From Neocallimastix sp. 'constans' (taxonomy: Eukaryota): DNA of 64,000 nucleotides. The notes under the pieces were generated by a model. It saw only the letters and a program-made list of their open reading frames with translations. It searched no databases and was not told the origin of the DNA. Shown here piece by piece: positions 1-64,000 of this stretch. Within the stretch, counting starts at the first letter, position 1, and each line of letters begins with the position of its first letter. The stretch is from assembly GCA_050613775.1 (NCBI GenBank), contig JBODTK010000102.1, forward strand, positions 496,001-560,000, given 5' to 3'. Both the position numbers and the translations under genes were made by a program.

Positions 1-3000
1 TAAATTGTAAAAATTCAGCGAGACTTATTTCTCTAAGTATTTAATTTTTCGCTTATTAAATTCGAAAAATTAATTAGTATTTATTTGCTCATTTATTTAC
101 TTTTGTAAATTAATTAATTTAAACAAAATGTAGGAGTTTGAAAGAACCTAAAGTTTCTATTTTAAATTAAAATTAAACAAGTTAACGTTTAATGTGTCCT
201 CCATAGTTTATGATTTAATATATAGTTCAATTATTTTAATTAAATAAATGTATAATTAAATAATTCAATGTTTTAATCCTCATATTTCATTTTACAGGAG
301 TGAAATTATAAATATATAAATTTTGAAGAAAATCTCTGCACTCCTTACGTGTAATTTCATATTCTATTCTTGCATTAAATTAAATAAAATCAATGAATAA
401 TTAAATAAATTATAATAAAAATAAATGAATAAAAACAATAATCAAAATTATTAACTTTTAATAAAATTTGTAATAAACAAAAAATTAGTTAACACTGTTA
501 ATGTATATTGTAATTACTATTGCTAATATATGCATTGATACAAACGTTTATATTAGAGGCTTAAATAATTTATAAGGATATTCCCAATAAGAAGTGTAGA
601 TATAAATATTTTTTAATGTTAATATGATTGGTAATGAGAAAAAAAATAAATAAATATGATTGGATATAAATAAATATATGTGCAAATAAATTAATTATGA
701 ATTAAATAAATAAACAACTTAACTATAAATAAATAAATTTAAATGTACAAATAAACCTTACAAATCTTAATAATTTTTATATATAGCTTTAATTTATTAT
801 GGAATTATTAAAAAAGTTTATTAAAAAAATGCCTTATAAAAGATGTCAGAAGTGTTGGCAAAACAGTTCGGTTTAAGATGGTTTTCCTGAAAAGAATCCT
901 AACTCAGGAATTTGAAAAATCCCTTGTTTAGTATTGTTATCGAATTTAGATCTAAAGAATTTAGGAATAAAGAAATAAACTTTGTATCCAAATACTTTAA
1001 TATTTGAATAGTTGACCTTTGTTTTGTTAATTATTTCATAAGGTATTTTCATATTTATTCCTTTGTGTGGAATGCGATTATGTATATAATTAGCCGTAGA
1101 TATAGCATCTTCCCAAAATTGGTGACTAAGTTTAGAGTCATTCAGCATAGCTTTGGCGGAATTAATTAGGGTGCCATTGAAGCGTTCCATCCTTACATTT
1201 TGTTGTGGGTTATATGGTACAGTTAGTTGATGTTTAATACCGTAAGGTTTAAATAATAAATTAAAATTATTAATGCAAAATTCTTTACCATTATCCGTTC
1301 GTATATATATTTCTAGTATTATACTTATTTTTAATACTTAATAACCAATTGTAAAATGAGTTAAAGGTGTCACTTTTAGATTTTAAAAACAAAGTTCATC
1401 CATAGAGTGAATAGTCATCGAGGATTGTAAAAAGATATTTGTTACCATAAAGCGATTCAGGAAGAGGACCAACCAAGTCCATGTGAAATAATTCAAATAT
1501 ATGTTTCGACTTATTGCTTGCTTATATGGTTTATTTTTAAGTTTTAAATTCATACAAATTGGGCATTGATTAACTGGTGTATTAAGTTTTAATAATTTGT
1601 TTTTAATATGACTAATATCAAAATGACATAATCTTCTATGCCATAAATATAATCTCTTTGTTGTATTTGGTATAGTGAAATTTATTTCTAAATTATTATG
1701 TTGATTGTTGTTATTATTGAGATTTATTTTATTATTGGAAAACCAAATTTTAAATGTATTAGTCTTGGTTGCAGTGATGTTAACTATTCTTTTATAGTTG
1801 CTATCGTAAATGATTTCATATGATTTATTATTTGAATTATTAAAAACAATTTTGTAATTTTCTTTTAGTAATTCGAATATGGATATTAAATTTTTATTGA
1901 TGGCTGGAGAGTAGTATACCTCATTAAGTATTATTTCATTGTTGTTAACATATCCCTTAAATTTTCCTTTATGGACAGCTGTAATTATTTGTCCATTAGC
2001 TAGATTAATTTCTTCATTACATTTTTTTTATGTCTATTAGAAGATTAAGATTGCTTGTGATATTGATTGAAGTACCGGAGTCCAAAATCCAACAAGAAAA
2101 GTTTTTGTGACTATCTTCATTTAAAAATTCTTTTTCAACGTTACAGTAATTTAATTCAATATTATTTTCTGTATTATAATCTTTAGTAAAGGCATCTGCC
2201 TATATTGTATCATAATTACTTGAAGAGGCATCATTAGTGTTCACATAATTAATATCGTTTTGAAATTTTCTTTTGTTTTTAGTTCTTTTATTGAATTTAT
2301 TTTTGGTTTGATTTTTATATAAATTATTTTTTCTGAATTTACATTCATAGAAGTAATGTTCACTTCTTCCACAATAGTTGCGTCTTCCACTACTCCTCTT
2401 GAGGACTTTTCTTTTACCTTTAGTTCTATTTTTGTTTCGATAATTCTTGCTCTTTCTTGTTTCAGCATTAAAGAGAACATTATTGTTGTTTTCCTGAATG
2501 GAATTTTTTTCTATTAAATTAGATAAAACGATATTAGGAATGATTTCCTTAACGTATGAACAGCATGATTACCAACTCTTATGTTGAAAGACGTTTATCC
2601 ACCTTAGATCTTCAGGTAAGCATCTATTTAGAATGCCGAATTTTGTATTTATACTAAGGTTATTGTCAATTTTCTCAAGTTCGTCTATTAAATTTTGCAA
2701 ATTGGGAATGAATATATTTATATCGGTCTTGGTGTCAAACTTTATTGTTTCAATTTTGTTTTGGATTTCGATTTTTCTTCTTTTCTTGCTTTGGTAAACG
2801 ATTCTTGGAAGATGTTCCAAATTTGAAAAGCGGTCTTTTCATTTCTATTTATTAGTTTTTGTGTTTGTTCTCCAAGCCCATTTATGATAATCCATTTGGC
2901 CGTGATGTCGTTAGTTATATCAATGTTTTTAGTATTCTTTTCATAAACTAACGAACTATCAAATTGATCCTCCGGGTAATCTGTTAATTCTTCTCTTATA

Positions 3001-4056
3001 TCTCTCTTTCTTAACTTCTTTACAATTGGATGAAGGACATATTTGGTCAATTTATTTATTGTTAGCAAATACAGAATTTTTCTTCTCCAACCAGGGTAGT
3101 TTTCTGTATTTAGTTCAGTGATATGGTTGAAATTTTCGGAATAATTAAAGGTTATTCCGTTATGCGTAATATCTTTTCCAGTGAGGTTAATAACTTGTTC
3201 TTGGTTTCTTCTTCTTCCAGCCATTTCGAGTACCTTTGAAATCTTAAATTTTTATTATTTTTTTAAATTAATTATGACTATTTTTTTTAATATCTTTATT
3301 AATAAAAATATTTTATTAGTTTTAAAAAAATATTATAATAAATAATTCTGTTAATTTTTAAAAATTTATTAGTATTAATTTGTTATATTAAAATTTCTCA
3401 TTTTAATTTTTATTTAAATTTGATTTCATTAATTTGTTACTATTTTCATATCATTGAGTGTTGTAATACCAAACTTTAATAAATAAGGCATTTATTTTAT
3501 TTAATTTATTTTTAATTTTGATTAAATAAAAGGTGATTATTATTTGATTAGACTTTTTATTTTTTATTCATTAATTAGTTTTATAATTTCATTTTAATAT
3601 ATTTGATATATTATATAATGTGATTTATTCAAAATTTTATTTGATACATATAATTAATTTTTATTATTATTTTAATTTATTTATATTTTTTTTGATATTA
3701 ATAATATTTTAGTTTCAAATTTATCTAAATACCATCAGTTGACTATTTAATTTTCATCTTGATGATACTAGATTTAATTTAATTTTAATATTAATATCAT
3801 CAGTTGACAATAAATTTTTCATCTTGATGATATTAATTTTATTTTTAATTATTTGACAATTTAACTATAATTTTATTTATTGTTGATTAAAAAAATATCT
3901 TTATTTCTTTCGAATTTGTTTCTGTAATAAATAAAATGCAATAAATAATAAAAATAATAAATTATTAGTTCTTTGATTTTATTAAAAGGTAAAAATAGAA
4001 AAATTTAATTTATATTATAACTTAACTTTATTTTAATTCAAACTCAATTAGTAGAT

Positions 4057-4070
4057 TGAGACTCTTAATC
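4057..4070 (-). promoter_or_regulatory. Primer-binding site complementary to tRNA-Lys(CUU) anticodon arm
   Basis: Plus strand TGAGACTCTTAATC abuts the LTR and matches the eukaryotic tRNA-Lys(CUU) anticodon stem-loop sequence. Confidence 0.75.
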
Positions 4071-4274
4071 TTTTAGACACATAATGTTTATATAATTAAA
4101 TAATAGTTTAATTTATTTATATTATTGAATTTTTATTATTTATTAATATATTTTTTTTTAAAAATAGAACTGAAGAAAAACATATTAATTTAGAAATCTT
4201 TTATACATGAATATTATTTATTAAACTAATTGATTGGTTAATATAAAATGAAATATAGTAAATATATTTTAACA
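4071..4274 (-). repeat. 5' LTR (204 bp) of copia family 1 copy
   Basis: Matches LTRs 31354-31557 and 37400-37603; minus strand starts TGTTAAAATATAT. Confidence 0.9.
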
Positions 4275-6012
4275 CAAAGGACCAGAAATTTTATCGTTCA
4301 TAATTACATCACTATCTAAATCAAAGTTAGTAATAGAAAAATTGTTTTCTACGTCGTGGTTATCAAGTAAAGGTCTTGAAGTGTCAAATCTTTCATATCC
4401 TTATGGATAGGGGTTCTAGAATTTAATTTTTGGTTTATATTTTCAATTATATTATTAATAATATTTAATCTAATGTTTCTTCTTGTTCATAGTAAAACAA
4501 TTTAATACTAAAATAAATTTAATAATTAAATAATATAAAGTAAAATAAAAATAATATGAATTAAAAACTAATTAAAAGTTTCTTTTGGAAATCTTTAAAA
4601 TTATAAAGAATTCCTTTGAATCTTTTAGATAATTATTGAATAATTTATATTATATTAAAATATGTGAAAAGTATAAATCTCTTTTTTTATTATATAAGAA
4701 TAAAGAATGGTATATTTACATAATTTTATACTTTTTTATGGTATTTATAGTGAACATAATATGTGACTTATTGTTACTATTTTTCACATATCTTACACGA
4801 ATATATTAATTCATGTAATATTACTCCTTTAATTAATATAACTATAAATCTTTACATTTTCGTTTCTAACAAAATATATAAAATTTATAAACTTATTTAA
4901 ATTATTATAACCTATTATTAATTACTAATTCTATATTTTTAAATTATTAATATTTGTTTTTAAAAATTTTGAAATAAAATTCAAGTTAAAGATTTTATTT
5001 ATAAAAATTAATAATTAATAATTTAGGTTCTGTTTAAAAATAATTAATTTATTTTTTACAATTGAATTTTTTATGAAGTTCAATATCTCGTTTCCTAGAG
5101 GTTAATTTAGGTTGAAATTAATATACATTATAGTTCTCAGTTGTGTTTTTCTAACGAATATAATTTTAGGGTGAATATCAAAATATTATTTCCAATTTTT
5201 GTTGAGTTATCGTTATATTTCTTCCAGTTATTTTTGTCAATTTATTAAGGGTTAAATTAAATTAAATTATCTTTAATAAACGAGTCCAAACCCTTTGGTT
5301 TCTAATTATCTATTAAATATTTTTATAATTAAAATCGAATTTAAAATAATTTTTATCAATAATGAAATTAAATTTCAATTGATTTATTAGTGAATTATAA
5401 TTCTAAATCCACTAGTATTGGTTATAATAATTGTTATGATTTTTATATAATTTATATTTTAAATTTAAATAAAATAATATATTTTATTAGAAATATTTAA
5501 TAAGTCAATATATCCATATAGTAATATATTATATAGATATGTAATAATATTAAATATATTTAAAAAATTTAGTTCAATAAAAATTTATTTAGAATTGAAC
5601 TTAATAATTAAAGTTATATAATTAATTTTATTTATAATAATTTCTCTTTATTAAATATATAAATATCAATAAACTATTACTATTAAAGTAATTTTACAAT
5701 AACCTTACAAAGAACATAAAAGATAGATTTTTACATCTTTCGTTTATACTTTGTAAGTCTCATAATAATGGTATTTAATTATAAGATATTAATAATATGG
5801 TAATATAAATATTAATAAAATATAAAGATAAATTTAATTGTATAATTAATTTTGTCAAAATAATGATTAATTTAATTAATTTATCTTTAATATAAATAAT
5901 GACCAGTTACTTGTATTAATATTTAAAATAAAAAGTATAAAAAATCATGAAATTATTATTTTATAAAAATACATCTTAAACTAAAAAAAAAAGAATAAAA
6001 AATACTATATAC

Positions 6013-7870
6013 TGTTATAAATATATTATAATAAAATATTTTCTAAAAACTATTAAACCATATATAATTACTATTGTGTTTATTATAGTTTATTTGAGTG
6101 TTTCTTAACATGATATTTTTAACAGATTAAGAGTCTCAGTCTCAACCGATTAATTCATATGAATGCTAAGTATTTTTTTTTAAAATAAAAATTTAACATT
6201 AAATAAATTTGAAATATATATATTTATTATTAAATATTAATTTTTTAATTATTTATATATATATATAAATATTTATAAATTATAGAACCAAAATAAAAGT
6301 GAAATCTTTAATATTTAAAATAATTATATAAAGAAGTACAATATCGATCTAATTGAAATTGAAAATAAACAAAAGGTCAGCTATTAGACATAAGCTGGGG
6401 ATGAAATAAAAGATCAGCTATTGAATGTAAGGCTGAGGATGAAACAAAAGTCAGACTATATTATATAAGCTGAAAATAAAAAACATAACATGTCAGCTAT
6501 GCTATATAAGCTGGGAAAAATATAATAAAAAATTCAATTATATAATAAATAATTAAAATAAAGATTTTAATTATAATGAAATTACAATAATATATTAAAT
6601 ATGAACAATTAACTTTATAATCATTTTCACAACAATAGCAAAAATTTTTTAAATAGACTTAATATAAATAAATTAATCCCTTTATATTATTATTCTTAAT
6701 ATAAATATATACAATACTTTGTAATAAACATTAATAAAAATAATTTATGCTTAATTAAAAAAGAATAGATAATCACATTCACATTATTTAATAAAAGAAT
6801 CAAAATTATAGGTTTCAGTAATAATAAAATTATACTAATTCCTTCCTTAATATTAAAAAAAGTATATTAATATCTTTAAACTAAATTTTATTAAATATCA
6901 TAAGCATTAATCATTAAAAAATCTATATAAATAGATTAATAATTAATTATTACTAAAAATAGAACCAATCAAAATTAATCACAATTTACATTATTTAATT
7001 TAATAAAATTAAATCTAACTAAATAAATAAAAAATATATAAAAGACAAATTAAAGAAAAGCAATAAAAAATAAATTAAGAAAATAATAAAATATAAATAC
7101 TTTTAATTAAAACAAGAAGGTAAAAATAAAAGGTAGAAAATGAGCAGAAACAATTCAAGAAATAATTCCAGAAATCAAATCATCGAAATCCCCAGATCAG
7201 AAAGTAATTTCTCCTCTAAAGGAATCTCTTTTAATTACTCCGAGAATTTCAATCATGTTACTGAATTAACCATTGAAAATTTCCAAGATTGGAAAACTAA
7301 CGTATTGGATCTCTTATTCATCAATAATCTAGAAGTATACGTTAGTTTACCAAAAGTAAAAAATTGAGCAAGAATGATGTTAAAGAAGATTTAGATAAGT
7401 ATATTAAAGATAAATTTAATAATTCTCTTGTTTACGATATTGGGACAACCCAAGCAGATATCAAGAATGACATCATGGTTAAATGGATAATTAATAATAA
7501 TTTGGGAAAGAAAACAAAAGAAACAATAAAAAGCTATAGTAAAACCGCCTTCGAAATGTGGAACTTCCTTCAAGATTCCTTTACTTTAGGAGAAGAGCAT
7601 CAAAAAATGATATAAAATTAAACAGATTAAAATTTACAATAGATGATGATATACATATCTTCCTTGCAACACTTCAAAATATGATCGATGAATTGGAAAT
7701 TATCGATACAGACTTGAGTGATAGTGTAAAGGTAGGAATTCTGAATAGAGCTTTACCTGAAAATCTAAGGTGGATAAACGTTTTCCAATTCAATAATGAA
7801 TATATAAAATGTTGCAACTACATAAAAAGAATAATATCAGATATACTTTTCTCAAACATCAAGGAAGAAT
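6013..7870 (+). mobile_element. Ty1/copia family 2 remnant (LTR end, PBS, leader, gag); 5' boundary uncertain
   Basis: ...TTTTAACA (6124) is followed directly by GATTAAGAGTCTCA. Frameshifted gag 7140-7881 is homologous to family 1 gag (FNYSENFNHVTEL, GILNRALPENLRWINVFQ). Confidence 0.8.
6125..6151 (+). promoter_or_regulatory. Primer-binding site complementary to 5' half of tRNA-Lys(CUU)
   Basis: GATTAAGAGTCTCAgtctcaACCGATT; its reverse complement resembles the D-loop plus anticodon arm of tRNA-Lys(CUU). Confidence 0.75.
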
Positions 7871-7881
7871 ATTATATATAG
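7140..7881 (+). pseudogene. gag: Copia gag pseudogene (three frameshifted fragments)
   Basis: ORFs 7140-7367, 7364-7615 and 7558-7881 align consecutively to the gag at 35224-36435. Confidence 0.85.
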
Positions 7882-10800
7882 TTAAAAATAGTATTTACAT
7901 TTTTTATATAGTTAAAATTAGTATCCATTTGAGGTAATAAAAAGAATTATATATAGTTAAAACTAGTATTTACATTTTTTATATATTTAAAATTAGTATC
8001 CATTTGAGGTAATAAAAAGAATTCGTTCATGGAAGGATGGAACTCATAATTTATAAAGAAAGGAGTTTCCTTAGTAGATTCATTAACAGAATTATTATAT
8101 GCAAATTCTGCACGGTAGATCCAATCAACCCAGTCATCATGATAATAAGCTCTTGAATACGCCCTAAGATATTGTTCAATAAAAGAGTTACATCTTATAA
8201 CTTGTCCGACGGTTTCATGATGATATGTGGTAGTTATATTATTTTTAATTTTTAATAAATGCATAAATTCATTCCAAAGAGCACTTGTAAATTGTGATCC
8301 TCTGTCTGTATTAATATCTTGAGGTAAACCATGTAGTTTAAAGATATTATTCATAAAAGTCTTAGCAGTTTGTTTTGTATTAGGTATTTGTTTAAAGGGA
8401 ATTAAGTGAATCATTATAGAAAAACGATCGACAACTACCATTATTACTGTATATCCTTTAGAATCAGGAAGACCACATAAAAAGTCTATTTCTATTGATT
8501 TCCAAGGTCTTTCGGGAGTATCCAAAGGTTGTTGAAGACCATATTTTCAGAGCCTATTTATTTTGTTTCTTTCACATTATTGACAGGAGTTTACATATTT
8601 GGTTACATCGTCTTTTATTTTAGGCCACAAAAGTTTTTGTTATTAACTCTAAAGTTCTTCTAATTCCTAAATGACAGGCTGCGGGCTTTTCATGATATTT
8701 TGTTAATATTTCTAATCGGAGAACTTCAGAAATATAGACTAGATTATTATAAAATATTAAATTGTCTTTTATTTTAAACTTTTTCATTTTTCTAAAGGGC
8801 TTATAAGAATTTCATTTTTTACATTTTGAGGACAAAAGTAAAGTCGAATATCCTCAGCTGTAGCGTCAGACTTAGTAGCATCAAAAATTCTTTCTAAAAG
8901 GTCACTAACAATACTTACAAAACATGGAATTTCTTTAACATTTTTAATGTCTTAAATATTTTCAGGTTTTTCTTCAGTGTTGTTTTTAATATAATCAGGT
9001 CTTCTAGATAGACTATCAGGTTTTCCATTTTTGTTTTCCTGTCTATACTTTATTATAAAATATATTCTCGGAAGAAAAGGTACCATCTGTGCTGTCTTTG
9101 ATTTGTAACCTTTCCTTCTAATGTGTATATTAAATTCCCATGATCTGTATGGACAGTAATTTGGTATTTAGCACCAAGGAGTAGATGTCTCCAAACAATA
9201 AAAGCATCTTTTACATCAAATATTTCTTTATCACTAATTGTATAGTTTATTTCGGCGTTTAGTAAACTTCTAAAATAATACGCTACAGGATGTAAATTAT
9301 TATCTTTATCCATTTGAGATAGAACAGCACCAATAGCATAATTACTTTCAACACATTCTACTATAAAAGGTTTTGTAACATCAGGATGGTGTTGAATTGG
9401 TGAAGTAATTAATCTTTTCTTTAATTCCTTAAAAGCATTTTCACATTCATTCGTCTATACAAATTATATATTTTTCCTTGTTAAATTATGTAAGGGTTTT
9501 GCAATTTTTGCAAAATCTTTAACAAATCTTCTATAGTAATTATATAGGCCAATAAATCTTTGAACATCTTTTAAATTTTCAGGCCTTGGTCACTCTTATA
9601 TAGATTTAATTTTCTTTGGGTCAGTAGATACACCATCACCGGATAAAATGTAACCTAAAAATTCAACTTTTTTCTGGTCAAATTCACATTTTTTTAATTT
9701 TGCATATAAATTATTATTAATTAAAGTTTGAAGGACGTTTCTGACTTGAATATGATGCTCCTCCAAATCTTTTGAATAAATTAAAATATCATCTTAATAT
9801 AAGATTACACATTTTTCCAAGTATGGTGTAAGAATAGAGTTAATAAATGATTGTAAAGTAGCAGGCACATTTTTTAAACCAAACGGTATAACTAAATATT
9901 CGTAATGACCATATTTAGTTCCAAAAGTAGTTTTATATTCGTCACCTTCTTTAATTCTTATTAAATTATAAGCTTAACGTAAATCCAATTTTATAAAATA
10001 TTTTGCTCCCTTTACTTTTTCTATAATATCTGTTATTAGAGGGAAAGGATATGAATTTCTTATAGTTACTGCATTTAATTTCTTATAGTCTATACATAAC
10101 CGAAGGGAACCATCTTTTTTCTTTTGGAAAAGAACAGGATATCCAGCAGGTGATTCTGATGGTCTAATAAATCCTTTTTCTAAATTTTATTTTATATAAT
10201 CCTTTAAAACTTGTGATACTTCTTCAGTCAATGGATAAATCGGGCCGTAATGGAGTGTAGCGTCTTTTTCTAAAACAATTTTACAGTCGGTTAAACAGTG
10301 AGGAGGTAATTTATCTGCTTCTTTTTTACTAAATACGATTGCTAAATCTTGATATTGATGAGGAATTTCTTCTATTTTTGGATCCTCATTTTCAAAATTA
10401 ATTTTATTATTTATTGAAAGAAAACAATATATTAAAAATTATAAGTGTATTCCTTCTTATTATTATATAAATTTTGATGATTTTTGTTAAATTTTTAGCT
10501 GAAAATTTATAGATTTATTTAAATATTTTTCATATACATAAATTTTAGAATTTTAATCAATAGAATTTTTATATTTATTAAACTTTTGATTTTTTGAAAA
10601 ATTTGAAAAATTTTTTAAATTAAATTTTTGGGAGATATTTTTTTGAATAATTTTTTGAATGATTTTTTGAAAAATTTTTATAATAAAATTTATTTTTCAT
10701 TTTTCTTTTAATAAATTTAATTTTAAAAATTTTTCTTTTCAAAGAGTTTAAATAAAAATTATTCACTTATTCTTTATATAATTATTTTTATAATTATTTA

Positions 10801-12722
10801 AAGAATAATAGTTTAAATAAGAATATATGGTGTTATTTTTATAATAATAATGTATTTTGAATTTTCTAATAAATTGATTAACAAAAAATAAATCAGTAGA
10901 TATATAATTTGAAATTAAAAATTTTTCTCTAAAATTTTGAAAATAAAATTTATTATTTTTAAAAAATTTAATTTGGAAATTCAACCAAACAAATTGCTCT
11001 AATTTGGTTGTTCTTCCTGAAATACCATTGATTAGGATTTTATTTTTTGTTCTTTGAAGTCTATTAATTATTTTTTTTTGGTTATTATTTCGATTATTAT
11101 TATTGTTATTATTACTAAAATAATTACTGCTAGTTTTATTTTTAGTATAATAATTATTATTATTATAATTCTTTTTATTGTTTATGTTTGGGCTTAAATG
11201 TTTCTTTCTTAAATTTTTATTACCATTATTATTTATTAATTGATCCTTACTTTAAATATTATTTTTAAATAAGATACTCTTAGTATAAATATCACCAAGC
11301 TTTGAAGGGAATTCCTCCATTTTTTCTATTTCTTCTTGGAACTTTGGGTAAACTTCATTATAGAAAAATAAGACTAAAGCTTCTTCATCACAAGACAGAG
11401 CAGTAGTTAACGTTCTAAACTTTTCTATATAATCATTTATTTTTCCGTACAAATGTTTTAATTTTACTAATTGGATTTTAGTCAATTTTTTACTTGCAAA
11501 ACTCTTAATTGTTTTCTTTATATCACTTATAAAATCCTTTAGTGTTTCTAGATGATTGTTCTAGTTATAGGTACCAAAATACCAATTTCTTGCTCCGTCT
11601 CTCAAACGACATTTGACAAAGGTTATTTTTACTAAGTTGGGATAAGTTGAGAAAGTATCTTCACATAATTGGCAGAATAAACCTGTTTGGGTTAGGGTTA
11701 TAAATATAGAAAATATTTCTATATTTATTACATAAAGTATTAGAAAATGATAAATAGTAACAATTACATTAACTTAGAAATTAACTAAAAGTGGTAATTG
11801 CTTATCAAAATTATTTTATATTTTATTATTTAATACTATTATTTACTATTTTTTTATTATTATTTATTATTATTATTATTATTATTTATTAATATTTATT
11901 ATTATTTTCTAGTTTAATAACTTTTCTAATAATTATAAATTATTTTTATTAACTAAATTAATAATTATTTAATTATATATTAAATGAATTATCAATTTTT
12001 ATATTTTATTAAAATTTTACTATTAAATTTTTTATTAACTTTGTTTATAATGATTTTATATATAATAAATTTTTATTAATTATTAATTATTTAGTATAAT
12101 CATTTAATGGAATAATTTATTTTTACAATTAATTTATTCAAATATTTCTAAACTATCCTAAACCATAGCTAAATTTTATAATTGTATTAAGCTATTTTAT
12201 TTTATATTTATTTAATTATAATGTTAAATAATTATTATTCATTTTTATTAATTTTTATAAATAAATTATCTAATTTATTTTGTTTTGTTTTGCTTATTAT
12301 TTATTATTTTATTAATTTAATAATTTAATAACAACGAAGAATAATTAAAAGAAATATTTACAAGTATTTATATTTTTACAAGAATTTAAAGTATTTAATA
12401 ATTTTAGTAAGAAAAAGAAATAAAAGAATAATTATATTTGATTATAGAAATAAAGAATAATAAAGAAATAAAAGAATAACAATAAAAAAATAAAGAAATA
12501 ATATCGTTGATAAGAATAATACTGTTAAAAGTTGTCTTTTAAAAATATTACAATATTTTTCTAGAAATTCGATTTTTTCAGAAGATCACGATTGATCTTT
12601 AATTTTAATTTTATTAAAGTGAATTATTTAAGGTTCAGATAATTTAATCTAATTTAAGGTTAAAAGTTAATTTTAAGTAAATTTAATTATAATATTTGAA
12701 TTTATAATTTCACTCTTCATCA
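7871..12722 (-). mobile_element. Degenerate Ty3/gypsy element (gag, RT, RNase H, integrase), with putative ~200-bp 5' LTR at 12523-12722
   Basis: Integrase 7947-8525 (PWKSIEIDF, TDRGSQF), RNase H 9053-9313 (HPVAYY, VHTDH), RT with YLDD mutated to Y*DD near 9795, gag 11252-11690. TG...CA block at 12523-12722. Confidence 0.88.
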
Positions 12723-12725
12723 AAA

Positions 12726-13519
12726 TGTATAGAATTAATTAAAATTATTTAAATATATCTTTAATTAATCCTTTCTACAATTAATAATTAAAATATTTTT
12801 AATTGAGATAAAAGAAAAAATAAAATAAATTGGAAAAAGAAAATATTTTATATAAAACTTATAAAGTTTATTATAAGATTATAATAGGCAACACCAAAAG
12901 ACAAGTTGAGTATATTAAGAATTTGTTTTATAATAAAAATAATTATTTAAAGTATTAAAAATAATTTTGTGTTAATTATTATAATTTCTTATAATAATAA
13001 CTCTTGATTATTTTTAGAAGAACCAAGAGTTTTATTTATATTAATTTAATTTATAATCTTGGAAAATTTTTTCTATCTTGAATAAGATTAGAAGAAAAAA
13101 CTAGAAAGCTTTCGATTGGTGTTTAATTACATTAATCTTTTGTTAATAAGAAAATCCGAATAAGGGAAAAAAACATATTAACTACTAATTAATTATATAT
13201 TAATTTTATTAATACTAAATCACAAGTATAATATAATTTAATAATTTCTTAATTAAATAAAATTATCATTTTAATATGATTTAATTTTCCTTAATTAAAT
13301 AGAGTTATCTTTATTTTAATACAATAATAAATTATTAAAATCTAATTTATTAATTATTGATAATTTAATTTAATGCAAATAAATTTTAAAAAAAAATTAA
13401 TAATTACTATATGAAATAATTAATTAAACTATTTATAAAAGTTTATAAAATAATAAACTTTAATTAATAATTTTTTAATAAAGAATAATTATTTTAGAAA
13501 ATATTTATAATTCTTTACC
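12726..13519 (-). mobile_element. Solo LTR, self-priming gypsy superfamily
   Basis: TGTA...TTACC termini, CAAAA on both sides, contains ATAATAACTCTTG..CAAGAG hairpin and AAGATTAG box. Confidence 0.75.
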
Positions 13520-13524
13520 CAAAA

Positions 13525-14504
13525 TGTAAGAATCTATAATTATTTTTAAATAAAATAATTATATTTTCTTAGGTAAGTTATAATAATTATTATTTTATTT
13601 AATTATATTATATTTATTTATTAAAATATTATTAATAATTTATTTAATTCAATTTTAGATATTCATTAATTTAATATAACAAAATTTAATTAATTAATTA
13701 TTATTTATACATTTATAAATAATTATAGTTTATTTAATTATACATTTAATTATTAAATTTATTAGTCTTATTTTATTTATTTAATTAAATTTTAAACAAA
13801 CACATTGTGTTTTCTATTATGTATTGTATTATGTATTTAATAATGTATTTTGTATTTTGTTTATTAATATTATTAATATGATATTTTCCTTATTTGTAAA
13901 TTTATGATTTTATGTAGAAATATCTATTATTATTTTATTCTTTTATTTTCAATCAATTAGATTAGAATAGTGAAACGGTTAATTAAGGTTTTTCTCAATC
14001 ACTTCTTAAAAGTAATTGGTTTTACCTAATTGATACGATGATCGATATGGATAGAATATCGATCAAAAGTTTTATATAGGTTTTTCTGTCTAATCTTTTC
14101 CTAGATAAGAAATTTGTTAAGATTAGAAAACGCTTTTTTTAATTTAACCTTACTTTTCAAAAAAGAATAAATAAGGCTCTTGAGTTCTCTTTGAGAAATC
14201 AAGAGTTATTATTATTACGATTATAATATAACAATTATAAAATAATAACAAAATTAAATATTTATATTTCTTATTTAATAAATTTTAAAATAAAAATAAA
14301 ATAAATAAAAAATTTTCTTCATAACAAATCCGTGTAACCTTTGGTATTTGTTTATTATAAATAGTTATAATAAACTCTTCAATATTAAGATAATTATAAA
14401 TATCTTATTTTATTTTACTCAATTTAATAATAATTTTTATAAAGTTATTATTAATTTGCAGTTAATAATTTAATTATAATTAATCTTATAATTAAATTAT
14501 TACA
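13525..14504 (+). mobile_element. Solo LTR, family A (same family as intact element 39186-46017)
   Basis: TGTAAGAATCTATAATT...AATTATTACA, collinear with 39186-40150; flanks CAAAA/CAAAG. Confidence 0.9.
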
Positions 14505-14513
14505 CAAAGAATC

Positions 14514-15066
14514 TGTAAAAGGTATGTCTATTATTAACTAATACAGGGAATAATAATTATTTTAAAGGCTAAAATATCTTAACACCTCTCTATTCGAGTT
14601 GTTAAAATAAATACTAAAATTAACTATAATTATTTATGTTATACACTTAAGAATATAGCGAAGCACTTTATAAGTTTATTTATTATTAGTTACTGGGATT
14701 ACACTAAGTTATTGTATTTATTTTTGATAATTAATTTTTATTTATTAATATTAATAATTATTTATAACAATTTACGTTAATAGTAATGCTAATACGTTAC
14801 AGTTATAAGTGCAATTATTTTTATACATGTAAATAAATTAATAATTGGTAAATAATTTAATTTAATATGAATTTCTAATCATTTAATAAAACTATATATA
14901 ACTAAATAACTATTAATAAAATAAACTATAAAATAATAAAATTTAATGTACGGAAATTAAGTAAAGATTTTATTTGATTAGTTAGAATTGCTTACTGTTT
15001 ATAGATACATTAGGTAACCAAAGAACTAACATTGGATAGGCTTAATGTTACCATGTATCTGTTACA
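14514..15066 (-). mobile_element. Solo LTR, family B
   Basis: Reverse complement of 16281-16830; TGTAAAAGG...CTGTTACA. Confidence 0.88.
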
Positions 15067-15067
15067 A

Positions 15068-15690
15068 TGGTACAGTATTGAAGAATTTTTATCATAAAAT
15101 AACATATTCTAATAACATAAGAATAAGAAAATTTTAAATACAATTCTCTTATTCAAATTCTATTATTCAAATTTAAAAATCTAAATATTAAATAGTTTAA
15201 ACTAAACTAAAATAACTAAAAATAATTTCTAACTTATTTTAAATAATTTAATTATTCAACTATAATTATTAACTCTAAATATTAAACGATAAAATTTTAA
15301 ATCACTTAAAAACAACACTAAAATTATTTTTAATTTAATTTTATTTAAAATAAACTATTTTATTTTTATTATTTAATCTATTCTAATTTTATTATTTAAA
15401 CTATTCTAATTTAATTAATTAAACTAACTTTATTTTATTTAATTATCTAAAATTTATTATTTAAATTCTAATAAAGTAAAAGAATAATATAATAATAAAG
15501 TTGTAAGAAAAAGAGAGAAAGAACTAAAGTATTGTACTACTTTGTTCTTTTTATACAATTAAAATAGTTATTTGATTGGATTAGATTTAATAATAAAATT
15601 TAATAAACTACTAAAATATTATTAAGTATTACAATATTAAATAAAAATAATAATACATTTATTGAATTTACTATAACTAATTTTATAACA
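15068..15690. mobile_element. Truncated LTR, family C
   Basis: Starts TGGTACAG and is collinear with 26971-27630; 3' end replaced by a family J fragment. Confidence 0.75.
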
Positions 15691-16274
15691 AGATTGGTAT
15701 TTATAAATTTTATTTAAAATAAGGTTAAATTTAAAAAGAGATTCTAATCTTAACAAATATCTTGTTTAGGAAATGATTAGAATAAAAACCTAAGCAAGCT
15801 TCAATCAATATTCTATTAATATCGATTTTCGTATCAATTAAGTAAAACAGAATACTTTCTAAAGTAATCGGGAAAATCTTATAAGACCTATTTCCTAAAT
15901 TTGAACTAACAAAAAGCTTACAACAAATTTAAAGGAATTATTTAGAACTAAGCCATAAAAAATTTATTAAATTATCTGATCATGATACGTAAATCTTAAT
16001 TTAATTATTGTACTATGGCTTTAAAGTAATAAATAATTAAACTAAACTAATTATAAAAAAAAATACAGAATTAAAAATACAGAATTAAAAATACAGAAAC
16101 TATTCACTTTTAATTTATGTATAAAGCTATATAAAATAAAAAATTTATAATTTAAATAATTAAATGTATAACTAAATAAAATTTATAATTTAAATAAATG
16201 TATCTAATGATTGTCATTACTAAAATAATAAATAATGATAATTATTTTTTAATAAATAATTATTATTTCTTACA
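15691..16274 (-). mobile_element. Partial LTR, family J-like (U3 part)
   Basis: Ends AATAATTATTATTTCTTACA, the reverse complement of the start of 25164; carries the conserved U3 boxes. Confidence 0.7.
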
Positions 16275-16280
16275 CAAAAT

Positions 16281-17900
16281 TGTAACAGATACATGGTAAC
16301 ATTAAGCCTATCCAATGTTAGTTCTTTGGTTACCTAATGTATCTATAAACAGTTAGCAATTCTAGCTAATCAAATAAAATCTTTACTTAATTTCCGTACA
16401 TTAAATTTTATTATTTTATAGTTTATTTTATTAATACTAATTTAGATATATATAGTTTTATTAATTTATTAGTAAATCAGGTTAAATTAATTTATTACCA
16501 ATCATTAAACTATTTATATGTATAAAAATAGCTGTACTTGTAATCGTAACGCATTAGCGTTTCTATTAACGTAAATTGTTATAAATAAGTATTAATATTA
16601 ATAAATAAAAATTAATTATTAAAACTAAATAAAATAACTTAGTGTAAGCCCGGTAACTAATAACAAAGAAAGTTATAAAGTGCTGTGCTATATTCTTAAG
16701 TGTTTAAAATAAATAATTATAGTTAATTTTAGTGTTTATTTTAACAAATCGAATAGAGAGGTGTTAAATTATCTTAGTTTTAAATTAATTAAATTCCCTG
16801 TATTAGTTAATAATAGATTTACCTTTTACAATAGTAACTCTTTATAATTAAATAATCGATAATAATTAAATAAAATTTAAAAGTAAGTAATAATTTAATT
16901 GATAAAATAGTTAAGTTTTTATTAAATAAAAATAGCAAGTCTTAGTACTTTTAATATTATATTAAAAGTTTATTTATTTTCTTTCTTTACTCATCTTTGT
17001 TTACTTTTTAAAAAAAATTTTGAAATGAATTTTACGCCACAATATGTTGTGAGCAAATCACGAAGAATTTCAAAAAAAAAAATTTTTCTTCTTTAAATTA
17101 AATTTTGATTAAAAATTTAAAAATATGAAATTATAAAAATTTCGTATATCAGAAATTTAATTTATTAATAATTTAAATATAAAAAATTATTTAAATTAAA
17201 AATTTAAAATTGTTGTTAGTACAGATTTTTAATTAATAAAAATTTTGTATTTCACTAAATAAAATCTTCTTTTGCTATCTAAGAGGTCATTTATTATATA
17301 AATTTATATATATAGTGACTCGGGAAGCGAAAGAAAATTTTTTAAATAATAATTTATTTAAATTATTAATACTTATATATTTAATTTTTCAAAAAAAATT
17401 TAATTTTTATTTTATTTCTTTTATTGATTTTTTTATTTATACTTATAAAAAATAAGTGAACATATATATATCAACTAAATAAATTTAAATAAGTGAACGA
17501 ATCAATAATTATTTAGTTAAATATAATTAAGTGAATACATTAATACAAGTTAAATAAAATTATAACAAAAGTAAATGGATAAAAAGAGCAAAAATTCCAA
17601 ACCACCAGATAATACGAGAAAAACCACAAGGAGTGGTTCTTTAAAAAGTTCGGTGGGTAGTGTGGTCGCAGAAAATAGCCCTACGCCTGTTTAAGATCCT
17701 TCAGCTCGACACCAGAATACAGGAGACAATAAAACAACAAGTACTCCTGAGAAGCCAGCTGCGGTGCCTGATGCTAAGAAACCTGAAGCTAACAAGCCAG
17801 AAACAAGTAAACCGGAATCTGGTAAGCCGGGACCACCCAAGGAATGAGCTCAAGTAAAAATAATAATGGTGAAGCTATATATTTTGCTGCTTTACTGAAT
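16281..17900 (+). mobile_element. Gypsy family B 5' fragment: 5' LTR (16281-16830), PBS-like ATAGTAACTCTT, leader and start of gag
   Basis: LTR TGTAACAG...CCTTTTACA; the gag start near 17575 (MDKKSKNSKPP...) is homologous to the minus-strand 52170-52490 region. Confidence 0.8.
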
Positions 17901-19424
17901 AAATAGTAATAAAGAATTTATGAATTAATTATTTATTTTATTTATATTATAATCTAATTAAATTATTAACTTTTAAGTCTTTTTAAAACAACAAATATAT
18001 ATAGCATTATTTAGCATATAAAGTTGAACTGGGCTTTCTACTGGTTGTTATGTGGCGGACTTAATAATCATATGGTGTCCAGCCAACCTCTGCTGGTATC
18101 TATTCTTGATCTGATTTTCCCGATAGGGTTTGGAGAAAGGGTAAAGGGGTTATAATGGCACGATTTCAGGTAAGTATTAATTCCGCTCCTACCATTATTG
18201 GATTGCCACATATTTAATCTCTATATTTGATCACATATAGTATCCTAGTGTAGTTGTATAGCCTATACTGAGAGGGTTACGAGTTCAATTTCTATAGGAT
18301 GGCATGGATGTTATTTTGCAAGACATGTCTACTGGAGCTACCTCTGCTTAGGAATTTGGAGCGCCGACGTCGTACTGATATAATATAAGATATATATATC
18401 AAAGTATATATGTTCTTTACACGCCCATATATATAATATGGGATAGACATGTAAATTCATATGTGTAAAAAACCTATTTATATAACTCTACAATACGGTT
18501 GCGATAATACATAAATAGTAATTGAAATGTGAACAACAAATTTTAATTTTTGAAATTTCAATTTACAGTTATAATTTATGTCTTATAAAAATATTATTTT
18601 GTAATTCTTATTATTATTTAATATTTTATTTATAAATTATTTATAAAATAAAAGGTTTAATCCTATTATTAAGATGTTATAATAACAACTAAAGTTTTAG
18701 TTATAATATAAAAAATTATTATTTTAAATAATATTAATTTAAATATAAATTTATAAAATAAAATTTTTTAATAATAAAATATAAAAATATTATATTGATA
18801 TTAATAATAAAATATAAAAATTTAAAAATATAAAAATATAATATTAATAGAAAAATATAAAAATATAATATCAATAATAAAATATAAAATATAAAAATAT
18901 AATTTAAATATTAATAATAAAATATATAAAAATAAGGTTATAAGGAAAATAATTATTTATCATTTTCCTTATAACATGATTGTCAAAAAAAAAATTATAT
19001 AAAAATATTTTATTTTTTATTGACCTTTTTAATTTTTATTTATTTATTTATTTACTTATTTATTTATACATTTATTTCATTTTTACTTAAAATTATATTA
19101 AATTTTATGGGCTAATAATATAAATTTTAAAAGACACAAATAAATAGATGGCATATTAAAATTTCAAAAAAAAAAAATTGGCGTTTTGGACCACATTCTA
19201 ATTTCAATATGTTAATAATATTTAGTCAATTAGTTGGCCTAGACTATTTCTTTAATAATTTAATAATAATTATTATATTATTAATTATTAATATTGAAAT
19301 TCAAATAACTGAATTATTAAAATTGAAATTGATTTTGAATTAAATGAAAATTCAGTTATTATCTTAACAAACCTTCATTTTTTTTTACCAAAATCTTATT
19401 TTAATAGTGGTATCGTATCATAAT

Positions 19425-20188
19425 TGTTAGAAATTGAAATAAAAATTCTTTTATAGCAATTTCTAATCCACAATTTTATTTTAATAATAATATTATTAAT
19501 TAAAATTGGGAAATTTTAAATTTGTTTTATTAAAAAAAAAATCGAGTTTATTATAAGAAAATTTAATTTATTTATTTTATTTTACCAATAAAAAAAAATA
19601 AATAAAAATTATTTTAAAATAAAAAAATTTATTATTATTATTAATATTTTAATTTATAAAATTTTATTGTTATTATTATTTTTCTTATAATAATAACTCT
19701 TGATTTTCGAAAGGAAACTCAAGAGTCCATTTTATATTTTAAAATATAGAAATAAAGAATTTTCTAATCTTAACAAAATACTTTCCAGGAAAAGATTAGT
19801 AGAAAAACCTGGAAAGATTTCAACCAATAATCTATACTTATTGGTTATCGTATTATTAAGTAAAACCATTTTTATGGAAAAACCTTAATAACCGATGTTC
19901 TAAATTACGTAAGTTAAACGGTTAAATTAATTCACACTTTAGCAATTTAACCAAATTAACTTATGAATAAAATTAAGAAAAATAAAAAAAATAGATACGG
20001 AACCGAATATAGAAATACATACAAAATAAATACAAAATGTATTTAATAAAATTTAATATATAATTTAATAAAATTTGTTACATTATTAATAATTAATTAA
20101 TTATAAAATTAAGTAAACTTAATAATTATTTTATAATTATTAACGATTAAGAAATATAGACTTATAACAATACGTCTAATTTCTTACA
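19425..20188 (-). mobile_element. Solo LTR, self-priming gypsy superfamily
   Basis: TGTTAGAAATT...AATTTCTTACA termini; ATAATAACTCTTG..CAAGAG hairpin near 19690; AAAAGATTAG box. Confidence 0.8.
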
Positions 20189-20194
20189 AGAATA

Positions 20195-21049
20195 TGACAC
20201 GAGCTGGGGTTGAAACACTAAGATATTCAAAACAAAAAAATAAATATTACCACATAACTATAAAAATAAATTTGGAAACAAGAAAAAATTAAATTTTAAA
20301 ATATTCCTTATTTAAATTTAAAATTAAAATTATTTGTTCCCCGTATTAAAAAGAAAGAAATTTCTTTTTCTTTTTATACTTTTATTTTAAAACATTTTAT
20401 TTATTATTAATATATTCTTTATAAAAAAAATTATTATAACTATTTTATTTTAATTTTTAACTATTATTTTAAATTATTTTTAAAAAAAATAACATTTATT
20501 AAATTAAAATATAAAAATTAATTTAGAAATTGTATCACGAAGGGCATTCCAGGCGGTAGCTTCTTCTTGATATTGTTTTCAGAGAGAGTATTATACAGAA
20601 TTGATATTTTCTGTATTTTAGATCATTTTTATTATTGAAATTCTTCTGTATTTTAGTTCATTTTTATTTTAATAAAGATTTAATTTATTTTTGATTTTTG
20701 TTTTATTTTTAGTTTATTTCAAAGGTTTTAGAAAATATTATACAGAAACTTATAAATCTGTATTTTATATCAAATATTTATTGAAATAGGTTTTTATTAT
20801 ACTTAATATAAAAATAAGAATTAGTAATGATTTAAATTATATATAGTTTTTAATAAGAATATTTAGTAATAATTTTTATTATATTTAATATTAATAAAAG
20901 AATTTTATATGAATAATTAATAATAATTTTTATTATATTTGATATTAATAAAAGAATATTTAATAGTAAAATTTAATAATAGTTTTTATTTTATAATTAT
21001 TAAGAGTATTTAATATGAAATACAAGGTATTTAGTGACACCCCGTATCA
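20195..21049. mobile_element. Solo LTR, family D
   Basis: TGACACG...CGTATCA; collinear with 27749-29588. Confidence 0.85.
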
Positions 21050-21052
21050 ATT

Positions 21053-21284
21053 TGGTAGACTCGGGGTTGTATTTTAATATATACATATATTTAATAATAT
21101 AACAATAAAGTAATTAATTAAAATTGTTTTAACATTATTTACAAGTTAAAATTAATTTATATCAAAATAAATTAATTTTTATTATTAGGTTTAGGTTATC
21201 AAGAATATAGGAAAGTACAATTTAGTAAAAAATTATTAATAATATTTTATAATAAAATAAAGGTTATTAATTCATTCTTTACCA
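21053..21284. mobile_element. Short solo LTR (232 bp), family E
   Basis: TGGTAGA...TTTACCA inverted termini, AATT on both sides. Confidence 0.65.
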
Positions 21285-21287
21285 AAT

Positions 21288-22250
21288 TGTAATAATTTAA
21301 TTATAAAATTAATTATAATTAAATTATTAACTACAATTCAATAATAACTAAATAATAATTTTTATTAAATTGAGAAAGCAAAAAAGATAAATATACTTAT
21401 CTACTATAAGAAAGAGTTTATTATAACTAATTGTAATAAACAAATAACACAGAATTGTCAAAGAGAAAAGATTATTTTATTTTATTTTATTTTTAAATTT
21501 GTTTTATTGAAACTTACTTTATTAAAATAGAAATATAAAATATTTATTAATGTTATTACTATATTATAACTGTTATAATAATAACTCTTGATTTCTCAAA
21601 GAGAATTCAAGAGCATTATTTATACTTTTTTGAAAAATAAGGTTAAATTAAAAAATGTTTTCTAATCTTAATAAATCTCTTATCTAGGAAAAGATTAGAC
21701 AGAAAAACTTAGATAAGATTTTTAATCGATATTCTATCCATATCGATCATCGTATCAATTAGGTAAAACCAATTACTTTTAAGAAGTGATTGGGAAAAAC
21801 CCTAATTAATCGATTCGCTAATCTAATCTAATTGATCGAAAATAAAAGAATAAAATAATAAAAGATATTTCGATCATAATATCATAAATTTACAAATAAG
21901 GAAAATAACATAATAATGATATTAATAAACAAAATATAGAATGCATTATTAAAATACATAATAGAATACATAATGTGTTTGTTTACAATTTAATTAAATA
22001 AATAAACTAAGACTAATAAATTTAATAATTAAATGTATAATTAAATAAACTATAATTATTTATAAATGTATAAATAATAATTAATTAAATAAATTTTGTT
22101 ATATTAAATTAATGAATATTTAATATTGAATTAAATAAATTATTAATAATATTTAAATGAATAAATATTATATAATTAAATAAAGTTATAATTATAACTT
22201 ACCTAAGAAAATATAATTATTTTATTTAAAAATAATTATAGATTATTACA
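21288..22250 (-). mobile_element. Solo LTR, family A
   Basis: Reverse complement of 39186-40150; perfect CAAAT TSD (21283-21287, 22251-22255). Confidence 0.92.
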
Positions 22251-22256
22251 CAAATT

Positions 22257-22712
22257 TGGTACGTGATTGTACCTTGGGCTTATTGACACTACTCTAGTTA
22301 AGATAAATTATTCTATATTGAATAAACACAAAAATTAATAATTTTTATTTATTTATTATTTAAATATTTTTTTATTATTATTTTATTAATATTTTTTTAT
22401 TTATTATATTACTTAATTATACATTATTTTAATTACTACATTTTTATTATAATCTAACTAACTATATATTTTTATTTCTTATTATATCTCTTCTATACTA
22501 CATATTTTTATATCTTTTTCCTTTCATATTCTTTTCTTTCTAATCTCTTTTCCCCTTTTATAAATATTTTCTTATTTAAATCTTTTTATATTCCTTTTTT
22601 TATCTAATTTAAGGTTATAATTGTTTATTTCTTAAAAATTTAAATATTTAATCTTATAACTTTATTCTCAAATTTATTGCTTATTTCATTGTTATCAGGG
22701 CGGCCCGTACCA
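22257..22712. mobile_element. Solo LTR, family F
   Basis: Perfect 7-bp inverted termini TGGTACG...CGTACCA, AATT 4-bp TSD. Confidence 0.75.
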
Positions 22713-22716
22713 AATT

Positions 22717-23629
22717 TGTTGAGGTTCGGGACAGATTAATAGTAAATATAAAAATAAACACTAAAATAAAAAAAAATTAAAAATTAAAATATATCTTTTT
22801 TTAAAATATTTTATTTATTTATATAATAAAAATTATTCAATTAAAACTAAAGATAATTTAATTTCTTGAATAAGATTATATTTTTCAAAATTATTTTTCT
22901 CAAATACAATTTTCTCATCTATTTATATTTTTTTTTATCGTTAGAAATGATCAAGCCATTTCTTTAGAATATTTTAGAGTTACATATTTGAATTGTATTT
23001 TAATTATAAATTCATAATCTATTCTATTATAATAAATAATTATTATATATTATTAAATTCTAAACTATTTATTATTAATTGTAGTGATAATATATATTAA
23101 AAATAATTTTATTACTTTTACAGAACTATTAGTAATAGAGTATTATTTAATTTTATACTATTTTTAAATAAAAGTATTTTAGATTATTATCTATTATTAA
23201 TCTTATTATAAATAGGGTGTATTTTGGAAGGAAGTATTACTAATTTTAATGACAAGGATCATGGATTTAAGTAAAATATTTTTAAATCATTATTAATTAT
23301 ATTAATTTTTATTAATAATAAATAATCTGTATTAGTAATATTTGTTAAATTTTCTTTAATAATAAAATATTGATATAATAAATCATATTAATAAAACTAG
23401 ATATTGATAATAATATTGATATTAATAATATAGTATTAATTTTAATAATAAAGTATTGATATTGATAAAGAATTTATATTAATAATAATAATTTTAATAT
23501 TTGTAATAATTTGGCTGTAATAGAACGTAAGAAAGTTCTCCAAGTAAGGAAATAAATAATTTAATTTTAGTGGTTAAGTTATTTTTATGAAAAATAATAA
23601 AATTAACATTATTTGTTCATTCCTTAACA
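22717..23629. mobile_element. Solo LTR, family G
   Basis: TGTTGAGG...CCTTAACA termini, AATT 4-bp TSD. Confidence 0.75.
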
Positions 23630-23633
23630 AATT

Positions 23634-24554
23634 TGTAAGAATCTCTAATTAAAAAAAAGATATTTTATAAGAGTTTTCTTTTATTATTTTTTTTTTTATT
23701 AATTCTATATAAAGTTTGAGTTTATTATTAAATAATATAATAAAGAAAAAATACTTATATTGGGGTAAACTAAAGTAGAGAAAGTAGAGAAAGTAGAGAT
23801 ATTATATATGAATATATATATATATTATTTAAAAAAACACAAAATTTTTTAAGAAAAAGTATTTTTTAGAAAATTTAAATTTTAAGTAATTATTATTTTA
23901 ATATTTCTTTATTAATATTTTATTTAATAATAATAACTCTTGATTTCTGAAAAAGCAGAAATCAATCGTTATTTTATACTTTTTTGTTTATTAATTAACC
24001 TTAATTTATAATATTTATTTATTTCTGTCATATGTTTATTTAATTAATAATTATTTAATATAAAATATTAATTATTTCTTGGCTAAGCTATTGATTGCTA
24101 GTCAGCTGTTGTATCTTCAGGAAAAGACTAGAAGAAAAACCTGAAGATTTCTTAATTGTAATAATATTAGAACGAATTATATTTCAAGGAAATTTATTAT
24201 TTAATTTATCTAATAATATTGTAAAAATAATTTTAAAACATTAAATATTAAATCTATTATTTAATTTATTTATTATTTAATATTATTATGAAAATAATTT
24301 TAAAACATTAAATATTAAATCTATTATTTAATATATTTATTATTTAATATTATTATGATAATTGTTTGAAATAATTTTAAAACTTTGACTATTAAAGTTT
24401 GCTATTAATTTATGGCTTAAATTTTAATTTATCATAATTTAATAATTTTGTATATGAGTCAGCGATATTAATAATTTACCTAAAATTAATTTAATAAAGT
24501 TTAGTAATAAAATAAATGATAAATATAATAGAAAATATTTCTATATTTCTTACT
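23634..24554 (-). mobile_element. Solo LTR, family H (self-priming superfamily)
   Basis: TGTAAGAA...TTCTTACT termini; ATAATAACTCTTG near 23930; flanks AAATT/ATATT; internal ~68-bp duplication at 24220-24380. Confidence 0.75.
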
Positions 24555-24559
24555 ATATT

Positions 24560-25159
24560 TGGTACAGGACTTTTGAAATTGATGGATGTATAATAATATA
24601 TTGGTAAATAGATAGTGGACATATTAAAAGTACTAGAAACTTATATAATATTTATTTATTTATTTATTTACTATTTATTAATTTATTTATTTAAAAATTT
24701 ATTTAACTATATATTTATTAATCCATTTATTTATTTGTTCATTTATTTATTTATTCCTCCATCACATAAAAAAAAGAAAAGAGAGATTTAAAATAATATT
24801 ATTACAAAATATTTTATAAATTTTGGTAAAACATTGATTAGTTAAAAATAATTTTGTGTAAGAATAAAATAATAATAAAATTTTAGATATGAATATTGAT
24901 AATAAAAATAATAAAAAGTTTACAATATAAAATAAAATTTATCAAATGTATAATAAAAATATAATAAGAATATAATAAAATATTTATTTTATATCAAGAT
25001 ATTAATAATTAATAATATATATATTTATATAATAGTAAAAGAAATATTGATAAATTTAATAAAGATAATAATTAATTAATAAAATAGATTTAAAACATAC
25101 TTATATGGAGAAATGTTAAAATTATTATAATTTAAGGTATTTGAGTAAATACCGTATCA
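24560..25159. mobile_element. Solo LTR, family I
   Basis: TGGTACAG...CCGTATCA termini, TATT 4-bp TSD. Confidence 0.72.
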
Positions 25160-25163
25160 TATT

Positions 25164-26137
25164 TGTAAGAAATAATAATTATTTATTAAAAATAATTAAT
25201 ATTTCTTAGTCTTTATAATTATTGATAATAATTATAAATTTATTTAAATTATAATTAATTCATACATTGAAATATTATTATCAAATTTATTATAATTATA
25301 ATTATTCATACACTTAAATAATATTAGAAATTTTATTTAAATAATTATTATATGTACACTTATTAATATTATTAATTTTATTTAGTCATTCATTTAATTA
25401 TCAAGTTAATGTAAACATTAGTTTTATTTATTTTTTACATTGTACATTTAGAAGAACAATTAATAAGTTTCTGTATTTTTTATAATTCTGTATTTTAGCT
25501 TAAAGATAGTTTTATTTTAATAAGTTTAGATTAGATTTTAAAACTAATATTTAGAAAAATAGAATAATTTAGATCATTCCGGTTTTTATTGATTTTTCCC
25601 TTTTATTTGATGATCTAAATTAAAATTTAGAAAATCGATATATTAAGGTTATATCCAAATATAAAATAATATATTTGGTTTTACTTAATATATACGATGA
25701 TCAATATGAATAGAATATCGATCAAAAAACTTATCTAGTTTTTTCTTCTAATCTTTTTCTAGATAAGATATTTTTAAGATTAGAAAACCCTTTTTATTTA
25801 ACCTTATTTCCATAAAAAAATATAAATAAGGCTTTTGATTTCCCTTTAAGAAATCAAGAGTTATTATTATAAAAATATAGTTTATAATAGTAACGATTTT
25901 ATATTTTGAACTTTAACAAATTAATAAAATATTTTATTCAAAAAACATACTTTAAAAATTAAATTTATACAAATCTTTCTTCCTTCTTATTTTTCGTGTT
26001 ATTATTATAATTAATTTTATAATAAACACCACAAATATTTAGGTAAAACTTTTTTTTATTTTCTCAACTTAATGAATTAATCGTTAAGTTGAAGTTAATA
26101 ATCATATTAAGTAATAGTACTTAGTATGATTATTGCA
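25164..26137 (+). mobile_element. Solo LTR, family J (self-priming superfamily)
   Basis: TGTAAG...ATTGCA, perfect ATATT TSD, TATAAATA plus hairpin plus AAGAGTTATTAT at 25821-25870. Confidence 0.85.
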
Positions 26138-26143
26138 ATATTA

Positions 26144-26969
26144 TGGTACAGAATTGAAGATTATAAAAAAAAATAATATATTCTAATAATTAAAAATTTA
26201 ATTTTTCACTAACAAAATAAATATTATTTTAACTATTCTAATATAAATAACTTAAATAAATATTTTAATAAAATTTATCTCTAAATTAAAACTAAATTAC
26301 CTAACAAATTTAAATATTTAAACTAACCAAAATTATTTTTATCCTTAACTATAATAAAACACAAAAACAAAACTAATCGATTTAACTAGAGAACAATTTA
26401 ATTTTATTTAATTATTTATTTAATTATTTATTTATACTAATACTAAATATTTACTATTTCATTCTCGAAAAATTAAAAGAAAAATATAAAAATAAAGTTG
26501 AAAGAAGAGGAAGAACTAAAGTATTGTTTTACTTTGTTCTTTTTATATCTTTAAAACATTTATTTGATTGGAGTAAAAATAAAAATATAAAATATAATGA
26601 AAATATAATAACAAAAAATATAATAATTTTATAATAATAAAATATAATAAAATATAACTTTAATATAATATTTAATATAAGATAATAATAAAAATATAAT
26701 AAGGTATAATAAAAATTTTATAATAAAAATATAAAATAATAATAAATATAATTTTAATTATTTATAATAAAATATCTAATTGTTTACTATTACAATATTA
26801 AATAAATACAATTAATACATTATTTTAAATAATTTAGTTATTTATACATATTTAATTTCCTTATTATATATTTTAATACTTTAATATTTTATTCTTATTT
26901 ATTTATTAATTAATCTTTATAGTTTATTTAATTTTTATTTATTTTTTATTTATTATTTGTATCGTAACA
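26144..26969. mobile_element. Solo LTR, family C variant
   Basis: TGGTACAG...CGTAACA; shares the GAACTAAAGTATTGT..ACTTTGTTCTT and TGATTGG motifs with 26971-27745. Confidence 0.78.
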
Positions 26970-26970
26970 A

Positions 26971-27745
26971 TGGTACAGAACTGAAGAATTTTTATCATAA
27001 AATAATATATTCTAATAATTAAAGAAAATTTTAAATTCTATTCTATTATTCTAATCTATTATTCTAATTTAAAAATCTAAATACTAAACAATTTAAACTA
27101 AAATAAATTATTCAAAATTAATTTAACCTAATATAAATAATTTAACTAACAACTATAATTATTAAAACTATTAACCAAAAACTAAAAACCTTTAAACACT
27201 TAATACAAAACTTAAATTATTTTTAATTCTAACTTTATTTAAAATAAACTATTTTATTTTTATTATTTAATCTATTCTAACTTTATTATTTAAACTATAC
27301 TAATTTATTATTTAAACTATTTAAATTTAATTATTTAAACTAATTTTATTTTAATTTAACTATCTAAATTTATTATTTAAACTCGAAAATATCAAAAGAA
27401 TAATATAATAATAAAGTTGTAAGAAAAAGAGAGAGAACTAAAGTATTGTACTACTTTGTTCTTTTTTATACATTTAGAATAGTTATTTGATTGGATTAGA
27501 ATAAAAATTTAATAATAAAAATTTAATAATAAAAATTTAATAATAAAATATAATAAACTATTAAAATATTATTAAGTATTACAATATTAAATAAAAATAA
27601 TAATTAATACATTTTCTAATTTATTATAACTAAATTTATAATTATTTTAATATTTTAATATTTATTATTTAATTCCACTAATATTAATAATTTTTAATCT
27701 TTAATAATTATATATAATTTTAATTATTTTATTTGTTCCGTAACA
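26971..27745. mobile_element. Solo LTR, family C
   Basis: TGGTACAG...CGTAACA; collinear with 15068-15690. Confidence 0.82.
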
Positions 27746-27748
27746 ATT

Positions 27749-29588
27749 TGATACGGGCTGGGGTTGAAACACTAAGATATTCAAAACAAAAAATAAATAT
27801 TAACACATAACTATAAAAATAAATTTGGAAACAAGAAAAAAAATTAAATTTTAAAATATTCTTTATTTAAATTTAAAATTAAAATTATTTGTTCCCCGTA
27901 TTAAAAAGAAAGAAATTTATTCTTCTTTTTATACCTTTATTTTAATACATTTTATTTATTATTAATATATTCTTTATAAAAAAAACTATTATAACTACTT
28001 TATTTTAATTTTTAACTATTATTTTAAATTATTTTTTAAAAAAAAAAAAATAACATTTATTAAATTAAAATATAAAAAATTAATTTAGAGATTGTATCAC
28101 GAAGGGCATTCCGGGCGGTAGCTTCTTGATATTGTTTTTCAGAGAGAGAATTATACAGAATTGATATTTTCTGTATTTTAGATCATTTTTTTATTATTGA
28201 AATTCTGTATTTTAGTTCATTTTTATTTTTAATAAAGATTTAATTTATTTTTGATTTTTGATTTATTTTTAGTTTATATCAAAGGTTTAGAAAATATTAT
28301 ACCGAAACTTATAATTCTGTATTTTATATCAAATATTTATTGAAATAGGTTTTTATTATACTTAATATAAAAATAAGAATTAGTAATGATTTAAATATTA
28401 TATAATTTTTAATAAGAATATTTAGTAATAATTTTTATTATATTTAATATTAATAAAATATTTAATGATTATTTTTATTAGATTTGATATTAATAAAAGA
28501 TTTTAATAAGAATATTTAATAATAATTTTTATTATATTTAATATTAATAAAAGAATTTATAAGAATATTTAATAATAATTTTTATTATTTTTGATATTAA
28601 TAAAAGAATTTATAAGAATATTTAATAATAATTTTTATTATAAAAGATTTTAATAAGAATATTTAATAATAATTTTTATTATATTTAATATTAATAAAAG
28701 ATTTTTATTAGAATATTTAATAATAATTTTTATTATATTTGATATTAATAAAAGATTTTAATAAGAATATTTAATAATAATTTTTATTATATTTAATATT
28801 AATAAAAGATTTTTATTAGAATATTTAATAATAATTTTTATTATATTTGATATTAATAAAAGATTTTAATAAGAATATCTAATAATAATTTTTTTATTAT
28901 ATTTGATATTAATAAAAGACTTTAATAAGAATATTTAATAATAATTTTTATTAGATTTAATATTAATAAAAGAATTTTATAAAAATATTTAGTAATAATT
29001 TTTATTATATTTAATATTAATAAAAGAAATTTATAATAATATTTAATAATAATTTTTATTATAAAAGATTTTAATAAGAAAATTTAATAATAATTTTTAT
29101 TATATTTAATATTAATAAAAGATTTTTATTAGAATATTTAATAATTTTTATTATATTTGATATTAATAAAAGATTTTAATAAGAATATTTAATAATAATT
29201 TTTATTATATTTAATATTAATAAAAGAATTTTATAAGAATATTTAATAATAATTTTTATTATATTTAATATTAATAAAAGATTTTAATAAGAATATTTAA
29301 TAATAATTTTTATTATATTTAATATTAATAAAAGAATTTTATAAGAATATTTAATAATAATTTTTATTATATTTAATATTAATAAAAGAATTTTATAAGA
29401 ATATTTAATAATAATTTTTATTATATTTAATATTAATAAAAGAATTTTATAAGAATATTTAATAATAATTTTTATTATATTTGATATTAATAAAAGATTT
29501 TAATAAGAATATTTAATAATAATTTTATTTTATTATTATTAAGAGTATTTAATAGGAAATACAAGGTATTTAGTGACACCCCGTATCA
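27749..29588. mobile_element. Solo LTR, family D, with internal minisatellite expansion
   Basis: TGATACGGG...CCCGTATCA 9-bp inverted termini; collinear with 20195-21049; AATT TSD. Confidence 0.88.
28410..29525. repeat. ~54-55 bp AT-rich tandem repeat, about 20 units
   Basis: Repeated AATAAGAATATTTAATAATAATTTTTATTATATTTAATATTAATAAAAGATTTT. Confidence 0.9.
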
Positions 29589-31630
29589 AATTGTAAGAAA
29601 TTACTTATAAAATTAATTATAAATAATTTCTTAACTACGAATTAACACTAATTATTACTAATTAACATTAATTTGAGAAAATAAAATTAAATATAATTAA
29701 ATAAATATAAAATAATATAAATAAATAATTATACTTAACTTAAATATACGATAGAGTTTATTATAGAAAGTTTATAATAAACAATAACACAAAAGGAATA
29801 AAAGACACAAATATTTATAAAATACGTTTTATTAAAAAGGGTTTTGTTTATTAATTAATTATTTTATTTGAATTATTATTTATTATAAAAATTCTAAAAT
29901 AATAACTCTTGATTTCTTGAAGAGAACTCAAGAGAATCAAAAATATATAAATTAATAATTAAATATTATTGGTTAAAATAAATACAATAATTTAATGTAT
30001 TAAATTAATGTATTAAATAAGAAAGATAGATAAATTTTATAAATTTATCTAAGTTTCTTACATTGCTCCCTTTACTTAATGAATTTGTATAAATTCATTA
30101 TCATAAAAGAAGTAGTAAGTTTAAAATGAAAATTATAATTAACCAAAAAAAAAATATAAAATTATATAATTTATTGAAAGTTTTGCTAACCTTAACTTTT
30201 TTACATCTAGAGAAAAGATTAGCAGAAAAACTCTAGACGAATCAATATTAAGTAAAACCAATTAACTTGGGAAAACCTTAATATTGTTTTCTAACTAATA
30301 TAAGTGAATAAATAATTATAAATTAAATAAAATAAATATAATTACTAAGTGTATAAATAAATATAAAGTTAAATAAAATGACTATATTATTAAATGAATA
30401 AATAAATATTAAATTAAATAAATTATAATAACTAAGAAATGTAAATGAATTATTAATAAATTTATTTGAATTTCTTACATTGCTCCTTTTCATTTGAATT
30501 ATTCAATGAAAGAAGAACAATTTAAGAAATAATAAATTAAGAAATATTAAAAAGAAATAAAATTTAAATAAAATTAAAATAAATATTTAATTGCAATTTC
30601 AATTTAAAAAATTGAAATTTAAATTTTGAATTAAAATTTATTTTAAATAAATAATTAAATGAACAATAATTTATAAATTTATATTATATATTATATATAT
30701 TTTGTATTAATAAATAAATAAATAATGATAATAATTAATTTTACAATATATATATATTGTATATTATTCATTAAATGAATAAAAATAATAATAATAATTT
30801 GAATTTTAAATATAATTTTTCATATATATTAAATAAATAAATAATAATAATAATTTATAATTTTATATTATATTTATCTTTATATTATTCATTAGATGAA
30901 TAAGTAAGTAATAATTTAAATTATACATATGTATTATTTATTAAATAAATAAATAATAATATTTTATAATTTTTTTTTTTTTTTTTTTTATATATATTAT
31001 ATTTTATATGTATAATTATACAACAAATAAATAAATATAATTTATAATTTAATTATTTACTATTATTACACAGTAAATAAATAAAAGATCATATTTTTAG
31101 TTTATTTACTTTATATAATATTTATTTTTATTATTCAATAAACAAATGAATAATATTAATTTATAATTTTATATTATAAATATTATGTATATCTACTTAA
31201 ATAAATAAATAAATAATAATTTAAAATTTTATAATTTTTATATTATATTTTATTTATAATTTTTTTTTAGTGTATAAGTTTATACATAAATATGAGAATT
31301 ACTCTCATAATATTACATGTAGAAATTAAATATATAATTAATAATAAATTAATTTTTAGACACATTAATGTTTATATAATTAAATAATAATTTAATTTAT
31401 TTATATTATAGATATTTTATTATTTATTAATATATTTTTTATGAAAATAGAACTAAAGAAAAACATATTCATTTAGAAAGCTTTTATACATGAATATTAT
31501 TTATTAAATTAATTGATTGGTTAATATAAAATGAAATATAGTAAATATATTTTAACACTCCTCCTCAAATGTAACTTCGTTTCAATATTACATTTGTTTA
31601 ATTTTAACTATATTTTTTAGAATTAAAATT

Positions 31631-32947
31631 TTAAATCCTCAATTTTATATAATAAAGAATTTCTGAAATTTTCATAAGAGTGTTATTCAGATATTTAGTG
31701 AATCCATCGGCCAAATTATTTTGAGATTGAATATATTCTAATTTTATAAAATTTTTATTTATTATTTCTCTAATATAATGAATTCTTATATCAATATGTT
31801 TTGTCTTCGGATTAATGGATTGATTTTTGCTGTTGAATATGGCAGCTTTGTTATCTATTTTTATTTTAATACATTTAATATTATAATATAATTCTTTCAT
31901 TAAGTTTAAATACCAAATGCAGTGCTTGCCACATTCACTCAGACTATAATACTCCGATTCTGCAATAGATGTTGACACACAGTGTTGTAGCTTGGAACAC
32001 CAGCTAGTTGGTGCGTTGCCCATGGTTACTAAAAAACCTGTTGTTGATCTTCTGGTTTCAGTATCTCCTGCAAAGTCGGCATTAACAAAGGCTTCTATTC
32101 CTAGTTTCCTTGTATAGTTTATCCCGTAACTCGTTGTTACTTTAAGATATCTTAGTATTCGTACGACATTGTTCCAGTCTTCCATATTCGGATTATTTGA
32201 TTTTCGTGCTGCTTTACTTACCGAAAATAGAATATCAGGTCTGGTGCATATAGCAATGTAGAGTAAATTTCCTATTGCACTTCGGTAGGTAGTTTGATTA
32301 AACTTTATATTTCTAAGTTTGTCGTCCGTAATTGGTTTTGTATTCCTTAATGGTTTTTCATTATTCATATTGATTTTCTCTAAAACCTCTATAATGTATC
32401 TTCTTTGATGCATAAAATATCCATTTTTGTGTTTAAAAAATTTTATTCCGATAACGAAATCCACATCGCCAATTTCTTTTATTTTATATTTTCTTTTGAA
32501 ATATTCTTTTATAATTTTAATTTCATTCTCTTTTCCAGCGATTAAAATATCTTCAACATAAATACCGACGATACATAAAATGTTTTTATTTTTATCATTT
32601 TTTACATATATACATGGTTCACTTACCATTCTTCTAAGTCCTATTTTAGTTAAGAATTTATTAATTTCTTTATTCCATTCTCGTCCGCTTTGTTTCAGAC
32701 CATATATAGCTTTGTTTATTTTCCAGAATTTTCTATTAAAATCTTGGTGACCTTCTGGAGGTTTCATATAAATATATTCACTTAATTTGGTATTAAGATA
32801 AGCAGCGTTTATATTAATTTGTTCTATATTAAAATTATTTTGGGCAGCAATTGAAGTTAAAATTCTGATAGAGTCGTGTTTTAACGTTGGTGTAAAAGTA
32901 TCATGAAAATCTATTCCAAATTCTTGGGTAAAACCTCGTGCTACCAA
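31631..32947 (-). CDS. pol: Copia reverse transcriptase / RNase H fragment (probably inactive)
   Basis: LVARGFTQ, KAIYGLKQSGREW, YVED (YVDD expected), FVNADFAG (D to N), STSIAESEY, TKHIDIR, LADGFTK. Confidence 0.9.
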   Translation of the reverse strand: MVARGFTQEFGIDFHDTFTPTLKHDSIRILTSIAAQNNFNIEQININAAYLNTKLSEYIYMKPPEGHQDFNRKFWKINKAIYGLKQSGREWNKEINKFLTKIGLRRMVSEPCIYVKNDKNKNILCIVGIYVEDILIAGKENEIKIIKEYFKRKYKIKEIGDVDFVIGIKFFKHKNGYFMHQRRYIIEVLEKINMNNEKPLRNTKPITDDKLRNIKFNQTTYRSAIGNLLYIAICTRPDILFSVSKAARKSNNPNMEDWNNVVRILRYLKVTTSYGINYTRKLGIEAFVNADFAGDTETRRSTTGFLVTMGNAPTSWCSKLQHCVSTSIAESEYYSLSECGKHCIWYLNLMKELYYNIKCIKIKIDNKAAIFNSKNQSINPKTKHIDIRIHYIREIINKNFIKLEYIQSQNNLADGFTKYLNNTLMKISEILYYIKLRI

Positions 32948-33395
32948 TCTTGCTTTTCTTTTTGCTATCTTGCCATTCGCATTTCTTTTATATTTGAAAA
33001 TCTATCTTGAGGAAATTACATTTGCATTTTTGGGTATATATTTAATTGTATTAAATACATTTAAGTTTTTCATATTACTTAATTCTTCATTTACTACATT
33101 AATTCATTTTTTTCTATCAGTAAAATTTTGAATTTCTTATAATTTTCTGATTCTCTTAAAGTATTTATTGTCTTTCTTCTTTTGTTATTATTTTCATTTT
33201 TTATATTCATAGTTGTTTTTTTATTATTGTTTTCGATATTATTTAATTTAAATGAATTGTTATTAGTCAATAAAGTATTTATAATTTCGTTTCCATTACG
33301 TTGAATATAATTTTTATTGATAATTGTGTTGTCATTTACTCTGCTGCTTTCAATATTATTATTGTTATTGATTATTTTATTGGCTGTATTATCAT

Positions 33396-35126
33396 TTATT
33401 TATTATTATTATCTTCTCTATTTTGGCTATTATTATTATTTTCAATATTATTATTATTAATTCTAATTTTATTATTACTATTATTTGTATTATTATTATT
33501 AATATTATTTGTATAATTATTATTATTATTATTTATATTATTATTATTGATAAAATTATTATTGGTTATGTCATTATTATTAATTTTATTATTGTTTATA
33601 TTATTATTATTATTTGTATTATTATTAATGAAATTATTGTTATGATTATTATTATTGATATTTTCATTGTTATTGTTACTATTATTGTTACTGTAATTAT
33701 TATTTCTTTGTTTTTTGTTATATTTTCTTTTATTCTTAGAATTATTTTTATTGATTATATCTTCGTATATATTTTGTATATTGCTATTATTTAATATTGT
33801 TGAATTTCTTAGGATGTTTTCTGAATTAAAAAATTCATTAGAACTTGGATAATCAATTTTATTTAATCTTTGTTGAATATTATGATTAATGTTATATGTA
33901 TTGGTATCGTATGTATTTTTATTATAGTATGTATTATATGTATTATTTCCCCTGATTTCGTGATCCGGAATAAAATTGGAAAATTCAGGTGAGCATTCTT
34001 TAAGATAACTGTTTCCAGGATTGGATTCGAAAAAAGCAACAGATCTAGATAGGATTATTTTATTAGTAGTAATATCTAAAATTTTGTTAGCTGATGGATT
34101 TTCAGAGTATCCTAGAAAAATCCCTGGTTTAGTATTGTTATCGATTTTAGATCTAAAGACTTTAGGAATAAAGAAATAAACTTTGCATCCAAATACTTTA
34201 ATATTTGAATAGTTGACCTTTGTTTTGTTAATTATTTCATAAGGTATTTTCATATTTATTCCTTTGTGTGGAATGCGATTATGTATATAATTAGCAGTAG
34301 AGGTAGCATCTTCCCAAAATTGGTGACTAAGTTTAGAGTCATTCAGCATAGCTTTGGCGGAATTAATTAGGGTGCCATTGAATCGTTCCACCCTTCCATT
34401 TTGTTGTGGGTTATATGGTACAGTTAGCTGATGTTTGATACCATAAGATTTAAAGAATAAATTAAAATTATTATTGCAAAATTCTGTACCATTATCCGTT
34501 CGAATATATATAATTCTAGTATTATACTTATTTTTAATACTTAAAAACCAATTGTAAAATGAGTTAAAGGTGTCACTTTTAGATTTTAAAAACAAAGTCC
34601 ATCCATAGCGTGAATAGTCATCGAGGATTGTAAAAAGATATTTGTTACCATAAAGTGATTCAGGAAGAGGTCCAACCAAGTCCATGTGAAGTAATTCAAA
34701 TATATGTTTCGACTTATTTATTGCTTGCTTATATGGTTTTTTTTTAAGTTTTGAATTCATACAAATTGGGCATTGATTAACTGGTGTATTAAGTTTTAAT
34801 AATTTGTTTTTAATATGACTAATATCAAAATGACATAATCTTCTATGCCATAAATTTAATATTTTTGCTGCATTTGGTGTAGTGAAATTTATTTCTAAAT
34901 TATTATGTTGATTGTTATTATTATTGAGATTTATTTTATTATTGGAAAACCAAATTTTAAATGTATTAGTCTTGGTTGCAGTGATGTTAACTATTCTTTT
35001 ATCATTGCTATCGTAAATGATTGAATATGATTTATTATTTGAATTATTAAAAACAATTTTATAATTTTCTTTTAGTAATTTGCATATAGATATTAAATTT
35101 TTATTGATGGCTGGAGAGTAGTACAC
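33396..35126 (-). CDS. pol: Copia protease C-terminus, GAG-pre-integrase, integrase, SH3-like domain, then Asn-rich linker
   Basis: LWHRRLCH, HMDLVGP, IRTDNGTEF, PQQNGRVER, FGCKVY, GIFLGY; stop codons separate it from RT. Confidence 0.92.
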   Translation of the reverse strand: MYYSPAINKNLISICKLLKENYKIVFNNSNNKSYSIIYDSNDKRIVNITATKTNTFKIWFSNNKINLNNNNNQHNNLEINFTTPNAAKILNLWHRRLCHFDISHIKNKLLKLNTPVNQCPICMNSKLKKKPYKQAINKSKHIFELLHMDLVGPLPESLYGNKYLFTILDDYSRYGWTLFLKSKSDTFNSFYNWFLSIKNKYNTRIIYIRTDNGTEFCNNNFNLFFKSYGIKHQLTVPYNPQQNGRVERFNGTLINSAKAMLNDSKLSHQFWEDATSTANYIHNRIPHKGINMKIPYEIINKTKVNYSNIKVFGCKVYFFIPKVFRSKIDNNTKPGIFLGYSENPSANKILDITTNKIILSRSVAFFESNPGNSYLKECSPEFSNFIPDHEIRGNNTYNTYYNKNTYDTNTYNINHNIQQRLNKIDYPSSNEFFNSENILRNSTILNNSNIQNIYEDIINKNNSKNKRKYNKKQRNNNYSNNNSNNNNENINNNNHNNNFINNNTNNNNNINNNKINNNDITNNNFINNNNINNNNNNYTNNINNNNTNNSNNKIRINNNNIENNNNSQNREDNNNK

Positions 35127-35223
35127 CTCATTAAGTATTACTTCATTGTTGTTTACATACTCCTTAAATTTTCCTTTATGGACAGCTGTAATTATTTGTC
35201 CATTAGCTAGATTAATTTCTTCA

Positions 35224-36435
35224 TTACATTTTTTTTATGTCTATTAGAAGATTAAGATTGCTTGTGATATTGATTGAAGCACCGGAGTCCAAAATCCAAC
35301 ATGAAAGAAAGTTTTTGTCACTATCTTCATTTAAAAATTCTTTTTCAATGTTGCAGTAATTTAATTCAATATTATTTTCTGTATTACAATCTTTAGTAAA
35401 GGCATCTGCGTATATTGTGTCATAATTACTTGAAGAGGCATCATTAGTGTTCACATAATTAATATCGTTTTGAAATTTTCTTTTGTTTTTAGTTCTTTTA
35501 TTAAATTTATTTTTGTTTTGATTTTTATATAAATTATTTTTTCTGAATTTACATTCATAGAAGTAATGTCCTGTTCTTCCACAATAGTTACATCTTCCAC
35601 TACTCCTTTTGAGACTTTTTCTTTTACCTTTAGTTCTATTATTGTTTCGATAATTCTTGCTCTTTCTTGTTTCAGCATTGAAGAGAACATTATTGTTGTT
35701 TTCCTGAATGGAATTTTTTTCTTTTAAATTAGATAAAACGATATTAGGGATGATTTCCTTAACATAGGTGCAGCATGATTCCCAACTCTTATGTTGAAAG
35801 ACGTTTATCCACCTTAGATCTTCAGGTAAGCATCTATTTAGAATGCCGATTTTTGTATTTATACTAAGGTCATTGTCAATTTTCTCAAGTTCGTCTATTA
35901 AGTTTTGCAAATTGGCAATGAATATATTTATATCGGTCTTGGTGTCAAACTTCATTGTTTCAATTTTGTTTTGGATTTCGATTTTTCTTCTTTCCTTGCT
36001 TTTGGTAAACGATTCTTGGAAGATGTTCCAAATTTGAAAAGCGGTCTTTTCATTTCCATTTATTAGTTTTTGTGTTTGTTCTCCAAGCCCATTTATGATA
36101 ATCCATTTGGCCGTGATGTCGTTAGTTATATCAATGTTTTTAGTGTTCTTTTCATAAACTAACGAACTATCAAATTGATCCTCCGGGTAATCTGTTAATT
36201 CTTCTCTTATATCTCTCTTTCTTAACTTCTTTACAATTGGATGAAGGACATATTTGGTTAATTTATTTATTGTTAGCAAATACAGAATTTTTCTTCTCCA
36301 ACCAGGGTAGTTTTCTGTATTTAGTTCAGTAATTTGGTTGAAATTTTCGGAATAATTAAAGGTTATTCCGTTATGTGTAATATCTTCTCCGGTGAGGTTG
36401 ATAACTTGTTCTTGGTTTCTTCTTCTTCCAGCCAT
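35224..36435 (-). CDS. gag: Copia Gag with CCHC zinc knuckle and protease N-terminus
   Basis: CNYCGRTGHYFYEC zinc knuckle; WILDSGAS protease motif. Confidence 0.92.
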   Translation of the reverse strand: MAGRRRNQEQVINLTGEDITHNGITFNYSENFNQITELNTENYPGWRRKILYLLTINKLTKYVLHPIVKKLRKRDIREELTDYPEDQFDSSLVYEKNTKNIDITNDITAKWIIINGLGEQTQKLINGNEKTAFQIWNIFQESFTKSKERRKIEIQNKIETMKFDTKTDINIFIANLQNLIDELEKIDNDLSINTKIGILNRCLPEDLRWINVFQHKSWESCCTYVKEIIPNIVLSNLKEKNSIQENNNNVLFNAETRKSKNYRNNNRTKGKRKSLKRSSGRCNYCGRTGHYFYECKFRKNNLYKNQNKNKFNKRTKNKRKFQNDINYVNTNDASSSNYDTIYADAFTKDCNTENNIELNYCNIEKEFLNEDSDKNFLSCWILDSGASINITSNLNLLIDIKKM

Positions 36436-37859
36436 TTCGAGTACTTTTGAAATTTAAAATTTTTATTATTGTTTTAAATTAATTATATATTTTTTTTAAA
36501 ATCTCAATTAATAAAAATATTTTAGTAGTTTAAAAAAAAATATTATAATATTTAATTCTGTTAATTTTTATTAATTTATTAGTATTAATTTGTTATATTA
36601 AAAATTCTCATTTTAATTTTTACTTAAATTTGATTTCATTAATTTGTTACTATTTTTATCTCATTTAGTATTGTAATACCAAACTTTAATAAATAAGGCA
36701 TTTATATTATTTAATTTATTATTAATTTTGATTAAATAAAAGGTGATTATTATTTGATTAGATTTTTTATTTTTTATTCATTGATTAGTATTATAAATTC
36801 ATTTTAATATATTTGATATATTATATAATGTAATTTATTCAAAATTTTATTTAATACATATAATTAGTTTTTTTATTATTACTTTAATTTATTTATATTT
36901 TTTTTATATTAATAATATTTTAGTTTCAAATTTATCTAAATACCATCAGTTGACTATTTATTTCTCATCTTGATGATATTAGATTTAATTTAATTTAATA
37001 TTAGTATCATCAGTTGACTATTTATTTCTCATCTTGATGATACTGTGTTTATTTTATTTTAATATTAATATCATCACTTGACAATGAATTTTTCATCTTG
37101 ATGATATCATTTTTATTTTCTTTTAATATTAATATCATCAGTTGACAATAAATTTTTCATCTTGATAATATTAATTTTATTATTTAACAATTTAACTATA
37201 ATTTTATTTATTGTTGATTAAAAAAATCTTTATTTCTTATGGATTTGTTTCGGTAATAAATAAAATACAATAAATAATAAAAATAATAATTTATTAGTTC
37301 TTTGGTTTTATTGAAAGGTAAAAATAGAAAAATTTAATTTATATTATAACTTAACTTTATTTTAATTCAAACTCAATTAGTAGATTGAGACTCTTAATCT
37401 TTTAGACACATTAATGTTTATATAATTAAATAATAGTTTAATTTATTTATATTATAGATATTTTATTATTTATTAATATATTTTTTATGAAAATAGAACT
37501 AAAGAAAAACATATTCATTTAGAAAGCTTTTATACATGAATATTATTTATTAAATTAATTGATTGGTTAATATAAAATGAAATATAGTAAATATATTTTA
37601 ACATTATTTTATTATTTTATAATTATATATTAATAAATAATTTAAATAATTAAATTTTATAATTTTGTCAACAAATAAACCATAATAAATGGTTTAACAG
37701 AAAGCATTATCATTCAATCTAAATTGAACGGCTTCTGCTACTGGTGTTAGTGTTACACCTGTTGACCATTCTACATGTTAAATTATTATTTATTTATAAT
37801 TATTTTATTTATTTATTTATTTATTACTTACTATTTGTTATTTATTTATTTATTATTTA

Positions 37860-38215
37860 TTTATATTATTATTATTATTATTATTATTATATTATTATTA
37901 TTATTAAAATTACTTATTATTTGAAATTATTTAATTATTAAAAATAAAAATTTCAAATACTTATCTTTTTTAAATTATTTATTTATTTATTTAATTTATT
38001 TTGTTTATTTTTGTTTTTGTTTTTTGTTTTTGTTTTTGTTTTTTGTTTTTGTTTTTTGTTTTTGTTTTTGTTTTTATTTTTGTTTTTGTTTTTTTTGTTT
38101 GTTTGTTGCTTATTTTATTTTATTTTATTTTATTTTATTTTTTTTTTTTTTTAATAAGAAAATATATATATATAATGTATATAATGTATATAATGTATAT
38201 AATGTATATAATGTT
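37860..38215. repeat. Simple repeats (ATT)n, (TTTTTG)n, (ATAATGTAT)n inside element K
   Basis: Directly visible; they explain the low-complexity ORFs at 37744-38269. Confidence 0.9.
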
Positions 38216-39809
38216 ATATATAAAAACAATTATATAATATTAAAATATAATATAAATATAATATTATAATAGATAAATATGTTATATAAAATAAAATAAA
38301 GTAAAACAGTTAGTATTTAATATTGTTAATTTTTATGAAATTTATAAAGACTTATTTTTAAAAGTAAATAGGCAAAGTAAACAGAATAAGTGTTGTCATA
38401 TTATTATAAAGTTATAATGTTTTATATATATAATAATAAAGAATTGTTAGTCAATGTAATAATAAATTAAACAAAATAAATAATATATATATGACATAAA
38501 CAAACATAAACAATGAAAAGAAAAATAAAAAATAAACAAAAAAAAAAATTTATAAATTTAAATTGAGAGAAAGAAAAAATTTCGTAAATAATATAAAATG
38601 AATTTATTTAATTTAATTATTCCATTATAATTATAATTATTATTTTTTGTTATATTCATTTTAAATTATTTATAAAATATTTTCTTCCTAAAAAGAAGAG
38701 TTATTATTGTAAGAAATTACTTATAAAATTAATTATAAATAATTTCTTAACTACGAATTAACACTAATTATTACTAATTAACATTAATTTGAGAAAATAA
38801 AATTAAATATAATTAAATAAATATAAAATAATATAAATAAATAATTATACTTAACTTAAATATACGTTAGAGTTTATTATAGAAAGTTTATAATAAACAA
38901 TAACACAAAAGGAATAAAAGACACAAATATTTATAAAATACGTTTTATTAAAAAGGGTTTTGTTTATTAATTAATTATTTTATTTGAATTATTATTTATT
39001 ATAAAAATTCTAAAATAATAACTCTTGATTTCTTGAAGAGAACTCAAGAGAATCAAAAATATTTAAATTAATAATTAAATATTATTGGTTAAAATAAATA
39101 CAATAATTTAATGTATTAAATTAATGTATTAAATAAGAAAGATAGATAAATTTTATAATAAATTTATCTAAGTTTCTTACACAAATGTAAGAATCTATAA
39201 TTATTTTTAAATAAAATAATTATATTTTCTTAGTTAAGTTATAATTATAACTTTATTTAATTATATAATATTTATTCATTTAAATATTATTAATAATTTA
39301 TTAAACTCAATATTAAATAATCATTAATTTAATACAACAAATTTATTTAATTAATTATTATTTATACATTTATAAATAATTATAGTTTATTTAATTATAT
39401 ATTCAATTATTAAATTTATTAGTCTTAGTTTATTTATTTAATTAAATTGTAAACAAATATATTATGTATTCTAATATGTACTTAATAATGTATTCTGTAT
39501 TTTGTTTATTAATATCATTATTATGTTATTTTCCTTATTTGTAAATTTATGATTTTATGGTCGAAATATCTTTTATTATTTTATTCTTTTATTTTCGATC
39601 AATTAAATTAGATTAGCTAATCGGTCAATTAGGGTTTTTCCCAATCACTTTTTAAAAGTAATTGGTTTTACCTAATTGATACGATGATCGATATGGATAG
39701 AATATCGATCAAAAATCTTATCTAGGTTTTTCTCTCTAATCTTTTCCTAGATAAGAGATTTGTTAAGATTAGAAAACATTTTTTAATTTAACCTTATTTT
39801 TCAAAAAAG

Positions 39810-39856
39810 TATAAATAAAGCTCTTGAATTCTCTTTGAGAAATCAAGAGTTATTAT
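39810..39856 (+). promoter_or_regulatory. LTR TATA box, hairpin and putative transcript 5' end / self-primer
   Basis: TATAAATA at 39810-39817; CTCTTGA..TCAAGAG inverted repeat at 39821-39849; AAGAGTTATTAT at 39845-39856. Confidence 0.65.
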
Positions 39857-40150
39857 TATAACAATTATAATATAGTAATAACATTAATAAATTTTTTATA
39901 TTTCTATTTTAATAAAGTAAGTTTTAATAAAAAACAAATTTAAAAAAAAAATAAAATAAAATAATCTTTTCTCTTTGACTATTTTGTGTTATTAGTTTAT
40001 TATAATTAGTTATAATAAACTCTCTCTTATAGAAGATAAGTATATTTATCTTTTTTTTGTTTTCTCAATTTAATAATAATTATTATTTAGTTATTATTAA
40101 GTTGTAGTTAATAATTTAATTCTAATTAATTTTATAATTAAATTATTACA

Positions 40151-40162
40151 ATAATAACTCTT
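40151..40162 (+). promoter_or_regulatory. Primer-binding site, self-priming type
   Basis: ATAATAACTCTT follows the 5' LTR directly; no TGG; exact complement of 39845-39856. Confidence 0.78.
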
Positions 40163-40232
40163 ATCTAGAATAGATTAGTGTAGTACAAAGAAAATTTTAA
40201 ATAATACCAATATATTATTGAATTATGTAGTA

Positions 40233-40277
<45 letters not shown>

Positions 40278-40914
40278 TTTAAGATAAAACTTCAATATAT
40301 TTTTAATAATAAAATAATATAAAAATAATAAATTAAAACAATATATTAGAATAGAATAATTACAATAAAACGATACATATAGAATAGTCTAGAAATTAAG
40401 CAAAAAAAAAAAAAAAAAAAAAAATTTACATAAAATAATAATAAATTAAAACAATATATTAGAATAGAATAATTACAATAAAACGATACATATAGAATAG
40501 TCTAGAAATTAAGCAAAAAAAAAAAAAAAAAAAAAAAATTACATAAAATAATAATAAATTAAAACAATATATTAGAATAGAATAATTACAATAAAACGAT
40601 ATATATAGAATAGTCTAGAAATTAAGCAAAAAAAAAAAAAAAAAAAAAAATTTATATATTTGTACTATTATATATTAATGGATGGATAAATACATACTTT
40701 TAATAAATATATTACTATATATAAATGAATACATGACGTATATAAAATCACTATAATATATAAATAAATAAAACAAATAATATATATTGTGTAAATAGAT
40801 ATATATATATAAAAAAAAAAAAAAAAAAAAATTAGATAAACATAATTTATTAGAAATATTACAAAATTTTAAATCTACACTAATTATAATTTTTCACATA
40901 ACTTAATAAAACTA

Positions 40915-40950
<36 letters not shown>

Positions 40951-40954
<4 letters not shown>

Positions 40955-42384
40955 AAAACAATAGTGATATTCAAATTAATGAGCCTTTAGCAGACACACC
41001 ATCACCAATTTCACAGTCCATTACGTATAACGAAAATGCTTCTAAACTAATCTCTGCTATTACAGATTTCATACCTGCCTTCTTTTCGCCAAATGGAGTT
41101 CTTCAGAAAGAAAGTGATGTGAAAAACCAACCAAGTATTAGGGAAATAATTATCCATAGTGAAGACTTTATTAAGACTCATCCAAATACATTCAAAGATG
41201 ATGAGTCAAAAAACTCCTTTGTTATCAATAAACTAACAGGAACTGCAAGAAGATGGGGTCTCTCTTTGCTAACTGATGGGACTCTAAAGAAGTTAACATT
41301 TGAAAAATTCAAGAAACTTTTGTTAGAAAATTTCGATTCAGGTATTGAAAGGAAGCAGAAATACGTTATTATGGACAAATTGTGGAAGCTTAAACAATCT
41401 CAACTTGGTAGTGTCGCTGAATACACTATCGAATTCCGTAGGTTGGCGGGACGTCTTGGATGGCCTGACGAAGTGCTCATTGACATTATTGGAAAAGGAC
41501 TTGTGGATAAGGTGCGCGAAGAATTCGACAAGGTTGAGAAACCATCTACCTTGTTTGAAGCTACGAACACTATAATTGGAATAGATAAAAAATGTTATTT
41601 GGAAAGTAGTTTAAGGAATAAGACTAAGAATTTCAAGAAGAATCATAAATCCTTTCAAAAGAAGCGCAGAGAACTCACCAAAATCGAGAACTACAAGAAA
41701 CATTTTCACAATAAAAATAAACCTAAAAATGACATTCTCTCAGCCAACTATACTTCTAATGGAAACCCAACAATCACTACTGCCTTTTACTTAAATATAA
41801 ATGATAAAAATATTAGAACAAACTTTTTAATTGACTCCGGATCTGCTAGAAGTTTCATTTGTAGAAATTTCGCTAATAGTCACAAAATTCCATCATTAGG
41901 TTTATCCTCTCCAATTAATATCCAACTCCCAAATAGTAAAAGCATGAACATTAAACAAACTACAAAACCGCTTAAACTCAAGATTATGGACCATACAGAA
42001 CGTTTTGAATTTTGCATCGCAAACATAGCCCTCCAAGGAATCAATGGTATTCTTGGAAGAGATTGGCTCTCAGTTCATAATCCTTTCATTGATTACAAGA
42101 AAAATAAAATATTCTTTTTAGGTAAATACTGTGGTTCACATTGCCCTTCTTCAAGGAAATTCAAGTTCGCAAACCAAAACTCTAATTTCACTGCAACTAT
42201 GTTCGACAATCCCACAATTAACAATGCCGATCATGATTCTATCATTCCTGAATCAATCCCAGAAGATACTGTTTGTCATTCAGACTTGAGTGACTCCGAT
42301 TTATGTGCCGCTATGCCAACGAAAATAGACTCCGAAGGGAAAAAACCGAGGCATAAGAGAGATTCTCGACAAATACTATTCTGA
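40951..42384 (+). CDS. gag: Gypsy Gag (retrotrans_gag) plus aspartic protease
   Basis: KLTGTARRW, LKQSQLGSVAEYTIEFRRLA; FLIDSGSARSFI and ILGRDWL protease motifs. Confidence 0.93.
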
Positions 42385-42445
42385 TCTCATAATAGTATTT
42401 GAGAAAAATGAAGCTGAGAAGTTACCACCACACAGGGAATATGAT

Positions 42446-45043
42446 ATGTCAATTGATCTTATTCCTGGTGGCCAATTATTCTTCGGTCCAATCTACTCTC
42501 TTACCGTTCCGGAAATGAAAGCCTTGAAAGAGTATATTCAAGAAAATCTTAGAAAAAAGTTCATACGAAAATCAAAATCACCAGCAGGCGCTCCAGTTAT
42601 ATTTGTATTGAAACGCGATGGAACTCTCAGATTATGTGTCGATTATCGACGCTTGAATGCTATTACAATCCGTAATAGTTACCCGATTCCAAGAATAAAT
42701 GACTTAATGGAATCTTTTAAAGGTGCAATGATATTTACCCGTCTTGACTTAAGATCCGCCTACAACCTTATAAGAATTAAAGAAGGGCATGAATATCTTA
42801 CAGCGTTTAGAACTCCTTTAGGGCATTTCGAATATCTCGTAATGCCTTTCGGGCTTAGAAACGCGCCTTCCGTTTTCCAACGTTTCATTCATGATATACT
42901 TAACGACTGTATTGGTATTTTTGTTAGAGTTTACCTTGATGACATAATTATCTATTCCAAATCCTTAAAAGAGCATATTAACCATGTAAGAACTGTTTTA
43001 AAAATTCTTATTGATAATGGATTATATGCTAAATTAGAGAAATGTGAGTTTCATGTAACTGAAACCACATTCTTAGGCTTCACAGTTTCCAATAAAGGGC
43101 TAACTATGGATAAAAATAAGGTCAAATCAGTACTCGATTGGCCAAGTCCTAAAAATGTTAAAGAATTGCAAAGTTTCCTTGGATTATGTAATTTCTATAG
43201 AAAATTTATAAAAGACTTTGCAAAAAACATGGAACCCCTTCGCAAACTTTTAAAAAAGGAAAATCCTTTTATCTGGGATAAATCAGCTGAAGATGCTTTT
43301 CAAAAGTTAAAGGACTCTTTTAAAGCTGATGATTTTTTAATCTTTCCTGATCCTGATAAAGAATTTATAGTTGAAACCGATGCAAGTGATTTTGCAGTCG
43401 GATGTATACTTTCCCAGGTATCTAGTGAAGATAATCAATTGCATCCTGTGGCATTTCACTCCAGATCCCTTAATAAAGCAGAAGCTAATTATACTATCTA
43501 TGATAAAGAGCTTCTTGCTATTATTACTGCATTTGAAACCTGGAGACATCATCTTGAAGGTGCCAAGTTCCCAGTTCAAGTAATAACAGATCATAAGAAT
43601 CTGCTATACTTTAAAAAACCACAACATTTAAACCAACGACAAATTCGTTGGAGCCTTTTCCTGTCTAAATTCGACTATAGGATTGCGTATAGAGCTGGCT
43701 CAAAAAGTGGAAAGCCTGATGCTTTATCCAGGAGACCAGATTATAAATCCACACATCCCGTGGAACAACAATCCTTAATTAATAAGAATGCTTTTTGTTG
43801 TGCTACTAGCGATAATATAAGTAAACTTATTAAAGCACAGAAAGAAGACCAATATTGTCAAAATATCCTTTCTAAATTAAGAGATCAGTCGAAAAAACTA
43901 AATAGTTCTCTATTTACTCTCGTCGAGGGAATTCTTCATTTCCAAAAAAGAATTATTGTTCCATCTAGTCTCAGGGCATGGATTTTAAAATCCTTCCATG
44001 ATGCGCCTACTAGCGGCCACCAAGGGATAGAAAGGACCTTTGAAAAACTTAAAAGGTTCTACTGGTGGCCAAACATGAAGAAAGATGTTTCTAACTATGT
44101 TCTTTCGTGCAATGTCTGTTCCCGAAGTAAGATTCGGAGACATAAGCCATATGGTAAGCTAATACCACTTCCCATTCCTACAAAACCCTGGGAAGTAATT
44201 GGCGTGGATTTTATAGTCTCTCTGCCTTCTTCGCAAGACTGCACATGCATCATGATTGTTTCTGATCATTTAACAAAAATGGTCCATTTAGTGCCCTGCT
44301 CCGACGTTCCTTCCGCCGACCTAACCGCAAAATTACTGCTCTTCCAAGTCTTTAAACACCATGGTTTTCCAAAAGTTATTGTTTCCGACCACGGCTCTCA
44401 ATTCTCCTCCCAATTCTGGACCTCTTTATGTGATGCTATTAGAGCCAAACCAAGATTAGCAACGGCCCATCATCAGCAATCAAATGGTCAAGTGGAACGT
44501 GCCAATGCTGTTATTGAACAATATCTTCGTTGTTATTGTTCTTCCGCCCAGAATGAATGGTGCTATTATCTTCCCTTATGTGAAATGTCTTATAATAACT
44601 CCATCCATAAATCAATTGGCCAAACTCCTTTTCATGCTAACTATGGTTTCGATCCTAATTGTGTTATTGACTCCCCTCCTGTCTTACTAAGAGACACAGC
44701 TTCTATCCTTACTAGAGACTGGTCGTCACACTTTAATGCCCTCCGGCAACACTTAATAAAAGCCAAAGAAGATTTTAAGAAATATGCTGATAATAAAAAA
44801 TCTATAGGCCCTGACTTCAAAGTTAATGACTTGGTTATGCTTAAAAGATATTATTTTACAAATGAACCGTCCAAAAAGCTATCTTCTCAGTATCTTGGTC
44901 CATTTAAAATTATCGAAAAGGGGGAAAGAATGAATTACCGCTTGGAACTTCCAGAAAACTTACATCTTCATCCGGTATTTCATATCTCACAATTGGAGCC
45001 TTATACAGAGCGGAATAAAGAATTGAAAGAGCCATCATCGTAA
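42446..45043 (+). CDS. pol: Gypsy Pol: reverse transcriptase, RNase H, integrase (frame open from ~42329)
   Basis: LRLCVDYRRLN, MPFGLRNAP, VYLDD, ETDASDFA, HHCC (HDAPTSGH..CNVC), VDF/SDHGSQF/GQVERAN, GPF motif. Confidence 0.96.
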   Translation: MSIDLIPGGQLFFGPIYSLTVPEMKALKEYIQENLRKKFIRKSKSPAGAPVIFVLKRDGTLRLCVDYRRLNAITIRNSYPIPRINDLMESFKGAMIFTRLDLRSAYNLIRIKEGHEYLTAFRTPLGHFEYLVMPFGLRNAPSVFQRFIHDILNDCIGIFVRVYLDDIIIYSKSLKEHINHVRTVLKILIDNGLYAKLEKCEFHVTETTFLGFTVSNKGLTMDKNKVKSVLDWPSPKNVKELQSFLGLCNFYRKFIKDFAKNMEPLRKLLKKENPFIWDKSAEDAFQKLKDSFKADDFLIFPDPDKEFIVETDASDFAVGCILSQVSSEDNQLHPVAFHSRSLNKAEANYTIYDKELLAIITAFETWRHHLEGAKFPVQVITDHKNLLYFKKPQHLNQRQIRWSLFLSKFDYRIAYRAGSKSGKPDALSRRPDYKSTHPVEQQSLINKNAFCCATSDNISKLIKAQKEDQYCQNILSKLRDQSKKLNSSLFTLVEGILHFQKRIIVPSSLRAWILKSFHDAPTSGHQGIERTFEKLKRFYWWPNMKKDVSNYVLSCNVCSRSKIRRHKPYGKLIPLPIPTKPWEVIGVDFIVSLPSSQDCTCIMIVSDHLTKMVHLVPCSDVPSADLTAKLLLFQVFKHHGFPKVIVSDHGSQFSSQFWTSLCDAIRAKPRLATAHHQQSNGQVERANAVIEQYLRCYCSSAQNEWCYYLPLCEMSYNNSIHKSIGQTPFHANYGFDPNCVIDSPPVLLRDTASILTRDWSSHFNALRQHLIKAKEDFKKYADNKKSIGPDFKVNDLVMLKRYYFTNEPSKKLSSQYLGPFKIIEKGERMNYRLELPENLHLHPVFHISQLEPYTERNKELKEPSS

Positions 45044-46034
45044 AAGGAGCAATGTAAGAATCTATAATTATTTTTAAATAAAATAATTATATTTTCTTAG
45101 TTAAGTTATAATTATAACTTTATTTAATTATATAATATTTATTCATTTAAATATTATTAATAATTTATTAAACTCAATATTAAATAATCATTAATTTAAT
45201 ACAACAAATTTATTTAATTAATTATTATTTATACATTTATAAATAATTATAGTTTATTTAATTATATATTCAATTATTAAATTTATTAGTCTTAGTTTAT
45301 TTATTTAATTAAATTGTAAACAAATATATTATGTATTCTAATATGTACTTAATAATGTATTCTGTATTTTGTTTATTAATATCATTATTATGTTATTTTC
45401 CTTATTTGTAAATTTATGATTTTATGGTCGAAATATCTTTTATTATTTTATTCTTTTATTTTCGATCAATTAAATTAGATTAGCTAATCGGTCAATTAGG
45501 GTTTTTCCCAATCACTTTTTAAAAGTAATTGGTTTTACCTAATTGATACGATGATCGATATGGATAGAATATCGATCAAAAATCTTATCTAGGTTTTTCT
45601 CTCTAATCTTTTCCTAGATAAGAGATTTGTTAAGATTAGAAAACATTTTTTAATTTAACCTTATTTTTCAAAAAAGTATAAATAAAGCTCTTGAATTCTC
45701 TTTGAGAAATCAAGAGTTATTATTATAACAATTATAATATAGTAATAACATTAATAAATTTTTTATATTTCTATTTTAATAAAGTAAGTTTTAATAAAAA
45801 ACAAATTTAAAAAAAAAATAAAATAAAATAATCTTTTCTCTTTGACTATTTTGTGTTATTAGTTTATTATAATTAGTTATAATAAACTCTCTCTTATAGA
45901 AGATAAGTATATTTATCTTTTTTTTGTTTTCTCAATTTAATAATAATTATTATTTAGTTATTATTAAGTTGTAGTTAATAATTTAATTCAAATTAATTTT
46001 ATAATTAAATTATTACAACAAATTAAAACAAATT

Positions 46035-46107
46035 ATCCGAATAGTGTAGTGGTTATCACGTTTGCTTTACATGCAAAAGGTCTCCGGTTCGAACCCGGGT
46101 TCGGGTA
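46035..46107 (+). tRNA. trnV-UAC: tRNA-Val (anticodon UAC), 73 nt, intronless
   Basis: Acceptor ATCCGAA/TTCGGGT, D-arm GTGTAGTGGTTATCAC, anticodon arm TTTGC-TTTACAT-GCAAA, T-arm TCCGG-TTCGAAC-CCGGG. Confidence 0.95.
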
Positions 46108-46118
46108 GTTAAAAAGCC

Positions 46119-46124
46119 TTTTTT
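46119..46124 (+). terminator. RNA polymerase III terminator (T6)
   Basis: TTTTTT 11 nt downstream of the tRNA. Confidence 0.75.
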
Positions 46125-46674
46125 ATCTCTAAAAAGTAGATGTCGTAATAGATTTCAAGAATAATTTTTATTTATTTATTTATTTAGTTATTTATTACTG
46201 AATTTCATTTAATTACATATATATTTATATTTAAATATATATATTAAATTTTATTGATTATTATGAAATACTCAAAATTCATAATTTTGATGGTAAGCTT
46301 GGTAACCTTTTCTATGATACTCCTTTAATTAATGGCATTGTTCGATTTTTTTTTATAGTTCTCTAGTGGTTGCTTATCATAATAGGGATGCGAATAATCC
46401 CCTTCATCTTTATTTCTAATGCTCGTATAATCAGATAAGTAGTAAAAAAGGTTCTGACTTGGGTAGTAAAATAAAATATAAATAAACATTTAAATATGAA
46501 TTTTTAATATAACAAATTATATTAATAAATAAATCAAAAATTAATAGAATTAAAAATCATCAATTTTATTTCTTAAAACCAATAATATATTTTTTTACTA
46601 TTAAAAATAAAATAAATAATAATAATAAAAAAAAAATAAAATTGAAAATTCAAATTTTCATAAAGGATTTCAAA

Positions 46675-47850
46675 ATGGTTTAATTAAGAAGAAATCAAAA
46701 ACAAATTATTAATCTCACCGGAGAAGTTATCACTCATAATGGAATAACCTTTAACTATTCTTAAAACGTTTACAAAATTACTAAATTAAACACAGAAAAC
46801 TACCCTTGATGAAGAAGAAATATTCTTTTTGAAATTACAAATAAGCTAATCAAATATGTTCTTCATCCAGTTGTAAAGAAATTAATAAAAAGAAATATAA
46901 GAGAACAATTTACAGATTATACTAAGAATTAATTGATAAATCAATAGTTTACCAAAAAAATATTAAAAATGTTGATATAACTAACGAAATTACAACAAAA
47001 TGGATTATTATAAATGGTCTTGTGGAAGAATCTCAAAAATTAATAAATGGAAAAGAAAAAATAGGTTTCCAAATTTGGAACACCTTTCAAGTTTCATTTA
47101 CCAAATGTAAAGAAAAAGAAAAGATTGAAACTCAAAACAAAATTGAAATAATGAAGTTTGATACTAAAACTAACATCAATATCTTCATTCCCAAATTTTA
47201 AAATTAAAAGGAAGAACTTGAAAAAATTGACAATGATCTAAGTACTAGTACAAATATTGGCATTTTAAATTGATGTTTACCAGAAAATTTAAAATGGATA
47301 AATGTATTCCAACATAAGAATTGAAAATCAATTGGTTCATACGTAAAGGAAATTATTCTTAACATTTTTTATATAATTTAAAAAAAAAATTTTGTTCATG
47401 AAAACAAACATAACATTCTTCCTAATATTGAAATAAAAAATAATATGAACTTTTGAAATAAAAATAAAACAAGAAATAAAAGAAAAAACCTCTGAAGAAA
47501 TATTGGAAAATGTAACTAGTGTAGAAGAAGAGGATATATTATAAATGCAAATTTAGAAAAAATAATTTTCATTAAAAAACAAAACATAGTTAAATTCAAT
47601 AATAGAATTAAAAATAAAAGAAAATTTCAAAACGATATTTTTATATGAACCCTAAGTATTATGATACAACATTCTTAGATTCCTTTACTAAAGACTATAA
47701 TATAGAAAATAATATTAAATTTAATTATTCTAATGTTTAAAAAGAATTTTCAAATGAAGATAGTGACAAAAATTTCTTTCATGTTGGATTTTGGACTCTG
47801 GTCCTTCAATTAATATCACAAGTAATATTAATTTTCTTATCGACATTATA
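46675..47850 (+). pseudogene. gag: Heavily degraded copia family 1 gag-protease
   Basis: Collinear with the reverse complement of 35240-36435 (INLTGEVITHNGITFNYS; CWILDSG near 47785), with many stops. Confidence 0.85.
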
Positions 47851-48449
47851 ACTAATGAAGGTAAAAACAACAGGTGCAATTTGAAAAAGAAAAATTATTT
47901 AAAATATGTTTTATAAAAATAAATTTTATTAATATTAAAAAATTTAAAATAAAAATTAATTAATTAATTGATATAATATTTCAAATTACTTGTAAGTTAA
48001 TTTAAAGTTAATTAATAAAAGCTCCAAGAAAAAAAATTTCATTCGAAGTTCGCACCATTTATATTTTTAATGAAAAAAATATTTTAAAATTTAATAATAA
48101 TTTTAAAGAAATATTTAAAAATATGTTAGTAATAATTAATGATGAAAAACTTTTAGAAAATAAATATTAATTGATGAAAATGAATCTTATAAAAAAAATA
48201 AAATAATTTTTAAAATATAAATTTCAAAATTCATTTCGGTTGAATTAAAAACAGAAAGAATCTAAAATTTTTATAATTTATACAGAAAGCATTTAAAAGA
48301 AATTAAACTTAATATTTAATAAAATAATTAATTTTACAAAATGATTTTAAATTTTATATTTCCTTTTTCACTATTATCTTTGTTGAAAAAATACTTGATT
48401 GAAATATGTTTTAATTTGGTGTTTATTTCATCATTTTTTATATTTGTTT

Positions 48450-51400
48450 TACTGTGAGTCAAACCCATGAAGCATTAGTCATGACCAAGGTAGCTAACCC
48501 TAACCCTAATATTCTAACTTTACTAACTGAAGACTTAGTTAAATGGTTTTTGGAGAATTGCTGATTTGGTAGTTATTCAAAGTAAGAAATGAGGACTATT
48601 GGGTGTATCCGTGAATTGAATTGTTAAAGAAAAACTCTGCTAGAAATAGAAAATCCATCCAGATTTCATTATCGTAAGTATCTGTAAAGCACCGTAAACA
48701 GGTTTCTACGTAGGCATTATTCCTTTCAACTTGGCCTACAGTCTCGCGGTGACTCGTGGTAGCATAATTTATCTCTGTACCGAAGAACTCTAGTAGTTAT
48801 TTCCATACTTGATTTGTAAATTGGGTTCCTCGATCTAAGATTTTATCTATACTTAAGTGATCTACATACTCCGAGTCATGGTTTAGTTGTATAATGGTTT
48901 TCCTAAACAATATGGATAGGAAAACATGCTCCAGATATTCCTTTCTTACTAGAAGACAGTCTATTTTTAATCAATGTTCCTTGTTGTAGTTATTTCTCAA
49001 GTCATCTTGTCCTGTCGGTAGGCCTGCTTAATGTCTTTTACGAAATTCGTAGCTAAAGCCAAGTAGCTCACTTCACCATCTTCATTATCGAATCCTACCA
49101 TCTATTCTGGTTTCAAATGGCTATATTATCAAAGTCCTTAACCTCTGTCTTCTCAGTTTCTACTCTTGAGAGGGCATCGTCTTTGACATTATTTTTCCAA
49201 GGCCCATAAACTATTTCAAACCAATACGTGAGGAATAATTCTTGCCTCCTAATCTGCGAAGGAGTTAATAACTGGGATTTTGTAGCCAACAATAAGTTCT
49301 TGTGATCGCTGTAAGCAATATCCCTGTGTTTCGCGCCTTAAAGTAAGTGTATCCATTGGGTAAAAGCAGTTTTCATCGCCAATAGTTCTTTTTCAGTTAT
49401 TAAGTAATTTACTTCTGATTTACTGAGGGTTTTAGAATAATAATATATTGGGTGAAGGGTACCATCGTCACTTTTCTAGGATAACACCCCTCCGATGGCG
49501 TAATTACTAGCATCACATTCGACAAAGAACTGTTTATGGTGGTCAGGTTGAGCTAGTACTGACAGAGAGTTGAGTATTTCATTTAACTTGTAAAAAGCGA
49601 CTAGTCTTTCCTCCGTCCCCATGAATTTTTCTTTCTTTGAGGTCATATTGAAAAACGGTTTTACAATTTCGGAAAAATTCTTAATACAATTTATATAGTA
49701 GTTGCAAAAGACTAAGAAGATTTGGATTGCTTGATATTCTCTGATTGTGGCCATTCCGTCATAACTTTTATTTATTATGATTCAATATCAACACCTTCTT
49801 TGCTGACCATCTGTCCCAAAAAGGATATTTTTAATTTGTGTAGCGCACACTTTGATTGTTTATCTACAATTTTATTTTTTATTAGCTTCTTTAATATAGT
49901 ACGAAAATGCTGTACATATGTACATGGTCCTCCAATCTTTTTGAGTATACTACTATATCATCTAGGTAAATTTGGCAGAACTTCTCGATATCCTCGCTGA
50001 AGATATCATTCACGAAGCTTTGGAACATTGCAGGTGTATTAGTCAACCCATAGGGTATAACTAAATCCTCGAAGTGTCCAAACTTGGTATTGAAGACTGT
50101 CTTTTATTCTTACCATGTTTTAAGCGGATTTTAGATTGAAATTAGAGAACACCACAACATATCTTAGGAATAGAATAAGTATTTCTTTTGGTCATTCGTT
50201 AAGCTTTCTATAATTCATGCACAGCCATTACTCTCCTGATTTCTTGGGTATGAACAGCACAGGATAAACTGCTAGAAATTCCGACATCTATTTTCTTGAA
50301 TATAAGGTGCCTATCCATTAATTTTGAACCTAATTTTATAGTTTTTGAGGTAATCTCACCTAGCCTTCCTCTTATATTAAAGTTATATCATGTGACTTTA
50401 CCAGTACCCCCGTCGACCAGCTTCACTTTTATTCGGGAACTCCTCGATTACCTTAAATAATAGCATTTATACCAGCGACGGTAGTAAATGTCAAGGATCG
50501 ATCCTCAATTTGGAACCCCATTTCTTTGGCTAATTACGGATGGATCATGTTAATCTGAAGCCCGTATCATATAGCACTTTTAGGTTTTGAAGCTCCTCTC
50601 AAGTATGTAAGTTACTTATTCTAGCCGTCTGAATCATATTTTTTATAGTTAGGCTTATCTTGAGTTAATAAGGCAATTTTAGGAATAGGGTTGTTACTGC
50701 TCGTGCTGGAGTCTTTTTTAAAAATAATTTTACTTGTTGTTTGGTCTTGTACCACCATCTTTCCCACTATTGTGGTTATTATCTCATTTGTTTTTATAGT
50801 TATTTGCTTGCCTAGAAGACACTCTTTTAATAAAAATCCTTTCTATCGCCTCAGCGATTATCGCTGTTTCTCCTTCTCTTGGCCTCAAAGTCCTTGGAGG
50901 GTTCATCATTTCTAATGTGGCCATGATGGCAATCTTTCTTTCGAGGTTATATTCATATCATTCAAAGTATTCGTCCTTATAATCCATATAGTCGGTAGGT
51001 AAGGTATCACATCTTCTTAAGTATGTTATGTAGCCTTCTAACGTTTATTTTTCGGCAGCTAAGTCTTAGAAAAGCTTCCTGAACCGAAGGTCTTACTTGA
51101 TGTATCAATATTAATCTTTTAGTATCATTTGAGGTATTCTACTTAATTGATTGAACTCGGAGAGGTATTCATAGGCTTTTCCGCATTTGTGTCACGATTT
51201 GAGCATAGTGGTTTTTAACCTCCTTCAAAAGTTCATTCGCTTTTAAATTCTGGTAGCAACCTATCCATTAAATCTTTGTGGTTGCGGGGGCATCCCTTTG
51301 CTCGAACACTTAGTCCATCTGATACCACATTTTTTTTGCTGTTCCCAGGAAGTGATCCTCAATGAAATACAGCATCTCAGTAGGCTCACTCAGGTAGTAC

Positions 51401-53355
51401 TTTTGGTGCCTACCGAAGTACCCTTTCAACCTGTCTATAAATGATTCTATATCTCCCTGTTTCACTATTGAACATTAGAATGTCTCTTTCGGACTCCGCA
51501 GGGTACGGTTCGCATCCGTTATTAATACATCTTTTGTTGCACTCTTCTTAGGTATAGACAATGTGAATTGATAATACGTTTTTAAATCTAGTTTCTCCTG
51601 TATCTATATGTAATGGGAAGGGTTTACTTGCCGATGTTTGAGCATTTTTTTAAGTTTCCCTAGCTAACTTTCCTAAGCGCTCGATTTCTTGCTGTTGCCC
51701 ATGATTAACAGCCATTATCTTATCTATCTTCACTTCGAGCTCCTTATGATACACTCTTTTCCTGCACTTGGCTCTCATCCAAGAATTCTTCAATCGTATT
51801 AATCTTTTGACCTTTGTCTTCGAAGTCTTGTTGGAATTTCTTCCCTTTCATCTGGTCCTCATCTAGATAGGTTTCGATTTTTTTTAATTCGTTATCCAAC
51901 AGCGATTTCTTTCCCTTTTACTTTCAGCTATCCGCTGTTGTAGATATAGGTATTCTTTGAATTTTTTCGAAGCTCCGCTACATTTGCCTTGATGACGAGT
52001 CTCCTCCTCCTCAAACCGCCTTTTTTTTTCAACTTCACGGAATGGTTAGTCCACGGCTGGAAAGAAGCTACTAAGTTCGGCCTCAATTTTGGCAAACTTA
52101 TCCTCACTTTGAATTTGCATTTCTTCTAGCCATGATACTCTCTGTAGTTGACTACTAAGCAACATGTTCCTAAATTCTTCCATTTGTTTTTTTCTTAAAG
52201 GCAGAAAAGTCCATGGCCCCACCACTGTTATTCTTGCTCGAGCTCTCACCTTGGGTAATTTCGGGTTTAGTAGGGTTAGGTTTTGATGCTGCTGGCTTCT
52301 CAGGAGCACTAGTGGTTTTCTCCTGTGGTCTGGCATCGGGTTGTACTAGCTTCAACAGGAGTAGGAGTGTTTTCTGCAGCCACACTTCCTACCAAACTTT
52401 TCAGTGAACCACTTATGATAGTTTTTCTAGTGGTGTCTTGGATTTTCTTGTTTTTGCCTTTCTTATCTAATTACTTATCTTATGGATTTATCTATATTAT
52501 AATTTTTTTGTTCACTTATAAAAATTTTATCTAAATATTTATATATTCATTCACTTATTTAAATTTATTTAGCTGATAATTATATATTCACTTAATTTTT
52601 TTATTAATAATAAAAAGAATAATAAATTGTATATAAAATATTATTTACTTTTGTTTTTAAAAAATAAAAGTATAAACGATAAATAATTTAAATCATTTAT
52701 AATAAAAATTTTTCTTTCCCTCCCGAGTCTTGTATTTATAAATATATACAAGAAATGACTATCCGAAGAACAAAGCGAATTTTAATTGATAAGTATGAAA
52801 TTTTTATTAATTTAAAAATCGTTTTTACCAGAAATCTTAAAATTAAATTTTTAATTTAAATAATAAATTATAATTAAATTATTAATAAATAAAATTTCGA
52901 ATAAATTTTTGATTAGAATTTTGTTTTGAAGGCAAAAAAGTTTATTTTTTTTTAAAAATATATGTGGCTTGATTTTGCCAATTGTGGCGTAAATTTTTGA
53001 TCAAATATGCTCCAAGTAGAAATATAAATAAAAAAAAAGGCTAATCAACAATAACTTTTAATTTATTGCTAAAAGTTATAATAAATTCTATTACTATTAA
53101 TTAAATATATAATTACTGTTTATAAAGCTATTACTTAGCGTTTAATTTATTTTTATTTATTATCGGCTATTAAGTTATATACAGTTACTATTATAAAAGA
53201 TAAATTTTATATAAACTAATATAACAAATAATAAACTATTTAAAGGCTAAGATAATTCAGCATTTCTCTATTCGAGTTGTTGTAAGAAACACTAATAATT
53301 AATTTCAAATAACTTTTTTATCTCACTTAAAATATATAGCGTAGCACTATTTCAC
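48450..53355 (-). mobile_element. Degenerate gypsy family B element (partial 5' LTR 53193-53355, gag, PR, RT, RH, IN remnants)
   Basis: LTR remnant matches 14514-14670; VLYDTG near 50570, YLDD near 49960, ECDASNYAIGGVLS (49476-49754), integrase QFT..QVERN near 48730-48830. Confidence 0.85.
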
Positions 53356-53999
53356 TCTGTTCATAAATAGTTATTTAACTATTTTAAGATACATTACCTT
53401 ACCACCATGATATCAATGGATAGACAGTTTTAATTATAATTTTGCTTTATTATCATAACCAATATTAAGAAATGTCTTGATTTTTCTATTGAAATTAAGG
53501 CACCTTCGGAAGGTCGGATCAAAATCTATAACATATGTTAATTACAACTTAATTGAACCACTAGTTTTCAAGATATTGGATATTAAAGATTTTAAATATA
53601 TAAATTATAATTTAATAATTAAGAAGTGCCTCTAAAACCAAAAAAATGGTAATAGGGTGGGATTGAGTCAGGAGTCTTTTGTATGTTAGCCTATGGATTA
53701 ACAAACAGGATAGAATCTGGTTCGATTAATGAACTTTAAAAAATTTTATAAAATTAAAATAGAAATAAAGCATAATACAATAAAAATAACATTATTTTAA
53801 TTTTAAATTTCATAGTCAATTAATGATATTATTGTTATATAATAATTATAGCATTATTTAAATAAAAATTTATATAGTAAATTGTTATATAACTCTAGTT
53901 TAAGAAAGTATTGTTTAGAATTATTTATTAAAGTATTATTTATTTATTTATTTTCATTATAATGTTTAAATATATTTATTCAAATAAAAGTATTACTCT

Positions 54000-56900
54000 T
54001 GACTAAACATTTAAAACCTATCTAATAATTTTCTTATTTACTTCATTTAATTCAGAGAAACATTTTATTTTTATGTTATTTCTTTATAATTAGCTATTTA
54101 ATTAGTTGTTCCTCGGATTAAAAAAAGCTATATAAAAAATTTTTATGTTTAAGTATAATTAATATTAATAGTAATTATTATTATTTTATGAAATATTTAA
54201 TAACTTTATATATATAAATATAAAATAAAACCAATATAATTAAAACATTAATTTATGCTATAAAATTTATTATTTCTTATTTTATGAATTACAATTAATA
54301 TTTAGAATTCAAGCCACATTATAATTATATTATAAAGTCATTAGATTTAAATTTAAAACAGTAACTTATGTTTGAATAATAAAACTATTATATATTAATA
54401 TATTAATGAAGGTTTGAATATTTCATTTTATATCATTCGTTCCAATCATAAATTATAACTATACTATAGTTGTATTAAATTTGATAATACTTTTAAGGTG
54501 TAATGGTCGTTCTAAACATGTTTGTGTATTTGGATCAATTAATTGAACTGTATTGAATATCTTATTTAACTAACTGATAAATATCCAATTTATATCTTGA
54601 GAAATTCCTTACATAGACTAAATCATCTATTTTTATATCATTTTTTTATTAAAACTTTCTTCCCCTTCTTACTTAGTTTCTTAATATTTATTATTTTTAT
54701 TGATGCCATTACAATCTTCTATTTCCCATTTATAGTGGTCCATAAATTTTATATTTAGTGTTTTTTCTTAAGTTTCTTGTATATAGGAAGTAGGTAGAGT
54801 TGTGGATAGCTGGAAAAGGTTAAAGGTTTTTTCTACTAGTATATTTAATTCAAAACTGGAATATTCGGTTACCAGAATTTTTGGATGTTCTTAAAGCCCA
54901 TAAAGAAGATGTAAAAAGCTAATTCTATTTTCTTTCTTTAGTTCCTTAAAACCTTAGTAATTTTCGTTTTTCTCGATTTCTAATTTTTGGTTAAACTATT
55001 AGATTCTGGGTGATAAGTAACAGTAATTTTATATACATATATGTCTAATTAATCAAGGAATAATCTTATATAATCTAATTTAAATTATACTCCATTATCT
55101 TTATAACTTTGTAAGCACCATACATATTGAGAAATTTTTGGACAAAAATTTTACTACGTCTTTAGAAAGCAACTGAAGTTAGACGCTGTGCTTCTACCTA
55201 TTTAGTAAAATGATCTTCTAAAACAATGATATACTGATTTTCTTTGTTGAATTGTAAGTAACGGACCTATAATATCCAATTTTAAATGAATAAATGGGAC
55301 TTCTACTTCAATTGCATATTTTTCAGTAGGATATGGAATTTTGTTATTCTTGCTTAATTGACAAGTAGTACAATATTTAATATATCTTCTAATATCAATA
55401 GTCATATCTTTCTAATAGCAAGTTTTCTTTAATCTTTCTTAAGTACATCTGAATCGTTCATGTCCAATAATAATGTGCTTTATTTATTAGTTGAAATTTG
55501 TATTTCTTTTTCATTAATAATTTTTCCAAAGTGATCACTATCTTTAATAATATTCTTCTCCATTTAATTTTATAATGTAGTCCTCTAAAAAATTTTCTCT
55601 TTAATTCTCCAATTTCCTTTTTATCTTCAGTATTAATTTCTTTTTTTTCTTATTCTATTTCGTTGCACTTTCATTATTACTTGAATCTTTATGATTTATA
55701 GTATTAATTTGTTAATTACAATTGTTAATATAGGTATCTATTTTATTTTCTAATATTACATTAATATATAATATTACATTATTGAAAACTTGGAATTATT
55801 GACGTTATAATTGATGTAAATCATTATTTTAATGTTTTTCATCAATGAAATCTTCATTTTCATTACATTATAATATATAGGAATTTATAATGGTCAATAT
55901 GTTATTAACATACTCAATGATATAGGATTTTTAATTGAATAAATTGATTGATAAATTTTTTTTAATTTATTTTAATATATTTCTTCTAAATATCTATTAT
56001 AATTTATATTATTTGTCATATTATTATTATATTATAATATATTATCATTTGAATTAGTTGATTTATTCCTATATATATTTTGATTATAATAAATTTTATT
56101 ATATATTGATATAAAATGAAATATTCAAACCTTAATATAAAATAATTTTTATTATTCAAACATAAATTAATGTCATAAATCAAATTTAAATCTAATAATT
56201 TTATAATATTTCCAATACGTATTTATAATTAATAGTAAATTTTATAGCATAAATCAATGTTTTCATTATTTCTAATTATTTTATATTTATATTTATATAA
56301 TTATTAAATATTTCTTTAAATAATAATTATTAATATTTATATTCATTTAATAGTTTATTTTAATCACAAGAACAATTAAATAGTTAATTATAATAAAATA
56401 ATATAAAAATAAAGCATTTCTCAGAATGAAAAGTAAGTGATATAAAATGAAATATTCAAACTTTAGTTAATACAAAAATAATTTTTATTATTCAAAAATA
56501 AATTAATGTCATAAATCAAATTTAAATCTAATGATTTTATAACAATTTCAATATGTGGCTTGATTTCTATATTTTAATTATATTTATTATTAATAAATTT
56601 TATAGCATAAATCAATTATTTAATTATATTCTTATTATTTTATATTTATATTTATATAGTTATTAAATATTTCCTTAAATAATAATTATTAATAGTTTAT
56701 TTTAATCACAAGAACAATTAATTAAATAGTTAATTATAACTAAATAACATAAAATTAAAGCATTTCTCTGAATTAAGAGAAGAGTTAAGTTATGTTGTGT
56801 TGAGTGATGTTAAGTTAGTTTGTAATTAAAATTATAAGATAGTTGTTAAATAGTTTTTAAATATATATAGTTTTTAAATAAAATTAAATAAATAAATAAA

Positions 56901-59900
56901 TTATAAACTAATAAATTTAATAAATAAATCCCAACAAAAGTACATCGAACTTTTGAGTTGTGCATCATTTGTTAGTGTGTAATTTAAAATGTAAAAAAGT
57001 TGTTAGATAGTTTTAAAATGTGAAGTCAAGTATAATTATTTTTCTTGATTCAATATATGTAATCTTAATAATAAAATTAAATAAATAAATAATACTTTAA
57101 TAAATTTAATAAATAAATCCCAACAAAAGTACATTGAACTTTTGAGTTGTATATCATTATATTGTAGTCAGAATATATTAAATTTTTAAAATTTTATATG
57201 AATTTTGGATTATCTATCTACCTTGATTTTCTTTCAAAATTTTTATAATTGATATTATTTTTTGAATTTTCCAATTTTTTTTTTTGTTCTAAATTAATTA
57301 TTGATATTTTTTTTTTTTGAATTAGTAATTTTTTAAGTTTTTCCTTTTTATTAAATTTTTTCTAATTCCTTAATGTCCTTATTTTCAGAGATTCCTAGTC
57401 CTTCTTTCCTTCCTGAACTAAAATTCCTTATTTTTAGATATTTCAATATTACTCTTATTTTCAATATCATGTTGATTATTGGATTTAATTATTGAAAGAA
57501 TGTCTGAAAATTTTTTTTTTTTACTTTGATGATAAATAATCTTAATTTTTAGAATACTAATATTAATGCACCATCTAATATGCTTTATATTTTTTCAATT
57601 CTTTATTATTAAATAAACCAATTAAATGTTTATAATCTGTAAATAGTATTCAAATTTATTTCCAGAAATATAAGATTTAAATTTTTTTTTCATAGAAATA
57701 CACCGCAGTACTTTCTAAGTCTATGATATTATAATTTATTTTAGCTTCTTCAAAAATTCTACTAACAAAATGTACTGGATGTTCTTGTCCATCTTCTTCA
57801 TTTACTTGTAAATATAAGCTATCTTTTGAAGTATCGGTTCTAATTAGAAATTGTTTATTATAATCTGGAAAAACTAAAGTAGGAGTTTTAATAATAGAAG
57901 TTTTTTTAATTTACCAAAGCTAGTTTGTTGTTCTTCTGTTCATATAAATAAAACATTCTTTCTTTAATTTTTATTTAAAGGAACAGCTATCATAAGGAAA
58001 TTTTTTTATAAATTTCCTATAATATTCTTTAGTATCAAAAAAAGATAGTAATTCAGTGATATTGCAAGATCTAATCCAGTTTTTAAAGGTAATAACCTTG
58101 GAATCTATTGCTTTTAACACTTTATTTTATATGACCTAAAACTTCAATTTCTTGGAGAAAAGGAATCTTTTTTTAATATTGAATTTTATTTCATATTTTC
58201 TGTAAATTTCTAATCTCATGTTTAAATGTTTTAAATGATCTTCGTTTGATATAGAAAGTGTTAAAATATTCACTGATGAAAAAACAGATACACATTTACC
58301 CGATAAATCAAAGAGAATACGATTCATTTCTCTTTTTGGGAAAATAGTTGAGTCACCAGTAAAGCCAAAGGACTGTACTTTGTAAACTAAATTAAAAAGT
58401 TTAGTTACATTAATGCAAACTTAATACTATCTTCATTCATTCTAATTTAATGATAATCTGAAAAGAGATCCAGAGTAAAAAAAATTTTCGTACCTCCTTG
58501 ACTATTAAAAATTTCATAAATATTAAGAAGAGAATAAGAATCAGGCACTGTCATAGCACTTAACTTACGGTAGTCGGAATACAAATGCCATTTTCCATTT
58601 TTCTTAAGTACCAACACAATAGGAGAAGACCAGGATGAATTTAGAATTTTCAATTAATCTTTGGGTATTAAATTTAATTAATACTTCTTTAGGTCTATTT
58701 GTTTTATATTTATTTAATTTACAAAATTTGTTTTTTTAAATGATTTTTGAGTTTTTAATAAGCTCAATATAATGAGGATTCAATATGGAAGTTGTGTAAG
58801 TTCATCAGTTAAGGTAGCAATAACTTCTATATATACTACTAACATTTCTATTATTTCATGCTTAATTTTTGGATCTAATTTAGAAATAAAAATTTAGTAG
58901 AATGAATGTACTCTAAAAGAGATAATATTTTTTTTTTATATGGAAGATTTCTCATTACTTTTATTTTTAATATTAATAATTTTATAAGGTTCCATATTAA
59001 TTTAGTTTTGATATATTTGTATGATGTTTTTTTTTTGCGCTACTTCTATTCATTAATTTTTTTTTATTTTGTTTATTTTAAAGTCCATTTTCTTATAAAT
59101 TACAATTTCTTGTAAAATTATTAATAATTACATCTTTAAAATTAGCACCTTTTTTGTAATTTATCTGGATTTCACGTCTTAATTGGTCAACCTAATTATT
59201 ACATTCATTTATCGATTCATTAAAACATTTACAATAATTGTCTTTATTCTTACTAATACTTCCTTTAGATTTAAACGAAAAATTATTTTCTTTACTTAAT
59301 TTAATACTTTTGTAATCTTTAACATTACTATCAATGGGTTTTTTATTATCTTCATTGATATTTTTATCATCACTCATATCACCTACTTTATTAGTGATAT
59401 ACTTATTTTTTATTAATATAATTTTTAATTTCATATTTTTAATTAATATATTATCATTAATTGCATTAATATTATTTTTATTTTAATCTAGAGAAGATTC
59501 ATCAATTATAATACATTCCTTTGAGGTGGTTTTCCCCTAAATTCTTTCTAACTTTAGGTTTTGATATTTTCTTTATTGAAAATTAACTTCTTCCACTTTT
59601 TCATCTTTCTCATCTTCATCTTCTTGGGAAATATCCTTTTTACTAGTCGTACTAGCTTTAGCTTTCCTAATTTCCATTCCATTATCTAAAGAAAAATACC
59701 TTTCTTTTGACAGTATCTACAATACATTTCTTCTTCTCTGGAACGTTATTGGAATTTAAGGGAGAACGTTCACTCCTTTTTTATAGTTTAAATGTTCATT
59801 ATAGGCATTAATTGGACTACCTGCTTCTTCATTAAGCATTCTTTGGTATTTCAAGCATTCAAAATGATTAAATTTTAGACAACTATTAAAGTACTCATTA

Positions 59901-60350
59901 ATTAATTTTATTACAATGATTACATATATTTATTCAAGTAAAATAATTTTAGTTGACAACATATTTAAAAACTATCTAACGACTTTTCTCACACACTTCT
60001 CTTACTTCAGAAATATGCTATGTTTTTATATTATTCCGTTATAAATTAACTATTTAATTAGTTGTTCTAACGATTAAAATATTTTATTTAATGAAATTTT
60101 ATGTTTAAATATTATAAATATTAATAATTATTATTTTTAAGAAAAATTTAATAAGTATATATTAATATAAATATAAAATAAAACGGATATAATTAAATTA
60201 TTGTCTTATGCTTTAAAACTTACTATTAATTATAAGTAAATTTAATAGATAAAAGGCCACATTTTACGAATTTTATAAAATTATAAATTTTAATATTTAA
60301 AAATAATAAATTTAAATTATAAACAAATTAATAAATTAAATTATATTTTA
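54000..60350 (-). mobile_element. Old degenerate gypsy element of a different lineage, with LTR-like repeats at ~54000-54440 and ~59950-60350; boundaries approximate
   Basis: RT SSWSSPIVLVLKKNGKW (58447-58653), RNase H remnants ~57600-57900, integrase CTTCQ..LDIIGPL (55202-55405); CTATTTAATTAGTTGTTC repeat at both ends. Confidence 0.7.
56100..57170 (+). repeat. Inverted, internally duplicated copy of the 54000/59950 LTR-like repeat nested in pol
   Basis: ~330-bp tandem duplication (56100-56770) that is the reverse complement of 54060-54430, plus duplicated AAATCCCAACAAAAGTACAT..GAACTTTTGAGTTG. Confidence 0.65.
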
Positions 60351-61249
60351 ATAAATAACATTAATTAAAAACTAAATGAGATTAACTGAATTGAGTCATG
60401 CCAATTGATGGAGATATCCTTTCTCCTGATTGGAGAAGATGTCATAATTATTTTGCAATAATAATTGAATAAAAAAATTATTATTTTTATCATTATATAA
60501 AAGACTTTTTTTTAACACCTAATTTTATAAAAAATATATATATAATTTACATATATATATTAAAAATACAATAATTAAAAATATAAATAATTAAAAATTT
60601 TAAAAAATAAAAAAATTTATAATATAAAAAAAATATTTTATTATATATCTATATTTAATAAAATTTTAAGAATAATTTAATGTGATGTTTCTAATAGAAA
60701 TATATTTTTCTAATTGGTATCTAATTAACAGAATATCTCGACATAAGAAAGACCTGTTGATTTTCAACAGGGGGCATAGTAATAGTAATAGCGCGATCCT
60801 GAAACAGATGACGGAAAATAGATAGTATGAATAAGGCGAAGTGAGGAAACAGTTATTATTGGATGAAAGTTCTTAATCTGTTTGTTTATTATTGATACTA
60901 ATAATAACAATATCACATTAATTATTAATAAAAATATTATAAAAGTGTTAAAATATAAAATTTAAAAATAAAAATTTATTCAAAATTAATATATAATAAA
61001 TATCCATAAAAGTATTATTCAAAATTATTTGATTATAAAAAAGTGGATACGATCGAAAGCATAATAAAAAAATTAATTTAAATACAAAGTAATCGAACTA
61101 TCCATGAGTTTAACGTAAATATGTTTAGGCGATATTGCTTGATGTCGTCACAAAATGTAATAACCATTAATGATAAAAATCATGACATCAAATTACGGTA
61201 GAAGGAATATGTAAGAATTTCGTCCAATGTTTTAAAATTGTATGTGATT

Positions 61250-61910
61250 ACAACAAATTGTCTAATGAAAACTCAAAGAGTAGGTGTCAAGAATATCACT
61301 GCATCTGTAAAAAAAATTTTATAGGTGATCAAGAATTTCCTTCGTTAGAGGATATGAAAGAAATATTGCTTAAGACCTATAAATTGAAAAAAAAAATTAG
61401 AAGATATCATCAATGAATTAAAATCAATGAAAATAAGTAAAAAATGATAATATCAAAGAATTCAATAGGAAAAATACTGAATTTTATAATAATATTGATG
61501 ACGAATTCAAATTAAGATTATTCATAAGTGACTATTTAGATACAATAATTAATAAAGTATTGGTGTGGCGCATTATACGTTCCGAAATTAAAGACAGAAA
61601 TATTACTATAGCTGAAGTTATAGATGCTGCCGAATTCTATGATAAATTAGAAATAAAGTTAAGAATTAAAACACAAAATAATACAAGTAGTATTTTGAAA
61701 AATAAAACTAATAAAATTTCTAATTTTTTTAAAAATCCTAAATTTAATAATAATAATAATGTAAACAATTCCATTAGTAATAATTATAATAATTATAATA
61801 ATTATAATAATTATAATTATAATAATAATTTAAGCAAGTCTAATTTTAACAATGAACATAAAGTTTCTTATTGTATTTTGTAATGAAAAAGGTCTTTCAA
61901 TTTCGGATTT
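61250..61910 (+). pseudogene. Gag-like remnant with Asn-rich tract and degenerate zinc knuckle
   Basis: ORF 61560-61883 (ITIAEVIDAAEFYDKLE), followed by TGT..TGTAATGAAAAAGG (C..CNEKG). Confidence 0.5.
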
Positions 61911-62459
61911 GAATAATTTAAATATTTTAAAAGTGTAAAATAGTGAGAGATGTTAAGACACAACAAAATGAGGAAATAAAATAGGTTTGGTTTACACTAT
62001 TTGTTTGTAAATAATTCGCTTTATTAGAAATAATTTTTATTAATTATAAAATTTAAAATGTTTATTAATATTAATTAACTAGTGTAATATTTCGAATTAC
62101 TCATATGCTAATTATATAGTTAATAAATACATGAATAAAAAATATTCTCATTCGTGAACTTGGCACAATTTATTTTTTTTATAGGAGAAACAGTTTTAAA
62201 ATGTAATAATAATTTTAAAGAAATATTTAGAAATATGTTAGTAATAATTTATGATGAAAAACTTGTAGAAAAATAGATTTTAATTGATGAAAATGAATCT
62301 AATAAAAAAAGAATAAAATAATTTTCAAAATAAGAGTATCGATATTCATTTCGGTTGAATTACAAAACCGAAAGAATCCTTAACTTCCTATAATTTATAT
62401 AGAAGAATATTTAATAAAGTTATCAAAAATTAATAAAATAATAAATTTTGTAAAATAGC

Positions 62460-64000
62460 TGGGAGTGTGAGTTGAACCCATGAAGCAATAATCATGGTCA
62501 AGGTAACTAACCATTTAACCAAGATCCTTACTTTACTAAATGAAGTCTTCGTTTCATGGTTTTTGGAGAATTGTTGACTTGGGACTCTTGGGTAGATGCA
62601 TGGAATGAATTGTTATAGCACAACTCTACCAGAAATAGATCTATCCAGTTTTCATCATCGTAAGAATCAACAAAACATGGTAAATAGGTTTCTACGTATA
62701 CAATTTTCCTTTCAACTTGGCCTATATTTTTGTGGTGACTTATGGTAGCATAATTTATCTCTGTCCTGAAGAATTCTGGTAGCTCTTTCATACCTGACTT
62801 GTAAACTGTGTTCCTCTATCAGTAGTTACAACCTTAGGGAATCTATGCAACCTATAAATTTCCTTTAGGAACGCATCATCAGTCTCGTTTGCGTTTGGTA
62901 GGTGTTTAAATCTTATCAAGTGAATCAATGTTGGATCCGTAGGGTTGTTTGTTGTTCCTTCGGGAACAACAAATTTTCTAGTATTTCTCTGGTTAATTTA
63001 GGAATTTCACTTACCAACATTATTGTTGACAAGAGATTGTAATTGTTTAAAAAAATTCTGCTGGGCCATCTGAAGTTTCATTTTTCAGACATAGCGTTTT
63101 CGTTTGAATGAACCTTTCTTTTTTCCTGGGAGTTCTCATTTCTTTTTTCCTATAGGAATGGTATTATTTGTGCTTCTTTTTTCCACTATCTATTTTAACG
63201 TTTTCTTTTTTTTTTCCGTTTTTCGAAATTTCTATATTTTGTACTGTATATACCTAACAATACAGCAACTAGAGCTCGGTTGTCTTGGTGACTGTTCCTT
63301 TTTTCTAACTTCTCATCGTAGTACATTCTCTTCTCAATTTCAAAACGGATTAGGCAGCGGCTTAGGTCCTTCAAAGTGATCTTCGTAGGGTTGTCAGATT
63401 CTAAGTTCAATAGGATGGTCATACCTAATAATTTAGGATATCCTTTCTTTCTTCTTCGGTACAACCGATTGCCCTGGTAAGTCAGTTGAATTCGGTAAGG
63501 TATTCGTAAACCTTACCCCATTCATGTTTCAGCTGGAGGATTTAGATTTCATTAACTCCTTGAATTTTTCCAAATGAAAATCGGCCCTTCTTTATTCGAA
63601 CAAATTAGTAACATCGGACTATCTTTCCTAAGTCTCTTTCTGGATAGCTTGGTACCACAGAGCAGCGCTTCCACACAGAAGGTAAGTAACGTAGTATAAC
63701 TTTGCTTGTTCATTGTAAAAATATCTACAATAATATCGATAGAAGTGACTCTTGCACTTATCGATAAAAGTATTAGATAGCTTCTCCATTGAAGTAGAAT
63801 GGTTGTTCCTGTTGAGAGGCGATGGTATCCCTGATGACTACATCGCCATCAGCATCTCTTGGAGTCTTTGGAGCCAGGCTATCTTTAGGTTATTCATTAA
63901 TATAGGTAGCCATCCTTTCCTTGGTGTCCTCAATACTCTCTAGGCTTTGTTTCTCCCTTTTATTCAGCATGGAAGTATCCACTGGGAATTTGTCTCGAAC
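62460..64000 (-). mobile_element. Gypsy remnant: integrase fragment (62460-62930) joined to gag-like sequence, running off the window
   Basis: TDRGTQF/IGQVERK integrase homologous to 48450-48830; gag-like AKLYYVTYLLCGSAALWYQ near 63650-63710. Confidence 0.75.

Follow-up and report, generated by a model that had tools for sequence, protein, structure and literature searches.

Stacked LTR units before a tRNA-Val gene of Neocallimastix sp. 'constans': probable serial insertion at a Pol III start site

Insertion at Pol III start sites is established for the retrotransposons Ty3, Tj1, Tca8, Tyl3/6, Ylt1, and DGLT-A (PMC5911963). Ty3 inserts 2-3 bp before the transcription start site via Brf1/TBP, docking on TFIIIB with its SH3 domain (on TBP) and a vestigial chromodomain (on Brf1), the latter required for activity (10.1101/2021.07.27.453949). 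Dp_DGLT-A.1 inserts 13-16 nt, and Dd DGLT-A 13-33 nt, before the mature tRNA (PMC5006619), and in Schizosaccharomyces japonicus ten gypsy families cluster among tRNA genes (PMC4600332). Occupied genes may be hit more than once: TRE5-A targeted 91 of 98 occupied tRNA genes again, and two-element tandems at tRNAs, with the older element pushed outward, are already published (PMC5391098).

The window considered here is a stretch of 64,000 nt from Neocallimastix sp. 'constans', 9-37% GC and made up of transposon DNA almost throughout. Its sole tRNA match is a tRNA-Val(TAC) gene (ARAGORN; Rfam RF00005, 60.4 bits), and upstream of that gene lie, end to end, about 21 LTR-type units from about 16 families. 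The reading that we prefer, with a probability of roughly 0.85, is that these units form a stack, of which the last 14 each landed 13-17 nt before the tRNA gene, likely via integrases docking on TFIIIB. The features, from the tRNA gene outward, are given below with their strand (a dot where none is assigned), their target duplication (TSD), and, in nt, the distance from the reconstructed insertion to the mature +1.

46035..46107, +: tRNA-Val(TAC), the anchor gene (ARAGORN, Rfam RF00005); mature +1 at 46035
46018..46034, +: spacer of 17 nt with the target site; -10..-1 common to all reconstructed states
39186..46017, +: unit 14, near-intact Ty3/gypsy element with Gag, PR, RT, RH, IN, and SH3 (Pfam); 5-bp TSD at -17..-13
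29592..39181, -: unit 13 (K), self-priming LTR pair, LTRs 29592-30062 and 38709-39181; 5-bp TSD at -16..-12
31349..37603, -: Ty1/copia element nested in unit 13, away from the target site
27749..29588,.: unit 12, LTR-like, 91% like unit 2, enlarged by tandem repeats inside it; 4-bp TSD, 14 nt
26971..27745,.: unit 11, LTR-like, 80% like unit d; irregular 1-nt duplication, 13 nt
26144..26969,.: unit 10, LTR-like, 72% like unit 11; 4-bp TSD, 13 nt
25164..26137, +: unit 9, solo LTR, self-priming group, 71% like unit 14; 5-bp TSD, 15 nt
24560..25159,.: unit 8, LTR-like; 4-bp TSD, 14 nt
23634..24554, -: unit 7, solo LTR, self-priming group; 5-bp TSD with 1 mismatch, 15 nt
22717..23629,.: unit 6, LTR-like; 4-bp TSD, 14 nt
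22257..22712,.: unit 5, LTR-like; 4-bp TSD, 14 nt
21288..22250, -: unit 4, solo LTR, unit-14 family, 4.4% diverged; 5-bp TSD, 16 nt
21053..21284,.: unit 3, LTR-like, 232 bp; 4-bp TSD, 14 nt
20195..21049,.: unit 2, LTR-like, unit-12 family; 4-bp TSD with 1 mismatch (the -12 change), 13 nt
19425..20188, -: unit 1, solo LTR, self-priming group; 5-bp TSD with 1 mismatch, 15 nt
16281..19420,.: fused f/g; f = LTR 16281-16830 with leader and gag start, g = a different element
15068..16274,.: fused d/e; half a unit-11-family LTR and half a self-priming-group LTR
14514..15066, -: unit c, solo LTR, 8.7% diverged from f's LTR, of which it is an inverted copy
13525..14504, +: unit b, solo LTR, unit-14 family, 8.9% diverged; 5-bp TSD with 1 mismatch
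7923..13519, -: unit a, most distal; LTR 12523-13519, decayed gag-pol of a second gypsy lineage

Units 1 to 14 have ends of the TG...CA type and run from 19425 to 46017 with successive gaps of 6, 3, 3, 6, 4, 4, 5, 4, 6, 1, 3, 3, and 4 nt, followed by 17 nt to the tRNA gene. All fourteen abutting units described in the initial annotation are present, with its gaps of 1-6 nt, as are the seven older ones (a to g) that it extended back to 12523, although d/e and f/g are now fused halves. Termini are mutated in units 7, 9, and a. All-against-all BLAST gives 12 families among units 1 to 14, where about 11 had been counted, and about 16 among all 21. Units 1 to 12 are single LTR-sized units. The mixed orientations are borne out by the self-primer motif, which occurs in eight units, on the + strand in b, 9, and 14 and on the - strand in a, 1, 4, 7, and 13.

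Unit 14 carries Gag and then PR-RT-RH-IN between two LTRs, as Ty3/gypsy elements do, and it ends as LTR elements do, with TG...CA termini, a PBS, a PPT, and a TSD within 4-6 bp. Its LTRs (39186-40150 and 45053-46017) differ by 1 mismatch in 965 nt, and its 12-nt PBS at 40151 is complementary to a site within its own LTR. Gag-PR (40951-42384) and RT-RH-IN-SH3 (42329-45043) occupy different frames; relatives of unit 14 encode Gag-PR and Pol as single ORFs, unlike this frame break. The two LTRs of unit 13 differ by 2 mismatches and 4 gap nt (0.4%), and the element has a 12-nt self-priming match of its own; gypsy Pol was not found inside it. In both elements, the PBS is complementary to an intra-LTR site that lies downstream of a TATA-like box, the arrangement expected of self-priming elements of the Tf1/Tj1 type. 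The self-primer complement was not found in f's LTR. Unit f is 74% like a gypsy element at 52288-53373, and this relative adjoins no detectable tRNA, an observation that counts against targeting.

The history of the junctions was reconstructed by removing units singly from the tRNA side and restoring the TSD at each step. In 13 of the 14 units this yields a 4- or 5-bp TSD, and 55 of the 58 TSD nt agree. Unit 11 has to be treated as an exception, failing which the register is lost from unit 11 on: it has either a 1-nt duplication or a 4-nt one minus three bases at its own end. When the junction orders were shuffled (n = 20,000), the mean was 21.8 mismatches and the minimum 8, as against 3 observed, so that none was as good. 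All 14 reconstructed insertions fall 13-17 nt before +1, the kind of narrow window that characterizes Pol III start-site-targeted retrotransposons such as Ty3, Tj1, and DGLT-A. Further out, the fusions f/g and d/e interrupt the chain, and the gap of 9 nt between b and c fits poorly.

As had been noted from the sequence, the TSD of unit 13 is split by the youngest element, unit 14, and TSDs often include terminal bases of the previous LTR (1-2 bases in 7 of 14). Since the TSDs borrow LTR ends in this way, the letters at -17..-14 have been rewritten while -10..-1 stayed fixed. The proposal that LTR ends regenerate the target therefore holds for those letters but probably not for the position of the site, which, because the TSD sequences vary, was most likely set by the gene. 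Nor are all the junction bases windows of ACAAATTA, as had been supposed: TAAT, AGAATA, ATATT, TATT, and ATATTA fall outside. The junctions outside ACAAATTA are records of earlier states of the site.

Distance tracks the class of TSD, 15-17 nt for 5-bp units (6 of 6) and 13-14 nt for 4-bp units (7 of 7). One might suppose from this separation that only the 5-bp units are tRNA-targeted LTR retrotransposons, and that the 4-bp units are DDE elements of another kind aimed at that spot too, such as non-autonomous DNA transposons resembling Ginger. The 4-bp units, which occur in the window only singly, contain no coding DNA there and have TGA/TGG termini, both compatible with such an origin. Yet the inverted repeats at their ends match exactly over just 2-9 nt, with no extension beyond, and so resemble those of LTRs more than TIRs, and g has an internal, GC-richer stretch. 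The DDE origin is unlikely in our estimate; we infer that the 4-bp units are LTRs.

The order of the units was examined by the same count of mismatches. Taken from the tRNA side first, the stack gives 3, and in mirror order 7 even with a free anchor. Random orders (n = 3000) average 9.1, two of them tying at 3 and none falling lower. Swapping neighbors worsens the fit for 6 of 13 pairs and improves it for none; the remaining 7 tie, so the TSDs fix the order only in part. A local comparison of forward with mirror order (score 39 vs 28) discriminates poorly.

Ages run in the same direction. The LTR pairs diverge by 0.1% in unit 14 and 0.4% in unit 13, copies of the unit-14 family further out by 4.4% (unit 4) and 8.9% (unit b), and far unit a has decayed. 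The site itself also carries a date: position -12 is A in four old junctions (between a and b, e and f, g and 1, and 1 and 2, the register being assumed for the first two) and every one of the 11 younger junction copies spanning that base has T. The stack has here captured a mutation of the live site, which falls between units 2 and 3. The best fit, and one that is supported, is that elements were inserted serially at a constant distance from the tRNA gene, the newest lying beside it: the order test reaches the lowest count found, the ages agree with it, and other tRNA-Val copies carry LTR ends (see below). The stack may be called a chronologically ordered array, as it was at the outset, insofar as polarity and ages are concerned, but the TSDs strictly order only 6 of 13 neighbor pairs.

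Part of unit 14 is present in 22 public runs, mostly feces or gut metagenomes. Five of these were examined, two of which (X19, without tRNA coverage, and X17, with one low-identity piece) were left out. Runs X1, X2, and X6 read C at 46072 where the window has T, and the downstream flank of the locus is uncovered; the examined runs are therefore likely to represent other strains. Among the matches listed, five distinct flanks upstream of tRNA-Val copies were compared by eye. One, from X1, holds a 17-nt exact match to the end of unit g, 14 nt from +1, the distance at which g's end also stood here, although the spacer differs. In a second, an end similar to that of the unit-14 family (15/19 nt) stands 15 nt from +1, two further flanks have ...TCA of no assigned family at 12 and 15 nt, and one of the five has no LTR end. 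X1 also contains a unit-14-type LTR end with the start of unit 6 following 6 nt later. Same-family head-to-tail joints with 5-nt gaps are found in X1 and X2; these may also come from LTR circles. A scan for the LTR-start motif picked out 100 stretches in metagenome contigs and 3 in viral contigs; none of the 103 was a real LTR copy, BLAST yielding only two low-complexity matches, and a Pol scan of viral contigs gave no relative. Ten weak matches of the Pol scan in prokaryote genomes were bacterial RT-like and were rejected as relatives.

Perhaps the elements home on existing LTR ends, or on the A/T-rich sequence that those ends regenerate, and the tRNA gene merely seeded the pile. The last bases of the previous LTR do lie within half of the TSDs, LTR-LTR joints are found in the other runs, and the seven ties in order allow insertions in mid-stack. 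However, the distance to +1 stays at 13-17 nt despite varying TSD sequences, the forward order is better than the mirror order and than 2998 of 3000 random ones, the change at -12 divides old from young junctions, and at another tRNA-Val gene, whose spacer is not the same, g's end is again found 14 nt away. We regard homing on LTR ends as decidedly improbable. Or perhaps insertion was broad and selection or recombination spared the elements found here, part of the array having come from unequal LTR recombination in place. The entire window is rich in transposons, and units 10 and 11 are neighbors of the same group with an odd 1-nt gap; but neighbors are of different families, in both orientations, with TSDs of their own, which recombination does not create, and selection is unable to yield a 5-nt window 14 times. 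This second possibility, a very improbable one, is already largely refuted for units 1 to 14. That repeats were stitched together in assembly is scarcely credible, for although the DNA is very AT-rich and repetitive and the locus is unspanned by reads of the examined runs, an artefact would not give nested TSDs that match in 13 units, along with a point change that can be dated and a gradient of age, and independent runs contain the same junction types.

The Pol of unit 14 belongs to an 18-row clade with support of 1.0. In the 16 rows measured, the integrase ends 14-24 aa past the SH3 motif, 15 aa past it in unit 14. Its integrase C-terminus lacks the canonical chromodomain of chromoviruses, and the vestigial chromodomain that follows SH3 in Ty3-type tethering to TFIIIB is absent as well. 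Alignment with Ty3 (PDB 7q5b; E 4e-141) reaches only through the SH3 domain. Related clades keep the canonical chromodomain PF00385, as judged from Pfam annotation. The Pol tree comprises database homologues only (7 of 119, with short matches, left out), and support for its deep branches is poor; we therefore make no claim as to how often, or in which direction, chromodomains were lost. The Pol of unit a, 35-52% identical to that of unit 14, represents a second gypsy lineage, whose relatives have a diverged, weakly recognizable chromodomain (hhalign 49%, E 1.7e-4; Atlas 0.92 to Chromo clusters). A third and distant gypsy is represented by the downstream relative of the f/c family. The target site is shared by no fewer than three gypsy lineages, together with a 4-bp-TSD class. 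As for the nested copia element, the named eukaryote matches to its RT, among 120 homologues listed, are all from Pecoramyces (10 of 10). Along with the low GC and the feces and gut metagenomes in which unit 14 occurs, these matches point to a likely host among the anaerobic gut fungi (Neocallimastigomycota).

Serial insertion at the start site might work as follows. The internal promoter of the tRNA gene would recruit TFIIIC and then TFIIIB onto whatever DNA sits upstream; since the promoter is internal and would rebuild the start complex, the landing site would outlast each insertion. Intasomes of several families would cut at the Pol III start site, their docking being presumed by analogy with known systems. 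Each newcomer would insert between the gene and the previous element, duplicating 4-5 bases that would often take in the last 1-2 of its neighbor, and older elements would shift outward. Most would collapse to solo LTRs through LTR-LTR recombination, while at the old end decay would set in and deletions would fuse neighbors. Because the lineage of unit 14 has no chromodomain, its docking is likely to be via the SH3 domain or another surface and not via a vestigial chromodomain like that of Ty3. Elements may also be inserted in trans by the integrase of another family. The array is likely a tolerated by-product without host function.

There is perhaps an even chance that the pattern is general, i.e., that many gypsy lineages of anaerobic gut fungi use the tRNA start site as a common landing pad (without a chromodomain, with a vestigial one, or of the 4-bp-TSD class), with polarized arrays genome-wide and a chromodomain-free route to TFIIIB in the youngest, unlike that of Ty3. 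With such a shared landing pad, tRNA genes throughout the genome would carry long polarized arrays that log transposon activity in sequence. Precise tRNA targeting would then reach, beyond yeasts and amoebae, an early-branching fungal phylum, and many families would be seen to converge on one 5-nt window. From each stack one can read which transposon bursts came earlier and which later, with no need of a molecular clock, and stacks may explain where the AT-rich genomes of these fungi park LTRs. A chromodomain-free integrase at a Pol III start makes the question of tethering testable, and an integrase of the unit-14 type could serve as a safe-harbor integration tool in fungi that are hard to engineer.

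A literature search, with most subscription papers outside it, found no report of deep LTR stacks, nor any of tRNA targeting in fungi that are anaerobic or diverged early. The LTR retrotransposons of such anaerobic fungi are reportedly the subject of a 2024 paper in Fungal Genet Biol, which may affect how new the stack is. The accessible part of a preprint on S. osmophilus holds nothing on stacks. What we did not find described is the depth of the stack, its approximately 16 families, its at least three gypsy lineages and two TSD lengths, its host in the Neocallimastigomycota, and a youngest integrase without a chromodomain.

CRISPR arrays and HeT-A-TART telomeric arrays grow in a polarized fashion at one end, which yields a chronological order. 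The term CRISPR-like, applied to the stack initially, fits its geometry only: a CRISPR array would have a constant repeat, foreign spacers, and Cas1-Cas2, but there is no constant repeat here, and the units are transposon pieces of 0.2-9.6 kb. The stack has no repeat-spacer unit, no dedicated acquisition machinery, and no sign of host function.

The closer comparisons, drawn from the accessible portions of the sources, are with tRNA-targeted elements. Ty3 shares with unit 14 a gypsy Pol, an SH3 domain, and a narrow Pol III start window but has about 100 more C-terminal residues with the vestigial chromodomain, and it is a single family in shallow stacks as against about 16 families here (10.1101/2021.07.27.453949, PMC5911963). 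Tj1, like unit 14, has a self-priming PBS complementary to the LTR, a 5-bp TSD, and insertion upstream of tRNA genes; it differs in its ascomycete host and 244-bp LTRs, and the clusters in S. japonicus are not presented, in the portion available, as ordered end-to-end stacks (PMC4600332). DGLT-A resembles the stack in its tRNA-upstream window, in having several families in one genome, in a short integrase tail that lacks a chromodomain, and in its many solo LTRs (PMC5006619), as well as in inserting in either orientation (PMC5911963). It is, however, a Ty3/gypsy element of dictyostelids (Amoebozoa), with 2-32 copies per family and a putative tRNA PBS in place of self-priming, and the available text mentions more than one element per gene, not a deep stack (PMC5006619). 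TRE5-A of Dictyostelium discoideum is a non-LTR element of one family that inserts about 47 nt upstream, and it is described as forming tandems, not 20-deep multi-family arrays; what it has in common with the stack is the manner of growth, the newcomer settling between the tRNA gene and the older element to give un-nested tandems (PMC5391098).

The tRNA-Val gene beside the stack of LTR-type units carries T at its position 38 (46072), where all contigs of the independent sequencing runs X1, X2 and X6 carry C. The gene is thus a variant copy, yet it is the target of a recent insertion.

In unit 14, the near-intact Ty3/gypsy element at the tRNA side of the stack, Gag-PR and Pol lie in two different reading frames that overlap at 42329-42384, close to a short run of G/A; in its relatives Gag-PR-Pol is encoded in single ORFs. 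The break in unit 14 may represent a mutation, a sequencing error or a programmed shift. One relative of its polyprotein, P0183, is entered at NCBI under a bacterial MAG, and its source is likely a fungal contig that was misbinned. Further back in the stack, the length of unit 12 has been doubled by AT-rich tandem repeats (28300-29550), which are missing from unit 2, a member of the same family.

Copia sequence is present at four places in the window, as copies or pieces that are 91%, 77% and 65% alike:

914-4274, copia copy or piece
7217-7788, copia copy or piece
31349-37603, copia copy or piece, nested in unit 13
46469-47846, copia copy or piece

None of these four occupies the tRNA target site. 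The DNA adjoining the copia 5' LTR (37380-37400 and 4050-4075) appears complementary to the anticodon arm of a tRNA whose anticodon is CTT (Lys), which suggests that copia may be primed by a half tRNA-Lys.

Downstream of the tRNA gene, at 48.5-53.4 kb, lies a decayed gypsy element whose LTR is related to those of c and f, older units of the stack. Within 53190-53430, a possible end near 53416 is followed by 1 nt and then TGG, resembling the junctions of the stack, and perhaps this region is a second, older stack whose tRNA gene has been lost. Beyond it, AT-rich segments (53923-57158 and 59884-60347), repeated in both orientations, flank another decayed gypsy element (57.4-58.7 kb) and are probably the LTRs of a further family.

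Follow-up and report, generated by a model that had tools for sequence, protein, structure and literature searches.

A stack of LTR units upstream of a tRNA-Val gene appears to preserve successive states of its insertion site

We examined a window of 64 kb (the whole stretch of DNA analysed), likely from an anaerobic gut fungus, in which about 21 LTR units abut one another across 12726-46017, upstream of a single tRNA-Val gene (Table 1). Site positions are numbered from the Rfam start of this gene (+1 = 46035; ARAGORN places the start at 46034). The stack units have TG..CA ends with terminal inverted repeats and duplications of 4-6 bp, and a CA terminus was present in 16 of 18 of them, the exceptions being A1 and H. 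Neighbouring units mostly belong to different families and lie in both orientations with 4-5 bp duplications in between, while some families recur within the stack (K and C three times each, D and B twice each). We observed that the tRNA-proximal insertion edges fall at -10 to -13 in 13 of the 14 elements (those that fit), which is placement of the Pol III start-site type (as in Ty3, Tj1 and DGLT-A), here at one tRNA gene. The start of W and any unit to the left of A1 were sought in the window and not found.

Table 1. Features of the tRNA-Val locus, listed from the tRNA gene outwards.
Feature	Positions	Strand	Flanks and remarks
tRNA-Val(TAC) gene, fixed anchor	46035-46107	+	ARAGORN, Rfam; sole tRNA gene detected in the 64-kb window
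Present landing site, -17 to -1	46018-46034	+	-14 = 46021 (A), -12 = 46023 (T)
K, youngest, full-length Ty3/Gypsy	39186-46017	+	5-bp duplication, -17 to -13
K LTRs	39186-40150, 45053-46017	+	1 substitution between the pair
K gag-PR	40951-42384	+	Pfam matches
K RT-RH-IN	42446-45043	+	Pfam matches
L, two-LTR element	29592-39181	-	5-bp duplication, -16 to -12
L LTRs	29592-30062, 38708-39181	-	2 substitutions and a 3-bp indel between the pair
Copia element nested inside L	31349-37603		
D, solo LTR-type unit with internal tandem expansion	27749-29588	.	AATT/AATT; left A is the C2 terminal base
C2, solo LTR	26971-27745	.	left fits ACAA (-16 to -13); right ATT
Single A	26970	+	site position -13
C1, solo LTR	26144-26969	.	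left ATTA (-13 to -10); terminal A (26969) becomes the new -14
J/C1 spacer	26138-26143	+	ATATTA; T at -14 is 26139, third T junction
J, solo LTR	25164-26137	+	ATATT/ATATT; about 70% like K
I/J spacer	25160-25163	+	TATT; T at -14 is 25160, second T junction
I, solo LTR, high-copy family	24560-25159	.	TATT/TATT; probably minus orientation
H right junction	24554-24559	+	spacer ATATT; T at -14 is 24556, first T junction
H, solo LTR, 5-bp class	23634-24554	-	left AAATT, right ATATT (-15 to -11)
G, solo LTR	22717-23629	.	AATT/AATT (-14 to -11)
F, solo LTR	22257-22712	.	AATT/AATT (-14 to -11)
Km, K-family solo LTR	21288-22250	-	CAAAT/CAAAT; 4.4% substitutions vs K
E, short solo LTR unit	21053-21284	.	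AATT/AATT (-14 to -11)
D', D-family unit	20195-21049	.	left AATA, right ATTA
Y, solo LTR	19425-20188	-	left ATAAT, right AGAAT (-14 differs)
W, further LTR end preceding Y	19420		
Older, partly deleted part of the stack	12726-19420	.	
B2 LTR	16281-16830		with internal sequence, W end at 19420
C0 and X	15068-16274		
B1	14514-15066		
A2	13525-14504		
A1	12726-13519		

The youngest element, K, carries gag, protease, RT, RNase H and integrase, in that order, between two LTRs, as identified with Pfam. K looks self-primed from its sequence: at the primer site next to the 5' LTR, 12 of 12 bases are complementary to a stretch within the LTR, although in the fold of 39835-40175 this 12-mer stretch pairs with nearer LTR sequence instead of the primer site. 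The same 12-mer is exact in A1, A2, Y, Km, H, J and both LTRs of L, and these, together with K, are the elements that fit a 5-bp duplication. Fits of 4 bp were seen for D', E, F, G, I, C1 and D, where the 12-mer was absent from the parts scanned.

The best PDB match of the K pol was 7q5b (Ty3), with an E value of 6e-141. The alignment reaches residue 1447 of the 1547 in Ty3, and K stops nine residues later; K is thus without the C-terminal part bearing the chromodomain that contacts Brf1. Its integrase terminates nine residues past the SH3-like part, and 15 close relatives are at most nine residues longer. The chromodomain (PF00385) was not found in P0001-P0020, but most of the next relatives (about 50% identity) carry it. 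K has neither the chromodomain found at the integrase C-terminus of chromoviruses nor the chromodomain-like, Brf1-contacting part of Ty3 proper. The K pol had no match in viral contigs, and in metagenome contigs only distant loci (at most 51% identity) were among the best 80, over which ARAGORN saw no tRNA. A tRNA pattern gave 0 matches in metagenome contigs, and the Atlas search gave no match at >=0.9.

The order of insertion can be read from ends that one element has borrowed from another: the right flank of K contains the terminal A of L, that of L contains the CA of D, and that of Km contains the CA of E. Divergence within the K family also grows away from the tRNA gene, from 0.1% between the K LTRs to 4.4% in Km and 9.8% in A2. 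The borrowed ends and this gradient are stronger evidence for the order than the record of site changes described below, which the preliminary description had regarded as independent support but which depends in part on the parse itself. The tRNA-proximal LTR ends gave no support for a general excess of changes. The last 40 bp of A2 carry 1 change vs 2.9 expected, those of B1 carry 0, and the last 33 bases of D and D' are identical; only the single difference of K (at -45) and one in Km (6 bp from its end) lean towards such an excess. Copies of I elsewhere sit 5 bases (X1) or 4 bases (X2) behind another LTR end, which indicates stacking at other sites too; no tRNA was seen on these loose contig ends.

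When the elements were removed in silico one at a time from the tRNA end, as the preliminary description had suggested, a consistent site was obtained at every step but C2: with TSD lengths chosen after inspection of the data, the site was restored without mismatch in 10 of 14 steps and with one mismatch in three, while C2 failed. From D' to K (13 elements), 9 duplications were perfect and the mismatches totalled 7. This total was matched in 13 of 200,000 trials when spacers were shuffled among junctions, and in 0 of 200,000 when letters were shuffled. With C1, the single A and C2 taken as one unit, 10 of 12 were perfect and both nulls gave 0 of 200,000. The location of three of four duplication mismatches at one position was not significant (P=0.086, the A2 register being assumed). 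Family ends were taken from copies in the window and from public contigs over one junction, and the targeting is seen at one locus.

In the older part of the stack, B1, C0/X and B2/W have no clean flank pairs, and the A1/A2 register presumes an edge of B1 at -10. The older junctions reported before (CAAAA at 12721 and 13520, CAAAAT at 16275) are present in the sequence. Position -14 also varies at older junctions, with G at 14509 and 20190 and T at 19421.

The series of duplications previously listed (AATT for E, F and G, AAATT/ATATT for H, TATT for I, ATATT for J, ATTA for C1 and AATT for D) was found in full. Position -14 is T in the three successive junctions H/I, I/J and J/C1, and this T is gone where C1 inserts (-13 to -10). 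Its replacement by the terminal A of an LTR, as originally proposed, could be assigned to C1, and holds regardless of the history of C2. A 5-bp duplication for C1 was rejected, since the T would then have been retained.

We also considered whether the ATATT and TATT bases belong to the LTRs, which the preliminary description had named, together with a failure of the stepwise removal, as a finding that would count against it. Neither appeared. The I family starts at 24560 in public contigs, so ATATT is not part of the LTR: contig depth at 24560 climbs from about 0-20 to 700 or more in three of four public runs (the fourth, X17, has no cover there), and the letters before 24560 differ in other copies of the family. 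The ends of I, J and C1 agree with their terminal inverted repeats and with sister families in the window. The H/I junction is bridged by no contig in the four public runs, and its letters are those of the window assembly alone.

The last base of H is T (24554), where the family has A, a change absent from the preliminary description. The two changed bases at the right junction of H jointly form an exact copy of a 7-mer lying 12 bp upstream. As the terminal base of H is also changed, the two may represent a single templated two-base event. Hence, of the earlier proposal that -14 underwent a point mutation after H and was copied by the next two insertions, the T is there in three junctions, but "point mutation" is perhaps too simple. 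The X1 and X2 contigs are the same as H over 120 bases and then diverge after 24529, with diverging letters that are absent from the window. The right end of H may therefore be deleted or chimeric here, with flanks from two events.

A second change was recorded at -12. Among the junctions covering this position, all 4 older ones have A and all 11 younger ones have T. D' records this A to T change, and every later element covering -12 copied it. Having arisen after D', it would never have been overwritten and would be the present state.

The misfit that had been placed at the single A (26970) exists, but it lies at the right flank of C2. The A itself fits a 4-bp left duplication, ACAA (-16 to -13), as at 15067. 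The right flank, ATT, means either that three bases are missing at the right end of C2 or that this is the flank of a later C copy. The most likely histories are that slippage removed three bases from C2 after an ordinary ACAA duplication, or that two C copies recombined to form it. C1 and C2, which are adjacent and related, have identical last 7 bases, and an alignment of C0, C1 and C2 inspected by eye had no evident breakpoint. A start of the C elements at A was rejected: an A does precede each of the three, but the inverted repeat begins TGG, and no duplication would remain.

Abutting TG..CA units, matching flanks, borrowed LTR ends, and the run of T with its endpoint are directly in the sequence. 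The earlier observation is confirmed and its interpretation supported: it is highly probable that serial Ty3/Gypsy insertions occurred 10-14 bp from the tRNA-Val gene, and that -14 changed from A to T between H and I, was copied and was then overwritten. Several families would have integrated successively at this fixed distance, every newcomer displacing the older units and duplicating 4 or 5 bases of the then-current site. The -14 change would have arisen while that copy adjoined the tRNA gene, possibly together with the terminal base of H; I and J would have copied the T before C1 replaced it. Each integration was presumably performed by integrase, the full elements may have become solo LTRs through LTR-LTR recombination, and the fixed distance might come from tethering to the Pol III factors TFIIIB or TFIIIC, by analogy with Ty3, Tj1 and DGLT-A.

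Even with the order and the copying as above, H could instead derive from recombination between two H-family LTRs or two stack alleles, with the T site imported and the intervening elements lost. Its flanks differ, and non-matching flanks are the usual mark of a recombinant solo LTR. Families also repeat within the stack, the X1 and X2 contigs depart from H 25 bases before its end, and C2 requires a similar event. However, the flanks of H are equal in length and register with one base different, and the register is the same on both sides of H. We regard such an origin as unlikely. There is hardly any probability that the three T junctions arose through separate mutations in parked copies or through errors of assembly. 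The variation of -14 in older junctions might mark a mutable position, and no contig confirms the letters, but Km has only 16 private substitutions in 963 bases, which makes three like changes at one register very unlikely. Three consecutive T junctions among 13 have P=0.038, and a run that must also end at the sole -13 to -10 insertion has P=0.0035; this explanation is close to refuted.

It is also very improbable that the tandems were produced without integrase, through cDNA recombining into copies already present, as in Tf1. Single-strand-annealing tandems are described in PMC11042837, and C2 does lie behind the related C1 with its last 7 bases in common. This route yields same-family tandems with one common LTR, whereas neighbours here are mostly of unrelated families (C1-C2 being a possible exception), and the clean duplications for all units except C2 refute it.

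Serial insertion at a fixed distance makes this pile of dead LTRs an ordered archive. It yields the order of family activity and shows how the tRNA start region looked at earlier times, and the parked copies serve as internal controls. Tentatively, and with more doubt than confidence, we suggest that in anaerobic gut fungi two or more separate integrase lineages (one self-primed with 5-bp duplications, one with 4-bp duplications) converge on a 5-bp Pol III-start window and form long, ordered stacks there, and that -12 to -14 mutates about 10 times faster in the live site than in parked copies. If true, each stack would record the tRNA 5' flank like a natural tape, and the proposal that transcription initiation accounts for the tRNA-flank mutation peak would be testable within one chromosome. 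Many tRNA genes would distinguish the live Pol III start from integration repair as the cause of the peak; at this locus, two events underlie the mutation-rate point. The locus also suggests that tRNA-gene targeting has one more origin, apparently unreported, through an integrase without the domain used by Ty3 and in a genome that is large and repeat-rich instead of compact. In the literature searched, we found neither a deep multi-family ordered stack nor tRNA targeting in gut fungi.

Insertion at the Pol III start region is already known from Ty3, Tj1 and DGLT-A. Ty3 of Saccharomyces cerevisiae makes a 5-bp duplication with its tRNA-proximal end <20 bp from the mature tRNA (PMC6673722), and the C-terminal part of its integrase, with the chromodomain, contacts Brf1 (bioRxiv 2021.07.27.453949). 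K has the Ty3/Gypsy domain order and a 5-bp duplication close to the tRNA gene, but is without this part and looks self-primed, and here a single site has taken in about 21 units from many families. Tj1 of Schizosaccharomyces japonicus (Tf1/sushi group) is nearer in its self-priming primer site, its 5-bp duplication and its insertion just upstream of tRNA genes, with which it clusters in repeat-rich regions (PMC4600332). Its host belongs to another phylum, a second class with 4-bp duplications occupies the same site here, and ordered end-to-end stacks or a copied site do not figure in the available portion of the Tj1 description (PMC4600332). DGLT-A of Dictyostelium has a chromodomain-less, chromovirus-related integrase and inserts 13-33 bp (mean 15) upstream of tRNA genes (PMC5006619); unlike K, it is drawn with a tRNA primer site, and it binds Tfc4 via RNase H (PMC6101501). 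Delta remnants of Ty1 likewise pile up upstream of yeast tRNA genes (PMC7175516), but Ty1 inserts across about 1 kb and lands within older LTRs, whereas the units here abut in a 5-bp window, so that their order is readable.

The site changes themselves may be compared with the divergence peak 12-15 nt upstream of mature tRNAs, 7-10 times background, reported by Thornlow et al. 2018 (PMC6130373). The two changes here that provably arose in the live site lie at -12 and -14, and this match with the -12 to -15 peak is suggestive (n=2). The data of Thornlow et al. compare species and populations, whereas at the tRNA-Val locus successive states of the site are ordered on one chromosome.

The window is strongly AT-rich (9-30% GC in most 1-kb bins), with retrotransposon remains throughout. 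We set +1 of its tRNA-Val gene at 46035, and the same numbering recovered the position numbers of the preliminary description. Upstream of this gene (12726-46017), we observed about 21 abutting LTR-type units separated by spacers of 1-9 bases. From the farthest to the nearest, the units are called A1, A2, B1, C0/X, B2, W, Y, D', E, Km, F, G, H, I, J, C1, C2, D, L and K; those other than K and L are solo LTRs or deleted composites. Feces metagenomes made up 12 of the 20 public runs containing window DNA, and the two named relatives among 24 matches to the gag of the copia element nested in L were from Neocallimastix and Orpinomyces; an anaerobic gut fungus is the likely host.

Features of the tRNA-anchored stack and its surroundings
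Feature	Position	Strand	Description
tRNA-Val(TAC)	46035-46107	+	Rfam; ARAGORN start 46034; sole tRNA gene in the window
Acceptor stem	46035-46041		First base A; G-U type pairs within the stem
K	39186-46017		Youngest; complete Ty3/Gypsy (gag, protease, RT, RNase H, integrase); LTR pair with one base difference
K LTR difference	45990		965-bp LTRs; sole difference a derived T>A in the tRNA-proximal LTR, -45 from the tRNA
K 5' leader	40305-40658		Tandem units of ~110 bp, each ending in long A runs
K frame change	42336-42446		gag-PR and RT-IN in different frames; single 1347-aa frame in close relatives, e.g. P0002; 865-aa product recorded from 13 contigs
L		-	Two-LTR element with copia nested inside
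Copia in L	31349-37603		210-bp LTRs, 1 substitution between them
Second copia	914-4274		At the left of the window; 91.5% vs the copia in L
B2	16281-17762		5' LTR, then a variant self-priming primer site
B2 internal part, second copy	52288-53373		Runs into decayed gag-pol sequence, 48600-52400
D expansion	28209-29558		~1 kb tandem expansion of an AT-rich unit; short in D'
Decayed Ty3/Gypsy pol	8034-10378, 57701-58692, 62582-62928		<=52% identity to K pol
Repeat family	53926-54435, 56107-56785, 59884-60347		~330-480 bp; both orientations, two head to tail

Two element classes could be distinguished in the stack. In the first (A1, A2, Y, Km, H, J, L and K), each unit has an exact 12-mer that can pair with the sequence directly behind the 5' LTR of K, and the units fit 5-bp duplications; the two complementary stretches form a predicted Tf1-like self-priming arrangement. 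The 12-mer was absent from the scanned parts of D', E, F, G, I, C1 and D, which fit 4-bp duplications. For the I family, the opposite strand of two contigs of the public run X1 shows, 7 bases beyond the LTR end, a stretch beginning with TGG that looks like a putative tRNA-type primer site.

The order of insertion could be read from the duplications. Several of them contain the terminal bases of the unit to the left, and these bases recur on the right (K has the A of L, L has the CA of D, and Km has the CA of E), and this fixes the polarity, with the youngest unit adjoining the tRNA gene. Divergence within the K family grows with distance: 0.1% between the K LTRs, 4.4% to Km and 9.8% to A2.

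All of the junctions named in the preliminary description are present in the window sequence. Its expectation that stepwise removal from the tRNA end should restore a contiguous site was borne out perfectly by 10 of the 14 elements (K, L, D, C1, J, I, G, F, Km, E), and three more restored it with one mismatch each (at -14 for H and Y, at -12 for D'); C2 failed. The tRNA-proximal edges of the 13 fitting elements lie at -10 to -13. An initial parse of the older part gave a clean pair for A1 and a single mismatch for A2, while B1 and C0/X did not resolve cleanly. The 13 elements from D' to K gave nine perfect duplications with 7 mismatches in total; a fit as good was reached in 13 of 200,000 spacer shuffles and in none of 200,000 letter shuffles. 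Merging C1, C2 and the A between them into a single unit left 10 perfect duplications among 12, and each null gave 0/200,000.

We further examined the base at -14. With the junctions in register, four in a row (E|Km, Km|F, F|G, G|H) have A, the next three (H|I, I|J, J|C1) have T, and A returns from C1 onward. This agrees with the proposal that -14 mutated from A to T after H, was copied onward by the next two insertions, and was overwritten when C1 inserted at -13..-10, its terminal A becoming the new -14. A contiguous run of three T junctions ending at the insertion of C1 has P=0.0035. The simple reading is that the three descend from one change; three separate hits are implausible, since Km has just 16 private substitutions in 963 bases. 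The terminal base of H (-16) is also changed, to T in place of A. Jointly, the -14 and -16 changes exactly reproduce a 7-mer that lies 12 bases upstream, a match expected ~0.04 times within 30 bases; both may therefore stem from a single templated event.

We compared contigs of four runs over 24410-24635, of which X1, X2 and X3 gave cover and X17 none. Contig depth in the three rose from ~0-20 to at least 700 at 24560, where many contig pieces start. I-family copies elsewhere follow other letters: in X1 a K-type LTR end and 5 further bases, in X2 a D/I-type end and 4 further bases. This places ATATT outside I and indicates stacking at other sites too. For I, J and C1, the termini were set by inverted repeats and by comparison with sister copies from the window. 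No contig of X1, X2 or X3 crossed the H|I junction. Contigs of X1 and X2 that are identical to H over 24410-24529 continue with letters absent from the window; therefore, the last 25 bases of H may follow a deletion or recombination. The stretch 24529-24554 resembles 11706-11731 (25/26), a hairpin-like stretch with an LTR-like end.

The single A at 26970 had been singled out as not fitting a clean duplication. One junction is indeed unclean, but the fault lies at the right flank of C2: the 26970 A is at -13 and, with the last three bases of C1, forms a normal 4-bp left flank, ACAA, while the right flank has A alone where ACAA is expected. A single-A junction of the same form occurs at 15067 (B1|C0). 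Slippage within the short ACA repeat would explain the loss, and so would a recombination event joining two C copies that had inserted at different registers. The overwriting of -14 by C1 holds under either.

The suggestion that older junctions preserve an earlier version of the site was borne out at -12, where the four older covering junctions read A and the 11 younger ones all read T; the switch falls between D' (the older relative of D) and E. The older part of the stack shows more variation at -14 (G at 14509 and 20190, T at 19421), and these changes are not counted as copied onward. Together, the observation is confirmed, and its interpretation is supported with these amendments.

From D' to K, two changes (-12 and -14) were provably made next to the tRNA gene, and none was seen in 46 spacer bases later pushed away. 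At least two changes in the 8 bases while next to the gene has P=0.003-0.049 at a background of 1-4.4%. Both fall inside the mutation peak that PMC6130373 places at 12-15 nt in tRNA 5' flanks. LTR ends near the site showed no excess of changes in A2, B1 and D/D', which counts against a general effect. A higher change rate beside the gene is suggestive only.

The entries shown of the PMC5911963 table of tRNA-targeting LTR elements are from yeasts and Dictyostelium only. Among titles and abstract openings from a literature collection with few subscription papers, none reported tRNA targeting in gut fungi or ordered stacks read via duplications. Similar stacks may exist in S. japonicus centromeres. 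The insertion mechanism is already known; the stack depth, the family mix and the readable record are unusual.

The geometry, the matching flanks and the insertion order are observed directly. By analogy with Ty3 (PMC6673722), Tj1 (PMC4600332) and DGLT-A (PMC5006619, PMC6101501), integration complexes would be tethered to Pol III factors on the tRNA gene and would cut at a fixed distance from it, and full elements would then decay to solo LTRs. Ty3 uses a chromodomain-like integrase part, as described in bioRxiv 2021.07.27.453949. Unlike Ty3, K is without this part, as its integrase stops 9 residues past the part aligned to Ty3 residue 1447 of 1547. In a FastTree tree of 31 tips (midpoint root; Ty3, Tj1 and DGLT-A rows not included), K groups with 14 relatives, 15 tips in all (support 0.85). 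None of these 15 reaches more than 9 residues beyond the end of K, while the other 16 tips extend 23-198 residues, and 12 of these 16 have a chromodomain. These sequences suggest that the K group may represent a separate origin of tRNA targeting; its short integrase end resembles that of DGLT-A.

What the first reader, a model, noticed from the sequence alone, without database searches (positions are those of the whole stretch)
39810..40162. Self-primed reverse transcription: PBS is complementary to the LTR, not to a tRNA, and the primer is shared across families
Seen: the PBS ATAATAACTCTT (40151-40162) is the exact complement of AAGAGTTATTAT (39845-39856), 35 nt from a TATAAATA box. Element K shows the same pair (38696-38707 and 39015-39026). 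The 12-mer with its CTCTTG..CAAGAG hairpin recurs in otherwise divergent LTRs (~12995, 14200, 19690, 21578, 23930, 25856, 29899). A second near-complement, ATAATAAACTC (40012-40022), is conserved in U5. Known: S. pombe Tf1 primes with the first 11 nt of its own mRNA. Inference: a self-priming lineage that targets tRNA genes, with a possible alternative-pairing RNA switch.
Basis: partly seen in the sequence, partly recalled or inferred. Interest (0 to 1): 0.7.

Follow-up and report, generated by a model that had tools for sequence, protein, structure and literature searches.

The report
Self-priming retrotransposons stacked before a tRNA
A young jumping gene, likely from a gut fungus, has a primer site that pairs with its own terminal repeat and so likely starts copying itself without a tRNA; it is the newest of 13 insertions stacked just upstream of one tRNA gene, a combination already known from fission-yeast Tj1.

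Summary
Element J (39186-46017) is a young Ty3/gypsy retrotransposon (LTRs differ at 1 of 965 bases). The 12 bases after its 5' LTR lack TGG and are the exact complement of AAGAGTTATTAT, 35 nt after TATAAA in the LTR (6 of 2000 shuffles match this). Element K repeats the pair. A 17-mer spanning the primer is the only long word shared by all 8 LTR types. A U5 stem next to the PBS shows compensatory changes at 12 of 17 pairs, as the Tf1 mechanism needs. The second near-complement closes a covarying long stem with the RNA's 5' end and holds an AATAAA; a switch is possible but not shown. tRNA targeting is well supported: 13 TG..CA elements peel off one by one, each ending 13-17 nt upstream of tRNA-Val, 10 with exact target duplications. 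Start site, cleavage and host tRNAs could not be tested. Self-priming is the norm in the Tf1/sushi group, where the RT falls, and Tj1 already combines it with tRNA targeting. New here: a chromodomain-less clade in a probable gut fungus, and the deep stack.

The parts
39186..40150 (+). 5' LTR of element J (965 bp, TG...CA)
   Evidence: 1 mismatch to the 3' LTR; target duplication ACAAA at 39181-39185 and 46018-46022
39810..39817 (+). TATAAATA, candidate TATA box 35 nt before the primer
39819..39851 (+). U3/R hairpin whose 3' arm is the start of the primer; could form only in the 3' copy of the RNA if transcription starts near 39845
   Evidence: z -5.05; 87% of cells paired, 2 of 15 pairs with change on both sides: weak covariation
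39841..39857 (+). 17-mer invariant in all 8 LTR types; contains the predicted self-primer 39845-39856
40002..40023 (+). 3' arm of the long R stem, ending in ATAATAAACTC (40012-40022, contains AATAAA); pairs with predicted RNA nt 2-6 and 9-19
   Evidence: 119 of 128 cells paired; nt 16-19 28 of 32 paired, 2 of 20000 permutations as high
40109..40148 (+). U5 inverted-repeat stem ending 2 nt before the PBS
   Evidence: 12 of 17 pairs with change on both sides in 6 LTRs, 0 of 500 shuffles
40151..40162 (+). PBS, no TGG, complementary to 39845-39856
40951..42384 (+). gag-protease ORF
   Evidence: (Retrotrans_gag, Ty3_capsid, RVP_2)
42329..45043 (+). RT-RNase H-integrase ORF in the next frame; no chromodomain
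45042..45052 (+). polypurine tract ending in CAA
45053..46017 (+). 3' LTR of J
46035..46107 (+). tRNA-Val(TAC) gene, the inferred integration target
   Evidence: Rfam 60.4 bits; only B-box match in the window
29592..39181 (-). Element K: 474/471-bp LTRs, same primer and PBS, no gypsy ORF, a copia element nested inside; target duplication CAAAT
19425..29588 (.). Eleven older stacked TG..CA elements: four primer-bearing solo LTRs with 5-bp duplications (25164-26137, 23634-24554, 21288-22250, 19425-20188) and seven others with 4-bp duplications
13525..14504 (+). Older primer-bearing solo LTR (86% to J); another primer-bearing LTR around 12994, ends not fixed
16281..16842 (+). LTR of a different family (N) with PBS ATAGTAACTCTT (16831-16842) and a decayed complement (9 of 11) at 16556-16566, again 35 nt after a TATAAA

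Best explanation
J is a young Ty3/gypsy retrotransposon whose PBS is complementary to its own LTR and which likely primes reverse transcription with the 5' end of its own RNA, as Tf1 does; it and its relatives sit stacked 13-17 nt upstream of a tRNA gene, likely through tRNA-directed integration. Steps: (1, inferred) Pol II starts at or up to 5 nt before 39845. (2, predicted, with covarying flanking stems) R-U5 folds into a long R stem and U5 hairpins, bringing nt 1-12 onto the PBS. (3, inferred from Tf1) the element's RNase H cuts near nt 11-13 and the released piece primes minus-strand DNA at the LTR end. (4, shown as a pattern, mechanism inferred from Ty3) integrase docks on the Pol III machinery and inserts at a fixed distance, pushing older insertions away. 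The primer is likely invariant because the same bases must also serve the start site, the U3 hairpin and the R stem.
For: PBS without TGG at offset 0 with a 12-nt complement in the own LTR in 2 of 2 full-length elements (6 and 2 of 2000 shuffles); 7 of 7 solo or 3' LTR flanks give only 6-9 nt. Polarity is right for priming: the primer's 3' end abuts the LTR's terminal CA. U5 stem: 97% of cells paired, 12 of 17 pairs covary. TATAAA at -35 in 5 of 8 types. In the separate N family the best PBS complement also lies 35 nt after a TATAAA in 2 of 3 LTR copies, with a C-G pair where J has U-A. RT tree: J's clade is sister (support 1.0) to a chromodomain-bearing clade that holds an Orpinomyces protein, inside a group (0.998) with Batrachochytrium and lizard proteins. 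Tf1's PBS begins ATAAC and its PPT ends CAA (PMC11042837); J's begin ATAAT and end CAA. Targeting: 13 elements, ends 13-17 nt from the tRNA, duplications exact in 10 and one mismatch in 3; order favours the tRNA-side element as later at 5 of 12 junctions, the reverse at 0, ties at 7.
Against: No start-site, cleavage or cDNA data: the runs offered were contigs only. Host tRNAs could not be searched. Only two elements, with identical primers, carry the exact pair, so primer-PBS covariation rests on decayed N copies, and the third N copy shows no such complement. The third Tf1 duplex (sequence 3' of the PBS with the LTR) is no better than shuffles (116 and 268 of 300). In J the primer:PBS helix is favoured only when the folded RNA ends within about 20 nt of the PBS (P 0.99 falling to 0.0-0.04). 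K has no TATAAA at -35. Targeting is shown at one tRNA gene, with element ends picked by eye.
Confidence: 0.85

Rival explanations
1. The PBS binds a host RNA in trans (a tRNA fragment or other small RNA), and the LTR 12-mer is conserved for another reason.
For: Families J, K and N have nearly the same PBS, and J's primer would pair with N's PBS with one G-U; N's own LTR has no exact complement. Half-tRNA priming exists in some copia lineages (PMC6317226). Host tRNAs untested.
Against: No TGG. An exact complement in the own LTR at a fixed distance from TATAAA would be left unexplained. Two N LTRs keep a 9-of-11 complement at the same spacing. The lineage is the one known for self-priming.
Confidence: 0.07
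2. Self-priming is right, but the stack reflects insertion next to earlier LTR ends or into an AT-rich hotspot, not Pol III targeting.
For: One locus only; 7 of 12 junctions cannot be ordered. Tf1 cDNA can insert next to existing elements without integrase (PMC11042837). Contigs show LTR-to-LTR junctions elsewhere without showing a tRNA.
Against: Each element has its own target duplication, a sign of integrase action. The distance to the tRNA stays 13-17 nt whichever way the previous element points. All 5 ordered junctions put the later element on the tRNA side. The 5-bp and 4-bp classes keep separate offsets, 15-17 and 13-14 nt.
Confidence: 0.08
3. The conserved stems act at DNA level (integrase or promoter palindromes) or only in polyadenylation, and have no part in priming.
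For: Inverted repeats covary in DNA too. The second near-complement contains AATAAA, a conserved LTR motif in Metaviridae (PMC3601003).
Against: G-U pairs are tolerated in all three stems. The U5 stem is internal to U5 and ends 2 nt from the PBS in all 6 LTRs aligned. AATAAA occurs 2-7 times per R-U5, but only the copy that pairs with the 5' end has a conserved context.
Confidence: 0.1

Closest known systems
Tj1 of Schizosaccharomyces japonicus (PMC4600332)
   Same: Ty3/gypsy; PBS complementary to the predicted mRNA 5' end; 5-bp duplication; inserts 5-11 bp upstream of mature tRNA ends (here the duplication ends 10-12 nt upstream for the primer-bearing class).
   Different: Tj1 has a chromodomain, 244-bp LTRs, a gag stop codon and one fixed orientation. 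J has no chromodomain, 965-bp LTRs, a frame change after the protease, and the stack holds both orientations.
Tf1/Tf2 of S. pombe and the Tf1/sushi group
   Same: Self-primer geometry, PBS directly after CA, a U5 duplex next to the PBS, PBS starting ATAA and PPT ending CAA; Tf1 and Tf2 also share one PBS.
   Different: Tf1 targets Pol II promoters. Its pretzel has two PBS-adjacent duplexes; only one is found here, plus a primer-adjacent R stem. The loop is about 306 nt long.
Ty3, Tca8, Tyl3/Tyl6/Ylt1, DGLT-A (PMC5911963, PMC5006619)
   Same: Gypsy elements placed within a few bases of the tRNA start site; Ty3 in both orientations.
   Different: DGLT-A has a TGG-type PBS; tRNA priming of Ty3 is recalled. 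None is from this lineage.
HIV-1 polyA hairpin (PMC2645353, abstract)
   Same: An R-region stem holds AAUAAA and represses 5' polyadenylation.
   Different: Here the masking strand would be the primer itself; function untested, and folding shows only slight unmasking in the 3' context.

Membership tests
Ty3/gypsy LTR retrotransposon | TG..CA LTRs, target duplication, PPT, order gag-PR-RT-RH-IN | tested here: met
   best PDB match Ty3 Gag-Pol, E 4e-141
Tf1/sushi self-primed elements | PBS lacks TGG and has 10 nt or more complementary to the own 5' LTR within 0-5 nt of its end (criterion of PMC6317226) | tested here: met
   12 nt at offset 0 in J and K
Tf1/sushi self-primed elements | Primer lies at the mRNA 5' end | not testable with these tools
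   Only contigs available; TATAAA at -35 is indirect
Tf1/sushi self-primed elements | Duplex between sequence 5' of the PBS and U5 | tested here: met
Tf1/sushi self-primed elements | Duplex between sequence 3' of the PBS and the LTR (third pretzel helix) | tested here: inconclusive
   Best duplex of the 20 nt after the PBS is no better than shuffles; a short helix would not be detected this way
Tf1/sushi self-primed elements | RNase H cleavage releases the primer | not testable with these tools
   RNase H domain present; activity needs an assay
Tf1/sushi self-primed elements | RT phylogeny inside fungal/vertebrate chromoviruses | tested here: inconclusive
   Nested among chromodomain-bearing proteins with Orpinomyces, Batrachochytrium and Podarcis hits (117 of 160 sequences kept, midpoint root). 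No Tf1, Tj1 or sushi reference was in the tree; P0091 is a Thanatephorus protein named after Tf2
Chromovirus (structural sense) | Chromodomain at the integrase C-terminus | tested here: not met
   No Pfam hit; absent from the top 20 homologues; the ORF ends just after the SH3 domain. Read as a loss in this clade
tRNA-gene-targeting gypsy elements (Ty3/Tj1 type) | Insertions within about 20 nt upstream of tRNA genes | tested here: met
   13 insertions at one tRNA gene; other genes not testable
tRNA-gene-targeting gypsy elements (Ty3/Tj1 type) | Integrase contact with TFIIIB/TFIIIC | not tested
tRNA-primed elements | PBS starting TGG, complementary to a tRNA 3' end | tested here: not met
   PBS starts ATA; tRNA fragments untested

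The most novel reading that the evidence does not exclude
The first 12 bases of the RNA form a three-way switch. On the nascent RNA they pair with ATAATAAACTC and mask the 5' poly(A) signal. In the particle they move to the PBS and are cut off as primer. At the 3' end a U3 hairpin captures them and frees the poly(A) signal. This couples priming to polyadenylation control, explains why diverged families keep one primer, and may let autonomous and non-autonomous families prime each other.
Probability: 0.25. Interest if true: 0.65.

Novelty: new member of a known kind. Interest (0 to 1): 0.38.

Why it matters
It extends Tf1-type self-priming and Ty3/Tj1-type tRNA targeting to a chromodomain-less clade in a probable anaerobic gut fungus, where five literature searches found no such report. 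The stack is a dated record of at least 13 integrations at one Pol III gene by two classes of element. The diverged LTRs give rare covariation evidence for the leader structure that self-priming needs. The core mechanism and the combination are both already described.

Tried and rejected
No host genome is held, so host tRNAs and other insertion sites could not be searched. RNA contigs from 4 runs cover U3 and U5 patchily and show no start or poly(A) site. A 16-mer scan of viral contigs gave 87 stretches; among all 242 loci then held, none had the motif on both strands and only low-complexity matches to the LTR core appeared, so they were taken as chance. Metagenome, GTDB and viral scans gave close relatives of the coding region (L001, L002, L007, L168, L169) without LTRs. 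The assembly behind L168 has no LTR-like DNA. Unmasking of AAUAAA in the 3' context was weak: mean unpaired 0.04-0.10 in the 5' context, 0.04-0.23 with 40 nt of U3, higher in 7 of 8 types. The third pretzel duplex was not found. Type s23 was left out of both pair counts because its stems are offset. The peel could not be continued left of 19425. The nested copia's LTR end was not fixed, so it gave no tRNA-PBS control. Primary Tf1 papers were not held. Earlier-findings look-ups by place and sequence were empty.

Full report
Anatomy. The finding is the 5' LTR and PBS of a 6.8-kb Ty3/gypsy element, J: LTRs 39186-40150 and 45053-46017 (1 mismatch in 965), duplication ACAAA, PPT ending CAA, gag-protease and RT-RNase H-integrase ORFs. 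The two ORFs are in different frames, as in a 99.7% identical metagenome contig, while three close homologues are single ORFs. The window is very AT-rich (9-37% GC per 2 kb). No genome is held. The host is inferred to be an anaerobic gut fungus: runs that hold the DNA include animal feces metagenomes, and the nearest named protein in the tree is from Orpinomyces.

Observation. The 12 bases after the LTR are the exact complement of 39845-39856; 6 of 2000 LTR shuffles do as well, and 2 of 2000 for K. Seven solo or 3' LTR flanks give 6-9 nt. K lies on the minus strand (29592-39181), has no gypsy ORF and holds a copia element. Eight LTR types carry the primer; their identity to J is 95, 86, 72, 58, 56, 48 and 34% with gaps counted. 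The only word of 10 nt or more common to all eight is the 17-mer 39841-39857 and its parts. In 3 of 4 runs laid on the 3' LTR, the bin holding hairpin and primer has the highest summed contig depth, a rough sign that it is widely shared.

Structure. The predicted leaders fold far better than shuffles (z -5.1 for J, -6.9 for K). Three stems recur. (a) A U5 stem ending 2 nt before the PBS: 97% of 102 cells paired, 12 of 17 pairs changed on both sides, 0 of 500 shuffles, slid controls 34-50% (6 LTRs, s23 and s12 left out). (b) A long R stem: nt 2-6 and 9-19 pair with the ATAATAAACTC region in one register in all 8 types (119 of 128 cells); position 18 is C-G, A-U or G-C in different families. The exact 11-mer occurs 8 times in the window, always in these LTRs. 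(c) The U3/R hairpin folds in each type tested but covaries weakly, since one arm is invariant. The third duplex described for Tf1 was not found.

Switch. With the RNA ending 5 nt after the PBS, primer:PBS pairing has P 0.99-1.0. With longer RNA the 5' bases move to the R stem in J, while K flips back and forth with length. The two states lie within about 4 kcal/mol. The lower R stem stays in both states, so nt 12/13, where a cut is needed, is a helix junction. The masked motif contains AATAAA, as in the HIV-1 polyA hairpin (PMC2645353, abstract), but adding U3 unmasks it only slightly. A switch is allowed, not shown.

Family N. A different LTR (16281-16830) is followed by a PBS one base from J's. 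Its best complement (9 of 11) lies exactly 35 nt after a TATAAA in 2 of 3 copies, with C opposite the PBS's G where J has U opposite A. This is an independent though decayed instance of the same geometry. It weakens, but does not exclude, a shared host primer.

Targeting. J ends 17 nt before tRNA-Val(TAC). Removing J and one duplication leaves K 16 nt away; repeating this works for 13 TG..CA elements down to 19425. All ends fall 13-17 nt from the tRNA; duplications are exact in 10 and differ by one base in 3 (ends chosen by eye, two corrected). The six primer-bearing elements have 5-bp duplications and 15-17 nt offsets; the other seven have 4-bp duplications and 13-14 nt. A two-sided order test favours the tRNA-side element as later at 5 of 12 junctions and never the reverse. 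J's LTRs differ by 1 base, K's by 2 plus a 3-nt gap. Contigs of other runs show LTR-end to LTR-start joints with about 5 nt between and a J-like end 3 nt from a 4-bp-class terminus, so stacking recurs elsewhere; those contigs do not show a tRNA.

Lineage. In an RT-RNase H tree (117 of 160 sequences, midpoint root) J's clade lacks a chromodomain and is sister to a chromodomain-bearing clade, within a group holding Batrachochytrium and Podarcis proteins. No true Tf1, Tj1 or sushi sequence was available, so membership of Tf1/sushi is likely, not proven.

What is known (passages seen unless noted). Tf1 primes with its first 11 bases after RNase H cleavage (PMC7175516). The pretzel is shared across Tf1/sushi (bioRxiv 2022.12.06.519325). 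[quoted passage not shown] Tj1 is proposed to self-prime, and 13 of 17 new insertions lay just upstream of tRNA genes (PMC4600332). tRNA targeting by gypsy elements is listed for several yeasts and Dictyostelium (PMC5911963; PMC5006619). Tf1 and Tf2 share one PBS (PMC11042837). Also seen: PMC3601003 and PMC2864245. The primary Tf1 papers were not held; no supplements were read. Searches found no report on such elements in gut fungi; the library lacks most subscription journals.

Verdict. Real, most likely Tf1-type self-priming with tRNA-gene targeting (0.85). It is a new member of a known kind, with a clear integration stack and a testable leader structure. Interest 0.38.

Noticed in passing
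window 19425-46017: Seven elements with 4-bp duplications and different termini share the tRNA-upstream site with the self-priming LTRs; their coding lineage is unknown and may be a second, independent tRNA-targeting group.
   Followed up: partly
window 26144-27745: Element M consists of two 72%-alike LTR-like units one base apart (junction near 26970) under one duplication; it may be two insertions.
   Followed up: no
window 30063-30490: K has a second PPT plus U3-like start about 400 nt upstream of its 3' LTR, suggesting its short LTR arose from a new PPT. K lacks TATAAA at -35 and any gypsy ORF.
   Followed up: partly
window 42329-42384: gag-protease and pol are in different frames, also in L001, whereas three close homologues are single ORFs: a family-specific frameshift or an inherited lesion.
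   Followed up: partly
window 31349-37603: Copia element nested in K; the bases after its 5' LTR show no TGG, but its LTR end was not fixed. Related copia copies lie at about 600-4274 and 46469-47846.
   Followed up: no
window 16281-17830 and about 48600-53400: Family N: decayed gypsy elements of another lineage with a near-identical PBS.
   Followed up: partly
window 8034-10354: Decayed gypsy pol (52% to J's RT) that falls in another chromodomain-less clade in the tree.
   Followed up: no
L168, L169: A bacterial MAG in GTDB holds short, high-coverage contigs of this retrotransposon clade (68-74% to J), most likely fungal contamination; one is annotated as a bacterial hypothetical protein.
   Followed up: partly
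window 39560-39790: The 3' part of U3 holds several further inverted repeats conserved across families, seen by eye and not counted.
   Followed up: no
window 40305-40658: Three tandem copies of a ~113-bp unit with poly(A) runs in J's leader.
   Followed up: no
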